This document shows positions 1-64,000 of a stretch of DNA of 64,000 nucleotides, one piece after another. Source of the DNA: a virus; the IMG/VR virus record IMGVR_UViG_3300009163_000026, positions 22,856-86,855 of that record; one strand, given 5' to 3'. How positions within the stretch are numbered: position 1 is the first letter of the stretch; the number at the start of each line of letters is the position of its first letter. The notes beneath the pieces are model-generated. The model searched no databases. It was not told where the DNA came from and saw only the letters and a program-made list of their open reading frames with translations. The translations under genes and the position numbers were made by a program.

Positions 1-129
1 CTTAACTATAATCTTATTACCATAGTCATCAAGAACCTCGTAGTTATCATCGTCGAGTTTTGTAATAATGGGGCAGCAGTTACCTTTGCCACATAATTGG
101 ATTTCATTTTCAGATAGTCGTTTAAGCAT
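1..129 (-). CDS. Small hypothetical protein, truncated by window edge (MLKRLSENEIQLCGKGNCCPII...)
   Basis: Hand-translated; ATG at 129, 5 nt downstream of an ACTAAATA late-type motif; open to position 1. Confidence 0.6.
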   Translation of the reverse strand, partial: MLKRLSENEIQLCGKGNCCPIITKLDDDNYEVLDDYGNKIIVK

Positions 130-181
130 ACCAGTATTTAGTTTATTATTTATATAAACAACTAATATTTTTAAAAAGATA

Positions 182-958
182 TTATACGCAAGACATGACA
201 AGCGCTGCTTCTTCATCACGCCGCTTTAATAATCCATCTAAACCCTTACCTACCCACAACCGCTTCATACTAAGAATCTGCTGTGCAATATATGGGTATA
301 TATTTTTGCTGCCCGATTTTATAGTTGTTTGAATATTAAACATTTCTACCCTACTCGGACCGGTGGTTGAAGCACCTCTATTAAAAACAACACTCACAAG
401 AGCGCCAAACGCATCAGGGTGCAACTTGTCTGCTCCAGGAAACGCCTTTATTGTTTCAGCGATAAATCTAGGCAAAGTATTTTTATTAAAGACAATCAGA
501 GCATTCTCCCACGGTATATCAATATTCTTTACAGATGCGACTTGCTTACGAGCAGATTCACTTTTGTATCCAAGTACTGTAGTAAGTCGGTTAAAATCGG
601 TAGGTGGTAGCAATTCTTTCCAGTCGCGGGTAAACTGACCTGTCGTATTATAACCTAAATCATATCCAATACCTATTGTTACGCCTGAGGCTCCGCCAGG
701 CCAACAAGGGTGTTTTAGTTGCTTATTATAATAAACTGAACCTCCACCTACTTCATAATCTATTATCAATTGTAATGCGCGATCAGATAGAGGATTAAAA
801 CTTACTGTACTTAGAGTAGATGTAGGCAACTCTTTTTCTAAAGGACATATTCGCTTACTTATAGCGAGCCATGTCTGCATACCATCAATACCATCCTCTA
901 CTATTCCAAGTTCACGTTGAACCTGTTTGACTAATATCTCGCGGTCTGTTGAGCTCAT
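182..958 (-). CDS. Endolysin: N-terminal peptidoglycan-binding segment plus lysozyme-like (pesticin/GH24-like) muramidase
   Basis: VQRELGIVEDGIDG PG-binding motif; IIDYEVGG..YY, WPGGASGVTIGIGYDLG, ALVSVVFNRG, GLLKRRDEEA; next to holin/spanin. Confidence 0.85.
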   Translation of the reverse strand: MSSTDREILVKQVQRELGIVEDGIDGMQTWLAISKRICPLEKELPTSTLSTVSFNPLSDRALQLIIDYEVGGGSVYYNKQLKHPCWPGGASGVTIGIGYDLGYNTTGQFTRDWKELLPPTDFNRLTTVLGYKSESARKQVASVKNIDIPWENALIVFNKNTLPRFIAETIKAFPGADKLHPDAFGALVSVVFNRGASTTGPSRVEMFNIQTTIKSGSKNIYPYIAQQILSMKRLWVGKGLDGLLKRRDEEAALVMSCV

Positions 959-1002
959 AACATTTATATTTAAGCAGTAGTAGACTAAATATAAATGTTA
1001 TG
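956..1002. promoter_or_regulatory. Perfect 17-bp inverted repeat forming back-to-back late promoters of endolysin and holin
   Basis: CATAACATTTATATTTA (956-972) / TAAATATAAATGTTATG (986-1002); each arm contains TAAATA and a start codon. Confidence 0.75.
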
Positions 1003-1197
1003 GAAATTATATTAAACTTAATAAAAGACTATCCTTGGTTCACAATCGTATCAGCTGTTGTTACGCTTGCTTCTGCAATAGCAGCTGCTACACCTACCCC
1101 GAAAGCAGGTACCCCGCTCGCTAAAGTATATTTCTTCATCGATCTTCTTGCTTTGAACATCGGTAAGGCTAAAGACACCGGTGCAGGAAAGAAATAA
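1000..1197 (+). CDS. Putative holin
   Basis: 65 aa, one clear TM helix, ASAIAAATPTP..KVY..IDLLALNIGKAK pattern, basic C-terminus, lysis context. Confidence 0.7.
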   Translation: MEIILNLIKDYPWFTIVSAVVTLASAIAAATPTPKAGTPLAKVYFFIDLLALNIGKAKDTGAGKK

Positions 1198-1209
1198 ATA
1201 TTACAACCG

Positions 1210-1470
1210 ATGGATATAATCGGTCTCATCAAGAACGCCCTGTTAGCTTTAACTGCTTTTTTAGAGTTAAAGAACAAGGCGTTCTATTATGATATACTCA
1301 GATCATCAAAAACAAGACAAAAAGAACTTATAAATGAAATTGAATCTCTTCGCACTAAGACTAATAATGCTGATAGTGATTATGCAGACCTCTTGCGGTC
1401 TGAACTTCTCGACGAAAAAAGAAACGCTGAACATCTATCAGCCTTCTATTCTATCACTGGAAAAAAGTAA
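1210..1470 (+). CDS. Putative i-spanin (Rz-like)
   Basis: Hydrophobic N-terminus then coiled coil; overlapped in another frame by a lipoprotein gene. Confidence 0.55.
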   Translation: MDIIGLIKNALLALTAFLELKNKAFYYDILRSSKTRQKELINEIESLRTKTNNADSDYADLLRSELLDEKRNAEHLSAFYSITGKK

Positions 1471-1573
1471 GCCAGTAATTACTAAAGACGGTATATATAC
1501 ACCGAGTACAGATGAAATATGGCATTCAGATAAGCGGTTCCGTTTATTAGAGCGTGAGATTTACTATAAGTAA
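1334..1573 (+). CDS. Putative o-spanin (Rz1-like lipoprotein), overlapping the i-spanin
   Basis: MKLNLFALRLIMLIVIMQTS-C signal with Cys21; overlap architecture typical of Rz/Rz1. Confidence 0.6.
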   Translation: MKLNLFALRLIMLIVIMQTSCGLNFSTKKETLNIYQPSILSLEKSKPVITKDGIYTPSTDEIWHSDKRFRLLEREIYYK

Positions 1574-1586
1574 TATTTTACTTTAG

Positions 1587-1709
1587 TTATCGTCCTTGAC
1601 CGCGGTATTTTTTCTTGTAATTTTTTGATTGCTTAAGGTGTGACGTTTTTGCTTTTGCGTGAATGCCTTTACGTTTAATTTTTTTATTTTTTTGTGCTAA
1701 GAATTTCAT
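1587..1709 (-). CDS. 40-aa highly basic peptide ending SKNYKKKYRGQGR
   Basis: Hand-translated MKFLAQKNKKIKRKGIHAKAKTSHLKQSKNYKKKYRGQGR; C-terminal motif resembles a recurrent phage small protein; TATAAT 6 nt upstream. Confidence 0.7.
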   Translation of the reverse strand: MKFLAQKNKKIKRKGIHAKAKTSHLKQSKNYKKKYRGQGR

Positions 1710-1858
1710 ACCATATTATATAATGTGAATCATATTTAGCTACCATAAATAAAAGATATGGAGCTATTTGACGAGGGTGTAAAGAGAATGCAAAAAATGC
1801 AAAAAATATTCAAATTCAATAGTGATTTTTTAGATTTATACACTATATATTAGTATCT

Positions 1859-2038
1859 ATGACAGACAAAGTATATATCAACAATATATTCAAACAGGAG
1901 CTCTCTAACTTAAAATGCGGAACAGCAGATGACTTCATTATTGTTACACGGATTGAAGGTGGTAAGGTGTTTTTTACCTATGGTGATTGTAAGCTACACG
2001 TCACAACGGCTGAGCTAGAGGAAGCTAGAGTTAATTAA
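1859..2038 (+). CDS. 59-aa hypothetical protein
   Basis: Hand-translated MTDKVYINNIFKQELSNLKCG...; fills the gap before dnaJ. Confidence 0.5.
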   Translation: MTDKVYINNIFKQELSNLKCGTADDFIIVTRIEGGKVFFTYGDCKLHVTTAELEEARVN

Positions 2039-2060
2039 TTTAAACAAGCACACATAAGAA

Positions 2061-3170
2061 ATGTCGGATAAGCGTGATTACTATGTAGTGCTAGAGGTAG
2101 ATCGTAATGTCGATGCAGAGGGTATTAAAAAAGCATATCGTCGACTTGCTATTAAGCATCACCCAGATAAAAATCAAGGTGATAGTGCTGCAGAAGAGAA
2201 ATTCAAAGAGTTAGGTGAAGCATATGAGATTCTAAGTGATCAAGATAAGCGAGCTGCTTACGATAGACACGGTCACGCTGCCTTCGTAGGTGGAGGTAGA
2301 CCGCAAAGTCACTCACATCAAGATATTTTCGCTCAGATGTTCGGTGGTGGATTTGGTAGCTTCTTTGGCGGTCACGCTGGGCCTAGACAGCAGAAGGGTG
2401 AAGATATACGTTGTGATATATCTCTTAATCTAGAAGAAGTAATACACTCAACTGCAAAAGAAATTACCATTCCACGGTTCGTTGGCTGTGAGGCGTGTAG
2501 TTCAAACGGTACACAGTCGACAAATGGCCTACAGACTTGTACGACGTGCAGTGGTAACGGTGTTGTTATTCAACAGTCTGGTATGTTTGTCCAGCAAACC
2601 ACATGCCCTGAATGTCGTGGTGCGGGTGAGATAATTACAGACCCATGTAACGTTTGCAGCGGTGAAGGCCGTGTACAATGTAACACTCAGATACAGGTGA
2701 ATATACCTGCAGGGGTTGATGCAGATACGCGTATGTGTATGCAAGGCAATGGTAACAGTGGTAGAAGAGGTAGTCCAAGTGGCGACCTCTATATACACAC
2801 TAATATTGTGCAACACAGTGTCTTTAGGAGAGAAGGAACTGAGCTGTTCTGCGATGTACTGTTGGATATTAAAACCGCTACCCTAGGCGGTACACTAACC
2901 GTGCCTACGTTTGAAGGAGGAGTAGTAATAAAAATACCAACTGGTACGCAAAGCGGTTCTGTGTTTAAGTTAAGTCATAGAGGTTCACCAATGATTAATT
3001 CAAGCGATAGAGGTAGTCTGAATATTACAGTACAGGTCGAAATACCAGTAGAGCTTGATAGCTATCAACAAGAGTTATTAAATGCATTTACTAACTCACT
3101 AGCACCAGTAAACACCCCTTTACATAAAGGCTTTACTACAGTAGCGGAAAGATTCCTGAACAAGATTTAA
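2061..3170 (+). CDS. dnaJ: Chaperone DnaJ (Hsp40, class A)
   Basis: J-domain with HPD, G/F region, four CxxCxxxG zinc-finger repeats, C-terminal domain. Confidence 0.97.
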   Translation: MSDKRDYYVVLEVDRNVDAEGIKKAYRRLAIKHHPDKNQGDSAAEEKFKELGEAYEILSDQDKRAAYDRHGHAAFVGGGRPQSHSHQDIFAQMFGGGFGSFFGGHAGPRQQKGEDIRCDISLNLEEVIHSTAKEITIPRFVGCEACSSNGTQSTNGLQTCTTCSGNGVVIQQSGMFVQQTTCPECRGAGEIITDPCNVCSGEGRVQCNTQIQVNIPAGVDADTRMCMQGNGNSGRRGSPSGDLYIHTNIVQHSVFRREGTELFCDVLLDIKTATLGGTLTVPTFEGGVVIKIPTGTQSGSVFKLSHRGSPMINSSDRGSLNITVQVEIPVELDSYQQELLNAFTNSLAPVNTPLHKGFTTVAERFLNKI

Positions 3171-3183
3171 TTTTAAGATTATA

Positions 3184-3522
3184 TTATAATATCTCGTTAT
3201 CTTTATAATATACATGAATTGCGGGGAAATGTTCAAGTATAAAATTATTTAGTCTCTCTGTACCAGGACGGAAATCGCGACTTTCTCCTTCATCACCCTC
3301 TTCGTCGAGAGTATCTGACCTGTGCCACAAATCAAAGTTAAAATTAGGATGGTCTTCCGCTACCATTATCTCCCTTTCAAATTTGAACCTCCTAGGATTA
3401 GGGGTAGGTCCCATATAGGTAACGTCTACATAAATATTTCCTAATTCCGGTAAGTCACCATCCTCACCATACATTTCGTGCGAAACAACATCAGCCTCAA
3501 TTTCAAATATTTTATATCTCAT
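3184..3522 (-). CDS. MRY-family protein
   Basis: MRYKIF start; VAEDHPNFNFD motif. Confidence 0.8.
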   Translation of the reverse strand: MRYKIFEIEADVVSHEMYGEDGDLPELGNIYVDVTYMGPTPNPRRFKFEREIMVAEDHPNFNFDLWHRSDTLDEEGDEGESRDFRPGTERLNNFILEHFPAIHVYYKDNEIL

Positions 3523-3970
3523 TGTCGTATGTATTTAAATTTACAAAGTCAGGAAGACATTTGTGTAGTATAGTACGTGTCATATCACGTGCAGCTTCTT
3601 TATCATCAGTAATAAAATAATATAGTTCGGCATCCTTCCTACGGGCGGCGTTTAGAACATCAAAATTAAAGCTGGGGTGTGATTCAGGTAGTATGTAATA
3701 GTACCGTGTTGCGTTACCGTATTGTGCATCTGTATTGCTACCACCATCAACCATCCTATATAGGTATTGAGCAACCCTAATAAATTCATATTTTGATAGA
3801 TCATCATCCTCATCGGTTCCTGCTGGACTCCAGTGGCTATTCAAAGCATTTTCTGGTACTCGGTCATACTTGAGTATACTACCATCGACTATCTTAACGT
3901 CTTCTATATGTAGTGTCTCAACTTCATCGAGATCAACAGCGCCTTGTATTTGAAATTTCTTGTATCTCAT
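3512..3970 (-). CDS. MRY-family protein
   Basis: MRYKKF start; ILPESHPSFNFD motif. Confidence 0.8.
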   Translation of the reverse strand: MRYKKFQIQGAVDLDEVETLHIEDVKIVDGSILKYDRVPENALNSHWSPAGTDEDDDLSKYEFIRVAQYLYRMVDGGSNTDAQYGNATRYYYILPESHPSFNFDVLNAARRKDAELYYFITDDKEAARDMTRTILHKCLPDFVNLNTYDNEI

Positions 3971-3971
3971 T

Positions 3972-4355
3972 TTAAAAGTAGTTACGTAACAAGTTATTAA
4001 ATTGCTTCCAAGCGGGGTGGTCTTTAGATATTATAGGCTTTACAGGTGTGTTATATGTACCACCTTCTCCAAGTACAACTCTATCTACTACATATATATT
4101 AAAGAATGGATGTGTCTCTGGTACAAAGAAAGCATTCCGAGAAAACGTCCGTTGATATTCTAACAACTCGTAAATACCATCACGCCATAAGCGGTAGCGA
4201 TTGTCTCTATATATCGGAGTATACGGAGGTGCACCAGGCTCCATTTTAAATTCGTCATCGGTTAGATAGAAAAAGCCATCAGGTATATCCGGATAGTTCA
4301 TACGCACAGATCGCTGTTGATCATTATAGCCGAAAAAGTATAGCCTATATCTCAT
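3972..4355 (-). CDS. MRY-family protein
   Basis: MRYRLY start; FVPETHPFFNIY motif; TATAAATA at 4375-4382. Confidence 0.8.
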   Translation of the reverse strand: MRYRLYFFGYNDQQRSVRMNYPDIPDGFFYLTDDEFKMEPGAPPYTPIYRDNRYRLWRDGIYELLEYQRTFSRNAFFVPETHPFFNIYVVDRVVLGEGGTYNTPVKPIISKDHPAWKQFNNLLRNYF

Positions 4356-4388
4356 TTTTATAACCAGTTAAGTATATTTATAGTAAAA

Positions 4389-4462
4389 GCGTCCGAAGGA
4401 CGCCCGGCACACACATCTTTGTCTCGTTGGTCTCGTTTGTCTCACTGGTCTCGTGTGGTCTT
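4389..4462. repeat. GC hairpin plus about 5 tandem copies of a 9-10-nt (T/G)GTCTC repeat
   Basis: GCGTCC-GAA-GGACGC then tgtctcgtt ggtctcgtt tgtctcact ggtctcgtg tggtctt. Confidence 0.6.
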
Positions 4463-4466
4463 TTTA

Positions 4467-5033
4467 CTATCGCCCGAATTCAAAAGGCGTCCCGTTAGGT
4501 CCAGCGGTAGCCATTACTCTCCCAAAATCATCAGTGTCTTCATTCGCTACAAGCGAGTTGTATTGTTCGTGGGTGATAATTAAATCACGTAGTTGCCTCT
4601 TAGTATCGAGATTGTGAAACTCAGTTGAGGATATAAAATAATCATCAACACAATTATACATTAAGTCTATATTAAACAAAGGATCTGTTTCATCTACTAC
4701 CTTTATAAAGAACTGTGTCATGGTGAAATGAAGATCTTGTTTAACGGATCGATCACCATATTCTTTCGATGTAGGTTGATCCTTACGTGTAACATAGTTA
4801 TAGAACTGAGTTTTACCTAACTGAACATAGTATAGGTGTCGGAGATTATAAGAGTAATTAGGAGAGATTATAATGTCGTCTCTACCATAAATGAACCTAC
4901 CAGGCGGCTTCTTAAGTATACCGGCAAGAGCGCCTATAAAATCTATTTCGGAGCCGTCGTGGATCTCGTCACCGTTAGTATCATAGGCAGCATCGTAAAC
5001 CCTATAGGAAAAATCAATTGCTTTATATCTCAT
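4467..5033 (-). CDS. MRY-family protein (long member); start re-called at MRYKAID
   Basis: ATGAGATAT at 5033; VVDETDPLFNID motif. Confidence 0.75.
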   Translation of the reverse strand: MRYKAIDFSYRVYDAAYDTNGDEIHDGSEIDFIGALAGILKKPPGRFIYGRDDIIISPNYSYNLRHLYYVQLGKTQFYNYVTRKDQPTSKEYGDRSVKQDLHFTMTQFFIKVVDETDPLFNIDLMYNCVDDYFISSTEFHNLDTKRQLRDLIITHEQYNSLVANEDTDDFGRVMATAGPNGTPFEFGR

Positions 5034-5041
5034 ATTATTTA

Positions 5042-5338
5042 TTACCAATTTCTACACGACCAGTAACCGGCCGATGTCTTATCTTTCTTCTGAGAACACT
5101 TGTGTCTAGCTCTGAATGACTTGCGGCGCTTTGGATTAGACTTCTTAATACGTAGATTAGGGTCTCCGTAATGCACTCGCTTATAACCGGTCTTTGTCTT
5201 CACACACCGCATATATTTCTTATCGGATCTACTAGAGGACTGCTGACCGGTTACCTTAGTGCATTGGGTGGCCTCTATGATAATAGAGGTATCAGCTAAT
5301 GCTTCCAGTAACTCATAATACTCGATAAACGATATCAT
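5042..5338 (-). CDS. Conserved basic phage protein (DUF6321-like), probable virion internal protein
   Basis: HYGDPNLRIKKSNPKRRKSFRARHKC..AGYWSCRNW; TATAAATA 5 nt upstream; CTS-like N-terminus. Confidence 0.7.
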   Translation of the reverse strand: MISFIEYYELLEALADTSIIIEATQCTKVTGQQSSSRSDKKYMRCVKTKTGYKRVHYGDPNLRIKKSNPKRRKSFRARHKCSQKKDKTSAGYWSCRNW

Positions 5339-5346
5339 ATTAGTAT

Positions 5347-5685
5347 TTATAGCTTTAGGGATTGCAGATATTTAAATAGTAGACTTGACAGTATGGGTGC
5401 TAGATCTAGAGAGAGGGCCGTGTTTATTTGAGTTTGATAAGCAGGAATATCAAAGATTTCTGTTTTAATAGCAGAATAATTAAAGAATTTATTATCCTCT
5501 GGTACCATATATATATCACCGTACATAGAACCGAGGAACCAAACACCATCTTTAGCCTCCTTAAATCCTTTAAGTACAAGGTTAGCCGGGTAGTTCACTC
5601 CTGCAAAGTTGCTTCCGTGTCTGATATATAATGTTTGATCATAATCCATCATTCCTTTATGTTTAAAATATGATTTGTATCTCAT
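5347..5685 (-). CDS. MRY-family protein
   Basis: MRYKSY; MVPEDNKFFNY; close paralog of 5691-6029. Confidence 0.8.
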   Translation of the reverse strand: MRYKSYFKHKGMMDYDQTLYIRHGSNFAGVNYPANLVLKGFKEAKDGVWFLGSMYGDIYMVPEDNKFFNYSAIKTEIFDIPAYQTQINTALSLDLAPILSSLLFKYLQSLKL

Positions 5686-5690
5686 TGTTA

Positions 5691-6029
5691 TTAGAGCTTT
5701 AAGGAGAAGAAATATTTAAGTATTAAATTTGACACTCTACCAGATACATCAAACCCAAAGACCGCGTTTAGTTCAGTTCGATAAACAGAATAATCAAAGA
5801 TTTCTTTTTTAAGAGGGTAAAAATTAAAGAATTCATTATCCTCTGGTACCAGATATGTATCACCGTACTGAGAACCGATGAACCAAACACCATCTTTAGC
5901 CTCCTTAGCTCTTTTAAGTCCAATGTTATTTGGGTTCTCCACGTCTACAAAGCTGTTTCCGTGTCTGATATATAATATCGAACCACAACTTATCGTTCTC
6001 CCCTCCACAAAATACGGTTTATATCTCAT
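5691..6029 (-). CDS. MRY-family protein
   Basis: MRYKPY; LVPEDNEFFNF; shares LYIRHG and KEAKDGVWF with neighbour. Confidence 0.8.
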   Translation of the reverse strand: MRYKPYFVEGRTISCGSILYIRHGNSFVDVENPNNIGLKRAKEAKDGVWFIGSQYGDTYLVPEDNEFFNFYPLKKEIFDYSVYRTELNAVFGFDVSGRVSNLILKYFFSLKL

Positions 6030-6973
6030 CTTTTGGTTAAGTTTGAATTATCTGGCAAAAACTTGCCTTTGAGTTCTAAGCGTTCTTGGTTATCGATCCA
6101 ATATTGCTGAAGGTCCTCAGGAATGTCGGCTCGGGTACTATCGAGGATTTTTAAGTATATATCATATACAGCGTGTAGGTCTCGGGCTGGTAAGCTATTC
6201 TTAAGCGCTCCAATTAGTTTAAAATAATCACCAGCTGTATCCGTGGTTAAATCTAAACCATATAGTCTATTAAGGAGACTTATAGCCTGGGGAGGACTCG
6301 ATGCCGCAATCTCTTGAGTTGCCTTATTTTTGATTCCATAGTTGTGGGAGAATGTATATCCTTTGTGAGAGAAAAGAGCTACAATAAGCTGGGTTCTGTG
6401 TAACCCTTTAATACTTCCTTTATAAACTGCCGAGTGGTAGGCAAACGATAACCAATCTATATCACCTACATTGATATCAATCTGAACATTCTGCCCTACT
6501 TCCCTACCCTGTTCATCATATTGAGGAAACTGACAGAAGAGAGAACCAGAGGAAGAACCTTTAATGTCTACTAAAATCTGCTTATCAGAGGCTTGGAGTT
6601 TTTCTGCAATTGCTACAATAACTGCTCGCTTAAGAAGCTGGGTATCTACAGCGGTCTTTGAGCGTTTCTTAAAACCAACAAAGAGGTCTTGAACTCTGTT
6701 ATCATCTAATCCCCAATCAGAAATATCTTTGAAAGAGTCCTCTGATAGAGCAAGATCTATGTCTCCTGAGTAGTCTTTTTTACCGACAGATCCAAGTGTG
6801 CGCACACCTTTAAAGTGTGGGTGTGCTTTAGGAAACACACCTCCAAACTGCTTAAAGAATTCTCGAAGAGTTGGATTTATATGCTCCTTTTTAATCGGAC
6901 CAGTCTCATCAAAAACATTACCCCCCTCTGTGAGAATTTGTCTTGTAGTAAAGAACCTAGCAAACGATATCAT
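6026..6973 (-). CDS. Pol-beta superfamily nucleotidyltransferase-like protein; start re-called at MISFARF
   Basis: LGSVGKKDYSGDIDLA (GS-x-DxD) plus VQIDIN third Asp; TATAAATA at 6983-6990. Confidence 0.75.
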   Translation of the reverse strand: MISFARFFTTRQILTEGGNVFDETGPIKKEHINPTLREFFKQFGGVFPKAHPHFKGVRTLGSVGKKDYSGDIDLALSEDSFKDISDWGLDDNRVQDLFVGFKKRSKTAVDTQLLKRAVIVAIAEKLQASDKQILVDIKGSSSGSLFCQFPQYDEQGREVGQNVQIDINVGDIDWLSFAYHSAVYKGSIKGLHRTQLIVALFSHKGYTFSHNYGIKNKATQEIAASSPPQAISLLNRLYGLDLTTDTAGDYFKLIGALKNSLPARDLHAVYDIYLKILDSTRADIPEDLQQYWIDNQERLELKGKFLPDNSNLTKR

Positions 6974-7036
6974 ATACAAGTGTATTTATAGGAGACCCAT
7001 TATAAAGAGCTCGAGAATTTTGGCAAAAAAAATTTT

Positions 7037-7384
7037 TTAGGGCTTAAAATTGTCAATTGCTAGTTGCTGTATCTCACGGGTCCGGTGTATGACATGATTA
7101 GGATACATTTCATCGTTTGCTCTGATAAGACGATCTATATTAAAAAATGGGTTACTCTCTGGTACCATATAGACAGCACCATTTGAACGGCGTTCGCTAG
7201 GGACCCATATACCATTTTTAATCTCCGTACAATTAATAAGATTAATACCCCATCTATAAGCCGGCTGATCGCTTTGCGGGTAGTGGAAGTTGTTACCCTG
7301 TTTTATAAACACCTCCCCACACCCCGCAAGCTCCGTCTGGTGAGTTATCTGTTCAACTTGAATTAAATATGCTTTGTATCTCAT
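7037..7384 (-). CDS. MRY-family protein
   Basis: MRYKAY; MVPESNPFFNID. Confidence 0.8.
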   Translation of the reverse strand: MRYKAYLIQVEQITHQTELAGCGEVFIKQGNNFHYPQSDQPAYRWGINLINCTEIKNGIWVPSERRSNGAVYMVPESNPFFNIDRLIRANDEMYPNHVIHRTREIQQLAIDNFKP

Positions 7385-7393
7385 TATTACAAT

Positions 7394-7750
7394 TTAAGAC
7401 TTTAAGGATTTGAGATATTTAATTACAAGAACCTTTACTCTAACCTGTAGATAAATAGGATCTGCATCCAATCCATTTATAATAACACCTGTAGTAAAAA
7501 ATTGGTGGCTCTCTGGTAAAATAAAGATATCACCTACTTCATGTTTGAGGAAATAGACACCATCGTTAAGCTCTTCACAATTCTTAAGGTTACTCATGAC
7601 AACGTTGCTTGTTTTATAATCAAAATGATCTCTATTGCTAATACCAGCGAGCTCCTTCATATCTACAAAGTCATTACCTTGTCTAGCTAACACCAACCCA
7701 CCAGGATATAATGACCTGTACCCCTGTATAATGCATGCTTTGTATCTCAT
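7394..7750 (-). CDS. MRY-family protein
   Basis: MRYKAC; ILPESHQFF. Confidence 0.8.
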   Translation of the reverse strand: MRYKACIIQGYRSLYPGGLVLARQGNDFVDMKELAGISNRDHFDYKTSNVVMSNLKNCEELNDGVYFLKHEVGDIFILPESHQFFTTGVIINGLDADPIYLQVRVKVLVIKYLKSLKS

Positions 7751-7759
7751 TATTAGTAT

Positions 7760-8167
7760 TTAAGACTTTATGGATTCGAGATACTTTATTGCTAAATTTC
7801 TTATTATATCTTTAGTGAGCAGCGTTTCGTCGATGTCCCGTAATTCATCCAACCCAACTAGAATAAGATCTACATTAAAGAAAGGATGAGTCTCTGGTAT
7901 ACAAAAGATAGCTGTTTCCCGTGCTCGGCCCGCTAAGCCCCTAGTTCCAGCAATCTCCTCTGCTGACGGAGGGTCAGCATGCATCCAGATACCATCTTCA
8001 ACTTCGTGTAGATCTTCAAGCATCATACTACCTGAGGACCCCCATTCAGTCCGAGAATTATTTACGAAGTTATTACCATTCCTAAACAGCATTGGCTCGT
8101 ACCCTAATCTAAATCTAACGGTTCCGGTGCGCAAAAATGTCTCTATAAGGTATCCTTTGTATCTCAT
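7760..8167 (-). CDS. MRY-family protein; start re-called at MRYKGY
   Basis: ATGAGATAC at 8167; CIPETHPFFNVD; TATAAATA at 8181-8188. Confidence 0.8.
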   Translation of the reverse strand: MRYKGYLIETFLRTGTVRFRLGYEPMLFRNGNNFVNNSRTEWGSSGSMMLEDLHEVEDGIWMHADPPSAEEIAGTRGLAGRARETAIFCIPETHPFFNVDLILVGLDELRDIDETLLTKDIIRNLAIKYLESIKS

Positions 8168-8301
8168 CTTTGTGTGTGTATATTTATACAAAGCCCTATA
8201 TAGAGACCACGAGAATTTTGACAAAAATTTTTGGACATGGGCTCAAACCCCGCCCTCCGGCGTCGCTATTATACACAATTCGGAGCGCTGGAGGCTCCAT
8301 A

Positions 8302-8337
8302 GAGCGTCTCTCTCCAGCACCATAGAGAGAGACGCTC
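8302..8337. terminator. 13-bp stem hairpin downstream of the early gene block
   Basis: GAGCGTCTCTCTC-N10-GAGAGAGACGCTC; no clear U-tract. Confidence 0.45.
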
Positions 8338-8348
8338 GCCCTCGGCGA

Positions 8349-8744
8349 TCACTTCGTACCATCAATCACTAGGCAGCCCATATCATCATCGTCCTCCCCC
8401 ACAAAGGTTTCCGGTTCTTCTTTACCTTCAAACACTACTACCTTCTTTACTGGCTTAGGCTTAGCTTCTTTCTTCACGGCTGTCTTCTTTACCTTAGCCT
8501 TAGCTGCAGCTGGTAACGCCTCAACGATCTCACCGCGAGTAATCTTACCTACCTCCTTGAGGTGCTCAGCTACCATCTTGAGCTCTACTACCTCTTGGCG
8601 TAGATCATCAGTGTACTTCATTGCGACGTTCCACAGAGCTTGCATCAACTGCTTATCAGTCGTCATCAGGTCTTGACGCACATAGGTAAACTCAGAGCGG
8701 ACTTGTTCAGGTGCAACGATAGTAACGAATTTGCTTTTAGTCAT
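8349..8744 (-). CDS. Hypothetical early protein with Lys/Ala-rich and acidic tail
   Basis: ORF track; GGAAC-N5-TATAAT at 8786-8801. Confidence 0.7.
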   Translation of the reverse strand: MTKSKFVTIVAPEQVRSEFTYVRQDLMTTDKQLMQALWNVAMKYTDDLRQEVVELKMVAEHLKEVGKITRGEIVEALPAAAKAKVKKTAVKKEAKPKPVKKVVVFEGKEEPETFVGEDDDDMGCLVIDGTK

Positions 8745-8802
8745 TTGATTAATTTGGTTTTAAGTTTAGCTTCTCTCTTCGCCTTATTATACGGCAGTTC
8801 CC

Positions 8803-8928
8803 TTACAAGAGCTCATCAAGCCCAGCAATGAAGTTCTCCCAAGTCTCTTGCTCTTCGTCAGAGAACGAGTCCCAGTTTTGGTTGATTGCAGCGATGATGG
8901 CTTTGATTTGATCGATTGATTGTTTCAT
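8803..8928 (-). CDS. 41-aa acidic helical peptide (MKQSIDQIKAIIAAINQNWDSF...)
   Basis: Hand-translated; own GGAAC promoter at 8937-8952; stop abuts next promoter. Confidence 0.7.
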   Translation of the reverse strand: MKQSIDQIKAIIAAINQNWDSFSDEEQETWENFIAGLDELL

Positions 8929-8953
8929 TACGCCTTATTATAATAGAGTTCCC

Positions 8954-9178
8954 TTAGCGGCGTTTGCTGACAACATAATGCCAGACTTCTTTTTCAGTAA
9001 CAGGATCGTAACTTTCGCAATCCTTTCCACATTCCAAATCACCTTTCAGGTAGCAGACATATTGTCCGGATTGGGAGAAGTGCCAAGGCATATGCCATCC
9101 CTTTTCAACTTCATACTTTGCCTTCACATCTTTAAAGGTCTTAAAAATCTCTTCAGTGTGTTGATTAATTTCGGTCAT
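8954..9178 (-). CDS. Hypothetical early protein
   Basis: GGAAC promoter 9184-9199, ATG 5 nt after TATAAT. Confidence 0.7.
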   Translation of the reverse strand: MTEINQHTEEIFKTFKDVKAKYEVEKGWHMPWHFSQSGQYVCYLKGDLECGKDCESYDPVTEKEVWHYVVSKRR

Positions 9179-9429
9179 ATCTTATTATAATAGAGTTCCC
9201 TTCGGCCAGTTACATCAGCAGCGGCATCAAGAATGAATTCAACGATGCTATAGCCGTCGAATCCGGTTTTGTAAGGCGCGCGCTTTAAAAGGTCGTTGTC
9301 GTAAGTATCAACTGCAGCCTTGTAAGCATCAAGAGCAGACTCAGCCGCTTCCTTGGTGCTGTATGCACCTATTGCTTGTCCTCCCTCGTAATCAACGAGG
9401 CCTTCTAGTATGAATATTGATTGTTTCAT
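9175..9429 (-). CDS. Hypothetical early protein
   Basis: DYEG..IGAYSTKEAAE pattern typical of small phage proteins. Confidence 0.7.
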   Translation of the reverse strand: MKQSIFILEGLVDYEGGQAIGAYSTKEAAESALDAYKAAVDTYDNDLLKRAPYKTGFDGYSIVEFILDAAADVTGRRELYYNKI

Positions 9430-9455
9430 TACCGTTAGTGTATTAGATGTCCATA

Positions 9456-9683
9456 TTAGGCATACATCACAGACTCATCAATGATGGCATAGAGTTCTTC
9501 CATGGCTGCTTGCTGCGAGCCATAGTCAGAGATGGTAACCTCCCAGCGGTCTCTGAGGAATGAGTTGTTGGTATATGTTCCGGTGACGAGCTTATCGCCT
9601 TCACGACGTACCTCAGTGTAGAGATAATCTCCATTTTCTAGCTTGATCTCTATCGGCCCGATACTATAATTAGTTAATGACAT
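9456..9683 (-). CDS. Hypothetical early protein
   Basis: GGAAC promoter 9690-9705. Confidence 0.7.
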   Translation of the reverse strand: MSLTNYSIGPIEIKLENGDYLYTEVRREGDKLVTGTYTNNSFLRDRWEVTISDYGSQQAAMEELYAIIDESVMYA

Positions 9684-9706
9684 ATCAGTATTATACCTAA
9701 GTTCCC

Positions 9707-10024
9707 TTACGCGGAGAAGACCATCTCTGCCTGCTCTTCCTGCTCAGTGGGGAGCTCTAGATCGTAGAAGAAGACCATCTCTTCCTGCTCAGTGGGACAT
9801 CCTCGAGGTGTTTGGCTGAGGGGCAAGCATGGGCATGCCTTCTCTCCATCAGACCAGCCCCAGGAGTAGAGCTCTTCCACTAGCTCTCCAATTGGTCTAG
9901 CGGTGTATACTCCTTCAAAGAAATAGACGCCGAACACTGTCTTACAGATGTTCAGGGGCAGACCACCAGTGATGTCCTTATACCAGCCCATACGCAGGGC
10001 TAAGCGATGTAGTGCAGTCTTCAT
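9707..10024 (-). CDS. Hypothetical early protein; start re-called at MKTALH; duplicated PTEQEE..MVF tail
   Basis: GGAAC promoter 10042-10057 lies inside the longer ORF call. Confidence 0.55.
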   Translation of the reverse strand: MKTALHRLALRMGWYKDITGGLPLNICKTVFGVYFFEGVYTARPIGELVEELYSWGWSDGEKACPCLPLSQTPRGCPTEQEEMVFFYDLELPTEQEEQAEMVFSA

Positions 10025-10091
10025 TAGTCGTGGATATTTATATTGTATTAGAGTTCCCTTAGCGCCGCTCTTTAACGACATAATCTGTACG

Positions 10092-10367
10092 TTAAAGTTG
10101 TTTTGGTAATATCAATTTAGGAAGATCAATTCCATCAATACTTTTCAAACTTCCAATAACTAACCAAAAAGCTCCTTCATCGTAAACAGCCATTAAGATA
10201 TTAGGAACCATTATTTCTAATCTATAAAAAATATGAGAAGTTGTATCTTCAAAGAACTTTTTAATGTATGGATGATTAACTAATTCTTCTTGTGTTTCAA
10301 ATAGAAATGGATCTGGTTCTTCGTCCATTTCGATGAAGTCTGGAATATATGGCATGAATTTATTCAT
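10092..10367 (-). CDS. Hypothetical early protein
   Basis: GGAAC-N5-TATCAT at 10373-10388. Confidence 0.7.
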   Translation of the reverse strand: MNKFMPYIPDFIEMDEEPDPFLFETQEELVNHPYIKKFFEDTTSHIFYRLEIMVPNILMAVYDEGAFWLVIGSLKSIDGIDLPKLILPKQL

Positions 10368-10389
10368 ACCTGATGATATCAGAGTTCCC

Positions 10390-10578
10390 TTAGCGGCTCT
10401 CCATCAGCCAGTCGACTGGGCTGCGGCTAACAGAGAGCGCCCAGTGGTCTGCGAATCGCGCAGCATAGACTAGGCGCTCTTCTGCTGTCAGAAGTTCCGA
10501 TAAGGCTTTATTGGACGGGCATGCGGCGATCTTCTCATTGACCGAGCGCTTGAGTTTCTCTTTAGTTTTCCAATGCAT
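10390..10578 (-). CDS. Hypothetical early protein; start re-called at MHWKTK
   Basis: GGAAC-N5-TACCAT at 10584-10599, ATG 5 nt downstream. Confidence 0.65.
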   Translation of the reverse strand: MHWKTKEKLKRSVNEKIAACPSNKALSELLTAEERLVYAARFADHWALSVSRSPVDWLMESR

Positions 10579-10600
10579 GCCTGATGGTATCGGAGTTCCC

Positions 10601-10948
10601 TTAACCCTCGAACTCTGTCCACCAGATAGTATCGACGATGAGATCAAGCTGCATTCCGAACAGCTCACCTATCATATCAAGCGACTCATCATATGAGATA
10701 TCCGCGGCATCATCACCGTATTTCTCATCGATGAACGCATCCCAAGCATCTACGCTGATGGCACCCTTCTGCCTTAGTGTGTTATAGACTCCTTCTTCTA
10801 CGCTGCCAGGCTCAGGCACATAAGCACCGCCGCTATCGTCTTTAAACTGACCCTTGAATGAGTATTCGTTCAGCAGATGATTCACGGTCTTATCGTATTC
10901 TTCTTGAATCTTAGAGTGGGATTGAGTTGATTTCTTCATGTGTGTCAC
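10601..10948 (-). CDS. Acidic hypothetical protein
   Basis: Overlapping GGAAC and TATAAATA promoters at 10951-10968. Confidence 0.7.
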   Translation of the reverse strand: MTHMKKSTQSHSKIQEEYDKTVNHLLNEYSFKGQFKDDSGGAYVPEPGSVEEGVYNTLRQKGAISVDAWDAFIDEKYGDDAADISYDESLDMIGELFGMQLDLIVDTIWWTEFEG

Positions 10949-10974
10949 TATATTTATATCAGAGTTCCCTAATG

Positions 10975-11219
10975 AGGAAACCAGTTTCCGCCTAGGCGTA
11001 GGAGTTTGGAGCTATAGGGAACACCGGGATAATGGGTCTCAGAAGTTCTGAGTGGCCGAGCTGGGAAAACCAGTTTCTGCCTGGGCGTCGGAGCGCAGAA
11101 CCACAGAATACGGGGTATATTAGTATTTCAGGCCTATGCAGCATAAGCTCTAACTACTATATATCTATATAGACAGTGGTATTAGATAACTTTTTTTATT
11201 AGATAACTTTTTTTATTAG
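10975..11219. repeat. Non-coding region with an imperfect ~30-bp direct repeat and an 18-bp AT-rich tandem repeat
   Basis: AAACCAGTTTCYGCCTRGGCGTMGGAG at about 10978 and 11067; TATTAGATAACTTTTTTT x2 at 11180-11215. Confidence 0.7.
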
Positions 11220-11319
11220 TGTTACTTAACAGGTGACTTTTACCCTTTTTATGATAATATTTTAAGTATTTTTTTACTTTTTTAAATACCTCTGGGCAAG
11301 ATAAGTCTCATATCTTATC

Positions 11320-12513
11320 TTATTTAACGCCTAGTGTCATAAACCTCGATAAAGCAGACATCTTTCCTACCGGATAAGACTTATTACCCAATCCGTCGGA
11401 TCTTAATACCATGCACTTTTCAATTGTTTCTTTACCTTCGTCGAAATCAAAATCTACATTAATTTGCCAGATCCTATCAGGGTTGTCAGGGTGATCCCTA
11501 TCCACTTTATAATAGTATGTACCACTGATACCATTATCATGGAAGGTTTTGAGTATGCAGTATGTAGGACTATAAGGATTTTCTGATTTAAGTGTAAAGT
11601 TATTAACAATCTCTTTACTACGAAAAACTCCTTCCTCATCGTCTTCTACCTCACCCTCTACAAGTGAATAGTTATCATTTATGTTACGCGGAGGTGTAGC
11701 TTTAAGGTCTGATATCTTCTCTCGGTCTTTTTCGCTAAGATATTTTTCAAACTCACTACCCATAATATGGTCTACTATTATTTTATTAAGGACAGCTACT
11801 CTACATCCAATACTCACATCCTCTTCATCCATATATTGTTCACCAGCGTAGTGAAGCTGATACTTAATACTGGGGTCTTTTTTGCTTATAAAAATTATTA
11901 ATTGTCCTGATTTGGAATAATGTTCATAATAATTTAATCCTGGTGCAGCTGTACACCAGTCAGTATCCTTACCGAGTGAGCAGGCAGCACCTTTTGTTTG
12001 AGGAAAATACACCTGCCAAATATCGTTTTCATATACAAGAAGTTGTCCTTCACCTTTTGTGGATCTTTCTATTTTTTGAGAGTTATACTGCTGGTAAGGA
12101 CCTTCTGCCTCGATTAAATCTACAACAAATTCTTCAAAAGTCTTATATCTTTCAATAGCACTATACTTTAAAAACTTATCCGCAAGATTTTGTTGTTTTA
12201 TTTGATAGAATAATTCTAGATATTTCCTTAACTCCATGTGATAGTTCGATAAGAGTGTCGCACCACCTGCTCTTATTATGTATTGCTTATTCTGCTTCTC
12301 GTTTTTAATAGAACTTATAAGCCAGTTTAGAGCATTAGCCTTGTCTTTTTCTCTAATATCATTAGGGATAATGCTCATTATTATATTCTTTACCGCTAGA
12401 TATTCTATATCTGTGAATATTCCTTTAAACTTTTCACTATCCATTAACTTTGTTACTTCATCAAAAGAAAGTTCTAAAAGTAAAACCTTATATGTTTCAT
12501 AAAATGTCTTCAT
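11320..12513 (-). CDS. Large-phage protein with WCT-motif domain; start re-called at MKTFYETY
   Basis: AACSLGKDTDWCTAAPGLNYYEHY..KYQLH..YMDEED; CTS-like N-terminus; TACAAATA upstream. Confidence 0.7.
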   Translation of the reverse strand: MKTFYETYKVLLLELSFDEVTKLMDSEKFKGIFTDIEYLAVKNIIMSIIPNDIREKDKANALNWLISSIKNEKQNKQYIIRAGGATLLSNYHMELRKYLELFYQIKQQNLADKFLKYSAIERYKTFEEFVVDLIEAEGPYQQYNSQKIERSTKGEGQLLVYENDIWQVYFPQTKGAACSLGKDTDWCTAAPGLNYYEHYSKSGQLIIFISKKDPSIKYQLHYAGEQYMDEEDVSIGCRVAVLNKIIVDHIMGSEFEKYLSEKDREKISDLKATPPRNINDNYSLVEGEVEDDEEGVFRSKEIVNNFTLKSENPYSPTYCILKTFHDNGISGTYYYKVDRDHPDNPDRIWQINVDFDFDEGKETIEKCMVLRSDGLGNKSYPVGKMSALSRFMTLGVK

Positions 12514-12535
12514 ATTATTTGTATTCATCTTTCTT

Positions 12536-12886
12536 TTATAATGTTTTGCGTATGCTATCGTATAAATCATATAGTATCTCTGATACACGGTAACCTCCTT
12601 CAATATGACCTTCAGATACTCTACATCTTTTTATGAACATACCCGCATTGAAGTACTGGTGTGTCTCTGGTATAAGTAGTTTATCAACTATTGGGCGGTC
12701 ATTAAGTCCTGGTACTATCATAGAATAAAATCTTATGCCATTCTCTTCTATCTTTCTCAGTTCAAACAATGAAAGGTCGCCGCCGTGTGTTAGCTCTATA
12801 TCATCTCCATCGCTTATGCCTATTTCATATACTAGTGGTGTAGCTACAAACGTCCCTGGTACAAATTTTATACTGCTGTATCTCAT
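12536..12886 (-). CDS. MRY-family protein
   Basis: MRYSSI; LIPETHQYFNA. Confidence 0.8.
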   Translation of the reverse strand: MRYSSIKFVPGTFVATPLVYEIGISDGDDIELTHGGDLSLFELRKIEENGIRFYSMIVPGLNDRPIVDKLLIPETHQYFNAGMFIKRCRVSEGHIEGGYRVSEILYDLYDSIRKTL

Positions 12887-12891
12887 ATACT

Positions 12892-13272
12892 TTAAAATAA
12901 TTCTGGTTGAGTGGTTACGCTCTTTAGATAGTTACCGAACATTCTAAAAAGAACTTTTAATATATCGCCATGAACATCGTTAATATCATTTTTGTCGTTA
13001 ATTTGTGAAATTCCATACATAATAGAACCACAACCAAAGAGTGGGTTATCTTCCCGGGTAAGAACTACAAAATCATCTGAGCTACGATTACCCACATACA
13101 CACTCAAGCTATCATCTGTTGTTGGTATTAGTTGGATACTGTTAACCTGCCCTGTAATAAATGTGAATGGTAGGTCTTTTACAGCTGCTTCAAGTGAGGT
13201 ATATACCCTAGATAATGGGTCGATATAACCACCTCCTGAATATTTAAAGTAACGTGTTATTGTGTATCTCAT
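12892..13272 (-). CDS. MRY-family protein
   Basis: MRYTIT; LTREDNPLFG (degenerate motif). Confidence 0.75.
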   Translation of the reverse strand: MRYTITRYFKYSGGGYIDPLSRVYTSLEAAVKDLPFTFITGQVNSIQLIPTTDDSLSVYVGNRSSDDFVVLTREDNPLFGCGSIMYGISQINDKNDINDVHGDILKVLFRMFGNYLKSVTTQPELF

Positions 13273-13276
13273 ATCG

Positions 13277-13645
13277 TTATTTTTTTTGTTTTGCGCGCCA
13301 CTCTTTCATCACTCCTAGGTAAAGTTTATGTAGTATATCAATTATTATATCATTAAAACTTATTGGAAGGTCATTTTCTACCTGAAGTATCACATAGCTG
13401 TTAAACAACGCGTGTGTCTCTGGGAGAAACATATGACACTCGGGCGCAACTGCAAAGGACAGTACAATGCCTTCCTTACTCACAAAGTTTACAGGAAATC
13501 GAATAATCTCTGGAATATAATCGCTATTTGTCCTCTTCTTACTATAATAATATAGATTCATACTATCATCTTTTACTATAGATAATCCAGGTGATATATA
13601 TAGATGATCCTTATTATTAGGGTATCCTATGTATGAGTATCTCAT
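13277..13645 (-). CDS. MRY-family protein
   Basis: MRYSYI; FLPETHALFNS. Confidence 0.8.
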   Translation of the reverse strand: MRYSYIGYPNNKDHLYISPGLSIVKDDSMNLYYYSKKRTNSDYIPEIIRFPVNFVSKEGIVLSFAVAPECHMFLPETHALFNSYVILQVENDLPISFNDIIIDILHKLYLGVMKEWRAKQKK

Positions 13646-13652
13646 ATCGCTT

Positions 13653-13979
13653 TTAATTATTTAACTCTCTCACTATGCCTTCTGATGTATTCTTCAAGAA
13701 CGAATCTATCTTGTACAAATTAAATCTAAGGATACACACTGCACTGAACAGTGGGTGTGACTCTGGTATAAGAAGAAATATATCATATTTCAGGTTCGTG
13801 CTTGTACTGCCCAGTAGGTATACTCCATCCTTTTGCTTAATTAAATCCAACATCCAACTCTTTGGGTTTCCGGTAATAGCGGTGAGCTTATTATACTCTG
13901 GATTAAAGTTATAGGTATACGGGCTCGTATTATTATAGACAGAACCTTCCTTAGCAAATGTAATAACTGTGTATCTCAT
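13653..13979 (-). CDS. MRY-family protein
   Basis: MRYTVI; LIPESHPLFSA. Confidence 0.8.
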   Translation of the reverse strand: MRYTVITFAKEGSVYNNTSPYTYNFNPEYNKLTAITGNPKSWMLDLIKQKDGVYLLGSTSTNLKYDIFLLIPESHPLFSAVCILRFNLYKIDSFLKNTSEGIVRELNN

Positions 13980-13985
13980 ATGCTT

Positions 13986-14339
13986 TTAATTTGTAGTAAA
14001 CAACTCAGCGAGTTTTATTGCTTCTGGTAATAGGAACGCTCGTACTTTCCCTCGTAAGCTATATAGATCAGTGCTATATAAGGCTGTGTAATAATTAAAC
14101 AGTGGGTGTGTCTCTGGTATGACTAGATACTCATCCCTATGACTGTCTCTTCCATTAGCGACTGCAAAGCAAAAAAAGACACCAGAGACCTCGTCCGTTT
14201 TTATTAGCATCGTTGGTTGATCGGATCTGTTAAGCTCTTTAAAAGCACCATTGATTTTCTGAAACGGGCGGAACACTACCTGCGGTGAATGATTGCGCGC
14301 TGCTTCTCTTTTTGAATAGTGTATAGCTCTATATCTCAT
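13986..14339 (-). CDS. MRY-family protein
   Basis: MRYRAI; VIPETHPLFNY. Confidence 0.8.
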   Translation of the reverse strand: MRYRAIHYSKREAARNHSPQVVFRPFQKINGAFKELNRSDQPTMLIKTDEVSGVFFCFAVANGRDSHRDEYLVIPETHPLFNYYTALYSTDLYSLRGKVRAFLLPEAIKLAELFTTN

Positions 14340-14343
14340 TTTT

Positions 14344-14679
14344 TTAAAAGGTTTTTACTAAGTTCTTAAGGACTAAATAGGTTATTTCAGGGTGGGACCA
14401 CTGTCGGGGGAAGTTTGGACCTAGAGCTGCTATATACAGATTGAATATAGGGTGTCTCTCATCTACTATAAAGCAATACTTCCCAAAAGTTCCTGGTGTC
14501 TTATATACTGTTAGACCTAGTTGACCGGTGTTAATCATTTTCATATGCTTACCATATATTCCTTCGATGACATCAATAGCTTTCCCTCTTGTATTATAAC
14601 AAAATCTATATGCGTCTGTATCGTGTGCTTCGCCTACTACTTTTGTAGTATTCTTGAGAGTGTATAAATGGTATCTCAT
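14344..14679 (-). CDS. MRY-family protein
   Basis: MRYHLY; IVDERHPIFNL. Confidence 0.8.
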   Translation of the reverse strand: MRYHLYTLKNTTKVVGEAHDTDAYRFCYNTRGKAIDVIEGIYGKHMKMINTGQLGLTVYKTPGTFGKYCFIVDERHPIFNLYIAALGPNFPRQWSHPEITYLVLKNLVKTF

Positions 14680-15011
14680 AATGTTCCTTCTTCACCATAC
14701 TTCTCTGCTTCATCTAGAGTTGTGGGTATACCAACCTTCCTAAACTCCCTGGCTCCATAGAGATGAATCCTTCTAAAAAGCCTTTTTCGTGTACTAAACT
14801 CGCAATCTATTATAACACCAATGTTAAATAATGGATGTGTCTCAGGTACCTTAACATCTACTAAACGTAATGTAGGATCATCTTTTAGGTGTACGTAGTA
14901 TCCAAGCCCATCTGACGTAAAGATCCATTCATTACCCATCTTGTCGTAGAGTTCTATTTCAATATCATTTAGACTCTCTTCTATATATACCTCAAGATAG
15001 CTGTATCTCAT
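14676..15011 (-). CDS. MRY-family protein (first of a 7-gene array)
   Basis: MRYSYL; KVPETHPLFNI; TATAAATA at 15020-15027. Confidence 0.8.
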   Translation of the reverse strand: MRYSYLEVYIEESLNDIEIELYDKMGNEWIFTSDGLGYYVHLKDDPTLRLVDVKVPETHPLFNIGVIIDCEFSTRKRLFRRIHLYGAREFRKVGIPTTLDEAEKYGEEGTL

Positions 15012-15077
15012 ACTTTTTATATTTATACTTTAATAGACACATAGGTTACTATTTATAATAGCTCTTGGGAGATAGAC

Positions 15078-15113
15078 AAAGACTCCTGCAGAGCTAAACT
15101 CATACAGGAGTCC
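15078..15113 (-). terminator. Probable intrinsic terminator
   Basis: GACTCCTG..CAGGAGTC stem followed by short U-run on minus strand. Confidence 0.5.
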
Positions 15114-15147
15114 TTACAAATAGGGAGATGCAAGAGCATCCTATGAA

Positions 15148-15675
15148 TTACATGCGACGTTGGGTGTCCTTAAGAGGGCGACCCATAGCGTCTAGCCTAG
15201 GAGTTTTCCTCGGTTTGTTAAGCTCTTCGTTTCCTAAACCTCTAACGCCTTCAGGTTTAGGTCTAGGACTGTTCTTCGGTTCGTTGAGATCTTTGTTTCC
15301 TAAACCTCTAACACCAGCCGGGCGTTTGAATTTGCCAGCCGATGGACGCCTAACGTTCTCAGCATCCTCTTCGTCATCGTACTCCTCATCTTCCATGTCT
15401 TGCTCTTCAGGAGATTCATCTTCCATCGCTTCTACCTCACCACTAAGAATCATCGAAAGGTGCTCGCAAGCTTCACCTTCATCAATCGATCCATCTTCAA
15501 CACCCTGTAATAACTGGGCTAAGAGGCCCATCAATCCTGGTTCATCAGACTCTTCTGAGTCATTACCACTTGATTGACCTGAAGAGGACGACTTCGAACT
15601 ACCACCGAGAGGCCCGCCTTGAGATATTGAACCTTCAAAAGCTTCCCACATTAAAACCTGATCTGTTTTGCGCAT
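15148..15675 (-). CDS. Low-complexity acidic/basic late protein with duplicated GVRGLGN repeat
   Basis: TATAAATA 5 nt upstream; Ser/Glu/Asp-rich. Confidence 0.7.
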   Translation of the reverse strand: MRKTDQVLMWEAFEGSISQGGPLGGSSKSSSSGQSSGNDSEESDEPGLMGLLAQLLQGVEDGSIDEGEACEHLSMILSGEVEAMEDESPEEQDMEDEEYDDEEDAENVRRPSAGKFKRPAGVRGLGNKDLNEPKNSPRPKPEGVRGLGNEELNKPRKTPRLDAMGRPLKDTQRRM

Positions 15676-15710
15676 AATATTATTTATACTAACAATAAAG
15701 ATTTAATCTA

Positions 15711-15881
15711 TTACCCTACCTTGATAGAGCTTTTTAGTTCTCCGCAAAGGTCTGAGATTCGATGTCTTAAATACTCTAGAGTTTCATCAAGCTCAGATTT
15801 TGTTGGATAGTCGCATTCAAACAGCTCATTGACTGCATTATGAATTATAAAATCAACCGCTAATATTTGTTCTTTCTGCAT
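15711..15881 (-). CDS. 56-aa hypothetical protein (MQKEQILAVDF...)
   Basis: Hand-translated; GGAAC promoter 15888-15903. Confidence 0.65.
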   Translation of the reverse strand: MQKEQILAVDFIIHNAVNELFECDYPTKSELDETLEYLRHRISDLCGELKSSIKVG

Positions 15882-15915
15882 ATTCTTATTATAAGAGAGT
15901 TCCTATGCAGACAGA

Positions 15916-16227
15916 TCATACGGGCTTAGATTTTGCTTTAATCGTCACACGCAGTTTTTTAACTGCATCATGAAATAATTCTTCAGTACCGATTTTAATA
16001 TAATCAGCTGTTTTAAGCACTAGTAATCCATAATTATAATACGGGTGGGTTTCAGGTATACCCATCCAATGTTCTGTAAGAAATATACCGGTTTCATCAT
16101 CTGTTGAAATAATATCCCAGCTGCCATTCCTTGCAGCTAACACCATATCATTCCCATCTCTATAGCAAAACGCAGACCTAAATTGTATCGGCCCATGCCG
16201 GCCAAAATATACAGCTGAATATCTCAT
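15916..16227 (-). CDS. MRY-family protein; start re-called at MRYSAV
   Basis: ATGAGATAT at 16227; GIPETHPYYNY. Confidence 0.78.
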   Translation of the reverse strand: MRYSAVYFGRHGPIQFRSAFCYRDGNDMVLAARNGSWDIISTDDETGIFLTEHWMGIPETHPYYNYGLLVLKTADYIKIGTEELFHDAVKKLRVTIKAKSKPV

Positions 16228-16238
16228 CTGTAAGATAT

Positions 16239-16658
16239 TTACTCTAAACAAACCAATAAAGGTCGCAACCTGTACTCTATTGCTGATTCAATTATATACC
16301 ACCTACCGTCCTCGAACAAGTAATTATACTCTTCTAGGTCCTGTGTTAGATCGCTGAGCGTATCATAATGAGAGATCACCATTGACTCGCCGCGGTCGCG
16401 ATGATATGCTACCGTGACGTCATTGATAGGCTCTTTAAACGAATGATTCTCATCAGCAGTTGGCGCGATACGCTCTCTGAGACAGCTTAGAGAACCCAGA
16501 GCAATTAAAGCTTCGACCTTCTCGTCCGTATCGTAATGCTTTAACAGCATAGCGCCTACCCCTGATGGATATCCATCATAATGACAATAGATTGTCTTGT
16601 AGCCGAAATCGTTATACTCTTTATTTGAGCTGATTGTAATGGTTGATCTTGTCGACAT
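16239..16658 (-). CDS. Conserved phage hypothetical protein (MSTRS..IYCHYDGYP family)
   Basis: MSTRSTI, IYCHYDGYPSGVG, AYHRDRGE, EYNYLF motifs. Confidence 0.8.
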   Translation of the reverse strand: MSTRSTITISSNKEYNDFGYKTIYCHYDGYPSGVGAMLLKHYDTDEKVEALIALGSLSCLRERIAPTADENHSFKEPINDVTVAYHRDRGESMVISHYDTLSDLTQDLEEYNYLFEDGRWYIIESAIEYRLRPLLVCLE

Positions 16659-16669
16659 ATTTTGTTGGA

Positions 16670-16801
16670 TTATAATTCTGATACTTCAACACTAAAGCCA
16701 TCCTGACGATAAGCAAGAGCGCATTCTGCGGCATTGCCATAATCGTCATAGTAAATAGTGAAAGCTTCGGGTCCGGAATTAACTGTTACTGCATAGGTCA
16801 T
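16670..16801 (-). CDS. 43-aa hypothetical protein (MTYAVTVNSGPEAF...)
   Basis: Hand-translated; GGAAC promoter 16808-16823. Confidence 0.65.
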   Translation of the reverse strand: MTYAVTVNSGPEAFTIYYDDYGNAAECALAYRQDGFSVEVSEL

Positions 16802-16813
16802 AATATTATTATA

Positions 16814-17182
16814 TCAGAGTTCCTTTCGCTTTTTACGTCGCTTATAATTAGAAAGAAGCTTTACAAGCCAAGGTTCTACAACTTTACTAGCAGGTAAGAC
16901 AGCATCATACGTATCTAATACTGTTACTAATTCTGAATAACGCAAAAGCGTGCAATTAAAAAACGGATGATTCTCAAAAAAAGCAATTATGTAGCTATGC
17001 TGATCTTCCTCACCGATAAAATTCGGACACCACGCAAAGTCTTTTTCCTTTATCCAACTGTAATAATCATCCTCTAGGTCCTCCAGACCTTTAATAGAAC
17101 TACTACCCAGTCGTGTTGGATCTTGATAACGGTAGAAGCTGTCAGCTTCAGTCATATCAATTGCTATAAAGTTAACACGCAT
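16814..17182 (-). CDS. Divergent MRY-family protein (MRV start)
   Basis: IIAFFENHPFFNC motif; AATAAATA upstream. Confidence 0.65.
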   Translation of the reverse strand: MRVNFIAIDMTEADSFYRYQDPTRLGSSSIKGLEDLEDDYYSWIKEKDFAWCPNFIGEEDQHSYIIAFFENHPFFNCTLLRYSELVTVLDTYDAVLPASKVVEPWLVKLLSNYKRRKKRKEL

Positions 17183-17199
17183 GTAAGATTATTTATTAA

Positions 17200-17493
17200 C
17201 TAAACATCTAATTCTCTACGTGTCTCAAAATCCCGAGGATCAATACCAATCTCTTTTAGACGAGCATCATATGCATCGCTGCTTGCATCATAAGGATCTG
17301 GAAGGTTCCAATATCCAAACCATTCGTCTACTTGGCCTTCGAGACGTTGACGCGCTCTCTTATCAAAGATTGTACGGTTGTTGTTGCAGTAACCGCAGCC
17401 GCCATGATTGCGGCAAGAGCAGTCAAAAACCTTCGCACCGCGGTAGGGCTTACGATACTCCTTGTTGTACTTGATTGCTTTTTCTAGACTCAT
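17200..17493 (-). CDS. Conserved basic Cys/His phage protein, probable zinc binder
   Basis: KEYRKPYRGAK..DCSCRNHGGCGYC; GGAAC promoter 17499-17514. Confidence 0.75.
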   Translation of the reverse strand: MSLEKAIKYNKEYRKPYRGAKVFDCSCRNHGGCGYCNNNRTIFDKRARQRLEGQVDEWFGYWNLPDPYDASSDAYDARLKEIGIDPRDFETRRELDV

Positions 17494-17514
17494 AACTGAT
17501 TATATCAGTGTTCC

Positions 17515-17724
17515 TTAATGGCTCAGAGCTTCTTCTCTGTCGCAAGCGTCTTTGATAACGCTATCAAGACCGCATATATCCTTGTTAGCAGACTCAATAT
17601 CAACTACGAGAGCCATGGACTGCTCTTGAAATGCTTGAATCAATGCTGTATATCTTTCAAGGAGCTCACACTTCTGCTGTATCAGCTTATCTTGCTTTTC
17701 CTGTAATTGTATAACACTCATCAT
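17515..17724 (-). CDS. Coiled-coil hypothetical protein
   Basis: GGAAC promoter 17731-17746. Confidence 0.65.
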   Translation of the reverse strand: MMSVIQLQEKQDKLIQQKCELLERYTALIQAFQEQSMALVVDIESANKDICGLDSVIKDACDREEALSH

Positions 17725-17747
17725 ACATTTATTATATCAGAGTTCCT

Positions 17748-17942
17748 TTAACTATTAAAGTCTTCTGTCTTCTTCTTGATTAAATTCACTAGCTCCTTCT
17801 GCTTTAACACAAGGACAGCTAAGTCTTTTTTATCATCCTCTTTTGATTTACCGAGCACATCACCGTAGTTTCTAAAGTTCATCAGCAATTTAATCTTCTT
17901 CTTAATCGTCAATAATTCCAACTGTAATGCGCCTTTATTCAT
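17748..17942 (-). CDS. Basic hypothetical protein
   Basis: ORF track; TATAAT 6 nt upstream. Confidence 0.6.
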   Translation of the reverse strand: MNKGALQLELLTIKKKIKLLMNFRNYGDVLGKSKEDDKKDLAVLVLKQKELVNLIKKKTEDFNS

Positions 17943-18014
17943 ACGTTATTATATACTGGGTGAGGTAGTTAGCAAGTTAATAAGTTAACTACGAGTATAC
18001 AAGTTATTTAACGC

Positions 18015-18926
18015 TTAGATAGCATTTGATAACGTCTTTTTAAAGACAGCGTTCTCTCCTCGCCCGTAGCGTTTTAGTTTACCAGCATCTTGAAGCTCTT
18101 TTAATGCAAGGTATGCTTGAGAAGGTGTGAGATTGAATTGCTGCATTACTGCTTGCTTAGTAATATTAGGCGGATCTAGTTCAAGAATCGCGTTAGCGAT
18201 CTCAGCTTTACGATCACCCTTACTCTGCGATCTCGCAACTTCTTTTTTACCTGTAACCTCAATACCACGTGAAGTCATAATAGCCGAATAATCTCCAATT
18301 CTCCCGTAGCGATTCTTATAGACGCTCAATACGCGTTGAGTCTCGTCGCCATCAGGATCTAGAGTAATCATAAAGTTAACATCAACACTATGCGGCACTA
18401 AAGTACTGCCTTTCAATTGATTACCAGACTTAGTAAAGTGCATTACAAAGACAACAGCGCAATTCGTACGCTTAGCAGCGCTAATTAAAGTCGTAACAGC
18501 ATAGCGTTCAAGCTCGGAGCGATTGAGCTTATGCTCAGTAGTAAGCGCTTGAAAAGAATCGACAACGAGAATATCGAGATCATCCATAGCAGCAGCAAGA
18601 CTATCAATATCAGTCTCGTTAGCAATTTGAACATTCTGAACGTTCAATCGCTTGCAAGTATAAGCAACTTGCTGCATACTCTCTTCACCGCTCGCATAGC
18701 CTACGCTATAGCCATTATTAGCGAGAGCTTCAGTTAATTGAAGCAACGCTGTAGACTTACCCGCTCCTGCAGCTCCTGTAAACGTCATTGCACATCCAGG
18801 AAGAATTCCATCTCCGAAGAGATTATCAAACTCTTCAATTCCAGTTTTCATTCGGCAATAGAATGAGCTTGGAATCTCAATATCTGATACCTTTCTAAAC
18901 GACGATTTAGTTAAATTTAAGTTCAT
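18015..18926 (-). CDS. RadA/Sms-like RecA-family ATPase lacking Zn finger and Lon domain, with C-terminal wHTH-like region
   Basis: TGIEEFD, GAAGAGKST Walker A, SGEES, ILVVDSFQ Walker B, HFTKSG, HSVD, KNRYG. Confidence 0.85.
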   Translation of the reverse strand: MNLNLTKSSFRKVSDIEIPSSFYCRMKTGIEEFDNLFGDGILPGCAMTFTGAAGAGKSTALLQLTEALANNGYSVGYASGEESMQQVAYTCKRLNVQNVQIANETDIDSLAAAMDDLDILVVDSFQALTTEHKLNRSELERYAVTTLISAAKRTNCAVVFVMHFTKSGNQLKGSTLVPHSVDVNFMITLDPDGDETQRVLSVYKNRYGRIGDYSAIMTSRGIEVTGKKEVARSQSKGDRKAEIANAILELDPPNITKQAVMQQFNLTPSQAYLALKELQDAGKLKRYGRGENAVFKKTLSNAI

Positions 18927-18985
18927 AATTTATTTTCTCTTCTCCTAATTATACGAGTGTTCCCTTTGCTAATCTCTTGAAACTA

Positions 18986-19207
18986 TTACTTATTATTGTA
19001 ATAGTTCTCGAGCGGGTGCCGCAGGTTTACTTTAAAAGGAGTTTTATACCAGCCACGAATCTGCTCACCGTTAACGTTGTAAAAGTTAGCAACTCTCCCG
19101 CTACCTGAGAGTTTAATGTAAGCTCTCATCGCTTTTGCATTATCAATAGTAGCTTTGTAATTACTTCCAAGTTTTACTTTATAATACGCTCTCCAAAATA
19201 TATTCAT
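18986..19207 (-). CDS. Hypothetical protein
   Basis: GGAAC promoter 19217-19232. Confidence 0.65.
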   Translation of the reverse strand: MNIFWRAYYKVKLGSNYKATIDNAKAMRAYIKLSGSGRVANFYNVNGEQIRGWYKTPFKVNLRHPLENYYNNK

Positions 19208-19233
19208 TGTATCGCAATTATACGATAGTTCCC

Positions 19234-19467
19234 TTACCAGGAAATCGTTCGCGAAGAACCAAGCTCATTACCGCCTTCAAACTTATAACCAGCACGCTGA
19301 AGAAATTCTTCGACGCAAGGCGAAAGACTAGTTCGCGTAATATTAATAGAGAATTTTCCCAAAACAGCTGCGCCCCAAATATCCCCATCCAGAGCTTTAA
19401 GTTGGTTCTGACTCTCAAGTGTTGTAATCTTGTTAGCGATGTCTCTTGCTTCTTGCGCTGTAATCAT
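19234..19467 (-). CDS. Small phage protein (MITAQEAR..GYK..TISW type); start re-called
   Basis: Typical MxTAxEA N-terminus and ISW C-terminus. Confidence 0.65.
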   Translation of the reverse strand: MITAQEARDIANKITTLESQNQLKALDGDIWGAAVLGKFSINITRTSLSPCVEEFLQRAGYKFEGGNELGSSRTISW

Positions 19468-19514
19468 ACTTAATATTAGTATCAAATGTAGCAGAGTCAA
19501 CTGTTTAAAACAAA

Positions 19515-19549
19515 AAAAACTCCTGTAGATTAAATCTACAGGAGTTTTT
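19515..19549. terminator. Intrinsic terminator, bidirectional
   Basis: AAAAACTCCTGTAGAT-TAA-ATCTACAGGAGTTTTT. Confidence 0.85.
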
Positions 19550-19562
19550 ACTTTAATTTTCT

Positions 19563-19985
19563 TTACATGTTATCAAAATCAATTTCTGCTACACCTTTAT
19601 CCTTTACTTCAATATCTGCCATGGTTTTGCCAGCGGATGCTTTAAAAGCATCTGTCCATTGTTTACTGTTGTGATCGATCTTCACATCATCGAGGAAGTA
19701 AAAAGCTAACTTAGGATCCTCCTGATCATACTCACCTTGTTCATTAGCAAAAACAATAGCAGGTCCTGCTGCGTTATGAAGAACATCATTTTCTGTATCA
19801 CTTATCTTCTTTGTATAAAACATAACAATATTTTTTGAACCATCTTTAAAATCATTTAGTCTAAGATTTTGACCTTTTTGGTTATAAAGGTGACTGGCGG
19901 AATTATTAAGATTCTCTGCATCTGCAGTACCTTCTAGGATAAGACGAGCAATGTCGCCTAGGGATTGGATGTCTGATTTTCTCAT
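19563..19985 (-). CDS. Late protein with one LHxxxGPA motif
   Basis: LHNAAGPAIVF..YFLDD; TATAAATA at 19993-20000; CTS-like LILE. Confidence 0.7.
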   Translation of the reverse strand: MRKSDIQSLGDIARLILEGTADAENLNNSASHLYNQKGQNLRLNDFKDGSKNIVMFYTKKISDTENDVLHNAAGPAIVFANEQGEYDQEDPKLAFYFLDDVKIDHNSKQWTDAFKASAGKTMADIEVKDKGVAEIDFDNM

Positions 19986-20011
19986 ATGTTTATATTTATA
20001 TAGTCTGTTTA

Positions 20012-21109
20012 TTATTTATCAAGATTAATAGCGTTAAATTCTACATCTGATCCATTATCTAATGCCCATTTAACAAACGGTAAACTACTACTACGATCTG
20101 TTCCGCCTGTCGGTATTAAGAATACAGTTTTTACCTCTGGCAGGTAGGACTTTTTAAAGTCAGCCTCTATACAATCTGTAAGGAATATAAATCCGTGAAA
20201 TCTATCCATAGGCATATCAGTATCATCAAAATCAACGCGTTCACCAGTAATTGTATCTCTAAAGCCTTTCTCAAATATGCATTTCATTGTTGTTCCCCAG
20301 TCGTTACCACCAGAGAAGCCTGTTTCTATAGTCGGTCTAATAATATCAATCATTGCATAGGGATCTTTATTGCCTTCAGATGGAGTAAAATCGATATAAT
20401 GCCAGACATTACCACTGTAAAAAATAATACGAATGACACCTAGACTACTTCGATGTTCTTCAGCGATGCTAAAGACAGCACCCATAAACGTTTCTAGCAT
20501 TGGAGGATTACCAGCAGTAATAGAACCAGAAGTATCTATACATATAGCAAGATTACCTAAGGTAGGCTTGCCTGGAACCTTTCCTGGTACACCTGAACTT
20601 CCCTGCTCTATACGATTTAAACTAGCTCTATGACTCTTCGAGTGATCTCGACCACCTTTTGGTTTGAATGCTCCAAGCATGCCTTGAAGAATATAGCGCC
20701 AATCTGCTTCAGGTATTTCTATATCGTCTAAAATAGTTTTAGCCTTAGCGTTTTCTCTCTGAGCTCTAACCTGTTCAGCGTGTTTATGAGCTTTACGTAT
20801 AATTTCTACTTCACTTTCCTGATCTTCATTATTTCCATCATTGGGTACATCAGAACCAGGTAGACCTTCAGCTCCATCACCTTCATGCATATCATTAACG
20901 GGTATAATACCTCCTGGAGTACCTGGAGGACCTTTACCTCCTCCTGGAGTACCTGGAGGACCTTTACCTCCTCCTGGAGTACCTGGAGGACCTTTACCTC
21001 CTCCTGGAGGACCGTCGCCCGGAGTACCGCTGCCACCGCCACCGCCCCCGCTTGGTACCCCACCACCTGGACCTACAACACCTTCTATTATAAACTTAAA
21101 CTTCTTCAT
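20012..21109 (-). CDS. VWA-like protein (DUF2201 C-terminal half) with Gly/Pro-rich N-terminal repeats
   Basis: DWRYIL, ICIDTSGSI MIDAS, GGND, IFLTD. Confidence 0.8.
   Translation of the reverse strand: MKKFKFIIEGVVGPGGGVPSGGGGGGSGTPGDGPPGGGKGPPGTPGGGKGPPGTPGGGKGPPGTPGGIIPVNDMHEGDGAEGLPGSDVPNDGNNEDQESEVEIIRKAHKHAEQVRAQRENAKAKTILDDIEIPEADWRYILQGMLGAFKPKGGRDHSKSHRASLNRIEQGSSGVPGKVPGKPTLGNLAICIDTSGSITAGNPPMLETFMGAVFSIAEEHRSSLGVIRIIFYSGNVWHYIDFTPSEGNKDPYAMIDIIRPTIETGFSGGNDWGTTMKCIFEKGFRDTITGERVDFDDTDMPMDRFHGFIFLTDCIEADFKKSYLPEVKTVFLIPTGGTDRSSSLPFVKWALDNGSDVEFNAINLDK
20910..21009. repeat. Perfect 30-bp tandem repeat x3.3 (encodes GGGKGPPGTP)
   Basis: cctcctggagtacctggaggacctttacct units at 20910, 20940, 20970. 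Confidence 0.95.
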
Positions 21110-21115
21110 AATTCA

Positions 21116-22012
21116 TTAATATTTAATTACCTCTATAGGTATGGGAAATACAGGGACTTGAATAACAGGTTTTGTTTCATAATCTCCGTTTGGTAAGATA
21201 CTTACAACTTCTTGCCAATCAGGAGGATCAGAGCCTTTAATCATAAGCTTATCACCTACTTTAAACTTATAATCTGCAGGTGCTAATAAATTAGGGGTAA
21301 GTGTCGGATTCTCTTTCTGTATTCTTTCTATCTCACGAGCATCTTTTAACATTAGAGTATATAATCTTTCTGCAGAGCTGCCCTTCACCATATACCTCTT
21401 CCCAGTGAAGAATACCGGAAACTGTGTAAGACCATCTGCACCACATAACATACCGTCCTCGGGCGGTTTGAGACCATATGTATGCTCTAAATGATAATTC
21501 ATCTCATAATCTGTAGCGATATTCCAAAGCCGGATTGGTCGCTTGTCATGGTCAAAGAGTACTATAGCTTGTCGTCCTCGCTTACGATCAAACGTTTGAT
21601 TAAAAATATGATAAACTTCATGCGCGAGAACAAACGCTATTGGATTATTTTGGTCAAGTATTTTAAAGCCCTTGTCACTCAGTTGTACACTACCTTTACC
21701 AATCTCGAGCATAAAATCAGGGTTAATATAAAGATTACGTTTATCATCTACGGCCATAGTAGGTACATCAAAAGTTATTTGAATACTCATTTGTCTAAGG
21801 AGAAATCCAAAGTATGGATGAGTGTTATCCATATGATCTCTGAGTGCTGCTATTAAAGATTGTACAACGGTTGGATTATAATCAGAATGTCCAGGTGTAT
21901 TGCTCTCATTAATAGCTTGTTTATAACGACGGGTAATGACTTGCTTACTCGGTAATGGTCTCTTATAAAGCTCATTTATAAGAAGGTTATATTGATTATT
22001 AAACTTAAGCAT
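21116..22012 (-). CDS. Putative metallopeptidase (DUF2201 N-terminal half)
   Basis: PYFG, VPTMAVD, LYINPDF, AHEVYH (HExxH), WNIATDYEMN, SAERLY. Confidence 0.85.
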   Translation of the reverse strand: MLKFNNQYNLLINELYKRPLPSKQVITRRYKQAINESNTPGHSDYNPTVVQSLIAALRDHMDNTHPYFGFLLRQMSIQITFDVPTMAVDDKRNLYINPDFMLEIGKGSVQLSDKGFKILDQNNPIAFVLAHEVYHIFNQTFDRKRGRQAIVLFDHDKRPIRLWNIATDYEMNYHLEHTYGLKPPEDGMLCGADGLTQFPVFFTGKRYMVKGSSAERLYTLMLKDAREIERIQKENPTLTPNLLAPADYKFKVGDKLMIKGSDPPDWQEVVSILPNGDYETKPVIQVPVFPIPIEVIKY

Positions 22013-22015
22013 ATA

Positions 22016-23992
22016 TTATGGATGAGTTAAAAACTTAAGACTCTGTTGAACTAAAATGTTAATTTCTTCTAATGAAGCTCCTTCTTCTTCCTCGTCTTCT
22101 GATGAAGCTCCTTCTTCTTCCTCGTTATCGTCATTAAAATGTTCGCTCAGCTTACGTTGCAGCGACGCCATAGCGTCTTTCATTTCTTGCTGGCTAAATT
22201 CAATATCTTTGCCTCTATCATCTTTGATTTTCTGTTGTTGTGCTGGAGTGAGATTCTTATCTAGAGCGAGCTTGAATAAAGGAAATAGCTCTATATCATT
22301 ATGCTTAGCATTTGCAAGATAGCTATATGTTACTGCCGCAAGATCTCTAGCATTTTCCGCTATCTGTGTATTTATAATACTATAAATTCTTGAGATAGTT
22401 TTAAATTCATTATCAATATCTTTATTAAAACTAACAGGTATGCTATCAGCAAACTCTTTATACTTTTTCTCATTACCATGAGGGTGCGGGATTGGTACCT
22501 TACCAGTAACATAATCACCTAACCCACAGTTTGTAATAAACTGTCTCATGATTGATTGAAATAGATTTTTAAGTTGACCCATACCGCTAGTCACCTGCTG
22601 CGCTGTACCACCCTTACTTTTCCCAGTAGAAGTTTTTGAAGCGTAAGTCAGCTTTTGTATAATTGAATCCCTAGCTTCAGAATCACTACTAAACTTAAAG
22701 ATACCCTTAATGTTATTATTTATACTCATTATGTATTCTTTAAATCGACTGGCCCACTTCGAGTTAATTTTAGCTTGTGTGTCTTGTATTATATCCTTTA
22801 AATATGTCTCAGCGAGTATCTTGTCTAATTCACTCTTTTTACTTTGAAGTTGCGCATTCGCACGAGCCTTCTCCGGTGTACCATCAATAAGCGTCTCATA
22901 GTTTGATGTTAATTCAGCAATTTCACCTGTTAATCGCTTATTTGCCGCATTAGTTATAAAATCTTGCGTGTATATAAATTCAGAGAGAGCAACGAAGTTT
23001 CTCGGATTCGGGGCATTATGGCCGATTGATTTTTTGTTACCTCCCTGTTTAATGAATGTGGTTTTAAATTCCTCTTCAGACTGAGCTTCTTTCATTTGCT
23101 TTAAGAATCCCATTACAAGTGGATGAATCAGAGAGTGTTCAGTACCATCTCTCTTGGTAACTTTTACAGTATCAGCCCATTCTTTCCAGCTTTTGAAATC
23201 TATTTCAAGCCATACCGATTTAAAGCGGTCCCGTAGAGCATCTAACATCTTCTCTACTCCTAAACCACTTTCAGGAAGATTACCAGCACCATGAACTGTC
23301 CAAGCTTCTTTGTTAGCTATTCTTCGTCCAGAGATCATTCTCTCATCCTTATGAAGAAGTCCGTATAGAGCTGTCTGTGTACCGGTCTCAGCTTGGTTGA
23401 TCTCATCTAAGAATAACATACCTGCAGCATTAGGCAAGAATAAAACTACCATCCAGGTTTCAAATAAAGAGTCCATTGTATCTTTTTTTGTTTGAGATTT
23501 AAATGGCGTGCCTTTTAGTTCATATTTTTCGTAAGCTGTCATACGAACATCAATAAAAATATAATACTTATCGGGGTTTTCGTAAACTTCGGTAAATTTA
23601 TCCTCATTTGAGCCTAATTTTACAAGCTCGATAAATTCCCTTGTGCCGTTATACCTTGATTGACAAATATGTTTAGCAGTATCAAGTATAATAGCGGATT
23701 TACCCATCCCGGGATCACCTAATACACAAATAGAATGATTAAGATCGTTATCATAACCGTTAGAATTTTTAAAGAGATATTCTCTTAAAGAAGGTATATC
23801 CATAACGGGTAATTCCATCCCGCCTCTGATTGCTGTCTTATCAACTGTAGATCTAAACGGTATATTTTCCATAGATGAAGGTAGTAGACCTTCATCTGAA
23901 TCCTCATAGTCAAAGGGAGCCTCAGTTAGTAATGATACTCGTTGACCTTTGTTATTTTTCTCTAAAAATTGTAAATAGTAGTCAGTTGACAT
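22016..23992 (-). CDS. MoxR-like AAA+ ATPase with long helical C-terminal extension
   Basis: GDPGMGKS Walker A, LFLDEINQA Walker B, AGN, ALRDRF Arg finger, PNPRN; adjacent to DUF2201/VWA. Confidence 0.85.
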   Translation of the reverse strand: MSTDYYLQFLEKNNKGQRVSLLTEAPFDYEDSDEGLLPSSMENIPFRSTVDKTAIRGGMELPVMDIPSLREYLFKNSNGYDNDLNHSICVLGDPGMGKSAIILDTAKHICQSRYNGTREFIELVKLGSNEDKFTEVYENPDKYYIFIDVRMTAYEKYELKGTPFKSQTKKDTMDSLFETWMVVLFLPNAAGMLFLDEINQAETGTQTALYGLLHKDERMISGRRIANKEAWTVHGAGNLPESGLGVEKMLDALRDRFKSVWLEIDFKSWKEWADTVKVTKRDGTEHSLIHPLVMGFLKQMKEAQSEEEFKTTFIKQGGNKKSIGHNAPNPRNFVALSEFIYTQDFITNAANKRLTGEIAELTSNYETLIDGTPEKARANAQLQSKKSELDKILAETYLKDIIQDTQAKINSKWASRFKEYIMSINNNIKGIFKFSSDSEARDSIIQKLTYASKTSTGKSKGGTAQQVTSGMGQLKNLFQSIMRQFITNCGLGDYVTGKVPIPHPHGNEKKYKEFADSIPVSFNKDIDNEFKTISRIYSIINTQIAENARDLAAVTYSYLANAKHNDIELFPLFKLALDKNLTPAQQQKIKDDRGKDIEFSQQEMKDAMASLQRKLSEHFNDDNEEEEGASSEDEEEEGASLEEINILVQQSLKFLTHP

Positions 23993-24033
23993 GATATATC
24001 TATTTATGCCTCGTGAGTAAATACTCTATAAAC

Positions 24034-24393
24034 TTAAAGCTTAAAACTATTCGGCTTAACACTACGGATATACTGCTCACCATATGCCTCAAGTGTTCCA
24101 GAGATAAACTGAAACTGTCTCTGTGAGAGGGAGTCAATATCTTTTAACTTCTTATAGCTTATAAGGTATTCAGCTTTAAATTTATCCTCCCTATCCTCTC
24201 TCTTATACCATTTAAGTCCATTGGCGTAAGGCTTAACCTTACCAGCAAAGTGGAAAGCTGTTAATGTAGCGTAACCACCTTTCTTTTCTGCGGCTGCTTG
24301 TATCTTAGCAGCTCCAGAAGCCCGCTTCTTTATAAATTCAAGGAAATCATCTACTGTATCTATAATTTTTTCAAAAAGTCCAATGAATTGCAT
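24034..24393 (-). CDS. Basic late hypothetical protein
   Basis: TATAAATA at 24401-24408. Confidence 0.7.
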   Translation of the reverse strand: MQFIGLFEKIIDTVDDFLEFIKKRASGAAKIQAAAEKKGGYATLTAFHFAGKVKPYANGLKWYKREDREDKFKAEYLISYKKLKDIDSLSQRQFQFISGTLEAYGEQYIRSVKPNSFKL

Positions 24394-24403
24394 ATAGATA
24401 TAT

Positions 24404-24637
24404 TTATAGGTAAGGCTGTTGATTATAATTAATACCTTCAGTTACTCCACATGAGAACATATGAAGAATAGCTTTTTCAAGCTGCTCGATAGTAAAGAGT
24501 TTCAGTGTCATAAAGTCTCTATAGGTGTTGAACTTGAATGCATTGCCTTCTAAGCATGTATATGCTGTATTAAATGCATCCTGCGTGTTAAACTTAATGT
24601 AGAGGCCTTCGAGCGGTTGGTTGATATCAATTGTCAT
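24404..24637 (-). CDS. Hypothetical protein
   Basis: GGAAC-N5-TACAAT at 24644-24659. Confidence 0.65.
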   Translation of the reverse strand: MTIDINQPLEGLYIKFNTQDAFNTAYTCLEGNAFKFNTYRDFMTLKLFTIEQLEKAILHMFSCGVTEGINYNQQPYL

Positions 24638-24682
24638 ATTATGATTGTAAGTAAGTTCCTTTGTCGTAATTATTTGTAGAGA

Positions 24683-24721
24683 AAATAAAACGCCCGGTAC
24701 TAAGTACCGGGCGTTTTATTT
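24683..24721. terminator. Intrinsic terminator, bidirectional
   Basis: AAATAAAACGCCCGGTAC-TAA-GTACCGGGCGTTTTATTT. Confidence 0.85.
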
Positions 24722-24739
24722 AGTTATGCAATCAGTATA

Positions 24740-24967
24740 TTACTTAGTAGTAATGCCATTCATCTTGAGCGCACGTGCCAGGTCGCGTGGTGCGACTCGG
24801 ACCCACTCAGACGATCCACCTGTCTTAGTCTCCATCAACGCACTATGGCCTTGGATCTCAAACTCACCATTCGGCTGCCGCAGAAAGGTAACGTTGAAGT
24901 TCTTAGGGTTCTTAGTTGCATTGCGATTTGCGAGATACTCGCTCCATGTTTCGTTTGTTTTCTTCAT
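24740..24967 (-). CDS. Hypothetical protein
   Basis: ORF track; followed by terminator. Confidence 0.65.
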   Translation of the reverse strand: MKKTNETWSEYLANRNATKNPKNFNVTFLRQPNGEFEIQGHSALMETKTGGSSEWVRVAPRDLARALKMNGITTK

Positions 24968-25004
24968 AAATTATATTATCATTATATGATCTATCCTATA
25001 CAAA

Positions 25005-25253
25005 TCAAGAGATATTCTCAGATGATTTGACCTTCTCAATCCAGCCTTCCTGGATGATCATCCAATCGTGGATGCATGCACGCTCAGCAATTAACCGCTG
25101 AGCGCATCCCTGACGGGCATCGGTTATGTGAGTACGAGACCATCGAGTGAAGAAGCGCTCCAGTACCTCCTCACGCGTAAGGCGTACCGTCCTGGTGCCG
25201 ATTGGATGATCGTTCTCAGCGTATTCAGGCTCTGTGTGGCAGTAGTAAATCAT
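25005..25253 (-). CDS. Hypothetical protein
   Basis: GGAAC promoter 25260-25275. Confidence 0.65.
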   Translation of the reverse strand: MIYYCHTEPEYAENDHPIGTRTVRLTREEVLERFFTRWSRTHITDARQGCAQRLIAERACIHDWMIIQEGWIEKVKSSENIS

Positions 25254-25276
25254 ATTATTATTATATTAGAGTTCCC

Positions 25277-25450
25277 TTAATAGCATTCACTATCTGTCAT
25301 TCCTTTTAATGAGATTGACTTACGCTTACGATATGTTGGTGACCGCAGGTAGATATTCTCACGCTCCACTGGCTTGAAGATGACTGACGAGACGTCTTTA
25401 TGCTTCAGCAGTGAGATTGGATCTGGCTTAATAACTTGTTTTACAAACAT
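25277..25450 (-). CDS. 57-aa hypothetical protein (MFVKQVIKPDPISLL...)
   Basis: Hand-translated; GGAAC promoter 25456-25471, ATG 5 nt after TATAAT. Confidence 0.6.
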   Translation of the reverse strand: MFVKQVIKPDPISLLKHKDVSSVIFKPVERENIYLRSPTYRKRKSISLKGMTDSECY

Positions 25451-25472
25451 ACTTTATTATATTGAAGTTCCC

Positions 25473-25505
25473 AAAAAACCCCTACCTGGAAAACCAAGTA
25501 GGGGT
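25473..25505 (-). terminator. dnaK intrinsic terminator
   Basis: ACCCCTAC(T)TGG..CCA(G)GTAGGGGT stem plus U-run on minus strand. Confidence 0.75.
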
Positions 25506-25522
25506 AAGTTAGTACTTACTTG

Positions 25523-27391
25523 TTATGCGGCAGTTTCCTCAACCACTTCAGCATCGAACACACCATCTTTATCAGCTTGTGATTCATCTACTGGCTTAGG
25601 CATTGCTTGCGCTAATTGCATAAGCAATGCTTCAAGTTCACCTTGAGCAGCCTTAAGCGCATCAATATCTTCACCAGCTAAAGCTAGGTTACAAGCAGCA
25701 ATCTTTTCTGTTACTGTCTCTTTAAGCTCACTCGGGATATTCTCTCCCAGCTCTCTTACCTGACCTTCAACATTAAACACAAGTGAACTACACTGATTGC
25801 GTTGATCGATCATATCTACGCGCAGCTTATCAGCATCAGCGTGCAGCTCTGCGTCAGCTTTTGCCTGCTCAATCTCTTCTTTTGATAGTCCAGACGATCC
25901 TTCAATTGAAATTTTCTGCTCCTTGCCGGACTGCTTATCTTTAGCAGACACATGCAGGATACCGTTTGCATCAATATCGAAGGTTACTTCAATTTGAGGT
26001 TCACCTCTACGCGCAGGTGCAATACCGTCTAGTTTAAATTGACCTAGTAATTTATTATCACTAAACATCTTACGCTCACCTTGACAGATTTGAATATCTA
26101 CAGCGGGCTGATTATCAGCTGCTGTAGAGAACGTTTGACTTTTCTTAGCAGGTATAGTTGTATTACGTTCGATAATGTTAGTAGCGATGCCGCCCATTGT
26201 TTCAATTGAGAGTGAGAGAGGAGTAACATCAAGTAGTAGTACATCTGTTACATCTCCTGCTAACACACCGCCTTGAATAGCAGCACCTAACGCAACAACC
26301 TCATCAGGATTAACACCTTGGTTTGGTGCTTTACCTGCTAATGCAGCAGCGGTTTCAACAACCTTAGGCATACGCGTCATACCCCCTACCAAGACAAGTT
26401 CTACAGCACCTTTAATACCACCATCCTTTAAACATTCTTTAACAGGCTTTTTAGTGCGAGTAAACAATGAGTCAGTTAGCTGTTCGAGCTGTGATCTCGT
26501 CATTGTGAGGGAGATATGCTTAGGACCTGTAGCATCAGCCGTAACAAACGGAATTGAAATATCATAAGTCTGTGCTGATGATAGAGCAATCTTAGCCTTC
26601 TCAGACTCCTCTTTGATTCGTTGCAACGCGTCGGGCTGATTAGATAGATCAATGCCTTGATCCTTCTTAAACTCTCCTACAATCCATTCAATTAAAGCAT
26701 TATCCCAATCATCGCCACCTAGTGAGGTATCACCGTTTGTAGATAGAACTTCAAATACTCCATCACCGATTTCGAGTACTGAGATGTCGAAGGTACCGCC
26801 ACCTAAGTCATAGACAGCGATCTTACCGTCTGCCTTCTTATCTAAACCGTAAGCCAAAGCAGCTGCAGTTGGTTCGTTAATGATACGTAACACTTCAAGA
26901 CCGGCAATTTCTCCCGCTGCTTTAGTAGCGCTGCGTTGTGAATCATTAAAGTAAGCTGGTACAGTGATGACTGCTTTAGTAATTTTCTCTCCGATCTTTG
27001 CTTCTGCATCTGCTTTTAGTTTACTTAGAAGCATTGCAGCAATTTCTTGTGGTGAGTATACTTTCTTTTGACCTTCAACTTCAACTTCAATATGTGCATC
27101 ACCGTTAGCTGCTTCTACGATAGTATAAGGTACGCGCTTATCAGCGTCCTTAAGCTCGGAGAATTTGCGACCAATAAGTCGCTTTGCAGAGCTAATTGTA
27201 TTTTTTGGATTGGTTACTGCTTGACGCTTAGCGGCTTGGCCTACAAGGCGTTCACCGTTCTTAGCGAACGCTACTACTGATGGAGTAGTGCGTGCGCCTT
27301 CTGCGTTTTCAAGAATGTTCGCATCTTTACCATCCATGATGGCCATGCACGAGTTAGTAGTTCCTAGGTCGATTCCTAATATTTTTGACAT
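25523..27391 (-). CDS. dnaK: Chaperone DnaK (Hsp70)
   Basis: [53 protein letters not shown]. Confidence 0.98.
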
Positions 27392-27475
27392 ATATACGAA
27401 TTTATATTATCAAATGTATTTTTCAACTATTTTTAATAAGAAAATCTAAGTACTATTGTTTTTTATAGTCGTATT

Positions 27476-28684
27476 TTAAGGAAGACTTCTAATCATCGCT
27501 CCCTCGAAGAATCCGGTTACCGTAACATTATTACTTGCTATGACCCAAATTTGCATTTTATCTCCCGCTGTACATGAAAGAATAGTTTGACAAGTGCTTC
27601 TAACTGTAGCCGCGCCCATTTGATTTCCTTCTATCATACTAACTCCATTTTGCTTAATCCTTGGATTTATGTTGGCGACTCCGGCGACGCTATTGTAAAT
27701 CGTTGATAGAAATAAATAGTATCCCGTTATAGGTATTGTATACTCACCGGCTGAAACTCCACTATTTGTATCATACATCACCGTAAAGTTTGTAAGTCTT
27801 TCATCAATATTCCCATTAGGCACAATGGTTGTTGTCGTCGTGGGTACAATTGTAACCTTAAACAATGGTCCTTGACCAACGACGTTAGGGGCGAGTTTAA
27901 CTTGAGTAATAGCTTGGTTGTTAATCCTATCAGTTGTAACAGCGCTTAAGGCTATTCTATCGGTTGTTACCGCAGTTAAAGCAAGCTTAGCTGTTGTGAT
28001 CGCCTTATTGTTAATTACCTCGGTCGTCACTGCACTTAATGAGATTTTGTCTGTTGTTATTGTAAGCCCAGCAAGTGCATCATTAAGTATGTTTGGAGCT
28101 AGTTTTGCTAGCGTGACAGATTGGTTGTTAATCCTGTCAGTTGTAACAGCGCTTAAGGCTATCTTATCAGTTGTGATAGCGGTTAGAGCTATTCTATCAG
28201 TTGTAATAGCGCTTAAAGCTATCTTATCAGTTGTAATAGCTTTATTGTTAATTACTGCGGTTGTTACTGCACTTAAAGCAATCTTCTCTGTTGTAACAGC
28301 CTGACTGTAAATCTTTGGTGTTATGACAGAGTCTACAGCAAGCTTATCTGAATTAACAGCTTGATTTACAATTTTTACTGTTGTAACAGAATCAACAGCG
28401 AGCTTATCCGCTGTAACAGCGAGGTTGTTAATTCTATTAGTTGTGACAGCACTTAAAGCAATTTTCTCTGTTGTTATAGCACTTAAAGCAATTTTCTCTG
28501 TTGTAATCTGTGATTCTGCAACTGCAGGAATTTGAGATATAATAGATGCAGCAAAATTCGCTATTGTTATTTTTTTATTAGTACCACTTGTAGACATAGT
28601 TGTATCTGCAATGTCAACTAGTTGTAATACGTCTGTAGCTCTTAGGTTAGTTGCTGCTGTTAGTGACGTGATTTTGCGTGCCAT
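27476..28684 (-). CDS. Tail-fibre-like protein with 10-aa AITTDKIALS repeats and C1q-like C-terminal domain; start re-called at MARKITSL
   Basis: About 20 decapeptide repeats; DTN..GEYTIPITGYY..AGDKMQIW C1q/TNF-like pattern; ACTAAATA upstream. Confidence 0.75.
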   Translation of the reverse strand: MARKITSLTAATNLRATDVLQLVDIADTTMSTSGTNKKITIANFAASIISQIPAVAESQITTEKIALSAITTEKIALSAVTTNRINNLAVTADKLAVDSVTTVKIVNQAVNSDKLAVDSVITPKIYSQAVTTEKIALSAVTTAVINNKAITTDKIALSAITTDRIALTAITTDKIALSAVTTDRINNQSVTLAKLAPNILNDALAGLTITTDKISLSAVTTEVINNKAITTAKLALTAVTTDRIALSAVTTDRINNQAITQVKLAPNVVGQGPLFKVTIVPTTTTTIVPNGNIDERLTNFTVMYDTNSGVSAGEYTIPITGYYLFLSTIYNSVAGVANINPRIKQNGVSMIEGNQMGAATVRSTCQTILSCTAGDKMQIWVIASNNVTVTGFFEGAMIRSLP

Positions 28685-28734
28685 ATCTATATTTAGTCTA
28701 ATAGGTAAACAACTAAACTGATTACTAAAACTAT

Positions 28735-28768
28735 AGACCCTCACCTAGCGTTAGCCAAGTGAGGGTCT
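28735..28768 (-). terminator. Hairpin after the porin gene
   Basis: AGACCCTCAC..GTGAGGGTCT stem. Confidence 0.55.
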
Positions 28769-28795
28769 TGTAATTGTTAATATTAACGTTACGTA

Positions 28796-29533
28796 TTAGA
28801 ACGCACGCTTGAAGGCGATGCCGCCAAAGAATTCGTTCTCTGTATTGCCGTTAGCGCCTTGAAAATCGCTCAGTGAGATTGAGTATGCCACAAACGGTAC
28901 AGCAACAATGCCGCAGAATGTAGTATCGATTTCAGTAGACAGGGTTGTCTCTACATAAGTAGCCTCTCCTTGTTCTACGATATAACCAAGAGCTGTATTC
29001 AGATCAAGGGTAAAGGGCAGACCGAAGCTGTTTTTATAATCGACGCTGAATTCACCGTAGCTATTGTTGTCTCCTTCAACAGCGATATACTGTGTAAGGG
29101 ATAGATCAACAGGACCAACAGCTCTCGAAACGCCAAGGCCAACCTCCTGAGCTGCACCGCCAGTGTTGGTGACGAAGCCAGAGCTAAACCAGGTATAGCT
29201 TGCCGAGAAGCGAAAGTCGGCGATGTCTTTAGAAAAGACAGCAGACAGATCACCTTGATTATCCTCAATGGATTGCGAATTACTATAATCAGCAATCAAA
29301 CTAAGGTTAATATCAGCAGGTAGAACGATTGAACCAGTAACAACAGCAGACGCTTCATTCTGACCAATGTCTTGACCACGCCACATGTTAGTTGAACTAT
29401 AACCAACTTCAACGCTTGCATCAATTGTAGGTGATGGGCTTGGAGTTAGTTGAGGTGAACCAGCCGTAACGACTTGTACATTAGCGAGTGTAGCTAGAGC
29501 TACGATTGTAAACAGTGTGTTTAGTTTCTTCAT
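28796..29533 (-). CDS. Outer-membrane beta-barrel protein (TorF/Gcw_chp-like porin)
   Basis: Sec signal peptide; YSSTNMWRGQD; alternating beta strands; terminal Phe (FFGGIAFKRAF). Confidence 0.75.
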   Translation of the reverse strand: MKKLNTLFTIVALATLANVQVVTAGSPQLTPSPSPTIDASVEVGYSSTNMWRGQDIGQNEASAVVTGSIVLPADINLSLIADYSNSQSIEDNQGDLSAVFSKDIADFRFSASYTWFSSGFVTNTGGAAQEVGLGVSRAVGPVDLSLTQYIAVEGDNNSYGEFSVDYKNSFGLPFTLDLNTALGYIVEQGEATYVETTLSTEIDTTFCGIVAVPFVAYSISLSDFQGANGNTENEFFGGIAFKRAF

Positions 29534-29577
29534 ATAAGAATAATGTAAACACTGTAACTGTTAATGCAAGCAGAAAA

Positions 29578-29889
29578 TTAAATCTCTTTCCAGCCGCAAC
29601 CACAGCATAAAAATTGCTTATCCATGTAAGAGCCATACCCTTTAGTTCTAACTAAAACAGCATCCCCTACAGAAAGAGCGCGATGTGATTTCCATCGTGT
29701 GCTAAGTATTTCAAGCTGCGATTGACTTAATAATGACTCTGGTGCATTGGAGATATGAAAGGCTTCTTCTGCTGCAGCTTCACCCTGACACTCCGTCCAA
29801 TACCATAACGCAAATGTACGATGCGCGTCGCGTTCTTCAGAAAATAATTTTGTATTATCAATATTTAAATAAATCTCTACTTCCGTCAT
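29578..29889 (-). CDS. Hypothetical protein with RALSVGD (YodL-like) motif
   Basis: AF..N..RALSVGDAV..C...GW; GGAAC promoter 29896-29911. Confidence 0.65.
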   Translation of the reverse strand: MTEVEIYLNIDNTKLFSEERDAHRTFALWYWTECQGEAAAEEAFHISNAPESLLSQSQLEILSTRWKSHRALSVGDAVLVRTKGYGSYMDKQFLCCGCGWKEI

Positions 29890-29938
29890 ACCTTGATTAT
29901 AAGGATGTTCCTTTCAACTAAGTTACGAGCCAAAAATA

Positions 29939-30151
29939 TTACCAATAAGGACTTCTCCTAAGAGAGTAATAATAATTCAACGGCCTTGAATAGTATTCGT
30001 AAGGATAGGAATACCTTGGGTAAAATCTGTAATAATTAACACACGGATATTCTATGGGCTCAATATAAGCCGGGTCAATATATACATTACCTGTTGGTGT
30101 TATGACGCAAGAACACAATGCTAGTGATGCAAGTAAGGATAATAGTTTCAT
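29939..30151 (-). CDS. Small Tyr/Pro-rich lipoprotein
   Basis: MKLLSLLASLALCSC lipobox. Confidence 0.6.
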   Translation of the reverse strand: MKLLSLLASLALCSCVITPTGNVYIDPAYIEPIEYPCVNYYRFYPRYSYPYEYYSRPLNYYYSLRRSPYW

Positions 30152-30169
30152 GTTGATATTTAGTATATA

Positions 30170-30246
30170 TGGTGAGAGTGGAGGAATTCGAATCCCCGAC
30201 CTAAGGAGTAGAAATCCTTTGCTCTATCCAGCTGAGCTACACTCCC
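30170..30246 (-). tRNA. tRNA-Arg(UCU)
   Basis: Cloverleaf; anticodon arm AAGGA-TTTCTAC-TCCTT; CCA encoded. Confidence 0.9.
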
Positions 30247-30257
30247 TTTTATAAATT

Positions 30258-30334
30258 TGGTACCCCCGCTTGGGCTTGAACCAAGGACCTGTCGATTATG
30301 AGTCGAATGCTCTAACCAGCTGAGCTACAAGGGT
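30258..30334 (-). tRNA. tRNA with CAU anticodon, Ile2-like (or elongator Met)
   Basis: Cloverleaf; CGA-CTCATAA-TCG arm like bacterial Ile2; CCA encoded. Confidence 0.88.
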
Positions 30335-30380
30335 ATATAGAAAATTATTCGAACCTTTTAAAGACATGCTCAGGTCTTAC

Positions 30381-30403
30381 CTAAGTATATCGAAGTTCCT
30401 TAA
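30381..30403 (-). promoter_or_regulatory. RNA-operon promoter GGAAC-TTCGA-TATACT, identical 23-mer at 31507-31529
   Basis: ctaagtatatcgaagttccttaa occurs twice, each upstream of RNA genes. Confidence 0.75.
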
Positions 30404-30597
30404 GCGGAAGCCTTAGCGTCTCGGCGTGCATTCTTCTCAGCAGTAATCTCATTGCGGCGAGCTTTAGCAACAGCGATGATTTCCTGAAGAACCTTACGTG
30501 CACGTGTTGAAGCAGATGCATTACCATTAATAAACTTCTCATCATCTACTGAGAAGGTACCTGCAAGTTGAATTAGTTGTTCTGTTGTCTTTGTCAT
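30400..30597 (-). CDS. Histone H1-like Hc1 family protein
   Basis: KF..GNASASTRARKVLQEI..AKARRNEI. Confidence 0.8.
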   Translation of the reverse strand: MTKTTEQLIQLAGTFSVDDEKFINGNASASTRARKVLQEIIAVAKARRNEITAEKNARRDAKASA

Positions 30598-30652
30598 ATG
30601 AGTTATTTTATAATAAAGCTCGTTGATATCAAGGAGGTATTTATAAGAAAGG

Positions 30653-30809
30653 TTTTATCTGCCAGACCTTAGAGTCCTATACCCCTCGCGCATAGGAAAG
30701 CATCTTCGCCGAGTCACGGAAGGGCCACTTTGTAGAAACTTTCGTTTCCTCAGACGGATCTTCGGCATAGGTCTTCACAGCTGTGTGTAGATATTCTCGA
30801 CAGATAAAA
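30653..30809 (-). ncRNA. Unassigned multi-stem structured RNA candidate A (about 157 nt)
   Basis: Nested stems UUUUAUCUGUC/GGCAGAUAAAA, AGACCU/AGGUCU, GCCGA/UCGGC, GGAAAC-GAAA-GUUUCU, UCCUAUGC/GUAUAGGA. Confidence 0.65.
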
Positions 30810-30849
30810 ATTGTGGAGGAAGCCCGTAACCTCCGTATGGCTTTTTAAG

Positions 30850-30997
30850 CAGTGAGAGAAGCTCGAAACTCTCAATAAGTGATTTGTCAGACTGGTTCAC
30901 TCAGACCTTGATAGGCTTTTTATATTTACAATGTATGGTTATTAACCCACACGGAATCTCAAGCCTGTAAGTATATTGCTATACTCCTAACTCACCG
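30850..30997 (-). ncRNA. Unassigned structured RNA candidate B
   Basis: Closing CGGUGAG/CUCACUG; AGUAUA-GCAA-UAUACU; AGGCU/AGCCU; UGAGUGA/UCACUUA; T-loop-like UUCGA hairpin. Confidence 0.5.
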
Positions 30998-31014
30998 ATT
31001 GGCATTGCAAAAAA

Positions 31015-31117
31015 TGGTCAATGTAGACAGAATCGAACTGTCGCTTCGGCATGTTTGCCTATCCTATCGGACAAGAAACCCTTTGCTTGGGGTGTGCTAC
31101 CACTACACTATACATTG
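31015..31117 (-). tRNA. Atypical 103-nt tRNA-like RNA with no canonical anticodon loop and two extra hairpins
   Basis: CAATGTA/TACATTG-ACCA acceptor, GTGT-AGTGGTA-GCAC D arm, GACAG-TTCGATT-CTGTC T arm. Confidence 0.7.
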
Positions 31118-31122
31118 AAAAT

Positions 31123-31196
31123 TGGAGCGTAATAAGAGAATCGAACTCTTGACACCTACTTGGAAAGAAGGAGTTTTACCATTAAACTAATCACGC
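31123..31196 (-). tRNA. tRNA-Gly(UCC)
   Basis: GCG start, loop TTTCCAA, U73, CCA encoded. Confidence 0.9.
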
Positions 31197-31204
31197 GAAA
31201 AAAG

Positions 31205-31279
31205 TTGCGGGTTTCGGAATTGCACCGAAACTATTTCTGCTTATGAGACAGATCCAGCACTGCTACTGATTGACCCGCG
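31205..31279 (-). tRNA. Initiator-like tRNA-Met(CAU), atypical
   Basis: CGCGGGT/ACCCGCA with C1:A72 mismatch; TCTGT-CTCATAA-GCAGA; T loop TGCAATT; CCA not encoded. Confidence 0.78.
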
Positions 31280-31297
31280 ATTTAAAAATTTAAAGAG

Positions 31298-31397
31298 CTT
31301 TAACAGGCATACGACCTCGACAGTCCGAAGACTAGAACTTAATCTAAATCGAGAGCATCGCCACTCTTCATGAGTCCGGTTGCATTTTATATCAAAG
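31298..31397 (-). ncRNA. Unassigned structured RNA candidate C (about 100 nt)
   Basis: Closing CUUUGAUA/UGUUAAAG; ACUC-AUGAA-GAGU; CUCGA/UCGAG; AGUC-UUCG-GACU. Confidence 0.55.
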
Positions 31398-31525
31398 AGC
31401 GAAAATTAATCACTAACCTTTAGTTAGTGAGGATCTTTCAAGTCTGGCTAATCCCTACTCAATCGATCCGTTTATATTGTAAATACTATTTATACTTTAT
31501 CTACTTCTAAGTATATCGAAGTTCC

Positions 31526-31693
31526 TTAACCTGGTTTCGATCCAAAGACAATTCGTGAGGAATATGAATGCTGATTGTATTCAAAATGCATCATATCACC
31601 AGCAAAGGTCTCTTCAATGTCGATAAATTCAGTGTCCTCAACGTTCACCCAACCGTAATGCTTATCCGTAAATACCCAAGTATTGTCTTTCAT
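31526..31693 (-). CDS. Small hypothetical protein; start re-called at MKDNTW
   Basis: GGAAC promoter 31700-31715. Confidence 0.65.
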   Translation of the reverse strand: MKDNTWVFTDKHYGWVNVEDTEFIDIEETFAGDMMHFEYNQHSYSSRIVFGSKPG

Positions 31694-31700
31694 ATGATTA

Positions 31701-32186
31701 TTATAAGTAAGTTCCATTGAAAATTAGCGGTGTTAATAATTCTGCTCGACTGATCGCTTCAGCCTCCCAAGGTAAGCTAGTATACTCTTCATCGCAAGAA
31801 GGTTTAACAGTCACAATATCCTTACCTTTCCATTTATAGCATTGAGCTTTGGAGCTATTTCCGAGTCTCTTAGCGTAAAATTGCTCGATATGCACGAGCT
31901 CATGTAACAACGTATCTTTAAAAGAGTCGAAATCTTGCCGCACATCAACCTCAACAATATAATTCTTACCGTATGACGTTAAAGGTATGTGCTCCGTCGT
32001 AGCGCTGCCGTAAATATTGCGAATTGGTCGCAAGCGTATGAACAGATTTCTAGGTAAGATCATATGCTTTCTAATATCCTTAAACCGCTCTTTGATGACA
32101 TCAGCTAGAAGCCGTGCATATGCGCGGTGTTCTCTGTAGTTACCGGAAAGAATTGATGAAGATATGGTAATGGTGGGTAAACTCAT
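31701..32186 (-). CDS. Zinc metallopeptidase-like protein (HExxH)
   Basis: TLLHELVHIEQ..WKGK..Y..LPWEAEA. Confidence 0.8.
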   Translation of the reverse strand: MSLPTITISSSILSGNYREHRAYARLLADVIKERFKDIRKHMILPRNLFIRLRPIRNIYGSATTEHIPLTSYGKNYIVEVDVRQDFDSFKDTLLHELVHIEQFYAKRLGNSSKAQCYKWKGKDIVTVKPSCDEEYTSLPWEAEAISRAELLTPLIFNGTYL

Positions 32187-32359
32187 TATGCGGGTATAAT
32201 TTTAATGATTTCGCTTATATCTGGGCATATTTCGTAAAAGAAATCACGCGCTTCTGTCTTATCTGCAGCATAAACAATAATTGAATTCTCCAGCTGCGTC
32301 CGTGGTACAATAAATTTTACAAAATACATTCCTAAATTTTTAACCTTGGCTTCTCTCAT
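32186..32359 (-). CDS. 57-aa hypothetical protein (MREAKVKNLGMYFVKF...)
   Basis: Hand-translated; GGAAC promoter 32366-32381. Confidence 0.6.
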   Translation of the reverse strand: MREAKVKNLGMYFVKFIVPRTQLENSIIVYAADKTEARDFFYEICPDISEIIKIIPA

Positions 32360-32382
32360 ACCATTATTATATTAGAGTTCCC

Positions 32383-32580
32383 TTAACTCTTAACTCTTAA
32401 ACAACGCAGGTTGATCAGTTGTCTTGGTGAGATATAGAATGTATTCTCTGGATCGGAATATGATCTGAGCATATAACTTCTACCTTCTCTATTCATAGGA
32501 TCTTACCAGAAGATCTCTCGTTCATATTGGTTATAAGCTATTTTGGTTCTTTCACTACGACTGCAAACTTTGTATCTCAT
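32383..32580 (-). pseudogene. Disrupted, truncated MRY-family gene
   Basis: MRYKVCS..IFW-TAA(32503-32505)-DPMNRE..TFYISP then diverges; ATGA overlap with upstream MRY gene. Confidence 0.6.
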
Positions 32581-32942
32581 AGCTTAACTCCTACCTTTGT
32601 TTGTATAAAATTGCGCATATACTTGTTAGCAAAATCACGAATGACTTCCCGTTTATCTTTTGGTACATTATAATACAACATATCATAACACATTGATGCA
32701 TTAAACAGAAAATGGGTCTCAGGCATCATAAAATATATTACAGGCTTTTTAAATCTTAGCTCCCTATCTGCGAAATAGATACCGTCAACATTGTTTTTAA
32801 AAACTACACCCATGCTATAGCCATCCTGCGATCGAAACTCACCTGTATCTTCATCTCTATACCACAACTGACCATCACGCTGCAGCAATGTCCCTTCATT
32901 AGTTCGCTTACCTCCAGAACATTCACATACAATATATCTCAT
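32577..32942 (-). CDS. MRY-family protein
   Basis: MRYIVC; MMPETHFLFNA; TATAAATA at 32951-32958. Confidence 0.8.
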   Translation of the reverse strand: MRYIVCECSGGKRTNEGTLLQRDGQLWYRDEDTGEFRSQDGYSMGVVFKNNVDGIYFADRELRFKKPVIYFMMPETHFLFNASMCYDMLYYNVPKDKREVIRDFANKYMRNFIQTKVGVKL

Positions 32943-32973
32943 CTTTTATATATTTATAAAGTTTTGTATAAAG

Positions 32974-33047
32974 TAGGAGTAGAGAGATTCGAACTCTCAC
33001 TTTACGAATTTTAAGTTCGTTGGCTCTACCCGTTGGCCTATACTCCC
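32974..33047 (-). tRNA. tRNA-Leu(UAA) with short variable loop
   Basis: ACGAA-CTTAAAA-TTCGT; A73; CCA not encoded. Confidence 0.85.
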
Positions 33048-33066
33048 TTTATTATTCGAAGAGCAT

Positions 33067-33312
33067 TTAATCTCTCTTATGCCAAGGCCAATTAACTGCG
33101 ACAGCCAAAGCAATTGAAAAGCTTGCTGCAATAGTTAAAAAGTTCATAAAGCGATGTATCCGGTTAAATGTTTCTAAAGGTACATCATCAGCAAAGCTCG
33201 TGGCGTTAAAGTTATTGATAGCATCGTCAAGCAATGAAACCTCAATAACGCCACGAACTGTAAAAATAACGATGCAGATTACAATTAGGTTAATTATAGT
33301 CTTATTACTCAT
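33067..33312 (-). CDS. Two-TM membrane protein
   Basis: Two hydrophobic segments. Confidence 0.6.
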   Translation of the reverse strand: MSNKTIINLIVICIVIFTVRGVIEVSLLDDAINNFNATSFADDVPLETFNRIHRFMNFLTIAASFSIALAVAVNWPWHKRD

Positions 33313-34341
33313 TTAGTTTTTTGCGTAAATATCAACCAGCTTGTACTCTAACGCAGGACCTTTAACAAACATATCGCCAGCTGCTTTATTAAGCTCAGCG
33401 CTTGCTTTAACACCAATCACTTCGCGTTGATGCGACGCAAGATTTGTAGCAAGATTAAAGACATCGTATAAATTTTCATCAGTATACATGAATCTCGTTT
33501 GCTTCGAATTAAGCTTTTCGATATTATAACCTCTCTCAGCAAATTCTTGTCGCATATTAGCATATTGCGGGAAGAAAGTAGACTTATTCTCTTTACTCAA
33601 GCTATCAGCAACAAGCTTAACCTCATACAACGACGCGCGACAATTGCGGAGACGGTCGACGCGAGGTTTAATTGCGCTAATTGCTTCGCGCGATGAAGAA
33701 TATTTAAGAAACTGCCTACCAATATTAGTATTGTTATTACTATTTCGATATGCAATACCTTGCGATGTTGTCATACCGTTTGTGCAGATGAGTCTATTAA
33801 AGAACTGCTTAAACTGCTGATTGAGAGCGCCAATAGTAGTCGACGTACCGAAATTCCAAAGATCTCCTAAGCCGCAATCTACTTGATCAAGCAGCGCAGC
33901 ATTAACTTCAACCTGGCAATTATGATTGAGGTTAATAGTTTGCAAATTGTGAGTTGAGTTCGACATAATAGCATCAATCAAACTATCAATACGATTATCA
34001 TAATTTAACTGCGTATTTTCTTGAACAGCTTTACTATTTAAAGTAATCATCTGATTATTTTCATTAACAATACCAGAGAACTGTTTCTTTTTATCAATAC
34101 TGCTAATTGCTGCTTGAATATAGTTCCAGTTCTCGTCTGGCTTACTAAAAATATCTTTAGTTAGGTTAGAACGGATACCAAGAGAATCCATAATTTCTTT
34201 ATTGTTACTCACTGCATATTTATCTTTGATATAGATAAAATTTGTATTGTTAACACGTTCACACTTTACATCTGCTGCTGCAAATGGGATAATAGTGTGA
34301 CGTTTTACTGCTTGCTTAATATTTTCAATTTGATCAATCAT
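33313..34341 (-). CDS. DUF932-like protein
   Basis: RLICTNGM; LYDVFNLAT..ASH; GGAAC promoter 34368-34383. Confidence 0.7.
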   Translation of the reverse strand: MIDQIENIKQAVKRHTIIPFAAADVKCERVNNTNFIYIKDKYAVSNNKEIMDSLGIRSNLTKDIFSKPDENWNYIQAAISSIDKKKQFSGIVNENNQMITLNSKAVQENTQLNYDNRIDSLIDAIMSNSTHNLQTINLNHNCQVEVNAALLDQVDCGLGDLWNFGTSTTIGALNQQFKQFFNRLICTNGMTTSQGIAYRNSNNNTNIGRQFLKYSSSREAISAIKPRVDRLRNCRASLYEVKLVADSLSKENKSTFFPQYANMRQEFAERGYNIEKLNSKQTRFMYTDENLYDVFNLATNLASHQREVIGVKASAELNKAAGDMFVKGPALEYKLVDIYAKN

Positions 34342-34410
34342 AATTTTAGGTTACTTCTTACAACCTCATTATATGCTTGTTCCCTTTAAAAAGCAACACT
34401 ATTTAACTCA

Positions 34411-34731
34411 CTATTTACGTTTGAAGAAACTCAATGGATTCTTAGCAAACGCACGACCAAGATCTACGATACCATCAATAATCTCTGGTGAGATAACACC
34501 GATGATCCCGTAAACTATAGCTTTATATAGCGATGAAATATCTGTTTGCTCCAAAACAAACCAAGCAATACCTGCTGCAAGTGCAGCAGTTGTTACCCTT
34601 TTAAATTGATCAAGCAGGCTAATCTTTACATTAGAAGAGAGTAAGCGTGCAAGCATTGATGCAGCACCGATAACTGGCACAAGCCAACCTCCATTAATGA
34701 ATTCTCGTATCAGAGATCTTTCCGGTTCCAT
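34411..34731 (-). CDS. Multi-TM membrane protein, holin-like
   Basis: Three hydrophobic segments, basic tail, CATAAATA upstream, next to 3D-domain gene. Confidence 0.5.
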   Translation of the reverse strand: MEPERSLIREFINGGWLVPVIGAASMLARLLSSNVKISLLDQFKRVTTAALAAGIAWFVLEQTDISSLYKAIVYGIIGVISPEIIDGIVDLGRAFAKNPLSFFKRK

Positions 34732-34742
34732 TATGTTATTAT

Positions 34743-35147
34743 TTATGGCTTTTCAACATAAACTTGCATGTATTGCGGGTTAGTTCGTGCGTTTAAACGT
34801 AATTTTGAGTGAGTGCTAACATAAACATCAAAGACATAACATTTACCACGCGATGCCCTTTTCTTAGTTACTGCAGACCCTCGATCTTGTACGATAAATA
34901 TACCATCATCAAACTTATTTTTAAGTTGCGGTATATATACTTTGGTTCCAAACGCAAAATCAGGGTGAGCAGCAATAGTTACGCTTTCTTTCGCATATCT
35001 TATTTTAGTATCTGCTACCCTGTTACCCCATTTCTTGTCACTACTATAAAACGTTATTCTAGCTTTATATTCACGAACAACTTCTGCTTTACTCTGTATG
35101 CAACTCGTTAGAGTACATAGCAATAATAATATATAAATCATCTTCAC
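34743..35147 (-). CDS. 3D-domain (MltA-like) cell-wall lipoprotein
   Basis: LTSC lipobox; ITFY, IAAHP..FGTKVYIP, VQDRGSAV, FDVYV. Confidence 0.8.
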   Translation of the reverse strand: MKMIYILLLLCTLTSCIQSKAEVVREYKARITFYSSDKKWGNRVADTKIRYAKESVTIAAHPDFAFGTKVYIPQLKNKFDDGIFIVQDRGSAVTKKRASRGKCYVFDVYVSTHSKLRLNARTNPQYMQVYVEKP

Positions 35148-35339
35148 ACGAGAATTGTACTATAAAAAATTATTATAGCAACTACTCAGACTTTAGACAA
35201 CACATACCTATCAGTGAAGCCATTTAACGCAAGAGCGTAGTTTAGTAGGCTAGCAGTCCACTTATCTAACTTACAAGTCATACCTCTAAAGGTATAAGAT
35301 TCTTGAATACAATCTCTATCTATTGGTTCTAACATAATT

Positions 35340-35609
35340 TTATTTAATTTTAACGCCGATATACGCTGGTAAACTATACTTTGTGTCTCGTGGACAAACA
35401 AACCAACTATCAATAGTAGCTTTATTTTCACTGTGAGTTATGTCTGAAGCTCTAACCACATGACAAGGCTTCCAGCTCTTAACGGGAATGTTTATAAGAT
35501 CACTAACTGTCTTAAAGTCACCTTCAAAGCGGTAAGGATCGATATTGTATAGGAATCCGCTCTCCACAAAGTAGATATGCGAGTGTTTTTGGTTTGTAAG
35601 TAAATTCAT
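35340..35609 (-). CDS. Hypothetical protein
   Basis: ORF track, strand-consistent packing. Confidence 0.55.
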   Translation of the reverse strand: MNLLTNQKHSHIYFVESGFLYNIDPYRFEGDFKTVSDLINIPVKSWKPCHVVRASDITHSENKATIDSWFVCPRDTKYSLPAYIGVKIK

Positions 35610-35614
35610 AGTTG

Positions 35615-35848
35615 TTAATCTAAGTTTAGAGAATAGGCCTGAAGAGTTTGATAAATTTTTTCTCTTATCACGCTAGCAACATTTACCTCTTCGTTGGTCG
35701 CCTCTCTATTGTCAAATGTTGCGTACTTTGTAATGCTTCTTAGCTCCTGATCAAGATCCCAAAGCGCGCATTTCCATTTGCGACCATCTAAGGCTGTTCG
35801 TGCTTCGTCCTCTTCCTCTGTATCAAACTCAAGTGTTATTTTTGCCAT
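35615..35848 (-). CDS. Conserved small phage protein
   Basis: ITLEFD..A..G..W..ALWDLDQELRS..KY pattern. Confidence 0.7.
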   Translation of the reverse strand: MAKITLEFDTEEEDEARTALDGRKWKCALWDLDQELRSITKYATFDNREATNEEVNVASVIREKIYQTLQAYSLNLD

Positions 35849-35866
35849 ATTATAATTTATTTAGTT

Positions 35867-36142
35867 TTATAGAATACCGGTTGACAACTCTACGACAGTT
35901 ATAATTACCAGCCACATAAAAGTATTAACGCGTAAAGCAGCTTTTAAATTATAGTCACACTTGATCAAAAGGTCAACAGAATTTAATACTAGAGCGCAAA
36001 GCCCAAGCAATAGAAAGAAATTAAAGTTGGTTTGCGGTAAGAATTCTCTAAGCAAAGCAGCTACAAGAGCTGTTGCCCAAACAGCTTCAAAAATCACATA
36101 AGCGCCAGCAAGGCAGCTTAATAGTATTGTTCTCATTGTCAT
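35867..36142 (-). CDS. Three-TM membrane protein
   Basis: Hydrophobicity. Confidence 0.6.
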   Translation of the reverse strand: MTMRTILLSCLAGAYVIFEAVWATALVAALLREFLPQTNFNFFLLLGLCALVLNSVDLLIKCDYNLKAALRVNTFMWLVIITVVELSTGIL

Positions 36143-36144
36143 AA

Positions 36145-36540
36145 TTATTTTTGCAATAGTGCTTCGATGATTTTCTCAGCGTTTTCTTGAATGGACGGAT
36201 ATTCAAGAGTGGTAAATTGTTCTCCATGTTTAGCAATAAAGGCTTGCCAATCAGCGAGAGCTTCTGGGGTCAGTGGTCGTTGTTGTGGGCGAGCTTCAGA
36301 AGCTTTGCGAATGATTTCAACCAATTGATCTTCTTTATCTCGCGCTGCGGCAGAAATTTCTGATTTGTTGGGATAGACTTGCTGACGAATAGAAGTGCTT
36401 CCTGGAGCAACTTTAACTAACCACCAACCTTCACGTAAGCCATCATAAACATAAGGGTCATTCTCCTGTACATACTTACGTCCGACTTTCTTGTAACGAA
36501 TTTGGCTCATCTTATCATATATTCTTGTTTGTGCATTCAT
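36145..36540 (-). CDS. Hypothetical protein (YKKVGRKYV motif)
   Basis: GGAAC-N5-TAAAAT at 36551-36566. Confidence 0.65.
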   Translation of the reverse strand: MNAQTRIYDKMSQIRYKKVGRKYVQENDPYVYDGLREGWWLVKVAPGSTSIRQQVYPNKSEISAAARDKEDQLVEIIRKASEARPQQRPLTPEALADWQAFIAKHGEQFTTLEYPSIQENAEKIIEALLQK

Positions 36541-36553
36541 ATTTTATATTATT

Positions 36554-36829
36554 TTATTGGTGTTCCGTAGCGCGGGGTTCCGTAGAGCCTCGAATACGAT
36601 GAGCCGAAGTAACCCATTGCCCAATGCATGGATTTGTTTCACCTCGTTGTTGCATGATGATAGCTTCCTTGATCTTCTTAGCGTACTTAGCTGGGTCAAA
36701 TTCAACCAAGCCAACATCATTGTAACCTCCACAGCTCAAAAAGAGTGCAATCTCACGCAGCGCGTCTTCCGCTAAGTAAGCTTTCTCTTCTGCTGCTTCA
36801 GCTCTTTTAAGTAATTGTTCTTTGGTCAT
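36554..36829 (-). CDS. Hypothetical protein
   Basis: GGAAC promoter 36835-36850, ATG 5 nt after TATAAT. Confidence 0.6.
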   Translation of the reverse strand: MTKEQLLKRAEAAEEKAYLAEDALREIALFLSCGGYNDVGLVEFDPAKYAKKIKEAIIMQQRGETNPCIGQWVTSAHRIRGSTEPRATEHQ

Positions 36830-37521
36830 GCCTTATTATATCTTTGTTCCTTACTGTGTTCTAAGAATTCCAACTCCGCAAGTATCCTAGCACGGCATCC
36901 ATTAAAGTCAGTACTAAAATGATTATGGAAATGTCCAGCGTAGCTTTTTTTCGGCCTTGCCAATTTAAACAAGATATCATGATCATATCTTTCTTGGAGA
37001 CATTCATCCCAAAGTGTGGGATCGTCTTTTAACCAATGATAGAACGGTTGTTTATCAGTTGGTCCCAGCCAAGACGGAACAGAGTGAGTAATCAAAACAT
37101 CACACTCTTCAATCTTAGATTTATTAAGGACGAATGGCTCGTCTTTCCAATAAGAGAATCCTTCTCGCCGTATCTTTCGGTCAATAGAGATTGCTCCACC
37201 AACAAATAAAAACTTTTCATCGTTTATGATTTGTGTGTGGTAATCTGGAAGCAATTTAAAATGACTTAAATCTACTGAACCATCAAAGTAAGCGGGATCT
37301 GAGTGATTGCCTCTGATGCTCAAATACTCAATGTCTTTTGATTTTAAATAATCGTTGTATTCGTTAAATTGTTCTAGCTGTTTATCTCTAGGCACAAAGC
37401 CTTCACCGCCATCTCCAACATGAATCAAAATGCAATCTTTAATGCCATAAGCTTCAATAAGACGAAACATAACAGCATATTTGCCATGATTGTCACCAAC
37501 AATATAAACTTTACGGTACAT
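36826..37521 (-). CDS. Calcineurin-like metallophosphoesterase
   Basis: GDNHG, HVGD, RGNH, GGAISID, ITHSVP, GHFH. Confidence 0.9.
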   Translation of the reverse strand: MYRKVYIVGDNHGKYAVMFRLIEAYGIKDCILIHVGDGGEGFVPRDKQLEQFNEYNDYLKSKDIEYLSIRGNHSDPAYFDGSVDLSHFKLLPDYHTQIINDEKFLFVGGAISIDRKIRREGFSYWKDEPFVLNKSKIEECDVLITHSVPSWLGPTDKQPFYHWLKDDPTLWDECLQERYDHDILFKLARPKKSYAGHFHNHFSTDFNGCRARILAELEFLEHSKEQRYNKA

Positions 37522-37711
37522 CTTTAATATATTTTTCTTGTTTTAAATAATGCAAGATTTCGTCTTGCGGTCCATGAGTATAGCCTACCTTTTTTAATTT
37601 TCCACGTGCTTGTATTAGGGTAAGATCACGATAAGTCTCACCAAAAGAATGATAAAATATCATAGCGAACTTTGTAAACACGATGCTGTTGCCAGATTTA
37701 TAGTATCTCAC
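37511..37711 (-). CDS. Small hypothetical protein (GTG start)
   Basis: ORF track; TATAAT just upstream. Confidence 0.45.
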   Translation of the reverse strand: MRYYKSGNSIVFTKFAMIFYHSFGETYRDLTLIQARGKLKKVGYTHGPQDEILHYLKQEKYIKDVP

Positions 37712-37721
37712 TCTATTATAA

Positions 37722-38411
37722 TTATGCTTTCATGTATCCTTGCTTTTTTGCTTCAGACGGAGATAACGTTGCATACCAGCTACCTCTCTTACATATATCT
37801 CCCGCCTTGCCGCTATCCTGACAAGTCTTTGAAGTAAGATACTCTGCAAAACGAATCATACCATCAATGGTCTTGTCTCCGCTGTCAACATATACTCTTA
37901 GAGTTCCAAACTTTTCTTTATACTGAGCAACCTTTACTTGGCGTGGTTTGACATAGATATACATCTCACTTATAAACCATGCCGTAATCCTTAGCGTGAG
38001 TCTTCTTACCTTCATTGCAAAACTTTTGTTCATCTTTTTTGTTTGCTCTTCATTTCTAGCAACAGTATAGTCAACCTTTTTGTATGGATTAAAGATGACA
38101 TCTAGCCGCGCGTGAATCTTTCTCCAGATATTTTTATACACCCAAGCTTTGATCTTCTTGTCTGGATTGTCTTCAGTTTTGGTGGTGTACTTAATGTACT
38201 GATCGATGCTACCAAACAGATTATCCACAAGCGTCTCCCAACCCTTTGGGCAATCATTCCAGCATCGCTGAAATTGCGGCAGTAGTTGTCCATCTTCTCC
38301 AGTGTAGAAAAGATCAGGATACTTCTTAAATAAGTGTTGCTCAAAGTCAAATTCTGCTTTGGCCGTTGCTTCAATCTTTTCTTTTAGTTCTTTTGTGTTT
38401 TTTGCTTTCAT
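37722..38411 (-). CDS. Conserved phage protein (QxKEKFGTLRxY motif)
   Basis: CPKGW..L; QYKEKFGTLRVY; TCQDSGK..W. Confidence 0.75.
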   Translation of the reverse strand: MKAKNTKELKEKIEATAKAEFDFEQHLFKKYPDLFYTGEDGQLLPQFQRCWNDCPKGWETLVDNLFGSIDQYIKYTTKTEDNPDKKIKAWVYKNIWRKIHARLDVIFNPYKKVDYTVARNEEQTKKMNKSFAMKVRRLTLRITAWFISEMYIYVKPRQVKVAQYKEKFGTLRVYVDSGDKTIDGMIRFAEYLTSKTCQDSGKAGDICKRGSWYATLSPSEAKKQGYMKA

Positions 38412-38746
38412 AATTTATTTAAATTTTTATCAAACAATCCAAGCACCCAATTCAATCGGAATTGGCAATTAAAACGATCACTGGTGTAAAACAAATTACC
38501 AGCAATATCTTCCTCACTCTTATAGCCATAAGTATCTAACGGACTTCGCTCATCACGGCCATAATAATCATCAACGGCAAGCCACTTAGATTGTGCAGCA
38601 ATCACTCCAACATAAGGACGAATAATATCTTTTGCAGTTTCTAGAGGTACTCCTTGGCGGTAGAAATTACTAAACACATGTTTAGTCAACAGCTTGTAAC
38701 GTGCTGTTGCTTTTTTCTCAAGGCGATCCTTGGTCTTTTTTTTCAT
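38408..38746 (-). CDS. Hypothetical protein
   Basis: Variant promoter GAAAC-N5-TACAAT, ATG 5 nt downstream. Confidence 0.6.
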   Translation of the reverse strand: MKKKTKDRLEKKATARYKLLTKHVFSNFYRQGVPLETAKDIIRPYVGVIAAQSKWLAVDDYYGRDERSPLDTYGYKSEEDIAGNLFYTSDRFNCQFRLNWVLGLFDKNLNKL

Positions 38747-38775
38747 ATCTTATTGTATCAGTGTTTCAGTTATTT

Positions 38776-38988
38776 TTAATGAATATAAATTGCTTCGCAG
38801 TCAAATGGATCGGTGTGGGAGTATGCTACGTCATGCTTACCATAATACCATTCAGTGAACGTATTGAGCTTGATTTTGACTTGACCTGCGTGTTCAGCTT
38901 CATTTACGCCACCTTCATAGCCGCTAACAATTACCATAAGTTCTGGATCGTAGCCTTGCAGCTTTTCAATTAAATGTTTGACTTGCAT
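38776..38988 (-). CDS. Small phage protein (LIEKL..YDP..V.V.GYEGG type)
   Basis: GGAAC promoter 38995-39010. Confidence 0.7.
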   Translation of the reverse strand: MQVKHLIEKLQGYDPELMVIVSGYEGGVNEAEHAGQVKIKLNTFTEWYYGKHDVAYSHTDPFDCEAIYIH

Positions 38989-39013
38989 AACTATATTATA
39001 TCAAAGTTCCTTC

Positions 39014-39406
39014 TCAAAGTAAAGGTTTATTTTCAAAAATGTTGCCGATTACTTCACAGCTGGCGAAGGCAGGAATACTACTGCTTCCAAAATTTCTATG
39101 CGTGACTATAGGATCTTGAATGAAGCAGCCAAGCATGTCGTCCTCACCATTGGAGTATTGACCGATTCTGATTTCTCGATTCTTTTCTCTATAGACTACA
39201 ATGTCACCTTCATAAATGTCAACTCCGTTCTTATCTTTAAGACCTGTATATTGTTGCACGATGCATTCATTACCACCAGATCCATTTTGAAGATTGTGAA
39301 ATTCACCCTTCAAGGAAAGAACATAATGCCCTTGATAGCCTTCATCGCATCGAGTGAATCGTTCTGCTAGTTTATCCCAAGCTCTAAATTTTAGTTCTCT
39401 TTGCAT
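39014..39406 (-). CDS. YopX family protein; start re-called at MQRELKFRAWD
   Basis: KFRAWD, QYTGLKDKNG..IYEGDIV, EVIGNIFEN. Confidence 0.9.
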   Translation of the reverse strand: MQRELKFRAWDKLAERFTRCDEGYQGHYVLSLKGEFHNLQNGSGGNECIVQQYTGLKDKNGVDIYEGDIVVYREKNREIRIGQYSNGEDDMLGCFIQDPIVTHRNFGSSSIPAFASCEVIGNIFENKPLL

Positions 39407-39407
39407 A

Positions 39408-39587
39408 TTAATTTCCGTCTTCTGCTGGATTTGCATACAGCTTATCAATCTTACTAAGTTCGTCAAGGATTCCTTGACGATCCATACTAATATTTCGAGC
39501 AATATAAATTTTAGCACAAATATTGTCAAGCATAAGTAATTGCTCTTCTTTTGAATATTCGTGAATACGTTTGTATTTGTCTTCCAT
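39408..39587 (-). CDS. 59-aa hypothetical protein (MEDKYKRIHEY...)
   Basis: Hand-translated; GGAAC promoter 39593-39608. Confidence 0.65.
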   Translation of the reverse strand: MEDKYKRIHEYSKEEQLLMLDNICAKIYIARNISMDRQGILDELSKIDKLYANPAEDGN

Positions 39588-39607
39588 ACTTGATTATATT
39601 GGTGTTC

Positions 39608-39880
39608 CTACTTTGTCTTAATCTCCCAATCAAAGCAAAGTAGATTAAAGAATGGCAGGTCTCTCTCAGCGTCATACACCTCAATCTCTTCTAGCCAAAC
39701 ATAAGTAGATGAAGAATTAAGTTCTGTCTTGCGCACAGTGTATTCTTGATCCTTAACCAAATACTTTTGATCGTCAACTACATTAGAAAACCATGCGTGT
39801 TCGCACGGGTACTTAAATATAATTTTCTGACCATCTGCTGGGAATCCCAGTCTTTCTTTATCGTCTTCATACGTATTCAT
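39608..39880 (-). CDS. Hypothetical protein
   Basis: ORF track, tight packing. Confidence 0.6.
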   Translation of the reverse strand: MNTYEDDKERLGFPADGQKIIFKYPCEHAWFSNVVDDQKYLVKDQEYTVRKTELNSSSTYVWLEEIEVYDAERDLPFFNLLCFDWEIKTK

Positions 39881-39881
39881 A

Positions 39882-40208
39882 TTAATAATTTAATTTTAAA
39901 AAATCTGTATCTTTATCAAGCGTCTCGACAACATAATTAAAGCTCTGTGAATCTTTAGTTAATTTATCTAAAACGGATGCTCCATAAGAATGAAGTCCGT
40001 ATCTAGTTTTGTTACACCTGTAAATTGAACCTGAATGGCCAGTAAACTCGTATGCGTAACCAATGTCAGTGACTTTCTTAATACCGCTATTCAGCTGCCA
40101 ACTTGCGCTGCCTGTATAACTGCCATTCCAGCAAGCAAAAACCTTGTAGTTTGCTTGCTTACCGTCAATTTTAATAACTACCCATTTATCTGGTTTATTT
40201 ACGTCCAT
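39882..40208 (-). CDS. Conserved myovirus hypothetical protein
   Basis: PDKWVVIKI..YKVFA.W.G.Y..SW.LNSGI..G.SGS.Y.C. Confidence 0.75.
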   Translation of the reverse strand: MDVNKPDKWVVIKIDGKQANYKVFACWNGSYTGSASWQLNSGIKKVTDIGYAYEFTGHSGSIYRCNKTRYGLHSYGASVLDKLTKDSQSFNYVVETLDKDTDFLKLNY

Positions 40209-40693
40209 AATACTTGTCTTAATTCAAGTATAGTTGATAAAGTCTCATTATCAAGCCTTTCCATTTCTGCTTCAATACTAATTACTCCAGCATACCTTTT
40301 CAGATAATTGCTTTTATTATTAATCATGTCATCAATATTAGTAAACTCAGGATAAGCCTTGTATAAATCTTTATCTAATTGTGGCCTTTGCTTTGTGATA
40401 TAATCATAGCATTTAAGGATTTTTGCTTTTGTTTCTTTCTTCTCCTCAAATATTTTTTCCCAGTTTGGACTGCTATCCCTAAAATCTTCTTCGTCCCAAG
40501 CAACATTCTCAAAGCATTTTTCTCCGTCAACGTAATGCACCAAGCATTCGAACAGTATCATTCGAATCAACTCTACTTTATCGCACCAATGATTAGGAAT
40601 CTTTTTGGTGAGCCACCTTTGGCGGGGATTAAACATGCATTTAAAGTCTGACCAAGCATTACTCCAGAACCACCACTTAAATATTTTCTTCAT
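40199..40693 (-). CDS. Hypothetical protein
   Basis: GGAAC-N5-TACCAT at 40700-40715. Confidence 0.7.
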   Translation of the reverse strand: MKKIFKWWFWSNAWSDFKCMFNPRQRWLTKKIPNHWCDKVELIRMILFECLVHYVDGEKCFENVAWDEEDFRDSSPNWEKIFEEKKETKAKILKCYDYITKQRPQLDKDLYKAYPEFTNIDDMINNKSNYLKRYAGVISIEAEMERLDNETLSTILELRQVLWT

Positions 40694-40715
40694 ACACCTA
40701 TGGTACTAGAGTTCC

Positions 40716-40916
40716 TTATTTGGCACGCTTAGATTTTTTCCACCATTTACACCATGCGGTTGGCTTAATAACTCCAGCAACAGCAGAACAACCATGGGGC
40801 GGTCTCCACATGGTGCAGGCTTGACAAGCCTGTCCTTTAACAGTGCGCGCTACATAACCAGCCTCTACTTTAGAATGCTTGACTTTTTCTAAAAAGTATT
40901 GTATAAACTTTTTCAT
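40716..40916 (-). CDS. HiPIP-like 4Fe-4S protein without Tat signal
   Basis: Y..CQAC.MW..GCSAVAGVIKPTAWCKWW; TATAAATA at 40924-40931. Confidence 0.7.
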   Translation of the reverse strand: MKKFIQYFLEKVKHSKVEAGYVARTVKGQACQACTMWRPPHGCSAVAGVIKPTAWCKWWKKSKRAK

Positions 40917-40943
40917 ACTATATTATTTATAACCACTTTGTGA

Positions 40944-41615
40944 TTAAATATAAACTAATTCAAAATCTCCGTAATCATCAATAATGCAATAAGAACATGA
41001 CTCATCGCAAAAGCTACCAGTATTGATATATGTGCATTTTGCAAAGTGTCGTATCTCTGGATAGTGCGTATGACCAGCAATAAGTATCTCTGCTGTTTTT
41101 TGATGCTTTAAGACAAACTTTGAACGAACTAAATCTTTAGCTCTTATCCACGATTTAGATATTCTTTTGATGTGTCGTGTAAGTGTATGCGAACGATCGA
41201 TCTTTTGAAACCAATAATATAAACCAGTAAAGAACCATGTAATAAAAGGACGTTCGCTTGTCCATTTATCATATTGATGACCATGCTCTAGATAAAAACT
41301 TCTATTGTTTATTTTCATGTAGTAATCCTCAACAAAGTTCATACCTGTAACGCCTGTTATGAATTCACAATCTTCATCGTGATTTCCATGCACAAGAACA
41401 ACGCTATGTGTTTTAGTTAGCTTTCTTATTTTTGACAATATCTTCCAATCTTTTTTATCGTACCTATGAAAACTATAATTATCAAAAAGATCTCCATTGA
41501 TAATTAGAGTTTTAAAATTAAGGTCGAGTACTTTTAGAAACTTATCTTTCTGCGAGACACTTGTTCCTAAATGTATATCACTTACAACCAGGGTATTAAT
41601 TTCTTCTGTATTCAT
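40944..41615 (-). CDS. LpxH-like metallophosphoesterase (UDP-2,3-diacylglucosamine hydrolase family)
   Basis: VSDIHLG, NGDLFD, GNHD, HGHQYD, GHTH, YINTGS. Confidence 0.8.
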   Translation of the reverse strand: MNTEEINTLVVSDIHLGTSVSQKDKFLKVLDLNFKTLIINGDLFDNYSFHRYDKKDWKILSKIRKLTKTHSVVLVHGNHDEDCEFITGVTGMNFVEDYYMKINNRSFYLEHGHQYDKWTSERPFITWFFTGLYYWFQKIDRSHTLTRHIKRISKSWIRAKDLVRSKFVLKHQKTAEILIAGHTHYPEIRHFAKCTYINTGSFCDESCSYCIIDDYGDFELVYI

Positions 41616-42421
41616 CGCAAGCGTGTTATCTTCTTAATATATAAATTCTTTGGTCCGTTAGGCTTAGGCAAACTCACCATGTCTGTAATCACAGTTATTT
41701 CAGCCGCAGCCATTTGCGTACGGCTAGTAGGATCGCTAAGACCTTTTAAGATAACATACCTCGCCATAACAGCAGGAAAATAAACTGTTTTTAAAGTACG
41801 GTCAACCGCAAATGTTCCGCTAGCAACTGGAAGACCTCTGTCTAATCGATTAACGGATGCGTAAAACTCGTATTGTCCAAGCGTACCGTTTAGCCAAGCG
41901 TCCTGACGAGGCAAATAAGTAAAGCCTTTTATTGTTTGCGCTCCGCCCAAGTCAATTTGAATTTCATGTGGAAAAGGAGGTTGAGATTGCCTCCATGCCG
42001 TATGCCAAAAAGTGTTTGGGTTTTTATCAATTGCTAAAAAAGCATCATAGCCATTAGCTTCCTCGCTATCCACATACACCACTCCTGTTGTGTATGTCAC
42101 AGGCCAATCATTATCGTTGGTAGGAATCACATAAGATATTTCATCGCTGTCTAAACTTTCTAGTCCTTCATCATTGAAAGCACTGACTGCAAAAAAATAC
42201 TGTGTGCCTTCAACCATATTGGGTATGGTTATTTCAGTCACTTTACCTGTAGGCACAACTACAGAATAAACTCTTGAAGCAAAGCCATATTTTAGTTTGT
42301 AACCTGCGATATTGGCTTCGGGATTAGCATCCCACGCAAGGGTCACTGTACTATCACAGTGACCCGTGATGCCTGTTAACCATAAGCAAACCAATGCATA
42401 CAACAAACAGACCGCTTTCAT
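41612..42421 (-). CDS. Secreted FN3 + F5/8 type C (discoidin/CBM32) protein; start re-called at MKAVCLL
   Basis: Signal peptide; VTLAWD..GYKLKYG..YFFAVSAFN; AID.NPNTFWHT..PHEIQIDLG..YLPRQD. Confidence 0.85.
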   Translation of the reverse strand: MKAVCLLYALVCLWLTGITGHCDSTVTLAWDANPEANIAGYKLKYGFASRVYSVVVPTGKVTEITIPNMVEGTQYFFAVSAFNDEGLESLDSDEISYVIPTNDNDWPVTYTTGVVYVDSEEANGYDAFLAIDKNPNTFWHTAWRQSQPPFPHEIQIDLGGAQTIKGFTYLPRQDAWLNGTLGQYEFYASVNRLDRGLPVASGTFAVDRTLKTVYFPAVMARYVILKGLSDPTSRTQMAAAEITVITDMVSLPKPNGPKNLYIKKITRLR

Positions 42422-42422
42422 A

Positions 42423-42779
42423 TTACCGCCTTGTGCTTGTGGTTGTAGTAGTTGTGACGCGCACAATACGCTTTACAAATACGCCCTTAGGATTGAGCGG
42501 TGCTGCTGGAATAATCAGCGTCGCTGATGGCTCCGATTCACCGCCAGCGTTTACAGACACAACGGTAATTGCGGTAGCAGTGTCAGGAATAACAAACGTG
42601 GCTTCGTTTGTTTCTACCGTTGCTGCAACAGCATCACCTACTTTTACGATAAATGAAGTTGCAGTGGTGTCTGCTTCCCATCCGATAGTTGCAGTACGAT
42701 CTGCAAATGCTAGCGCTGTTAATAAAAATGAAACAGCAATTGTTGTTAGAGCCTTAAGGCTATTTGTTTTATTTTTCAT
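42423..42779 (-). CDS. Secreted small FN3-like protein
   Basis: Signal peptide; ATIGWE..VVSVNAGGESEPS..P. Confidence 0.65.
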   Translation of the reverse strand: MKNKTNSLKALTTIAVSFLLTALAFADRTATIGWEADTTATSFIVKVGDAVAATVETNEATFVIPDTATAITVVSVNAGGESEPSATLIIPAAPLNPKGVFVKRIVRVTTTTTTSTRR

Positions 42780-43213
42780 AAAGGTATATATAGGTACTTT
42801 TGCATTTCAATTTGGCCAATAGGGTTAGCTGAATGTATAAAAGTATTTATTCTACTAATCTTATTATTAGTCTTATGACAGAAATCTATAAAGTATTTCA
42901 CACAATCAAGGCCTGTTTTAACTTTAAAATTATCATATAGGATTTCATTGTGTTGCTTAGTGTGACTAAACCAATGATCAATGTGCTCCTGATCCAAATC
43001 ATGATCGAATGAAACGTTATTAGGTAAGCCTTTGGAGTTTAACATGAACACAAATTCATCATAACTACGCACAATTACCCAATCGTCGTCTTTTATGCCA
43101 GTCTGGTTAGCAAGTGATCTACTCGGCATAACCTTACCCTCACTATCACGCTTAGGATAAATATACGCGTGAGCCGGCATGCGAATATCATCAAGAAACA
43201 AATTATAACTCAT
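42776..43213 (-). CDS. Cyclic-phosphate-processing receiver-like domain protein
   Basis: LFLDDIRMP, VRSYDEF, SFDHDL, TGLDC, HSANPIG. Confidence 0.8.
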   Translation of the reverse strand: MSYNLFLDDIRMPAHAYIYPKRDSEGKVMPSRSLANQTGIKDDDWVIVRSYDEFVFMLNSKGLPNNVSFDHDLDQEHIDHWFSHTKQHNEILYDNFKVKTGLDCVKYFIDFCHKTNNKISRINTFIHSANPIGQIEMQKYLYIPL

Positions 43214-43544
43214 CTTTTAATCTTTTAAAAATTTCTTCAGATCCATGAATAACATCCTGTAATTCATCCTTTTCAAATACAAGAAGCTGCGGTACAGCTT
43301 TTATATTATGAAGCTTAAAAAACTCAGAATTATCTTCCATCTGCTTAATCTCAACAACAATATTATTTGTATCAAGCTTTGCCTTTAAAACCTTACACGG
43401 GCCACAAAAGTTAGCCGACGCTAATATGTACTTCTTTTTAGGTTTGAAGATATTATCCCAACCATCCCTGTATGCTTGATTAGGTGGTTCTGTCTTAATA
43501 AACTTTCCAGTTATATTGTTCTGTGCTATTATTCCTGTAGCCAT
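43203..43544 (-). CDS. Thioredoxin/glutaredoxin-like protein with N-terminal extension
   Basis: FCGPC active site; AVP cis-Pro loop. Confidence 0.8.
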   Translation of the reverse strand: MATGIIAQNNITGKFIKTEPPNQAYRDGWDNIFKPKKKYILASANFCGPCKVLKAKLDTNNIVVEIKQMEDNSEFFKLHNIKAVPQLLVFEKDELQDVIHGSEEIFKRLKDEL

Positions 43545-43735
43545 AAGTTATTTGAAGGATTGATATAATTGTTAAATATGTAATCAAAGATAGCTTCATC
43601 TTCATCATGATCAACTATATTAAGATCTGATAATAGCTTAGCGTATAGACTATCTTGCTGCGTAGATAAATCTACAATAGCTAGTTTAATACGCTCTATC
43701 TCTGTCTGTTGCTCTGTTGTTAGTTTAGTTTTCAT
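43529..43735 (-). CDS. Hypothetical protein
   Basis: ORF track. Confidence 0.55.
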   Translation of the reverse strand: MKTKLTTEQQTEIERIKLAIVDLSTQQDSLYAKLLSDLNIVDHDEDEAIFDYIFNNYINPSNNLWLQE

Positions 43736-44435
43736 CGGTATACCAAATGTCGAATTTTTTACGATATTTTTTAATAATTTCTAAGATCTTTTCAGCTGTT
43801 GCATCTTTTGTACTAGTAATGTTAACTAGATTATAGATAGTATCTATCAGCTTTTGTGAGTCAGAAGGGTGCGACTTACGTTGTTCTTTATACCTCTCCT
43901 CTCGCTCAACACGTTCAATGAATCGCTCTTTAACAAGAGTATCAACCTCTTCTTCCGTGTGCTTAACTGGGAGAGTATGACTAATAAGAATAACATCACC
44001 TTGTACCTTACCGTTAACTAATTGCACCTGATAATCAATCCACCCATACTGATAACGCAGGTAATTATATTTTCTATGAGATAATTCATTACTATAATCC
44101 TGATGATGATATGATTCGTGGAAATTAATTTCACCTGTAAAATCTACCTTCTCCCAACTACGAGACGTTTCAATATAGTTACCCAATTTATTCCATAAAG
44201 ATAGGGTAGACTTTAATTCTTCAGGTTCAGGATACTCCCAATATCCCTCAATCTTCTCAAAGAGCAGCTGTCCAGTAGAATCAACATTATACAGAGACAT
44301 TGCTTGATTAGGAGTATCTTTAGTTTGAAAGATAACATCACTAGAAAGATTGTCTCCTAGTTTATAGCGATTAAGTATCGCTTGCGGTAACTCCGGAAGC
44401 GGTAACTCTATTTTAAAGTGATCAAACATTCCCAA
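43725..44435 (-). CDS. Conserved phage protein (GMFD..QTKD motif)
   Basis: MGMFD, FQTKD, FTGEINF, WIDY..NGKV. Confidence 0.7.
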   Translation of the reverse strand: MGMFDHFKIELPLPELPQAILNRYKLGDNLSSDVIFQTKDTPNQAMSLYNVDSTGQLLFEKIEGYWEYPEPEELKSTLSLWNKLGNYIETSRSWEKVDFTGEINFHESYHHQDYSNELSHRKYNYLRYQYGWIDYQVQLVNGKVQGDVILISHTLPVKHTEEEVDTLVKERFIERVEREERYKEQRKSHPSDSQKLIDTIYNLVNITSTKDATAEKILEIIKKYRKKFDIWYTDEN

Positions 44436-44472
44436 AATTATTGTTTCTTTCTATTATTTTATTTGTTGTAAA

Positions 44473-44538
44473 TGGTGGACGCTGGGGAATCGAACCCCGT
44501 CCGCGACTTTCTTGTCACGTCGAATCCATGTAACGCCC
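44473..44538 (-). ncRNA. 66-nt tmRNA tRNA-like-domain-only RNA (mini-tmRNA)
   Basis: GGGCGTT-ACATGGATTCGA-CGTGAC-AAGAAA-GTCGCG-GAC-GGGG-TTCGATT-CCCC-AGCGTCC-ACCA; G3.U70, A73, stemless D loop with GGATTCGAC. Confidence 0.85.
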
Positions 44539-44578
44539 GTTAAAATTATTGTAATTTAATCTTTATTATTTGCAAGAT

Positions 44579-44824
44579 TTAAACGCTAATACTTTTACTA
44601 AAGTTCTTAACGCAACTCCTAGCACCATTAGGAATAAAATATTTTTTATTTCTATTCCAACTATCAGCGCTATGAATCTCAATTTCTGCACCGGTCTTAT
44701 GACCGTAGACTTGACGTCCCTTCGGTCGCGGCACATCAGGTCCAGTAAAAGCGCAACTCCTACAACACTTAAGACCGAGTTCGCGTCGACCTTCCTCAAC
44801 TAAGTTTCCACATCCACAATTCAT
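44579..44824 (-). CDS. DksA/TraR-like C4 zinc-finger protein
   Basis: CGCG..V.E.R.ELGL.CC.SC; GGAAC promoter 44831-44846. Confidence 0.65.
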   Translation of the reverse strand: MNCGCGNLVEEGRRELGLKCCRSCAFTGPDVPRPKGRQVYGHKTGAEIEIHSADSWNRNKKYFIPNGARSCVKNFSKSISV

Positions 44825-44852
44825 AACCTAATTATAATGGAGTTCCTTTGAG

Positions 44853-45035
44853 TTATAACTTACTGCTTTCTGCATACCACGCCATAATTTCATAATGAAA
44901 CTCTTTTTCTGTTAAGCGGTCTGTTGTGCTTATGAGAGCTACCGGTTCAACACCAGCACCTTCTTCATAAATTAAAATCCGACTTGTTTCACTCTCATAC
45001 TCAAACCGATATTTGCTAATACTACTACGGTACAT
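44853..45035 (-). CDS. Hypothetical protein
   Basis: ORF track. Confidence 0.55.
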   Translation of the reverse strand: MYRSSISKYRFEYESETSRILIYEEGAGVEPVALISTTDRLTEKEFHYEIMAWYAESSKL

Positions 45036-45049
45036 TTTTTTATTTTTTA

Positions 45050-45268
45050 TTATTCATTTGATGTCTCTAAGAATCTAATTAACTCTCTCGCAATTAAGAG
45101 TTTATCTACTATATTTACGTCATTCATTAAATTTCCCACTTTATTATCAATAATACTATAAATTCTCATATCTGAAGCCATAATAGATTTATCCTTTTTA
45201 ATGATGTACTCTAAATCTACTAATGTTCCTTCTGAATCATCAACGCTTATACCTCTCAAGATATTCAT
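45050..45268 (-). CDS. Hypothetical protein
   Basis: ORF track. Confidence 0.55.
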   Translation of the reverse strand: MNILRGISVDDSEGTLVDLEYIIKKDKSIMASDMRIYSIIDNKVGNLMNDVNIVDKLLIARELIRFLETSNE

Positions 45269-45328
45269 TTTAATTAAGTATCAATATACTAAGCTCTAAC
45301 GGTGTTAAGTCCACCATAATTTGTAGCT

Positions 45329-45553
45329 TTATTTTTTATTGCCGTAATACTCTTCAACATATAAGATAATATCACTCGACGTCATTATCGAATTATCGTG
45401 TATTGTTTCAACTAAAGCATCTGCAAAATCATTACCCATTTGTGAAAGATCATCATTCTCTGTATCATCTAATAAATCACGTAATTCATAAATCGAGTTA
45501 GTTATTTTATCGATTTTTTCATTAATTTTGCGTATGAGAGTGCCTTTATTCAT
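45329..45553 (-). CDS. Hypothetical protein
   Basis: ORF track. Confidence 0.55.
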   Translation of the reverse strand: MNKGTLIRKINEKIDKITNSIYELRDLLDDTENDDLSQMGNDFADALVETIHDNSIMTSSDIILYVEEYYGNKK

Positions 45554-45580
45554 AATCTATAATATAATTAGTCAGATGCG

Positions 45581-46264
45581 TTAGCTTTTTTTAAAGTGAT
45601 TTAAAATATTTAGTATATCTGTCTTTAAATAGTTTGAATAGTATGGTACCCATTCATCCTCTTTCAAGTAAAATGTTACTAATTTTTTACACTTCTTACC
45701 TGTTGCTTGCTCGTACATATATGCATATAGTGATAGTTGTAAACTATAAGTATTAAATTCACACATAGATAGGTGAGCGATAGGTTGAAGAAAGTATTCT
45801 TTAAAGTCATTCGCAAACCTAAACCGCTTATTTGTCTTAAAATCAGCTATTATAAAGTCATGCTCACTCTCGTATATTATATCTGCTGTACCGGCTAATT
45901 CATATTCATGAAGAGACATACGCGTTTCAGACAACACAACATCAAACTTACCTATTTCTTTTGAAATGAGTCGATCGTAGCTACGATAAAGATAATTATA
46001 ATCCTCTTTTACTGTACCCATTTTAATATAATTTTCCATCAACGCGTGTATATTGGTCCCGCGATCTGTCGCACGCTTTGTTTCTGCGGCCCAGGTTTCG
46101 AGAATAAATTCAGGCGTAACACCTTCTCGTGCTGAGACTCTTAAAGCATGATCCTTAGAGTTAAAGTAAGTTTTATATTTATTTAAAAGAGTAGTAGCTG
46201 ATATGTAGTTTCGGCCTGTTTCAGGATTTTTGTACGTGTGACTCTCTTCATCAAAAATAATCAT
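45581..46264 (-). CDS. PD-(D/E)XK Cas4-like exonuclease; start re-called at MIIFDEESHTY
   Basis: SATTLL, RGTNIH..E, AGTADI, IADFKT, YSLQLSLY. Confidence 0.85.
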   Translation of the reverse strand: MIIFDEESHTYKNPETGRNYISATTLLNKYKTYFNSKDHALRVSAREGVTPEFILETWAAETKRATDRGTNIHALMENYIKMGTVKEDYNYLYRSYDRLISKEIGKFDVVLSETRMSLHEYELAGTADIIYESEHDFIIADFKTNKRFRFANDFKEYFLQPIAHLSMCEFNTYSLQLSLYAYMYEQATGKKCKKLVTFYLKEDEWVPYYSNYLKTDILNILNHFKKS

Positions 46265-46313
46265 ATAATAAAGTTTAGTGTAAAAAGCGGATAATGCAAT
46301 AAATATTATCACT

Positions 46314-49262
46314 ATGGGTATTAAGATTTCAGACCTGCCAAAGGTTACATCAACTATAACGGGTGAAGAGTCTTTTATAGTTGTGCAGAATAATATAACT
46401 AAGCAGACGAGCTTAAATTTTGCACTTTCTAGTGACAGAAAAAGAACAGGGGATCTATACACTTTAATTACAGCTAATAGCGCAGGGTGGGCTACCGCAA
46501 GTCAAAATATTAACAACTTTGCTACGCTTACGAGCTTTACCGTGGGACCGGCTCAAAGTGCTACAGCAATATATACAACGGTTATAGGTCTTTGCTCCAT
46601 CGCTTCAGCTAGAGGTTCTATAGCATTAGGGGAAAATGTAAAAGCATTAGGTTCAAATAGTTTTGTACAGGGAACATGTAATACGGCTTGTGGCTCTAGA
46701 TCTAACGTATTAGGTGGTATTAATAATAGAGCTGTTGGTAATTGTTCTAGTGTAGTAGGTGGTCTTAGTAATCAGACTTGTGGGTTTATTTCCAATATAG
46801 GTGGTGGATTTAATAATATAGCTTTTGGTTCTTACGCTGCTGTAGCTGGCGGCTATAGTAATAATGCTTGTGGTAATAATTCCGTTGTAGCTGGTGGTAG
46901 TAATAATAAGGCTTGTAGTAAATGTTCTAATATAGCAGGGGGAGCTAATAATATTGCTTACGATACATCGTGTCTCCCCGGGGGAGATGATGATCAAGGA
47001 CTTAATGGTGCAAATACTATTGGAGGTGGTCTATTCAATGTCGCGGGTAATAGCTCTAGTTCAGGGTATGGATTTAATGTTGTAGCTGGTGGATGTCGTA
47101 ATATGGCAGTTGATGAATTCTCTAATGTGTCAGGTGGTCAGTATAATAGGGCTTTAAGTGCTTATTCTAATGTAGCTGGTGGGCGTTGTAATACGGCTTG
47201 TAATTGCTTTTCTACTGTAGCTGGCGGGAGTTTAAATATAGCTTCTGGTGCTAATTCTACCGTAGGTGGTGGAGCTCGTAATATAGCTTCTGGTGTTGTT
47301 TCTACTGTAGCTGGTGGTATTTATAATACAGCGTCTGCCCTTAATTCTAATGTGGCAGGCGGTAGTGATAATACAGCTTGTGGTTGTTATTCTAATGTAG
47401 CTGGTGGGCGTTGTAATACAGCTTCTGGCTATTATTCTAATGTAGCTGGTGGGCGTTGTAATACAGCTAGTTGTTATTGTACTAATGTAGCTGGTGGCTA
47501 TTGTAATACAGCTTCTGGTACTTATTCTAATGTAGCTGGTGGGCGTTGTAATACAGCTTCTTATTATGATTCTGCAGTAGGTGGAGGATTTAGTAATACA
47601 GCTAGTAGTTCTTTTTCTAATGTAGCTGGTGGTGGTAATAATACAGCTTCTGGTGTTGGTTCTAATGTAGCTGGGGGGCTAAATAATATTGCCTCATTTG
47701 GTGTTTCTAATGTAGCTGGTGGGTGTTGTAATAAGGCTTGTGGTGCTATTTCTAATGTAGCCGGTGGAGGTGATAATATAGCTTCAGGTTGTTATTCTAA
47801 TGTAGCCGGTGGTTTAAGTGGTAAAGCTTCTGGTTATGCTTCTAATGTAGCTGGTGGGTGTTGTAATACAGCTTGTGGTTTTTTCTCTAATGTAGCTGGT
47901 GGGTATCGTAATACAGCTCTTGGTAATTATTCTAATGTAGCTGGTGGGCGTTGTAATACATCTTCTGGTTATGTTTCTAATGTGGCTGGTGGGCAGTGTA
48001 ATACAGCTTCTGGTTGTTATACTAATGTAGCTGGTGGTGTGAGTAATAGAGCTTTGGTTTGTTTTTCTAACGTAGGTGGCGGGTATTGTAATGCAGCTTG
48101 TGAATGTTACTCTACTGTAGGTGGTGGGCGTTGTAATACATCTTCTGGTTATGTTTCTAATGTGGCTGGTGGTATTTGTAATGCAGCAAATGGTGTTAGT
48201 TCTAATGTAGCTGGTGGGAGGTGTAATACAGCTTCTAATTATTACTCTAATGTAGCTGGTGGGTGTTGTAATACAGCTTCTGGTACTTATTCTACTGTAG
48301 CTGGTGGGCGTTGTAATACAGCTTCTAATTATTACTCTAGTGTAGCTGGTGGGTATTGTAATACAGCTTCTGGTTGTTACTCTAATGTAGCCGGTGGGGT
48401 TAATAATACAGTTTCTGGTTTTTACTCTAATGTAGCTGGTGGAGCTTTAAATGCAGTTTCTGGTAGTTGTTCTAATGTAGGTGGTGGGTTTTGTAATACA
48501 GTTAGCAGCCTTTATGCTAATATAGCTGGTGGGAAGGGTAATTTAGCTTCTAATTATTCTGCTACTGTAGCTGGTGGTACTAGTAATACAGCTTCTGGTG
48601 TTTATTCTACTGTAGCAGGGGGACGGAACAATACAGCTTCTGGTTATGTTTCTAATGTAGCTGGTGGGTGTTATAATACAGCTTTAAGCGCTTATTCTAA
48701 TGTAGCTGGTGGGTGTTTTAATATAGCTTCTGGTTGTTATTCTAGTGTACTAGGTGGTCTTAGTAGTAGAGCTTCTGGTCCTTATTCTACTATAGCAGGA
48801 GGACAGTATAATACAGCTTCTGGTTGTTGGTCTACTATAGCAGGCGGCTTTCTTAATACAGCTTCTGGTACTTATTCTAATGTAGCAGTCGGCTATGGTA
48901 ATACAGCTTCTGGTACTTATTCTACTATAGCTGGTGGGCGTCTTAATACAGCTTCCAATTATCTAGCTATAGTAGGCGGTGGGGTTCGTAATACAGCTTC
49001 TGGATTTTACTCTAGTGTAATCAATGGTTTTAGTGGTAGAGTGTTTGCATGTCACTCTACTATACTTAATGGTTGCTGTAATACAATAAGAACTGCGGCT
49101 AGTGCTTCATCTATTCTAGCTGGTACAAGTGTTACTGCTATATCTGCAAATACGGCATACGCAACTTGCTTGGTGTTAAGCAACCTACCTAGTTCAAGCA
49201 CTGGTCTCGGTGCAGGTACTATATGGAAATGTACTGCAACAAATGCTTTGTATATTGTATAA
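46314..49262 (+). CDS. Tail fibre/adhesin with roughly 55 Cys-rich 14-aa repeats (SNVAGGxCNTASGx), YadA-head-like
   Basis: 42-bp periodic DNA; KISDLP N-terminal anchor; LPSS..GL..GTIW C-terminus. Confidence 0.85.
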   Translation: MGIKISDLPKVTSTITGEESFIVVQNNITKQTSLNFALSSDRKRTGDLYTLITANSAGWATASQNINNFATLTSFTVGPAQSATAIYTTVIGLCSIASARGSIALGENVKALGSNSFVQGTCNTACGSRSNVLGGINNRAVGNCSSVVGGLSNQTCGFISNIGGGFNNIAFGSYAAVAGGYSNNACGNNSVVAGGSNNKACSKCSNIAGGANNIAYDTSCLPGGDDDQGLNGANTIGGGLFNVAGNSSSSGYGFNVVAGGCRNMAVDEFSNVSGGQYNRALSAYSNVAGGRCNTACNCFSTVAGGSLNIASGANSTVGGGARNIASGVVSTVAGGIYNTASALNSNVAGGSDNTACGCYSNVAGGRCNTASGYYSNVAGGRCNTASCYCTNVAGGYCNTASGTYSNVAGGRCNTASYYDSAVGGGFSNTASSSFSNVAGGGNNTASGVGSNVAGGLNNIASFGVSNVAGGCCNKACGAISNVAGGGDNIASGCYSNVAGGLSGKASGYASNVAGGCCNTACGFFSNVAGGYRNTALGNYSNVAGGRCNTSSGYVSNVAGGQCNTASGCYTNVAGGVSNRALVCFSNVGGGYCNAACECYSTVGGGRCNTSSGYVSNVAGGICNAANGVSSNVAGGRCNTASNYYSNVAGGCCNTASGTYSTVAGGRCNTASNYYSSVAGGYCNTASGCYSNVAGGVNNTVSGFYSNVAGGALNAVSGSCSNVGGGFCNTVSSLYANIAGGKGNLASNYSATVAGGTSNTASGVYSTVAGGRNNTASGYVSNVAGGCYNTALSAYSNVAGGCFNIASGCYSSVLGGLSSRASGPYSTIAGGQYNTASGCWSTIAGGFLNTASGTYSNVAVGYGNTASGTYSTIAGGRLNTASNYLAIVGGGVRNTASGFYSSVINGFSGRVFACHSTILNGCCNTIRTAASASSILAGTSVTAISANTAYATCLVLSNLPSSSTGLGAGTIWKCTATNALYIV

Positions 49263-49396
49263 ATCTAGCTGCGAGTAACTAAATAAGAATATGAGCTCTG
49301 ACATTACACACATACTACTACATGATAATATGCAATCTAAAAGCATAATGCCCCTTACTGTAACGCCTTTTAATACTATTTAAGTTTTAATTTTAT

Positions 49397-50074
49397 ATGT
49401 CAAAAATTCTCATTAACGACCTTGTCATCGCTACCAATATTACTGGTGGTGAGTTTCTTGTTTTAGATAATGTAACAAGTACAAAAAGAACTACGATCAA
49501 CTCACTTAGTTCAATATATGCGCTAAAAGGCAGTACCCAATCGACTACCACGACTACGTCTGATCCCCGTATTGCTCCGCTTGAAACTACTGTACGGTCA
49601 TTAACCGGCTCTGTAGTAAACTTAACAACATCCGCACAGAACTCAGTATACGATGTAGCATATCTTAATAATCAATTTATTAGCTTATCGAGCAGCTTCA
49701 AACAACTTACAACTAATGTTACAGCTGAAACTAACAAGATAGCAATACTATCGAGTCTAAATACATACTTGCCTATTGTTAGCGCTGTAAATAATAGCAA
49801 TTTTACTATAGCTCTTTCATCAATGGGCAACATGATAACATATACCGGTATGCAAAATATTACAGCTTTTATAACAAATAATATTAATGTTAACGGATTT
49901 GTATCTACTGTAGCTCAACTGAGCACTGGTACAATCACAATCGCTCTCAGCTCTACATATTCTGCTACCCGTATTGCTTATAATAATAGCTTTACTACTG
50001 CTGGAGTCGGCGCTGTCGCATCACTTATGAGAGTTAGCAATAATCAATTTCTTATTACAGGTCTGCTGCAATGA
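49397..50074 (+). CDS. Short fibre/virion structural protein
   Basis: N-terminal anchor like 46314; coiled coil; AQLSTGTITI..ASL..NQFLITGLL C-terminal domain. Confidence 0.7.
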   Translation: MSKILINDLVIATNITGGEFLVLDNVTSTKRTTINSLSSIYALKGSTQSTTTTTSDPRIAPLETTVRSLTGSVVNLTTSAQNSVYDVAYLNNQFISLSSSFKQLTTNVTAETNKIAILSSLNTYLPIVSAVNNSNFTIALSSMGNMITYTGMQNITAFITNNINVNGFVSTVAQLSTGTITIALSSTYSATRIAYNNSFTTAGVGAVASLMRVSNNQFLITGLLQ

Positions 50075-53000
50075 TTTTTAATTTTTTATTAGCCTCGGTA
50101 TTTGATCTGCAAGGACCAATCACGAAGCAAGCAAGCTCTGCAGATACTATCTACATATCAACTACAGGGCGTGATAATTATTATGGATTTACTCCATCAC
50201 GTCCCGTTAAAACCTTACAGGTTGCAATAGAGCGGCTCCGCACTACACAAGCATACGGTCCAAAAAACCGCTTCCTCGTCTTTGAAGGTGGTGAATATAA
50301 TATTAAAGAGTTGAACCCAACCGGAGCTATTTTTACATATGATGTTAATACTATTAATGATAATACATTGACCATACGGCCATATAACTCAACACCGGTT
50401 GTAATTGTGGGTAATAGATATAATGACAAGAATATTACAGCACTTTCAAACGGGTTATGGAAAATAGCAATTACAAAGAGCTTAAGTGAGCAATTTTACG
50501 ATTTTTATTTAAATGATCAAAGAATGTTTCCTGCGCGATTTCCGAAGCGTGGTACATATTCTCACGGTGAGTATAATACCGTTACACGGTCAAACGGTGA
50601 ACTTGTATTTCAAATAAAAGATACAACTAAGTTTATAACAGCTTTATCTAATGTTATTATTCCACGTAGTGTTAATAATGCGTCTATTGTTACAAGTGTT
50701 GATAATTATCTAGATATAGGTCCTACAGATAAGAATTACATTAAAGATATACGAGCTATTAGTACAAATATGTACTCTATTACGAGTAGCGTGATAGTAG
50801 ACGGTCTCTCGATATTGGGATATAATCCTTTATTTGTCAATACAAACTTAAAAGATCAAGCAGCAAGCTTATGCACGGTAGAGGGTGAGTTTGTTGTAAG
50901 TAAGGAGTTTAATGACTTGTTTATATATGTTAAGCCTTATAGCAATCTAACTATTAGCTCAACAACCTTCAATACTTTTGAAGGCCCAAGCTCTAAGTAT
51001 GGTGAACGCTTTGTAGATCACTCGTTTGATAGTATTAACGGTAATTTTCTGTACGCAGATAAAACAACTTTAAGTGGTAATGGGTTGGATTTTAATTCGG
51101 TTAGTAACGTCGTTGTAAAGGACCTCAACTTTAAGCATCTTAATAAAGCGATATCTAATTTTAACTACTGCCGTAACTTTACTATTAGTGGATGTGATAT
51201 ACGTCATTGTAGTAACGGCGTTCATAGCATAGATGCTACATCGCTTCAAGTATATAAAAACCTCGTATTTGATATAGATGGTAGCGGTATATTAATTCAG
51301 TCCTCTTTATCTGCGAAAGTAGCGAACAACATTATCAAGTATGTAGGTATGGTACGAACCTCGCAAGGTCGCTCCATCGATGTTAAAGCAATTAACGGTG
51401 CAATTTGGTCAAATTCAAGTAATGAAGCTGCGTTAACGGTATTAAGCGCTACTAACAATACCTTCACTATTAGTGTATCATCTATTACGAATAAAGGTTA
51501 TCCCAACAATTCCTATAGTAATGGTAATTTAAGATATCGTTTCCATCATCAGAATAACGGATATATAGAAATTCTGACTGGTGCATTAGCTGGTCAGAAG
51601 AGAATAGTTAACAATTATTATGTGTTAAGTAGTACCTTAGCTAACTTTAATACTGCCGATGAAACTGGGCTATCTAGCTACGGATTTGTTACATATGGTA
51701 TTGTTGATCCCTGGACGCCAGTAGGTGGTACATTAGTACCAGCAAAAGGAACTACACTTAAGTATGTTGGAGGTGGATCAAACCGCAATCAAAATTTTGT
51801 ATTGGAACATAATTTTCTTGAGTATGCTAGTACACAATGCATATCTATACGTGAGAGTATGTTTGCTACTATATCTGGTAATTATATATCGAGCGCTTCA
51901 TATGGTAGTACAGGTGGCACTGCTTTATATATTAGCGCAGAAGATATTAAGGTTAGTGATAATCAAATACAAAAGAGCCGTAAGGGACAAGGACAGAGTC
52001 AAGGTTTTGCAGTGTATGTAAGTTCATCAGCGCAGAGGGTACAAATAAAGAATAATATTATATCGCGTTCTGATGGAGGCTTATCTCTAGTTTCTCCGAA
52101 TCAAATAACAGTCACAAACAATATTATTGAGCGTTCGTATGATAGCTTGATACCTTTGGCAGCGCTTGCAAGTCCTCAGAGTACATATGCAGGAGCTAGC
52201 TCGACATATATGCTTAATTGCTCTAGTAATATTTTAATTACTTCACCTAGTATAGATTTTACATTTAAAAAGCAAGATTATTTTGTAACTCCGGCTGCAA
52301 ATAATTTAAGTGGAGGTCTTCAAGCATATAGCCCTGCAATGAGAGTAGTTAACTTTCGTTTATCCGCATCAGATACCGACTACTATAGCTTCTCATTATT
52401 TCCTACTGCTATAGATGAGAAGGAACGGTTTAGCCTTATAACTAATAACGAAAAATTTTATAGATGTGGGGTTATAAATAACAGACCTGTATACCTAATA
52501 GCTTCTACTACATTAGGATTTTATGTAAAGAATAACAACTGGGTGCTTGGCACACTTTATACCTCTACTATATATCTATCATCAAACTGCGGTATCATTG
52601 GATTCAACTACCCATGGAGTTTATCAGCGACACGAAATTATTTTAGACCTGAATCTGGTAGCGCTAACAAACTTGACTTTTATTTTGAATATTACTCAAA
52701 TAAGCGAGCAGTACCACTTGTATATACGCATAATAATTGTCTCTATACTGATATAGTAGATTATAAAACAACAAAATACCCACTACTCTCAAATAATTTC
52801 CACGCGTGGGCTGGTCAAGTCGCTCCTGATCGTAACGGTGTATATACAGGATTTCAAAGTCTAAGTGTAACGGAGGTTACTGTACCATCATTCCAAGAAA
52901 CTCGAACTTTCTGGAATAGTTCAAACATGTTCACCATGTCATCTGGATTTGACGGCCTTGTTGATTGGGAAGAGAGCTCAATATTCGCCAATCCAAAATT

Positions 53001-56000
53001 AACTCTTTCTTCATATCAAGTAGCTAATGACTCACCTGCTCTTGGACTCGGATTTACTCAAATAGATGTTCAATCTATTGGACTACTTAAAGATAGTAAT
53101 ACATGGGTTGCCTTAGCTAGTACACTACAAGCACGGCCGATATATGGTAGTGCTGACTGGGCTGATTATACTTATTATAACGATAACGACCCGTATCTGC
53201 CCGTAGTATATAATAATGTTGATGATTTAAAGAAGTTGAAGAGTCAAAACCCGTTTGACAGAGCCGGTGGTAACACACAGCCTTACAGAACTGGAAATAT
53301 AGTTAGAGTGTTAAATGATTTTACTGATAGTTATGACGGTATTATTTATGAATGGGCTAATAAGAGTATCGCTGTAGCTAACGATCAAGAGATTGTTATT
53401 CCGGATACCTATACAAGTAATCTTTCAGGTCGCTGGATTCATACACTCGCTGCTCCAATTTCAACAGTAAACATCTCTAGGTTTGGAGCTGTTGGTGATG
53501 GTGTGACTGATGATGCTCCTGCTATTCGAGAGGCTATTCTTTATTGTACAAAGAATAATATTCAAATTCTTCAGTTTAATAGTGGTACGTACTTTTTATC
53601 GTCTTATGCACCGTGGAGTGCACAGTACGGCGCTGGTCATGAGCTTATTAGTATAGGCTCACCTCAAAAACTACTAAGCAGCTATCCGAAAGTGGAGTTA
53701 ACGTTACTTGGCAGCACTAACGGTACTACTACACTATCTGCGACAACGAATAGCTACAGTCTCGCCAACGGAAGTTATTCTATGTCGATTATCGGGATCG
53801 GGATGCACATAAAATCTCTTAAGATACGACGCTTAACGCTTATTTGGGACGGTGGTAACACGTATGAATTACCTGCACCACCTGCTGGAGCGTTTACCCA
53901 GGAATACAAGACTTTACTTAGTACTAGAAAACATAGCGTACCAGGTGAAGAGTTCTTCAGTGGTATTATGACATCGATTGCCGATAGAGATGTGCTATAC
54001 GCCGGTGCCTATGCTTGGCCTACACCTATCGATATTGAAATTGTAGAGATATCTAACTGTGTATTTATTAATTGTCATAGAGCAATTACCTGGAACAGCA
54101 CTTGTCAAATACCCGGTAGAGGAGTATTAAAATTAGATATTAAATTTAATACATTCTTATATCCAAAAGGTACAGATTTATATGGCACACCGGGCCATGG
54201 TACTGGTAACCAAATAACATACTTTGACCGAGATATAGCTAAGCTCTATTTTACAGATAATTTTGTTGAAGGTACAACATATACTGACCCACCGCGATGT
54301 CAGAATGAAGCATCAAAGGACGGATGTATAACGTTTCTTGGATTAAGTTCAGTTATTGCACGTAATACGTTTACTCGGATGTGGATTGAGACTATTCAAG
54401 CTACATGTGTTGGACCCGCTGGCTTTGCACAGAATTGGGAGTCACTTACGATACCTTCCATAGGTCAAACCTTAACAGCTGTATATGAAACTAGATTAGG
54501 TAATCCTGGAACCTATAGTCTATGGCAGAAGGGATCAGGAGGTTCACCATATGCTCCTGGAAACGTTGTAAGTTTTACTGACGGTAACTCGTATGGTGGT
54601 GGTGTATACCGTGTTGATAGGTATGTACCAGATAAGGTACTAGTTGCACCTGGTCATCCTAACTATTTTCAAGGCTATGATACAACATCACGGGGATTAT
54701 CTGCTGTATGGACTCGTATAGATCCACCGGGTGGTGCGGGTGTATTTGCGGATGGTAGAACTGGTGCTGTTGGCAAGCCTTTACAAGACGGTATGTTTGT
54801 CTATTATAACTTTGACGGTGAGTATAACACACAGTGTGCAATTATCGATAATATTTTTGAACCTGGTATTACAAGCTTTACCCCAGCAGGAAGATCAGGC
54901 ACACTATCACAAGCATCTCTGAGAACTAATCATGGACCCTGTGTTAGATCAGATAACGGTACTTTATATCTAAGTGGTAACTACTTTACTGGTGGATCGT
55001 TAAGTCTTAATACACGATCTGCCTCTCCGTTTAGTAAAGCTACAGTTGAATATAATAATTTTCATATTTATGATTATATGTATCTGAAAGGCTTTGTTGG
55101 AAACTATAGTGGAAGTATATATACCTCTAACACTGTTAACGATATTTACTACCCAATCGTACCAGCAAGCACAACTTTAAGTTCTACGGTAATAAGACAA
55201 AATAATTTTCATTTTTGGCAGGACCTTAATACAGGCGGTATATCTTTAACTGCAAATACAGATTTTAAACACGGCTTCGGTGAGTTCGCGCTTCATGCTG
55301 ATAACAACGACCTCGGTAATGTTAATGTGTTTGTAGATAATACGACATATTGCTATGTTCCTGCGCTATCTAGCTATCTACTAGAACACGCTAAAAATAA
55401 TTATAGAGCTGCAGGTAGAAATAACATTGTTAACGCGGAAGATATACTATCTGGCAACAAGCTTGTCAATGTGTTTCCTGACTATGTTAACGTTAGTTCA
55501 TTCGGCGCAAAGGGAGACGGTGTAACCGATGATCAACCTGCTATTCAACGTGCTATCGATTTCTGTAGTCTTAACAATATCCCTACTATATACTTTAGCT
55601 CAGGTGTTTATTATTTAAGTTCAACCGCTACAGGTACAGGCACACCAAACACAGGTAACGGGATTGGAGTTGGTGCTGGTGATCACTTAAATATTGGATA
55701 CTATCCCGAAGCTACTAATATTATATCTTATGCTACAATGTATAATAATATTAACTATAAGCCTACTAATCCTAAGAAGATTAGTTTGAATTTAGTCGGC
55801 ACAGGCACAACAATATTGAGTGCTAGAAAGCAGGATAGACTAAGACAGTATGGCGGTCAAGCTAGTATTATAGCCTTAAGAGAAAATATTAATAATTTTA
55901 AGATGGAAGGCTTAACTCTTGTCTGGTCTGGTAGCGCTACAGCCGCTGGATCACCTGAACCACAGGGTGTTATTATTACTAGCAATTACGGACGTGCTGC

Positions 56001-59000
56001 TTTCTGGCCTATTAATAGAAATCAAATTGATATATTAAATTGTACGTTTATTAACTGCCACGGAGCTATTTCCAGTTATAGCTCTATATTAACAGGTAAG
56101 GGTACCAACACCGTTAATATTATCGGCTGTAATTTCCGCTATCCGAAAGGTAGTGATAGTAAATCGTTAAACGGTGGCGGTGTAGTTACAGATTTTAGGT
56201 ACGATACACTCAACCTTAATATTACAGATAATTTTGCTGAAGGTAGTACAACAATACCTGTAGATAGTCCAAACTATTATCCTAAAGATTTATTTATCGT
56301 AGCGGGTGGCGTCAATAATCGGTATGAGCGCAATACTATGGCAAGATTTTATCAACCGATAAATGCTTCAACATTTGGCCCTGGTATATCTATAACTACT
56401 CAATTACCGATACCTCCTGTCGGTGGCACTATTACACTGTCTGCTCTAAATACTGCTAAGAATCCTGGTTCAAATGAGTATCTTCAGAGTATATCGATAC
56501 TCTCTGCGTACCAAGGGTTTGCTGTAGGAAATATCGTAACACTAGTTTCACCCTACGCTGGAGTATATGTTATTAACAGTCTAGCTGAATCGAATTCCAA
56601 TAGGTATATAATTGTCGCAACCCGATTAAGTGGAGCTGACTACGGTGGTGAGTTCGCAAACATTGATGTAGCTGCTACTGGGAGCATCCCAAACAGTTCG
56701 TTCCTTGTACCGTTTAACTTTCAAAATAAAATTAATTGTGGTACATATATATATGATAATATCTTTACAGCAGGTCTCGCCATATCGAGCCCTACAAATA
56801 AAATTCTAGCGAATCAACCAGCGATTGGTGCGAATTCTGGATTTATATCTATCAGCGGTAACTCTATACCTGCATATCAGGCAGTACGTAGTACTTTTGA
56901 TGGTACAGACTTTAGAAGTGAATGTAGAATTGAACGGAATACGTTCTATAGCTATTCTGCTGGTAGTAATCCAGCTGTATGCTTTATAACATCATATCAA
57001 AGTTCAATTGTAAGCAATAAGTTTTACTTTTGGTCAGACTTCCTTAATAATAATTCATTAGTTTTAACTAAACCTGCAGAAATAACTAGTGGCTACGGCT
57101 ACGGAGCTAATCGTGTTTCATGGGCAGGTGTAGATATTAATAGCACTACATATGCTAAAAAACAAGCATATCCTAGTACTGCTAATGTAGGTAATCATAT
57201 AGTAGCAAATAATATATTTTATTGCACTTATGCTCTCTCTGCAAATAATATTATACCTGTAGTGAACAAGACTACATTTGATATAGATTATGGAAATATT
57301 GTGCAAACACCGACTAAACCGGTGGTTACTTTAGGCTCTTCAAATACGTCTACCACACCAAGACTTCATTTTAGTTTTGCAAATAGCCTTTCTGATATAT
57401 CTGCTACGTATACTATACAAGTTGCAGAGACTGCTCCTACTTTAGATTTTGTTGATATATTAACACTTAAACCTACATCTACAGAAACAATTATTTCTAA
57501 TTATGTATCTACCTATAAAGGCTTAACACTAAAATATAATTCCATATATTGGTTGAGAGTGTTACCGAGAGATAAAGACGGTGTAGACATACCGTTTACA
57601 TCAGTATCTGATAGTATAAGTAGTTATACAGTACCTAACAGACCAGCAATCAATACAAGCTCAACAGTAAAAACAACTAATGCAATAACTATTAACTGGG
57701 CTGTGATATCAGCTACTCTAAATGGAGGAATTAAGCTATATTATAACCCGATACCGACTAACAATCTGCCAGTACAAGCGACTATAATATACCTAACCAA
57801 TACAGATAGTAGCTATACAGTTACAGGTCTCAATAGCTCCACTGGTTATAACTTCAAGGTAGCTGCATATAATTTGAATGGTGCTGTAGAGTATGAAGGT
57901 CCGGCATCCGTGGAAGTTAGCATCTATACAAATAGTGTACCACCGCCAGCGAATTCTAAATTAACTAGCCTCACACTCAACAACGGTACATTAACCCCGA
58001 ATTTTGCTGAAGGTACGACGACCTACAATGTAAGCGTACCTGCTACAACAACATCCATTACTACCACACCAACAGTCATCGACAGCAACGCAACTGTGAA
58101 GGTGAATGGAGTCACCGTGGCTTCGGGTATGGCAAGTGTGCCACTGGATTTAGTAACCGGATCTAATTCGATCAGCATAGAAGTCACTGTAACTAATGAG
58201 TCTACAACGATATATACAGTAGTAGTTATACGAGCAGCAGGGATTGTTACGCTGCCTACGATAGATACATCACCTAGCATTGCTTACTCCTTTGTTAATA
58301 AGTCTTCCGAGGCCTTAGGTTATGGACTCTACATATCTGATGGAGGAGATTTTACACTACACAAATCGTTTGAAGCGGTAGAACTAAACGAAATCATTAC
58401 TGATGTTATACCGAATCTTGCATATAATTCAAAATATAGTATAAAGGTTGTATACTTTAATAATCAAGATGACTTCAATATATATACTATAGCATTACCG
58501 GCTCCTACTATCACACTAGCAACCTCAACACCAGCCATTACAAGGTATACCGACTCAACCCTGACTTGGTCAACAACTAATGCTCAATCTGTAACAATCG
58601 ACTCTCTCTCTATACGTAATAAGTCAAGTACTTTCTCTGTAGCTCAAAACGCTTTATCTAGTGGTAGTTTAACTATTACACCATCAGCGACTACTACATA
58701 CACAATCCGGGTACTTGATGAGGTAGGTGAAACGAGTACATTAAGTACAACTCTTTTAGTTGTATCATCACCTATTGCTACACTATCAGCTTCAATCTCG
58801 CCAATTCTTACAGGAGCTTCATCAACTATTACATGGTCGACAACCTATGCAACATCCGCGTTCATTGATTCTCGTTCGATAACTGGTCGGTATGAAAACC
58901 TCGGTCGCGTAGCTATAACTAGCGGTAGTTTAACAGTTTCTCCATCTGCAACTACAAGCTACACAATTAGTGCGTTTAACGCTGCAGGTACCCTTGCAAC

Positions 59001-61008
59001 AGCTTGTATTTCAATCGGAGTGTGTAAGGATATAGCAACAACACTTACACTTAACCAATCTTCAACATCTGTAACACAGTATGGTATTACATGGACCTTC
59101 GACAGGCCTTACCGTGTTGGTCAATTCATTAACGGTGATTGGTGGGTGGTCGGTCCAGTGATAATTAAAGATATCGATCCTAAGACTGGTACTTGTGGTC
59201 TTGCTCACGGTACTATGCTTAACCCTAAACCAGGTGTTGATCGTGGTGAGGGATTGGTGACTCGATCTGATTTTGTATCTTCTACACTTACTAATGGAGG
59301 AGCAATATTTGATACCTTGTGCGCATTCAGTAACGGTGACTCAACTACGAGATTCTTTAAAATACCAACGTCCGCTGATAGAGCAATATCTCAAGGTTTA
59401 GGCTATCATCAGCAAAACCACTTATATAATTCAGGATTATACACATCTCAAGAACAAGAAACTATTGTAAAACTATTACTTCCTCTTTCACAAGGATTTG
59501 GAAGCTTTGATGTAAACTATAGTGTAGAGTATGACTCAGATAAAAATATATCGATTCGCTTACCATACACTGTTTCAGCGGGTAATTCAATTTATTCTGT
59601 AAATTGCAACCCTCTACCGTATGGTCGATGCCAGGTGGATGAGTTTGGAGCTGAAATACACAATCAACCTGACCCTATTACAGTCGTAGGTAAGTATGGC
59701 TGTTATAAGGATGATGCTGAAAAAACATATTTTAAAGAAACCGCAGTACTTACTGTACTATCATCTGTACCACTTTCTGGAAGCTTTCGACCACCATATG
59801 CTGGGTCAGATAAGACCATTCAATGGAATATAAGTAATTTAGACTATAGTGTGTTGCGCAAGCTTACGATTCCTATTCCAGACCACGCACCAACAATAAG
59901 TTGGTTAGAAGACGCTATAAAGCGTCCACTACTAGAAATGAATCATAGCTTTCAAAATACAGTTTGGAAAGCTAGATGGAATCCGTCAAAACCAGGCGGA
60001 TATACAATAAGAACGTATGGTAGAGAGATCGGTGGGATTGCTAGCGGTATTGGGTTAATACTTAACTCAAACTTTACTAACGCAGAAAAAGAAAAGCTGC
60101 TAATTTACATGGTGCAGTGGGGAATTGATATAAATGGCCTGGTAAATGCTGGTATGGTGTGGGGTCCGAATGGTGGTCACCAACACGGTCGTTCACTTCC
60201 ACTCTTTATTGCCGCAAAAGTACTAAACAGTAATACTATGCTTGCGAATGTTTCTGGTTCAAAGAACTTCCAGGAATTAATAGAACACGGATTTGTAGAA
60301 CAAGAACGAGAAATTAATACACCTAGAACACTTCAATATGATCCGGGTCCAATTAGGCCCTATACGCAAAATATGTTAGGTATGCCTGAGTGGAACCTAT
60401 GGTATGACGGAGTGTCGCCGACACCGGGTTCGGCTTGGGTGAAAGGAAAGCAGACAGATTTAAATGATGGAATATATTATGATGCAAATGCCTATCGCCA
60501 AAATGTTGGTGGTGTAGGTTGTGGAACAACTGCGACGATTATTATCATGAATGGCCGTAGTGATCTTAACCAAGAAGCATTCATACGCTACCATACAGAA
60601 CGTTATTTCTATAAACAATATTACTATGCTCAATATTTGGATCAAAGAAGGTTTACAGGTGATAGCAATGCTACAGAGGCATTTGTAACGGATATGTGGG
60701 ATACTTATATTCCGAGAATTGAATTAACTGCTTCAACTCCCGCAGCTACTTCAGCACTCTCAGCAAACTTCGCTTGGAAGACAGTGAATATTTATTCAGG
60801 TAATACATCAACTATCACATGGGCGATAAGTACTGCTACTTACGCAGTTCTAACTCCTACATATGGACGCATAGCTCAAAATGCTTTATCTGGTGGTACA
60901 TACAGTGTTTCACCAACGGTAACCACAACATATACACTCAGTGCAGTTAGCTTATCCGGTGTATCAAATACTATGAGTGTGACTCTCTCTGTATTACCAA
61001 CACCCTAA
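50071..61008 (+). CDS. Giant 3645-aa multi-domain tailspike/depolymerase-like protein
   Basis: N-terminal right-handed beta-helix (IYIS..G.D..G..P.KTL..A; ARFP); two FGAxGDGVTDDxPAI pectate-lyase-3 starts; FN3; cadherin-like LTSLTL..LTP.F..Y; Ig/PKD repeats; QYGITWTFD..NGDWWVVGPV domain. Confidence 0.85.
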   Translation: MIFNFLLASVFDLQGPITKQASSADTIYISTTGRDNYYGFTPSRPVKTLQVAIERLRTTQAYGPKNRFLVFEGGEYNIKELNPTGAIFTYDVNTINDNTLTIRPYNSTPVVIVGNRYNDKNITALSNGLWKIAITKSLSEQFYDFYLNDQRMFPARFPKRGTYSHGEYNTVTRSNGELVFQIKDTTKFITALSNVIIPRSVNNASIVTSVDNYLDIGPTDKNYIKDIRAISTNMYSITSSVIVDGLSILGYNPLFVNTNLKDQAASLCTVEGEFVVSKEFNDLFIYVKPYSNLTISSTTFNTFEGPSSKYGERFVDHSFDSINGNFLYADKTTLSGNGLDFNSVSNVVVKDLNFKHLNKAISNFNYCRNFTISGCDIRHCSNGVHSIDATSLQVYKNLVFDIDGSGILIQSSLSAKVANNIIKYVGMVRTSQGRSIDVKAINGAIWSNSSNEAALTVLSATNNTFTISVSSITNKGYPNNSYSNGNLRYRFHHQNNGYIEILTGALAGQKRIVNNYYVLSSTLANFNTADETGLSSYGFVTYGIVDPWTPVGGTLVPAKGTTLKYVGGGSNRNQNFVLEHNFLEYASTQCISIRESMFATISGNYISSASYGSTGGTALYISAEDIKVSDNQIQKSRKGQGQSQGFAVYVSSSAQRVQIKNNIISRSDGGLSLVSPNQITVTNNIIERSYDSLIPLAALASPQSTYAGASSTYMLNCSSNILITSPSIDFTFKKQDYFVTPAANNLSGGLQAYSPAMRVVNFRLSASDTDYYSFSLFPTAIDEKERFSLITNNEKFYRCGVINNRPVYLIASTTLGFYVKNNNWVLGTLYTSTIYLSSNCGIIGFNYPWSLSATRNYFRPESGSANKLDFYFEYYSNKRAVPLVYTHNNCLYTDIVDYKTTKYPLLSNNFHAWAGQVAPDRNGVYTGFQSLSVTEVTVPSFQETRTFWNSSNMFTMSSGFDGLVDWEESSIFANPKLTLSSYQVANDSPALGLGFTQIDVQSIGLLKDSNTWVALASTLQARPIYGSADWADYTYYNDNDPYLPVVYNNVDDLKKLKSQNPFDRAGGNTQPYRTGNIVRVLNDFTDSYDGIIYEWANKSIAVANDQEIVIPDTYTSNLSGRWIHTLAAPISTVNISRFGAVGDGVTDDAPAIREAILYCTKNNIQILQFNSGTYFLSSYAPWSAQYGAGHELISIGSPQKLLSSYPKVELTLLGSTNGTTTLSATTNSYSLANGSYSMSIIGIGMHIKSLKIRRLTLIWDGGNTYELPAPPAGAFTQEYKTLLSTRKHSVPGEEFFSGIMTSIADRDVLYAGAYAWPTPIDIEIVEISNCVFINCHRAITWNSTCQIPGRGVLKLDIKFNTFLYPKGTDLYGTPGHGTGNQITYFDRDIAKLYFTDNFVEGTTYTDPPRCQNEASKDGCITFLGLSSVIARNTFTRMWIETIQATCVGPAGFAQNWESLTIPSIGQTLTAVYETRLGNPGTYSLWQKGSGGSPYAPGNVVSFTDGNSYGGGVYRVDRYVPDKVLVAPGHPNYFQGYDTTSRGLSAVWTRIDPPGGAGVFADGRTGAVGKPLQDGMFVYYNFDGEYNTQCAIIDNIFEPGITSFTPAGRSGTLSQASLRTNHGPCVRSDNGTLYLSGNYFTGGSLSLNTRSASPFSKATVEYNNFHIYDYMYLKGFVGNYSGSIYTSNTVNDIYYPIVPASTTLSSTVIRQNNFHFWQDLNTGGISLTANTDFKHGFGEFALHADNNDLGNVNVFVDNTTYCYVPALSSYLLEHAKNNYRAAGRNNIVNAEDILSGNKLVNVFPDYVNVSSFGAKGDGVTDDQPAIQRAIDFCSLNNIPTIYFSSGVYYLSSTATGTGTPNTGNGIGVGAGDHLNIGYYPEATNIISYATMYNNINYKPTNPKKISLNLVGTGTTILSARKQDRLRQYGGQASIIALRENINNFKMEGLTLVWSGSATAAGSPEPQGVIITSNYGRAAFWPINRNQIDILNCTFINCHGAISSYSSILTGKGTNTVNIIGCNFRYPKGSDSKSLNGGGVVTDFRYDTLNLNITDNFAEGSTTIPVDSPNYYPKDLFIVAGGVNNRYERNTMARFYQPINASTFGPGISITTQLPIPPVGGTITLSALNTAKNPGSNEYLQSISILSAYQGFAVGNIVTLVSPYAGVYVINSLAESNSNRYIIVATRLSGADYGGEFANIDVAATGSIPNSSFLVPFNFQNKINCGTYIYDNIFTAGLAISSPTNKILANQPAIGANSGFISISGNSIPAYQAVRSTFDGTDFRSECRIERNTFYSYSAGSNPAVCFITSYQSSIVSNKFYFWSDFLNNNSLVLTKPAEITSGYGYGANRVSWAGVDINSTTYAKKQAYPSTANVGNHIVANNIFYCTYALSANNIIPVVNKTTFDIDYGNIVQTPTKPVVTLGSSNTSTTPRLHFSFANSLSDISATYTIQVAETAPTLDFVDILTLKPTSTETIISNYVSTYKGLTLKYNSIYWLRVLPRDKDGVDIPFTSVSDSISSYTVPNRPAINTSSTVKTTNAITINWAVISATLNGGIKLYYNPIPTNNLPVQATIIYLTNTDSSYTVTGLNSSTGYNFKVAAYNLNGAVEYEGPASVEVSIYTNSVPPPANSKLTSLTLNNGTLTPNFAEGTTTYNVSVPATTTSITTTPTVIDSNATVKVNGVTVASGMASVPLDLVTGSNSISIEVTVTNESTTIYTVVVIRAAGIVTLPTIDTSPSIAYSFVNKSSEALGYGLYISDGGDFTLHKSFEAVELNEIITDVIPNLAYNSKYSIKVVYFNNQDDFNIYTIALPAPTITLATSTPAITRYTDSTLTWSTTNAQSVTIDSLSIRNKSSTFSVAQNALSSGSLTITPSATTTYTIRVLDEVGETSTLSTTLLVVSSPIATLSASISPILTGASSTITWSTTYATSAFIDSRSITGRYENLGRVAITSGSLTVSPSATTSYTISAFNAAGTLATACISIGVCKDIATTLTLNQSSTSVTQYGITWTFDRPYRVGQFINGDWWVVGPVIIKDIDPKTGTCGLAHGTMLNPKPGVDRGEGLVTRSDFVSSTLTNGGAIFDTLCAFSNGDSTTRFFKIPTSADRAISQGLGYHQQNHLYNSGLYTSQEQETIVKLLLPLSQGFGSFDVNYSVEYDSDKNISIRLPYTVSAGNSIYSVNCNPLPYGRCQVDEFGAEIHNQPDPITVVGKYGCYKDDAEKTYFKETAVLTVLSSVPLSGSFRPPYAGSDKTIQWNISNLDYSVLRKLTIPIPDHAPTISWLEDAIKRPLLEMNHSFQNTVWKARWNPSKPGGYTIRTYGREIGGIASGIGLILNSNFTNAEKEKLLIYMVQWGIDINGLVNAGMVWGPNGGHQHGRSLPLFIAAKVLNSNTMLANVSGSKNFQELIEHGFVEQEREINTPRTLQYDPGPIRPYTQNMLGMPEWNLWYDGVSPTPGSAWVKGKQTDLNDGIYYDANAYRQNVGGVGCGTTATIIIMNGRSDLNQEAFIRYHTERYFYKQYYYAQYLDQRRFTGDSNATEAFVTDMWDTYIPRIELTASTPAATSALSANFAWKTVNIYSGNTSTITWAISTATYAVLTPTYGRIAQNALSGGTYSVSPTVTTTYTLSAVSLSGVSNTMSVTLSVLPTP

Positions 61009-61056
61009 GAAATATCTTCACTCAACCTCCAAACAATCGATAAATAATTATACAAT

Positions 61057-64000
61057 ATGGCATCATCAATTACACACAAAGGCGTAAGTTGGACGTTTGA
61101 TAAGAATTATACGACCGGTCAGTATGTAAACGGCGATTGGTGGGTTGTTGGACCAGTTACAATTATCTCTATTTCACCTATCTCACTCGCAGCAAACCCC
61201 AATTGGACTCAGCCAGATGGTCTAGCTACAGCAGTTAAAAATGGTACTGTAGTAAATCCTCAACCATCGAGTAGTTCTTACAACAAACAAGGTTTCAACC
61301 AGAATATAGACTGGCAGACGCCATATGATGATAATTTGAATATTGCTAATAAGCTGCCTCAAACAGTTCAGGTTAACAGCTCGATCGTTTCAAGTGTCTC
61401 CGGTGTACCCTCAATTCCTAAGGGTCTTTATCAAATTAATTCATATGAGATTCTCACAGTTGTTTCCGTAGCTCCTACGCCTGGGAGCTTCCGTCCCCCA
61501 TATATGGGATCCACTAGTCGCGTGAGTCAGTGGAATGTATCTAATCTAGATTATAGTAAGCTTAATACACTACCATCAGCCGCATTGTTGACAGTTCGTC
61601 CAGACATCATAGCAGCTGCTGCTAAGTTTTCAAGAGTCTGGTACGAGCAAGATTTAAATCAAACAGGATGGTATCTTCATCCCCCTTACATGGGTGGAAA
61701 CGGTTATGGTAGGGAGATGTCTGTTGATACAGGTGATGCTGCGTTGTTGTTACAACTCGATTATACCAATGCTCAAAAAGAGCCGCTATTAATTAACTTT
61801 GTCCAGTATGGTATCGATATTTCCGGGATTATTTTAGCGGGCGGTTCGTGGTATGCAGATGGTGGTCACAATGTTGGCAGGCTTTCTCCATTGCTTATTG
61901 CGGCATTTGTTTTGAATGATGTGAGTCTAAAGCAAATGGTTATAGGTTCAGCTATGAAATTCCAAGAATTTCAAACAACATTTTTTGTGACTCAGGGAGA
62001 TGTTGATCGTACTGATAGAGTAGGATCAAACGGCGACCCTTCTTATCCCTATGTTACAAGTGATATTGGCATGCCTGAGTGGGGCATCCGACATGTAGAA
62101 AAACCATGGTTAGATAATAATTGGTGGCGAGCATCTTATCGAGGCACAAATGGAGGTTTAATGACAGCGCCCGCAATGGTGGCTCAAGTGATGGGTGTAC
62201 GTAGTGCAGTTAATTGGGAACCCATGTTTCAGTATGCAGCACGACACTTAGAATATGAGCAAAGTGCGAGTTACCAGGGTGAATTTGGTGACGGTCCGAC
62301 AACGCCTTTTCCTAGAGCATTCTACAATGCCTATAAAGCAGTAACAACATTATTACCTAATTTTAATACCGCACTAACAACTCCTGTAATATACAGCTTA
62401 TCTGCAGGAGGTAAATCATTACAGGTATATACCCGACCTACAGAACCTACAGATGTAATTATAACACCTGCAGCTACTTCAATTACTGTTACATGGACAT
62501 CAAACCAAGATCCAATCTTCGGTGGCTTTAAAGTTCAATATAAGGAAGATAAAGTAGGTGAGAGCTTCAAACAGATATTAGTTACCCCCGATGTACGGCA
62601 GGTTAGAATTACTGAAAATATAACAGGTTTAACTTATTATATGATAAATGTAATAGCATACAATGTTAACTTCGGAGTTGCAATAGATAGTGAATCAACA
62701 AGACAATATCGGATACAGACTACAAATGACTACATATCTTATACCATGCTGCTAAGTCCAGCTCATTTCTGGACGTTTGACTCTGACAGCACTAACACCG
62801 TGCCAAATGTGTATATATTTAATGATATTGTTACTAAAGATGCTAAGTTTCAGTTATACATGTATGGCTGGAACGGTAAAATAGAGAGTGGGTCTCTTGT
62901 ACTTGACGGTAGCACCGGTAAACATATTGTTACAAGAGCTACGGATACAAATAGTACTTATCCTATACGTTTTAACCCAATTGGGATAGCTACTGATCCA
63001 AATGTATACATTACAATTATGGGGATATTTAAACTTAATGCTAACAATAACCAATCTTTACTTAAGATTTATGCGACGCCAGGGTATAGTGGGTTTGTTG
63101 ATGGGTTACAAATATCATCATATTATGATGTTGTAACAACTAAGTCTACTATAACAATTAGCACGCGGTATTCTAAAGTATATCCCGATGTCGGTGAGCA
63201 GTTTAGCAAGACAATTACGTCTCTACCTATTGCTACTGGCTTGGTACACATAACAGTAACAATAAAATCAGGTGAACAAAAGCTCTATATTAACGGCGAC
63301 CTCCATGGTGTATCTGACCTCACCGGTCCTGATAACTTATTTAAGGCATTTTGGAGTGATTATGACTTAGTTCTAGGTAGTGGAGGCGACTGGATTACTG
63401 AAGCAGACAATATCAGTATATTTAAGAAAATATTAACACAACAAGAAATTCTTGGGCTAACGAATACAGCTCTAAATAAGTCATTAACTACTATTACATC
63501 ATTAGTTACTGAAGGAGCACCGGTAGTACCGCCTGTGACTACTAGAACTCAAGGTTGGGAATTAACTACAAGTTCACCTGCTACTTTAGGTGATGCAATA
63601 GTTAGCACAGAAGGTACTTTCGTTCAAGCTAAGAGGTTTGGTGTTAGTACTAATCTATCTATAAATAATGTTACATTTACTGGAACAGCTCTGTCTAATA
63701 ATAGTGGTGAAGCCGCAGCTGTATCCGACGCCTTTGCAGTTAGAGGTATCGCGAGTGATAGCTTAATTTCACTATATACGAATTTAACTTTCAGCATACT
63801 AAATAATACTCATATTATAAGCAATCTAATTATAGGTAGGTATTATTTAATTCAGTGGTTCTTTGGTGATGAAAGAACTAGTTATGGGATTCCAACTAGA
63901 AGCCAAACTGTTTCATTTGCAGGTTATGCATTTACCTCAGATGCTCCGTTAGTAGCAGTTTCTAGAAAAGGATATTTTGTTGCAACAGCAACAAGTATGC
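61057..64000 (+). CDS. Large virion/adhesion protein, truncated by window edge and absent from the ORF track
   Basis: ATG at 61057 after GATAAATA; MASSITHKGVSWTFD..NGDWWVVGPV paralogous to the C-terminal domain of the previous gene; then FN3 and LamG-like (HFWTFD..KLYING..LTQQEI). Confidence 0.85.
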   Translation, partial: MASSITHKGVSWTFDKNYTTGQYVNGDWWVVGPVTIISISPISLAANPNWTQPDGLATAVKNGTVVNPQPSSSSYNKQGFNQNIDWQTPYDDNLNIANKLPQTVQVNSSIVSSVSGVPSIPKGLYQINSYEILTVVSVAPTPGSFRPPYMGSTSRVSQWNVSNLDYSKLNTLPSAALLTVRPDIIAAAAKFSRVWYEQDLNQTGWYLHPPYMGGNGYGREMSVDTGDAALLLQLDYTNAQKEPLLINFVQYGIDISGIILAGGSWYADGGHNVGRLSPLLIAAFVLNDVSLKQMVIGSAMKFQEFQTTFFVTQGDVDRTDRVGSNGDPSYPYVTSDIGMPEWGIRHVEKPWLDNNWWRASYRGTNGGLMTAPAMVAQVMGVRSAVNWEPMFQYAARHLEYEQSASYQGEFGDGPTTPFPRAFYNAYKAVTTLLPNFNTALTTPVIYSLSAGGKSLQVYTRPTEPTDVIITPAATSITVTWTSNQDPIFGGFKVQYKEDKVGESFKQILVTPDVRQVRITENITGLTYYMINVIAYNVNFGVAIDSESTRQYRIQTTNDYISYTMLLSPAHFWTFDSDSTNTVPNVYIFNDIVTKDAKFQLYMYGWNGKIESGSLVLDGSTGKHIVTRATDTNSTYPIRFNPIGIATDPNVYITIMGIFKLNANNNQSLLKIYATPGYSGFVDGLQISSYYDVVTTKSTITISTRYSKVYPDVGEQFSKTITSLPIATGLVHITVTIKSGEQKLYINGDLHGVSDLTGPDNLFKAFWSDYDLVLGSGGDWITEADNISIFKKILTQQEILGLTNTALNKSLTTITSLVTEGAPVVPPVTTRTQGWELTTSSPATLGDAIVSTEGTFVQAKRFGVSTNLSINNVTFTGTALSNNSGEAAAVSDAFAVRGIASDSLISLYTNLTFSILNNTHIISNLIIGRYYLIQWFFGDERTSYGIPTRSQTVSFAGYAFTSDAPLVAVSRKGYFVATATSM

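Follow-up and report, generated by a model that had tools for sequence, protein, structure and literature searches.

A divergent, multicopy family of small phage proteins encoded in arrays behind late-type promoters

We describe a real and previously undescribed protein family, here termed MRY, that is encoded in gene arrays behind late-type promoters in a large T4-like phage. Within the window (the 64-kb stretch of DNA analysed, part of an 86.9-kb record) all the copies announced by the original prediction were found: 19 intact genes and one decayed copy, every one on the minus strand, as are the promoter boxes and the hairpin described with them below. The 19 copies take up approximately 8% of this 87-kb phage fragment, and a search of the whole record for further copies found none. 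Each gene encodes a small, soluble, single-domain protein, and modelling indicates one fold common to the family, in which a constant core is combined with free loops, diverse surface charge and an insertion of 0 to 60 residues. We tentatively favour the possibility that the family has diversified into a set of small binders or inhibitors that are made late and directed against variable host factors.

Identification and distribution of the MRY family

Pairwise similarity among members is low, with blastp reporting E<1e-3 in 19 of the 171 possible pairs and identities to the reference member of 15-31%. In leave-one-out searches each of the 19 members was recovered by a profile of the other 18 (E-values 5e-19 to 1.8e-3), and non-family ORFs of the record ranked below every member, the best with an E-value of 0.11 or worse. 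The homology is no artefact of construction, and the genes are paralogs of one family.

The absence of a recognisable family, as first proposed, was borne out: no characterised domain was matched in Pfam, PHROG, NCBIfam or the sequences of the PDB, and no Pfam, PHROG or NCBIfam family recurred among 77 members. A profile search, exhaustive over 1.84 billion representatives, retrieved 83 matches, nearly all of 90-150 aa with an MRY start and the motif present. Interrogation of 50,697 isolated phage records by tblastn yielded no match, and a motif scan of cellular genomes returned chance-level matches with no true member. The family was found only in contigs from related, large T4-like phages of freshwater, invariably as multiple copies (3-19 per fragment); five related IMG/VR fragments carry 6, 19, 12, 12 and 11 copies, and eleven further loci carry three to eight each. 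As judged from these searches, the family is restricted to phages and is without known relatives. A gp23-like major capsid gene places the uncultured source phage in the T4 superfamily; its freshwater host is probably a member of Bacteroidota.

Organization of the arrays and their promoters

As originally reported, genes within arrays either abut, 1-9 nt apart, or overlap, by ATGA at 14676-14679 and by 11 nt at 3512-3522. A T4-type late box, TATAAATA, stands 8-19 nt ahead of the opening gene of an array and is present at each of the four sites first noted for it (4375, 8181, 15020 and 32951). This box occurs 21 times in the window, compared with 11.1 +/- 3.2 times in shuffles, with 19 copies on the gene-bearing strand. 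The gp23-like major capsid gene has the same box 88 nt upstream, and non-structural genes, including one in a deazaguanine operon, are preceded by it as well. Among relatives, an NTAAATA box was located 6-14 nt upstream of all 11 array starts checked. By analogy with T4, and from the promoter of the capsid gene, MRY genes appear to be switched on late. The arrays are surrounded by nucleotide-metabolism, chaperone and homing-endonuclease genes, outside the structural block; the same window also holds a tail-fibre-like gene (27476-28684) and further large genes of probable structural function.

The box at 4375-4382, 19 nt upstream of the ATG at 4355, is followed by genes 3972-4355 (127 aa), 3512-3970 (152 aa, beginning MRYKKFQI) and 3184-3522 (112 aa; acidic, pI 4.5; motif variant AEDHPNFN). 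The second of these belongs to the best-conserved orthogroup, with orthologs at 52-54% identity in four IMG/VR contigs and 93-94% in L025-L027; the third has a 38% ortholog in G005. A terminator-like hairpin at 4385-4403 (GCGTCC-TTC-GGACGC, then TTTT), read directly from the sequence and unflagged by a consensus scan, stands between the 4467-5338 unit and this late unit, and both box and hairpin are kept in L025 and L026. In the 4467-5338 unit, a box at 5344-5351 precedes a 98-aa gene (5042-5338) that leads into MRY gene 4467-5033 (188 aa; long insertion; motif variant DETDPLFN). Similarly, a box at 6983-6990 precedes a 315-aa gene (6026-6973) followed by MRY genes 5691-6029 and 5347-5685 (112 aa each), the latter a recent duplicate of the former at 52% identity. 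The box at 8181-8188, 13 nt upstream of the ATG at 8167, is followed by genes 7760-8167 (135 aa counted from the MRY start), 7394-7750 (118 aa) and 7037-7384 (115 aa).

The seven-gene array lies behind a box at 15020-15027, 8 nt upstream of the ATG at 15011, with a second copy at 15050-15057. It opens with 14676-15011 (111 aa; 32-34% orthologs in G004 and G005) and continues through 14344-14679 (111 aa; joined to its upstream gene by the ATGA overlap), 13986-14339 (117 aa), 13653-13979 (108 aa), 13277-13645 (122 aa) and 12892-13272 (126 aa; motif REDNPLFG; the weakest member, recovered at 1.8e-3) to 12536-12886 (116 aa; 31% ortholog in G005). RNA-library contigs are identical to 14777-14939, within the opening gene, and to 14586-14736, in the region of the next.

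Behind the box at 32951-32958, 8 nt upstream of the ATG at 32942, lies gene 32577-32942 (121 aa; 43% ortholog in G005), just downstream of tRNA-Leu. The adjoining decayed copy (32383-32580) begins with ATGAGATAC (MRYKVC) and is interrupted by an in-frame stop after codon 25; the stretch ..DPENTFY.. survives as a remnant, and the C-terminus is lost, the 3' part being replaced by a promoter of another class, GGAAC-N5-TATAAT, at 32381. Read through with X, this copy yields an N-terminal profile match only (E 0.016). Two solitary members belong to units of the same promoter class: 15916-16227 (103 aa), which follows gene 16239-16658 in a unit whose promoter is at 16823, and 16814-17182 (122 aa; MRV start, ATGCGTGTT; motif FENHPFFN; 55% ortholog in G004), in a unit headed by one at 17514.

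Conserved residues and predicted structure

Among 145 distinct members, the motif Glu never varies (100%), and M, R and N are conserved at 94%, Y at 91% and F at 90%. The original statement that most pairs share only two anchors is slightly too strict, since a D-G-[VIL] turn (G at 81%) and a G-x-x-[FY] element are conserved as well. The motif His is swapped for N, D, S or Y in approximately 27% of members, and the residue preceding it varies among T, S and D.

A first AF2 model, of the 13986-14339 product with only 19 sequences, reached a pLDDT of 69.8; that of the 5691-6029 product is confident (pLDDT 93.9, pTM 0.84), with strands at residues 2-62, the motif at 60-69 and helices at 70-110. 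The predicted layout is a seven-stranded beta part beginning at residue 2, the motif junction, and a three-helix C-terminal cap. In the model MRY forms strand 1 and the hydrophobic-hydrophobic-P-E-[TS]-H-P-[LF]-F-N motif the junction between strand 7 and helix 1; because of these positions the conserved residues possibly just hold the fold together, and may act as a clasp joining strand 1, strand 7 and helix 1. Alternatively, the invariant Glu and the frequent His and Asn could mark a ligand or catalytic site. The proteins are predicted to be soluble, with no membrane segment, and are diverse in surface charge (pI 4.5-9.4). Of the earlier proposal of a constant core with a variable surface, the core and the free loops, insertions and charge hold in the predicted fold, while docking onto one shared partner is unsupported. 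Across three independent structure searches, only PH-like superfold domains came up repeatedly among the top matches.

Sequence divergence and gene turnover

Compared with a close relative, four MRY members show dN/dS of 0.28-0.60 (including 0.33 for 3184-3522, against L026, 0.55 for 3512-3970 and 0.60 for 4467-5033), whereas most neighbours show 0.02-0.13, and conserved neighbours at similar dS 0.02-0.07. Non-synonymous rates are 5-10 times those of neighbours. These values do not demonstrate positive selection, MRY dN/dS being below 1 and the ratio being inflated at low dS.

Whole genes also differ between near-identical strains. The close relative L025 lacks gene 3972-4355, and its joint falls within AAAATGAGATA, the start that the genes share. 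In DNA run X2, one contig skips gene 7037-7384 exactly (joint 7035->7393) and carries 365 extra letters at 5341/5348. MRY genes are thus gained or lost as cassettes through recombination inside this shared start. Several paralogs have clear orthologs, at 31-55% identity and in the same order, in distant relatives, which argues that many duplications are old and individually retained. The label hypervariable therefore suits the rates and the coming and going of genes, but not these ordered orthologs.

Possible functions of the MRY proteins

According to the reading that we tentatively favour, small binding or inhibitor proteins would be made late in infection and possibly carried in the virion and ejected, each paralog having a variable host target of its own, for example a defence system or host-range determinant; the fold core would stay constant, with loops, insertion and surface charge free to diversify. 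T4 offers a precedent in IPI, a late-made, packaged and ejected anti-restriction protein, the internal-protein genes being non-conserved (PMC9026906). An anti-defence or host-range role is plausible. Against it, MRY N-termini carry no capsid-targeting propeptide of T4 type, similarity searches found no relation to any known anti-defence protein, and stable housekeeping roles could likewise explain why several paralogs have kept their order, at 31-55% identity, over deep divergence. The case for late timing is weakened by the presence of the box ahead of non-structural genes and by the two members in units of the other promoter class.

The invariant Glu and five near-invariant residues, in 145 otherwise free sequences, would also be expected if MRY and PExHPxFN docked all paralogs onto a single common partner, be it a virion component, MoxR/VWA, DnaK/DnaJ or a different phage protein, with the variable surface giving specificity. 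We consider this unlikely, since in the model these residues sit where fold-determining residues usually do, in strand 1 and at the strand-7/helix junction. DnaJ is not an obligatory partner, as a close relative that lacks it keeps the same four MRY genes. A conserved LpxH-like metallophosphoesterase (Pfam PF12850/PF00149) lies directly upstream of an MRY array in four related phages, synteny alone making it a candidate partner, but in this window, where it occupies 40944-41615, it adjoins no array. The same Glu might instead mark a cleavage site: gp21 cleaves after L/I-X-E (PMC9026906), the phage is of the T4 superfamily, late-type promoters precede the genes, and [LI]-P-E occurs in 81 and [LIV]-P-E in 114 of the 145 members, so that the T4-type prohead protease could cut the packaged proteins after Glu, their two fragments then being released or ejected. 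This is quite unlikely: the site falls mid-domain in a confidently predicted fold and not at the end of a propeptide, cleavage would not need the conserved H-P-[LF]-F-N that follows, Val at P3 and Pro at P2 lie outside the published logo, and 18 of 145 members have [LI]-x-E within their first 15 residues, compared with 13.6 +/- 3.5 in shuffles.

An active or binding site formed by R2, Y3, Glu, His and Asn, for instance for a nucleotide signal or a metal, with substrates differing by paralog, would accord with a polar set typical of catalytic or ligand sites and with compact proteins of ~110 aa. We regard it as improbable, given the replacement of His and the variable T/S/D residue before it, the lack of any enzyme family or fold match in sequence and structure searches, and free variation at every other surface position, rare in enzyme families. 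Late-type promoters, the tail-fibre-like gene and the large probable structural genes of the window would suit a morphogenetic or accessory structural role, as decoration proteins, assembly chaperones or fibre adaptors, with a diversity that mirrors the various attachment sites on the virion; this is very improbable, as T4-like structural modules are conserved and single-copy, whereas MRY genes are dispensable between near-identical strains and lie outside the structural block. Finally, gain and loss of units at a conserved start, one decaying copy and constraint looser than in neighbours might denote functionless duplicates, spread by recombination and merely tolerated. With 19 of 20 copies intact, dN/dS below 1, ordered orthologs in distant relatives, a fold core conserved over 145 sequences and so large a share of the record invested, we find this hardly credible.

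Relation to known systems

The T4 internal proteins resemble MRY proteins in being small, non-essential, poorly conserved between relatives and expressed from late promoters in the same superfamily, and one of them, IPI, has been proven to act in the arms race by inhibiting a host restriction enzyme. They are three in number, against 19 MRY copies per fragment, and share only a ~10-residue N-terminal targeting propeptide ending L/I-X-E, with unrelated mature parts, whereas MRY proteins have the whole predicted fold in common and no such propeptide. PH-like adaptor domains (EVH1, Dcp1, Ran-binding, Rpn13 Pru, PTB, PH), classic peptide- and protein-binding modules, present a comparable succession of ~65 residues of antiparallel strands and a C-terminal helix.

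In jumbo phages such as phiKZ and 201phi2-1 many late genes belong to paralog families of virion or inner-body proteins of unknown function, some processed after Glu by the prohead protease; these proteins, identified via virion proteomics, are larger than MRY proteins, which were recognised here from their genes and are not known to be related to them in sequence.

Immunity genes of polymorphic toxins likewise stand head to tail in arrays of small paralogs that diverge strongly around a conserved core, and are considered to protect against a range of related attackers, some, including SUKH, having been recruited by DNA viruses (PMC3113570, PMC3482391). MRY proteins differ in having no SUKH or Imm sequence match in Pfam, a different predicted fold and no adjacent toxin gene, and in being phage-borne behind late-type promoters.

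Moraphages are jumbo phages from freshwater that carry T4-like structural genes and DnaK/DnaJ and are predicted to infect Bacteroidota; their description mentions variable genomic islands only and no MRY family (PMC12619734). The source phage fits that description in its habitat, T4-like capsid gene, DnaK and DnaJ genes, a genome estimated at ~200 kb and gene starts that lack Shine-Dalgarno sequences.

Definition and distribution of the MRY family

The 19 intact ORFs and one decayed copy grouped by an N-terminal MRY and a PExHPxFN motif were all found on the minus strand of the window, at the places assigned to them in the original prediction, and the genes abut or overlap as it described, with gaps of 1-9 nt or overlaps within arrays of two, three, three and seven genes. 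The family totals 7,041 nt (8.1% of the record), from which a search with a profile of the 19 proteins retrieved no further member. Paralogs are 15-31% identical, and blastp connects only 19 of the 171 member pairs at E<1e-3. In leave-one-out searches each member was recovered by a profile of the other 18, with E-values from 5e-19 to 1.8e-3, and members always outranked unrelated ORFs (best unrelated E-value 0.11 or worse).

Gene starts are also uniform in their nucleotide sequence. The string ATGAGATAY occurs 20 times on the gene strand, marking 18 family starts and the start of the remnant, while the remaining site is internal and unrelated. In 18 of the 19 genes the second codon is AGA, which makes up just 30% of the Arg codons elsewhere in these genes; this bias indicates a constraint on the gene start that also acts on DNA or RNA. 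The preferred codon may reflect initiation-region or tRNA-dependent control, or simply a recombination site. The phage encodes a tRNA-Arg(UCU) at 30170-30246 (minus strand).

Database searches and comparisons of related contigs show the family to be phage-only, always expanded and cassette-like, and to consist of small, soluble, one-domain proteins having no membrane segment and pI values from 4.5 to 9.4. Interrogation of 1.84 billion representative proteins with the profile returned 83 matches at E<1e-3, nearly all of 90-150 aa with an MRY start and the motif present; none of the 83 is fused to a known domain, and the only long true match is a tandem double domain. No match was obtained when one member was compared by tblastn with 50,697 isolated phage records, or when window positions 12000-20000 were compared by megablast with isolated phages. 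A scan of 185,579 species genomes (596 Gb) for the exact variant PETHP[LF]FN, a 35-bit pattern for which about 35 hits are expected by chance, yielded 27 single hits, none of them a member by profile. The corresponding scan of IMG/VR for DNA encoding this variant identified seven contigs, five of which hold 6, 19, 12, 12 and 11 copies; there are 3-8 copies at each of eleven further loci, and every related contig examined carries the family, in 3-19 copies. Genomic context was read from IMG/VR and JGI contigs. Among 145 distinct members Glu never varies; conservation is 94% for M, R and N, 91% for Y, 90% for F, 81% for Gly in a D-G-[VIL] turn, 79% for P and 73% for H.

Two long database proteins, P0019 (1470 aa) and P0031 (727 aa), were set aside as repeat-boosted chance matches: only the motif part of the profile is matched, through many ETDP[IL]F repeats, and the similarity is probably a coincidence. 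Their repeat unit, E-T-D-P-[IL]-F-x-x-S, is present 8-11 times and resembles the DETDPLFN variant of gene 4467-5033; fn3 and Lcl_C domains occur in one of the two proteins.

Predicted structure

The original prediction had recognized no family for these proteins, and scans of curated families and a PDB sequence search were likewise without a match. When 77 members were scanned singly, no family of Pfam-A 2025, PHROGs v4 or NCBIfam 20 was matched by more than one of them (best single-member E-values 0.0012, 0.0042 and 0.014, respectively), and a word-indexed homolog search contributed no new names and no Pfam domains. A first AlphaFold2 model, built from 19 sequences, reached a pLDDT of 69.8, and Foldseek searches with it against PDB and BFVD gave no match at E<0.01. 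With 77 sequences, AlphaFold produced a model of member 5691-6029 with a pLDDT of 93.9 and a pTM of 0.84, in which strands fall within residues 2-62 and helices span residues 70-78, 81-91 and 95-110. Residues 2-9 form strand 1, and the motif (residues 60-69) runs from strand 7 into helix 1; we infer that the conserved residues clasp these three elements together. The best Z-score of this confident model against the Protein Data Bank was 4.2, which suggests that the predicted fold is so far absent from structure databases.

Three known architectures were considered. The PH-like superfold (EVH1, PH, PTB and Ran-binding domains), a candidate relative, would call for seven strands in a beta sandwich, a single C-terminal helix closing it and clear structural superposition. 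A beta-trefoil was indicated by sub-threshold leads from the ESM Atlas (scores 0.75-0.76, all beta-trefoil) and by a Pfam beta-trefoil match of one member only (E-value 0.0013); it was rejected because the model comprises seven strands and three helices and because scores below 0.8 are common for shuffled proteins. An HNH or beta-beta-alpha-metal nuclease, considered for its strand-strand-helix layout with His and Asn, was rejected also, as such enzymes need an invariant catalytic His with Asn 10-30 residues on, whereas here His is present in 73% of members and the His-Asn spacing is 4 residues. No HNH profile recurred among the 77 members, one of which matched the related Tox-SHH at an E-value of 0.057.

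Promoters and expression

The predicted association of arrays with late-type promoter boxes was borne out, in that copies of the T4-type box TATAAATA at 4375, 8181, 15020 and 32951 precede the first array ATGs at 4355, 8167, 15011 and 32942 by 8-19 nt. Further boxes at 5344 and 6983 precede two genes that lead into other MRY genes. The window contains 21 copies, against 11.1 +/- 3.2 in shuffles; 19 of these are on the coding strand, 13 of them with an ORF start within 20 nt. The box is also present 88 nt ahead of the gp23-like capsid gene and in front of some non-structural genes. In relatives, each of the 11 array starts examined has an NTAAATA box 6-14 nt before it. By analogy with T4, we regard the boxes as putative late promoters and the timing of array expression as presumably late.

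A second promoter class, GGAAC-N5-TATAAT, with 21 copies, stands ahead of other small genes and of units holding two solitary MRY members. Written as GGAAC-N5-TA[TA]AAT, the 21 copies lie on the minus strand between 8801 and 44846, mostly with an ATG following after 5-9 nt, and would yield near-leaderless mRNAs. At 10958 and 10042 there are hybrid sites, in which GGAAC precedes a TATAAATA box by a few nucleotides. A scan for sigma-70 and terminator consensus sequences gave results at chance level. Two stretches of the window, 14586-14736 and 14777-14939, have exact matches among short contigs of a lake RNA library; these point weakly to transcription, since DNA can occur in such libraries. The reading of this RNA run is confined to the parts of the window that it covers.

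Evolution and turnover of gene cassettes

Clear orthologs of individual paralogs were found in distant relatives, at identities of 52-54% for gene 3512 (genes are named by left coordinate), 55% for gene 16814, 43% for gene 32577, 38% for gene 3184, 32-34% for gene 14676 and 31% for gene 12536. For several paralogs these distant orthologs are closer than any paralog pair in the window except one recent duplicate, and local gene order is also kept; clear orthology together with conserved order implies that many of the duplications are old.

Comparison with close relatives shows that MRY genes evolve faster than their neighbors. Contig L026 is 91% identical in DNA to window positions 3182-5342, and the four MRY genes of this tract have dN/dS values of 0.33, 0.55, 0.28 and 0.60, against 0.06 for an embedded gene of 98 aa and, at similar dS, 0.02 and 0.07 for the reductase subunits. 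Close orthologs differ all along the protein, with 0.12-0.31 substitutions per site by region (highest in insertions, 0.31; lowest in helix 3, 0.12), so that no sharp division between a constant core and a hypervariable patch was found within orthogroups. Whole genes are gained and lost as well. Gene 3972-4355 is missing in the close-relative contig L025, where its putative late promoter and leader run on into the body of the next gene, with the junction within AAAATGAGATA, the start sequence common to family genes. In one near-identical contig of sequencing run X2, 7037-7384 is skipped exactly and 365 extra letters occur at 5341/5348.

Several other genes accompany the arrays. The embedded Lys/Arg-rich protein of 98 aa (5042-5338, minus strand), 96% identical to its counterpart in L026, is under strong constraint unlike the surrounding MRY genes and has no family match. 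Between arrays, behind a TATAAATA box, a 315-aa protein (6026-6973, minus strand) without a Pfam or PHROG match has a GS-x10-DIDL signature reminiscent of Pol-beta-type nucleotidyltransferases. A 131-aa protein with a Lys/Ala/Pro-rich tail (8349-8744, minus strand) is kept near MRY arrays in relatives at 49-58% identity, and contigs of three lake runs have many small insertions in its gene around 8515-8532. Homing-endonuclease-like genes of NUMOD3 or HNH type lie among MRY arrays of the phage group, all on the minus strand, at 20012-21109 in the window, 11566-12189 in L015 and 2435-3136 in L020; such genes are typical of plastic regions in T4-like genomes.

Possible functions

Relaxed or diversifying constraint and the gain and loss of cassettes are the population-genetic marks expected at a phage-host interface. 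It is quite possible, and we propose tentatively, that the paralogs form a repertoire of binders or inhibitors directed against variable host factors, perhaps entering the cell with the virion in the manner of T4 IPI (PMC9026906). The original prediction had instead proposed that the conserved residues dock all paralogs onto one shared partner, a less likely model, which found no support. DnaJ, one of the partners considered, is missing from a relative that retains the same MRY genes. The sole syntenic candidate is an LpxH-like phosphoesterase, which immediately precedes an MRY array in four relatives (L013:10331-10996, L015:15238-15903, L016:17613-18275 and L020:8285-8950) but is at least 8 kb from the nearest array in the window. 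A complex prediction for this enzyme with MRY 3972-4355 scored 0.00 and is evidence neither way. The enzyme (40944-41615, minus strand) is of the calcineurin-type metallophosphoesterases, with motifs DIHLG, GDLFD, GNHD and GHTH, and is 57-59% identical across five phages.

Proteolytic maturation offers another account of the motif, by which its [LIV]-P-E would be a gp21-type site. The published gp21 cleavage logo, L/I-X-E (PMC9026906), is matched in 56% of members, or 79% with Val allowed at P3; however, the candidate site lies inside the folded domain, and the N-terminal targeting propeptide is absent. T4 internal proteins share the T4-type box TATAAATA with MRY arrays, whose timing is presumed, but differ in having an N-terminal capsid-targeting propeptide of about 10 residues that ends in L/I-X-E; within the first 15 residues, [LI]-x-E occurs in 18 of 145 MRY members, against 13.6 +/- 3.5 in shuffles. 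Tandem, divergent small paralogs are a feature that MRY arrays share with polymorphic-toxin immunity arrays (SUKH and other Imm). No MRY member matched a Pfam Imm or SUKH family, and no linkage to toxin genes was seen, annotated neighbors being DnaJ, the phosphoesterase, ThyX, homing endonucleases and lysozyme.

The repertoire of binders or inhibitors could be extended to a fuller scheme, which we consider unlikely as a whole: a phage-borne scaffold library serving as a modular counter-immunity repertoire, shuffled as cassettes and made late. The library would build on one small fold not seen before, with MRY and PExHPxFN as its invariant clasp and its whole surface diversified to give dozens of specificities; cassettes would be exchanged between phages through a recombination hotspot in the first 11 nucleotides of the genes; and late synthesis would allow carriage into the next cell, there to disarm whichever defense systems are present. 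The logic would be that of immunity-gene arrays, but on the side of the virus. If the proteins do inhibit host defenses, they would constitute a new and rich reservoir of counter-defense proteins for Bacteroidota-type hosts, and a recombination site built into the gene start would be a simple route to modular exchange. Large environmental phages are rich in unannotated genes, and here a single unannotated family fills about 8% of an 87-kb fragment. Even with a mundane function the family merits a Pfam or PHROGs profile, these genes being otherwise invisible.

The phage and its habitat

The window represents bases 22856-86855 of a linear IMG/VR virus record of 86,855 nt, estimated by CheckV to be 41% complete, which implies a genome of about 200 kb. 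The record encodes a gp23-like major capsid protein (phrog_138, E-value 2e-84), whose closest isolates are cyanomyoviruses at only 33% identity, together with ribonucleotide reductase, DnaK, DnaJ, a MoxR-type AAA protein, a tail-fibre-like gene and four tRNAs. The source run and four runs from four further studies, with contigs 88-99% identical, carry freshwater or lake water labels; twenty runs with small shares do not enter this habitat evidence. The phage fits the description of the moraphages (2025), freshwater phages whose structural genes are T4-like, which encode DnaK/DnaJ and for which Bacteroidota hosts are predicted (PMC12619734). Of these features, freshwater origin, a T4-like structural core and phage-encoded DnaK/DnaJ are present here; the MRY family is not mentioned in that paper. 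The one hint of a Bacteroidota host in the phage studied here comes from its gene starts without Shine-Dalgarno sequences, which suggest such a host.

The DnaJ gene (2061-3170, plus strand) is full-length, with a J domain, CXXCXGXG and the C-terminal domain. In L026 it is replaced by 752 nt with one 153-aa ORF of unknown function, between flanks 81-91% identical, indicating that the chaperone gene is a strain-variable insertion. At 50071-61008 (plus strand) an ORF of 3,645 aa lies between ORFs of 982 and 981 aa; all three probably encode giant structural or fibre proteins, and the 981-aa product has as its sole match phrog_34846, a family of unknown function.

What the first reader, a model, noticed from the sequence alone, without database searches (positions are those of the whole stretch)
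44473..44538. Mini-tmRNA: a tRNA-like domain with no mRNA or tag domain
Seen: a 66-nt RNA with a 7-bp acceptor stem carrying G3.U70, A73 and encoded CCA (AlaRS identity), a stemless D loop containing GGAUUCGAC, and a GAC linker before the T arm. Helix P2a (CGUGAC/GUCGCG) is capped by a 6-nt loop in place of the roughly 300-nt pseudoknot/ORF region. The T stem has only 4 bp. A TACAAT -10 lies just upstream. Established: these are the SmpB- and AlaRS-binding hallmarks of tmRNA, not of tRNA-Ala. Inference: the RNA could sequester SmpB and block host trans-translation, or accept nascent chains from stalled ribosomes without adding a degradation tag, which would help when host defences cleave mRNA or tRNA.
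Basis: partly seen in the sequence, partly recalled or inferred. Interest (0 to 1): 0.88.

Follow-up and report, generated by a model that had tools for sequence, protein, structure and literature searches.

The report
Phage tag-less mini-tmRNA gene
This freshwater phage carries a real 66-base gene for just the alanine-accepting, tRNA-like end of the bacterial ribosome-rescue RNA (tmRNA), a type known from mycobacteriophage DS6A, where it blocks the host rescue-and-tagging system; this copy is a new, slightly shortened member.

Summary
It has no room for a tag frame or pseudoknots.

It is not chance. Rfam's tmRNA model aligns it end to end (43.8 bits, E 1e-17, just under the cut-off of 47), while the tRNA model does not match. 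A model I built from 82 similar RNAs in viral contigs scores it 46.2 bits, and scores the published DS6A 'TLD only' gene, which was not used to build it, 55.1 bits.

The family shows strong covariation, with G3.U70 in 84 of 88 and A73 in 88 of 88 distinct sequences. Six further distinct relatives in kindred freshwater phages keep the odd 4-bp T stem and show compensatory changes. Their hairpin caps differ (GAAA, UUCG, UAAC), so the hairpin is not an anticodon arm.

No tag-coding piece, SmpB or integrase lies in the 86.8-kb contig, which is only 41% complete. One relative carries both a mini and a full tmRNA.

The most likely function is competition with host tmRNA for SmpB, so stalled products escape tagging. 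This is inferred, not shown.

The kind is already published, and this scan has met it before on other phage DNA.

The parts
44473..44538 (-). Mini-tmRNA (TLD-only, CDS-less tmRNA) gene, 66 nt, GC 59% in a 37.8% GC genome
   Evidence: Sequence read. RF00023 43.8 bits, E 1.3e-17. R1 46.2 bits. No RF00005 match. 0 of 66 differences to strain L131.
44532..44538 (-). Acceptor stem 5' strand GGGCGUU (RNA positions 1-7), G3 of the G3.U70 pair
   Evidence: In the subfamily, G1-C, G2-C, G3.U and C4-G are invariant (7 of 7), and pairs 5 and 6 change on both sides.
44520..44531 (-). Unpaired D-loop analogue ACAUGGAUUCGA (positions 8-19), carrying the tmRNA GGnUUCGA(C) motif
   Evidence: Aligns with the 5' ends of bacterial and phage full-length tmRNAs.
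44502..44519 (-). P2a hairpin: CGUGAC, loop AAGAAA, GUCGCG (positions 20-37). It stands in place of the ~300-nt pseudoknot and tag region.
   Evidence: The helix is kept in relatives, while the caps differ in length and sequence (GAAA, UAAC, UUCG, A-rich).
44499..44501 (-). GAC linker (GGAC together with the last P2a base)
   Evidence: GGAC is present in 88 of 88 family members, and the first G was not forced by the search pattern.
44484..44498 (-). T arm: 4-bp stem GGGG/CCCC and T loop UUCGAUU
   Evidence: Local Rfam tmRNA hit on exactly this stretch. The 4-bp stem is invariant in all 7 distinct subfamily sequences. Five full-length tmRNAs looked at have 5 bp.
44473..44483 (-). Acceptor 3' strand AGCGUCC, discriminator A, encoded CCA
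   Evidence: The discriminator is A in 88 of 88 and CCA is encoded in 32 of 88 family members.
44548..44575 (-). Sigma-70-like promoter candidate: TTGCAA, 16-nt spacer, TACAAT, ending 9 nt before G1
   Evidence: with no excess over shuffles. In strain L131 the only change in this intergenic stretch (44551) turns the -10 into TATAAT.
44831..44846 (-). Copy of the phage's own promoter-like motif GGAAC-N5-TATAAT, 293 nt upstream of the RNA, in front of the 81-aa ORF. A possible source of a co-transcript.
   Evidence: 20 exact copies in the window, all on the minus strand, against 0.1 expected. No terminator-like site in 43800-45200.
44579..44824 (-). Upstream co-oriented ORF, 81 aa, no known family, highly variable between strains
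   Evidence: 38 differences in 246 nt to L131.
43725..44435 (-). Downstream co-oriented ORF, 236 aa, viral hypothetical protein, no known family
   Evidence: Not conserved next to the mini-tmRNA in more distant relatives.

Best explanation
The element is a functional phage gene for a 66-nt tag-less mini-tmRNA, that is, the tRNA-like domain (TLD) only.

Proposed mechanism, all of it inferred:
1. It is transcribed either from the TTGCAA-16-TACAAT site 9 nt upstream, or as part of the minus-strand message that starts at the GGAAC-N5-TATAAT motif at 44846.
2. It is trimmed like a tRNA.
3. Host AlaRS can charge it, because it has G3.U70, A73 and CCA.
4. Host SmpB can bind it, because it has the GGAUUCGAC loop, the GGAC linker, the start of P2a and the T arm.
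5. It has no resume codon, tag frame or stop codon, so it cannot complete trans-translation.
6. It therefore competes with host tmRNA for SmpB, and perhaps for EF-Tu and stalled ribosomes, during infection.
7. As a result, stalled or truncated translation products are no longer given the ssrA degradation tag.

Shown here: the anatomy, membership in a conserved covarying family enriched in viral contigs, and kinship with the DS6A gene.

Inferred from literature and sequence: charging, SmpB binding, expression, and the effect on the host.
For: - Anatomy matches a tmRNA TLD point by point.
- RF00023 aligns it globally at 43.8 bits, above the tRNA-sized (75-85 nt) hits, presumably ordinary tRNAs, that the same kind of search gives at 33.5 bits or less in four bacterial genomes. 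RF00005 does not match it.
- Family: one pattern scan returned at least 119 viral contigs. 107 of 122 matches have a 6-7-bp acceptor stem that the pattern did not ask for.
- Across 91 distinct aligned rows (a few of them ordinary tRNAs), 91.5% of cells pair, against 64% when shuffled. The covariation score is 0.611 against 0.135, with 0 of 500 shuffles as high.
- In 88 distinct family sequences, G3.U70 is present in 84, A73 in 88 and GGAC in 88.
- Members with a 5-bp T stem pass Rfam's tmRNA cut-off at 59-71 bits although they are only 64-82 nt long.
- Own subfamily: 7 distinct sequences from related freshwater phages that share many genes. 95.2% of cells pair, 4 pairs change on both sides, and the 4-bp T stem is invariant.
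- A strain that is 93.5% identical over 1.87 kb has 0 of 66 changes in the RNA (P about 0.012).
- DS6A's published TLD-only gene scores 55.1 bits with R1 without having been used to build it.
[quoted passage not shown] The DS6A form inhibits endogenous tmRNA in E. coli (PMC11915505). A 5'-25 plus 3'-34 TLD joined by a UUCG loop binds SmpB in crystals (PMC3929946).
- The same pattern is mostly TLD-only in viral contigs but gives only about 5 of 120 such genes in bacterial genomes.
Against: - There is no direct evidence of expression. One metatranscriptome contig covers 44166-44514, but it could be DNA carry-over and it ends inside the gene.
- The score is under Rfam's cut-off (43.8 against 47), and the window sequence was one of the 82 used to build R1.
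- The single-sequence fold is not significant (z -1.57).
- The T stem has 4 bp, so the acceptor/T stack has 11 layers instead of 12. In 4 of 7 relatives the 7th acceptor pair is a C.A mismatch. This could weaken handling by RNase P, the CCA enzyme or EF-Tu.
- According to PMC4131195, inhibition did not depend on chargeability. Yet the family keeps G3.U70 and A73 almost without exception, which suggests that charging, and so some action on the ribosome, matters.
- A related phage carries a complete tmRNA with an ...ALAA-type tag as well as a mini. Simple shut-off of trans-translation is therefore not obviously the aim in this lineage.
- The host is unknown, so fit to its SmpB and AlaRS is untested.
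Confidence: 0.55

Rival explanations
1. Ribosome-active, tag-less rescuer. Ala-charged mini-tmRNA with SmpB and EF-Tu enters stalled ribosomes and takes over the nascent chain. It adds one or several alanines without any template, and the chain is then released by Pth, ArfB or drop-off. Phage translation would be freed after mRNA damage without the normal tag, or with a short Ala tail instead.
For: - AlaRS identity elements (G1-C72, G2-C71, G3.U70, A73) are near-invariant, while pairs 4-7 of the same stem vary freely. That pattern is expected only if charging is selected.
- SmpB with a TLD fragment supports polyalanine synthesis without template mRNA in vitro (PMC3929946, citing Shimizu and Ueda 2006).
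- CDS-less tmRNAs of mitochondria and some plastids are thought to help with incomplete mRNAs (PMC11915505).
Against: - There is no release mechanism in the RNA itself.
- The only in-vivo datum reported is inhibition of tmRNA (PMC4131195, PMC11915505).
- The 11-layer acceptor/T stack of this subfamily may fit EF-Tu and the ribosome poorly.
Confidence: 0.2
2. tRNA-like punctuation mark. The structure mainly tells RNase P and RNase Z/E where to cut the long minus-strand phage transcript between the 81-aa and 236-aa ORFs. The excised RNA has no role of its own.
For: - It sits between co-oriented ORFs with no terminator nearby.
- A phage-type promoter motif lies 293 nt upstream.
- An RNA-library contig runs from inside the element into the downstream ORF.
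- In relatives the RNA abuts tRNA genes or an ORF end without room for its own promoter.
Against: - A cutting signal needs only an acceptor/T minihelix. It does not explain conservation of G3.U70, A73, GGnUUCGAC and GGAC across the family, nor the tmRNA-model match.
- The neighbouring genes are not conserved with it.
Confidence: 0.1
3. Non-functional remnant. It is either a deletion derivative of a phage or host tmRNA on its way to decay, or a piece of ssrA kept as an integration (attP) site.
For: - A related phage has a full tmRNA whose acceptor stem resembles that of its own mini, so minis probably arose from full genes by internal deletion.
- Many temperate phages integrate into ssrA (PMC9004378 mentions this).
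Against: - Both TLD halves are kept and joined by a helix that covaries.
- The RNA is identical in a strain that differs at 6.5% of flanking positions.
- It is conserved across phages whose shared proteins are only 30-90% identical.
- An att copy would hold only the 3' part of ssrA.
- No integrase was found in the 86.8 kb available.
Confidence: 0.05
4. A D-arm-less alanine tRNA, in which the hairpin is an anticodon arm that decodes a codon.
For: The topology (acceptor, loop, hairpin, 4-nt linker, T arm) equals that of a D-armless tRNA.
Against: - The loop has 6 nt, not 7.
- In relatives the cap is a GAAA, UAAC or UUCG tetraloop or an A-rich 6-8-nt loop on a stem of 6-8 bp.
- The tRNA model gives no match at E<=1, and ARAGORN calls nothing here.
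Confidence: 0.02

Closest known systems
'TLD only' / CDS-less tmRNA of Mycobacterium phage DS6A (JN698994 28478-28560; tmRNA Website tmID 11587; Mao et al. 2009 as cited in PMC4131195 and PMC11915505)
   Same: Phage-borne. Complete tmRNA tRNA-like domain with G3.U70 and discriminator A, P2 closed on itself, and no tag frame or pseudoknots. Both are found by the same covariance model R1 (55.1 and 46.2 bits). Neither is called by ARAGORN or reaches Rfam's tmRNA cut-off.
   Different: DS6A is 83 nt with a 5-bp T stem, an inner AAAACCGCACGCGG hairpin on P2 (the majority form of the family) and no encoded CCA. The window RNA is 66 nt with a bare 6-bp P2a and a 6-nt cap, a 4-bp T stem and an encoded CCA. 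The hosts and phage types are unrelated: an actinophage of 60 kb against a large AT-rich freshwater phage.
Canonical one-piece tmRNA (SsrA, Rfam RF00023)
   Same: 5' end GGGnnnn...GGnUUCGAC and 3' end GGAC, T arm, acceptor strand, A, CCA. Alanine identity elements.
   Different: Lacks the ~300 nt with PK1-PK4, resume codon, tag ORF and stop. The T stem is 4 bp instead of 5. The score of 43.8 bits is below the gathering score of 47.
Engineered TLD fragments used in structural and in-vitro work (T. thermophilus 5'-25 + 3'-34 joined by UUCG, PDB 2CZJ; TLD of Shimizu and Ueda 2006; both as described in PMC3929946)
   Same: Nearly the same design: TLD halves joined by a short capped P2a helix. The relative L103 even uses a UUCG cap. 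These fragments bind SmpB and act on ribosomes in vitro.
   Different: Those are laboratory constructs with a 5-bp T stem. This one is a natural, conserved gene.
CDS-less organellar tmRNAs (jakobid/oomycete mitochondrial mt-tmRNA, Rfam RF02544; ~65-bp plastid genes of Mallomonadaceae, PMC11915505)
   Same: Natural tmRNA derivatives of 65-80 nt without a tag frame.
   Different: They serve as the organelle's own rescue RNA together with an imported SmpB. There is no sequence-model match: RF02544 gives nothing at the element.
Full-length phage tmRNAs (mycobacteriophage Bxz1 group, Bacillus phage G, marine Melnitz-like phages; PMC4131195, PMC9004378), and the 305-nt tmRNA of related contig G002 (L255:1501-1805)
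   Same: Phage-encoded trans-translation RNA. The G002 gene has an acceptor stem much like the mini-tmRNA of the same phage.
   Different: They encode a tag (G002: GKNNVVDSGLALAA) and can complete trans-translation.

Membership tests
tmRNA (RF00023), tRNA-like domain | 7-bp acceptor stem with G3.U70, unpaired discriminator A, 3' CCA | tested here: met
   In the family, G3.U70 is in 84 of 88 and A73 in 88 of 88.
tmRNA (RF00023), tRNA-like domain | D-loop analogue without a stem carrying GGnUUCGAC, and a GGAC linker before the T arm | tested here: met
   Same motifs and spacing as in bacterial and phage full-length tmRNAs.
tmRNA (RF00023), tRNA-like domain | T arm with a 5-bp stem and a UUCRANU loop | tested here: inconclusive
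   The loop is canonical. The stem has 4 bp in all 7 subfamily sequences, against 5 bp in the five full tmRNAs compared.
tmRNA (RF00023), whole molecule | Score at or above Rfam's gathering threshold (47 bits) | tested here: not met
   43.8 bits global; 9.4 bits in local cmscan. TLD-only relatives with a 5-bp T stem do pass, at 59-71 bits.
tmRNA (RF00023), whole molecule | mRNA-like domain: resume codon, tag ORF ending in a stop, flanking pseudoknots | tested here: not met
   Only 6 nt lie between the P2a strands. ARAGORN finds no tmRNA. No tag-like frame and no similarity to the tmRNA of the related phage G002 beyond the T arm anywhere in the 86.8-kb contig.
tmRNA (RF00023), whole molecule | Alanylation by AlaRS and binding of SmpB | not testable with these tools
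   Inferred from identity elements only.
TLD-only (CDS-less) phage tmRNA, DS6A type | Complete TLD whose P2 helix is closed by a short hairpin, in a phage genome | tested here: met
   (IMG/VR virus record). One model finds both the DS6A gene and this one.
TLD-only (CDS-less) phage tmRNA, DS6A type | Conserved, covarying homologues (a gene, not debris) | tested here: met
TLD-only (CDS-less) phage tmRNA, DS6A type | Inhibits endogenous tmRNA when expressed | not testable with these tools
   Reported for the DS6A-type molecule (PMC4131195, PMC11915505). Not tested for this RNA.
Two-piece (permuted) tmRNA, RF04321 | Acceptor and coding pieces in permuted order; a separate coding piece present | tested here: not met
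   Only the T arm matches, at 10.9 bits. The 5' and 3' TLD halves are in standard order and joined by a hairpin. The other weak hits lie inside coding sequence.
tRNA (RF00005), including D-armless tRNA-Ala | Anticodon arm with a 7-nt loop; match to the tRNA model | tested here: not met
   No RF00005 match at E<=1. The loop has 6 nt here and is a tetraloop in relatives.
mt-tmRNA (RF02544) | Match to the mitochondrial CDS-less tmRNA model | tested here: not met
   No match at the element. The best hit in the genome is 15.1 bits, elsewhere.

The most novel reading that the evidence does not exclude
The mini-tmRNA is not a plain SmpB sponge but a second, ribosome-active arm of a phage-run trans-translation system. 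The family's near-invariant alanine identity implies that the RNA is charged. In this freshwater lineage it would work beside a phage-encoded full tmRNA, as seen in relative G002. For example, it could divert host SmpB and stalled ribosomes to template-free Ala addition or untagged release while the phage's own tmRNA sets a different tag. The conserved loss of one T-stem base pair would tune which factor (EF-Tu, ribosome, RNase P) accepts it.
Probability: 0.15. Interest if true: 0.8.

Novelty: new member of a known kind. Interest (0 to 1): 0.55.

Why it matters
Trans-translation is the main ribosome-rescue and quality-control path of bacteria, and it is a drug target.

A natural, compact RNA that phages use to interfere with it would be a ready-made inhibitor scaffold. 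It would also be a clue to how phages keep translation going when defences cut mRNA.

In the papers I could search, the only phage example named is DS6A. The data gathered here show the same design in well over a hundred viral contigs. They also show a distinct freshwater subfamily with a 4-bp T stem that both ARAGORN and Rfam's threshold miss, and one phage that carries both a full and a mini tmRNA.

For this window alone the gain is modest. It is one more member, already anticipated by published work and by earlier reports of this scan.

Tried and rejected
- **Similarity to known phages.** BLAST of the 2-kb region against 50,697 phage records gave no match.
- **BLAST of the 66 nt against phages.** Only T-arm or 3'-end matches appeared. 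Six cultured-phage hits fetched and scored with R1 gave 37 bits or less. That is the level of ordinary tRNAs, so none is a clear mini-tmRNA.
- **Host hunt.**
  - The phage DnaK against phage records gave only generic DnaK hits.
  - A 342-aa conserved protein gave no match.
  - BLAST of the related phage's full tmRNA against 401 Bacteroidota genomes hit only the T arm.
  - The two Bacteroidota tmRNAs examined have UUUUGAC instead of UUCGAC in the D-loop motif.
  - The host stays unknown.
- **Split-gene idea.** Weak permuted-tmRNA hits at window 57133-57246 and 38591-38655 lie inside coding sequence. A regex for ...A[LV]AA-stop tags and BLAST with a phage tmRNA found nothing.
- **Partner protein.** No SmpB domain in this contig or in three related contigs. 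The 236-aa downstream ORF has no Pfam or PHROG family, and its only Atlas neighbour is a viral hypothetical cluster at 0.82.
- **attP idea.** No integrase was found.
- **Reads.** RNA run X6 has no contig on the element. RNA run X24 covers only 44166-44514. All laid runs are contigs, so RNA ends, strand and level cannot be read.
- **Literature.** Mao et al. 2009 is not held in the library, so its result is quoted second-hand.

Full report
**What is there.** The window is part of an 86,855-bp IMG/VR virus contig: freshwater, 37.8% GC, CheckV completeness 41%. On the minus strand at 44473-44538 lies a 66-nt, 59% GC stretch. Read 5' to 3', it contains the following:
- a 7-bp acceptor stem (GGGCGUU with AGCGUCC) containing G3.U70 and a U6.G wobble;
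- a 12-nt unpaired stretch with GGAUUCGA;
- a 6-bp helix (CGUGAC with GUCGCG, one U.G) capped by AAGAAA;
- the linker GAC;
- a 4-bp T stem (GGGG/CCCC) with the loop UUCGAUU;
- A at the discriminator position and an encoded CCA.

The strand was not stated. The element lies in a 143-nt gap between two co-oriented ORFs of unknown family, 44579-44824 and 43725-44435.

**Is it more than chance?**
- Rfam's tmRNA model aligns the element from model position 1 to 374 at 43.8 bits, E 1.3e-17 for the genome. That is just under the curated 47 bits.
- In four bacterial genomes the same kind of search gives tRNA-sized (75-85 nt) hits, presumably ordinary tRNAs, at 33.5 bits or less.
- Local cmscan sees only the T arm.
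- The tRNA model finds five tRNAs in the contig but not this element, even at E<=1. ARAGORN calls nothing here.
- Folding the single sequence is not decisive: -24.1 kcal/mol, z -1.57, and the MFE structure mispairs the T region.

**Relatives.**
- In 107 of 122 matches the flanks form a 6-7-bp acceptor stem that the pattern did not ask for.
- I aligned 82 distinct sequences (A1), built the covariance model R1 and realigned 92 hits (A2).
- On A2, 91.5% of cells pair against 64% after shuffling and 44-54% after sliding. Seventeen of 22 pairs change on both sides. The covariation score is 0.611 against 0.135, with 0 of 500 shuffles as high.
- Among 88 distinct family sequences, G1-C72 occurs in 87, G2-C71 in 86, G3.U70 in 84, discriminator A in 88 and the full GGAC in 88. 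CCA is encoded in 32. Lengths run 58-85 nt, with a median of 82.
- Acceptor pairs 4-7 vary freely. The alanine identity set is therefore specifically conserved.
- The same pattern in 185,579 prokaryote genomes mostly hits the 3' ends of ordinary tmRNA genes and tRNAs. Only about 5 of 120 are TLD-only genes.
- ARAGORN called none of 60 members as a tRNA or as a short tmRNA; its one tmRNA call, at L081, is a spurious 324-nt gene that borrows the mini's 3' end.
- Members with a 5-bp T stem pass Rfam's tmRNA threshold at 59-71 bits while being only 64-82 nt long.

**The window's own subfamily.** A stricter pattern with the 4-bp T stem found 5 viral and 7 metagenome contigs, giving 7 distinct sequences. 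Their contigs share many proteins with this phage at 30-90% identity, so this is a lineage of related freshwater phages.
- On the model-guided alignment A4, 95.2% of cells pair and 4 pairs change on both sides. G3.U70 and the GGGG/CCCC T stem are invariant.
- The seventh acceptor pair is U-A here, U.G in two sequences and a C.A mismatch in four. The acceptor/T stack therefore has 11 layers, with a variable middle one, instead of the canonical 12.
- The hairpin caps differ: AAGAAA here, GAAA, UAAC and UUCG tetraloops, and A-rich loops, on stems of 6-8 bp. This rules out an anticodon arm and any coding role.
- Contig L131 is a close strain: 93.5% identity over window 43166-45035, with 122 differences. 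It has 0 differences in the 66 nt (P about 0.012 at the regional rate). One change at 44551 turns the upstream TACAAT into TATAAT.

**Link to the published case.** The tmRNA database papers list Mycobacterium phage DS6A as 'TLD only'. [quoted passage not shown] They also state that the DS6A form inhibits endogenous tmRNA in E. coli (PMC11915505).
- I fetched DS6A 27000-30000. R1, built without it, finds the gene at record positions 28478-28560 with 55.1 bits. It has the majority architecture, with an inner hairpin on P2.
- The window RNA is a shorter variant of the same kind.
- I found no paper describing a broad phage family. The 2025 database paper still names only DS6A among phages.
- This scan has reported the class several times on other genomes.

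**Split gene, remnant or att site?**
- The contig holds no full or permuted tmRNA. The weak permuted hits lie in coding sequence.
- There is no tag-like frame and no similarity to a related phage's tmRNA body.
- There is no SmpB and no integrase.
- A TLD closed on itself cannot be half of a two-piece tmRNA.
- The contig is only 41% complete, so a full tmRNA elsewhere in the genome cannot be excluded.
- The related contig G002 carries both a 305-nt tmRNA (120.5 bits, tag GKNNVVDSGLALAA) and, 7.6 kb away in a tRNA array, a mini-tmRNA with a very similar acceptor stem.
- Downstream of the G002 tmRNA lies a gene homologous to window 28793-29413. The corresponding place in this phage has no tmRNA.

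**Expression context.**
- A sigma-70-like site (TTGCAA, 16 nt, TACAAT) ends 9 nt before G1, but such sites are no more frequent than in shuffles.
- The phage's own motif GGAAC-N5-TATAAT occurs 20 times, all on the minus strand, against 0.1 expected. One copy sits 293 nt upstream, at 44831-44846.
- No terminator-like site lies nearby.
- In relatives the RNA directly follows tRNA genes or an ORF end. Processing from a longer transcript is therefore likely.
- One metatranscriptome contig of the L131-type strain covers 44166-44514. This is compatible with a co-transcript but does not prove transcription.

**Mechanism.** The best-supported reading is a decoy for the host's trans-translation factors. 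The RNA has what AlaRS and SmpB recognise but no template, so it should compete with host tmRNA and lower tagging.
- Engineered TLDs of almost the same design bind SmpB, and with SmpB they even support template-free polyalanine synthesis (PMC3929946).
- Because the family preserves the alanine identity so strictly, a ribosome-level role (tag-less rescue or Ala addition) is a serious rival.
- The co-occurrence with a full phage tmRNA in G002 argues against plain shut-off.
- A pure processing-signal role, a decaying remnant and a D-armless tRNA are less likely, for the reasons given under rival explanations.

**Verdict.** This is a genuine gene and a new, compact member of a published but barely explored kind. 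The distinct points are the conserved 4-bp T stem, the fact that standard detectors miss it, and a relative carrying both full and mini forms.

Noticed in passing
L255:1501-1805 (-) and L258/L103 (contig IMGVR_UViG_3300027659_000068 = G002): A related phage encodes both a complete 305-nt tmRNA (RF00023 120.5 bits, tag GKNNVVDSGLALAA) and, 7.6 kb away inside an 8-tRNA array, a 69-nt mini-tmRNA with a near-identical acceptor stem.
   Followed up: partly
window 31018-31117 (-): A 100-nt tRNA-like gene (RF00005 42.9 bits, above cut-off) lies next to tRNA-Gly. ARAGORN does not call it. It has a long insertion in the anticodon or variable region and is conserved in relatives L258 and L103.
   Followed up: partly
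window, 20 sites from 8786 to 44846, all minus strand: The exact motif GGAAC-N5-TATAAT occurs 20 times against 0.1 expected by chance. It looks like a phage-specific promoter class with an unusually short spacer.
   Followed up: partly
window 25523-27391 (-): A phage-encoded full-length DnaK/Hsp70 (Pfam HSP70, 813 bits), about 60% identical to bacterial DnaK.
   Followed up: no
window 50071-61008 (+) and 46314-49262 (+): A 3645-aa ORF and a 982-aa ORF with a UspA1-type adhesin repeat, on the opposite strand to most genes. They are probably giant fibre or adhesin proteins.
   Followed up: no
window 44632-44724, inside ORF 44579-44824: A 91-nt block is replaced by diverged sequence of the same length in a related strain (DNA run X2). 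It holds most of the 38 differences that strain L131 shows in this ORF. This is a strain-level hypervariable patch right upstream of the RNA gene.
   Followed up: no
G006:C919:10383-10466 (Pseudanabaenaceae cyanobacterium LEGE 13415; also L212): A bacterial genome with its own 389-nt tmRNA also holds an 84-nt TLD-only gene that passes Rfam's tmRNA cut-off (54.2 bits). It is probably on a prophage.
   Followed up: no
L081:5905-6228: ARAGORN reports a 324-nt 'tmRNA' with an implausible tag (AWDYNPMWVQCSA). The call borrows the 3' end of an 81-nt mini-tmRNA, which shows how these genes can be mis-annotated.
   Followed up: no
L275:355-428 (Roseobacter phage DSS3P8, KT870145 14399-14472): An unannotated 74-nt G3.U70 tRNA-like sequence lies just after annotated tRNA-Val and tRNA-Ala. 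It scores 32.3 bits with R1, which is too low to say whether it is a divergent mini-tmRNA.
   Followed up: partly
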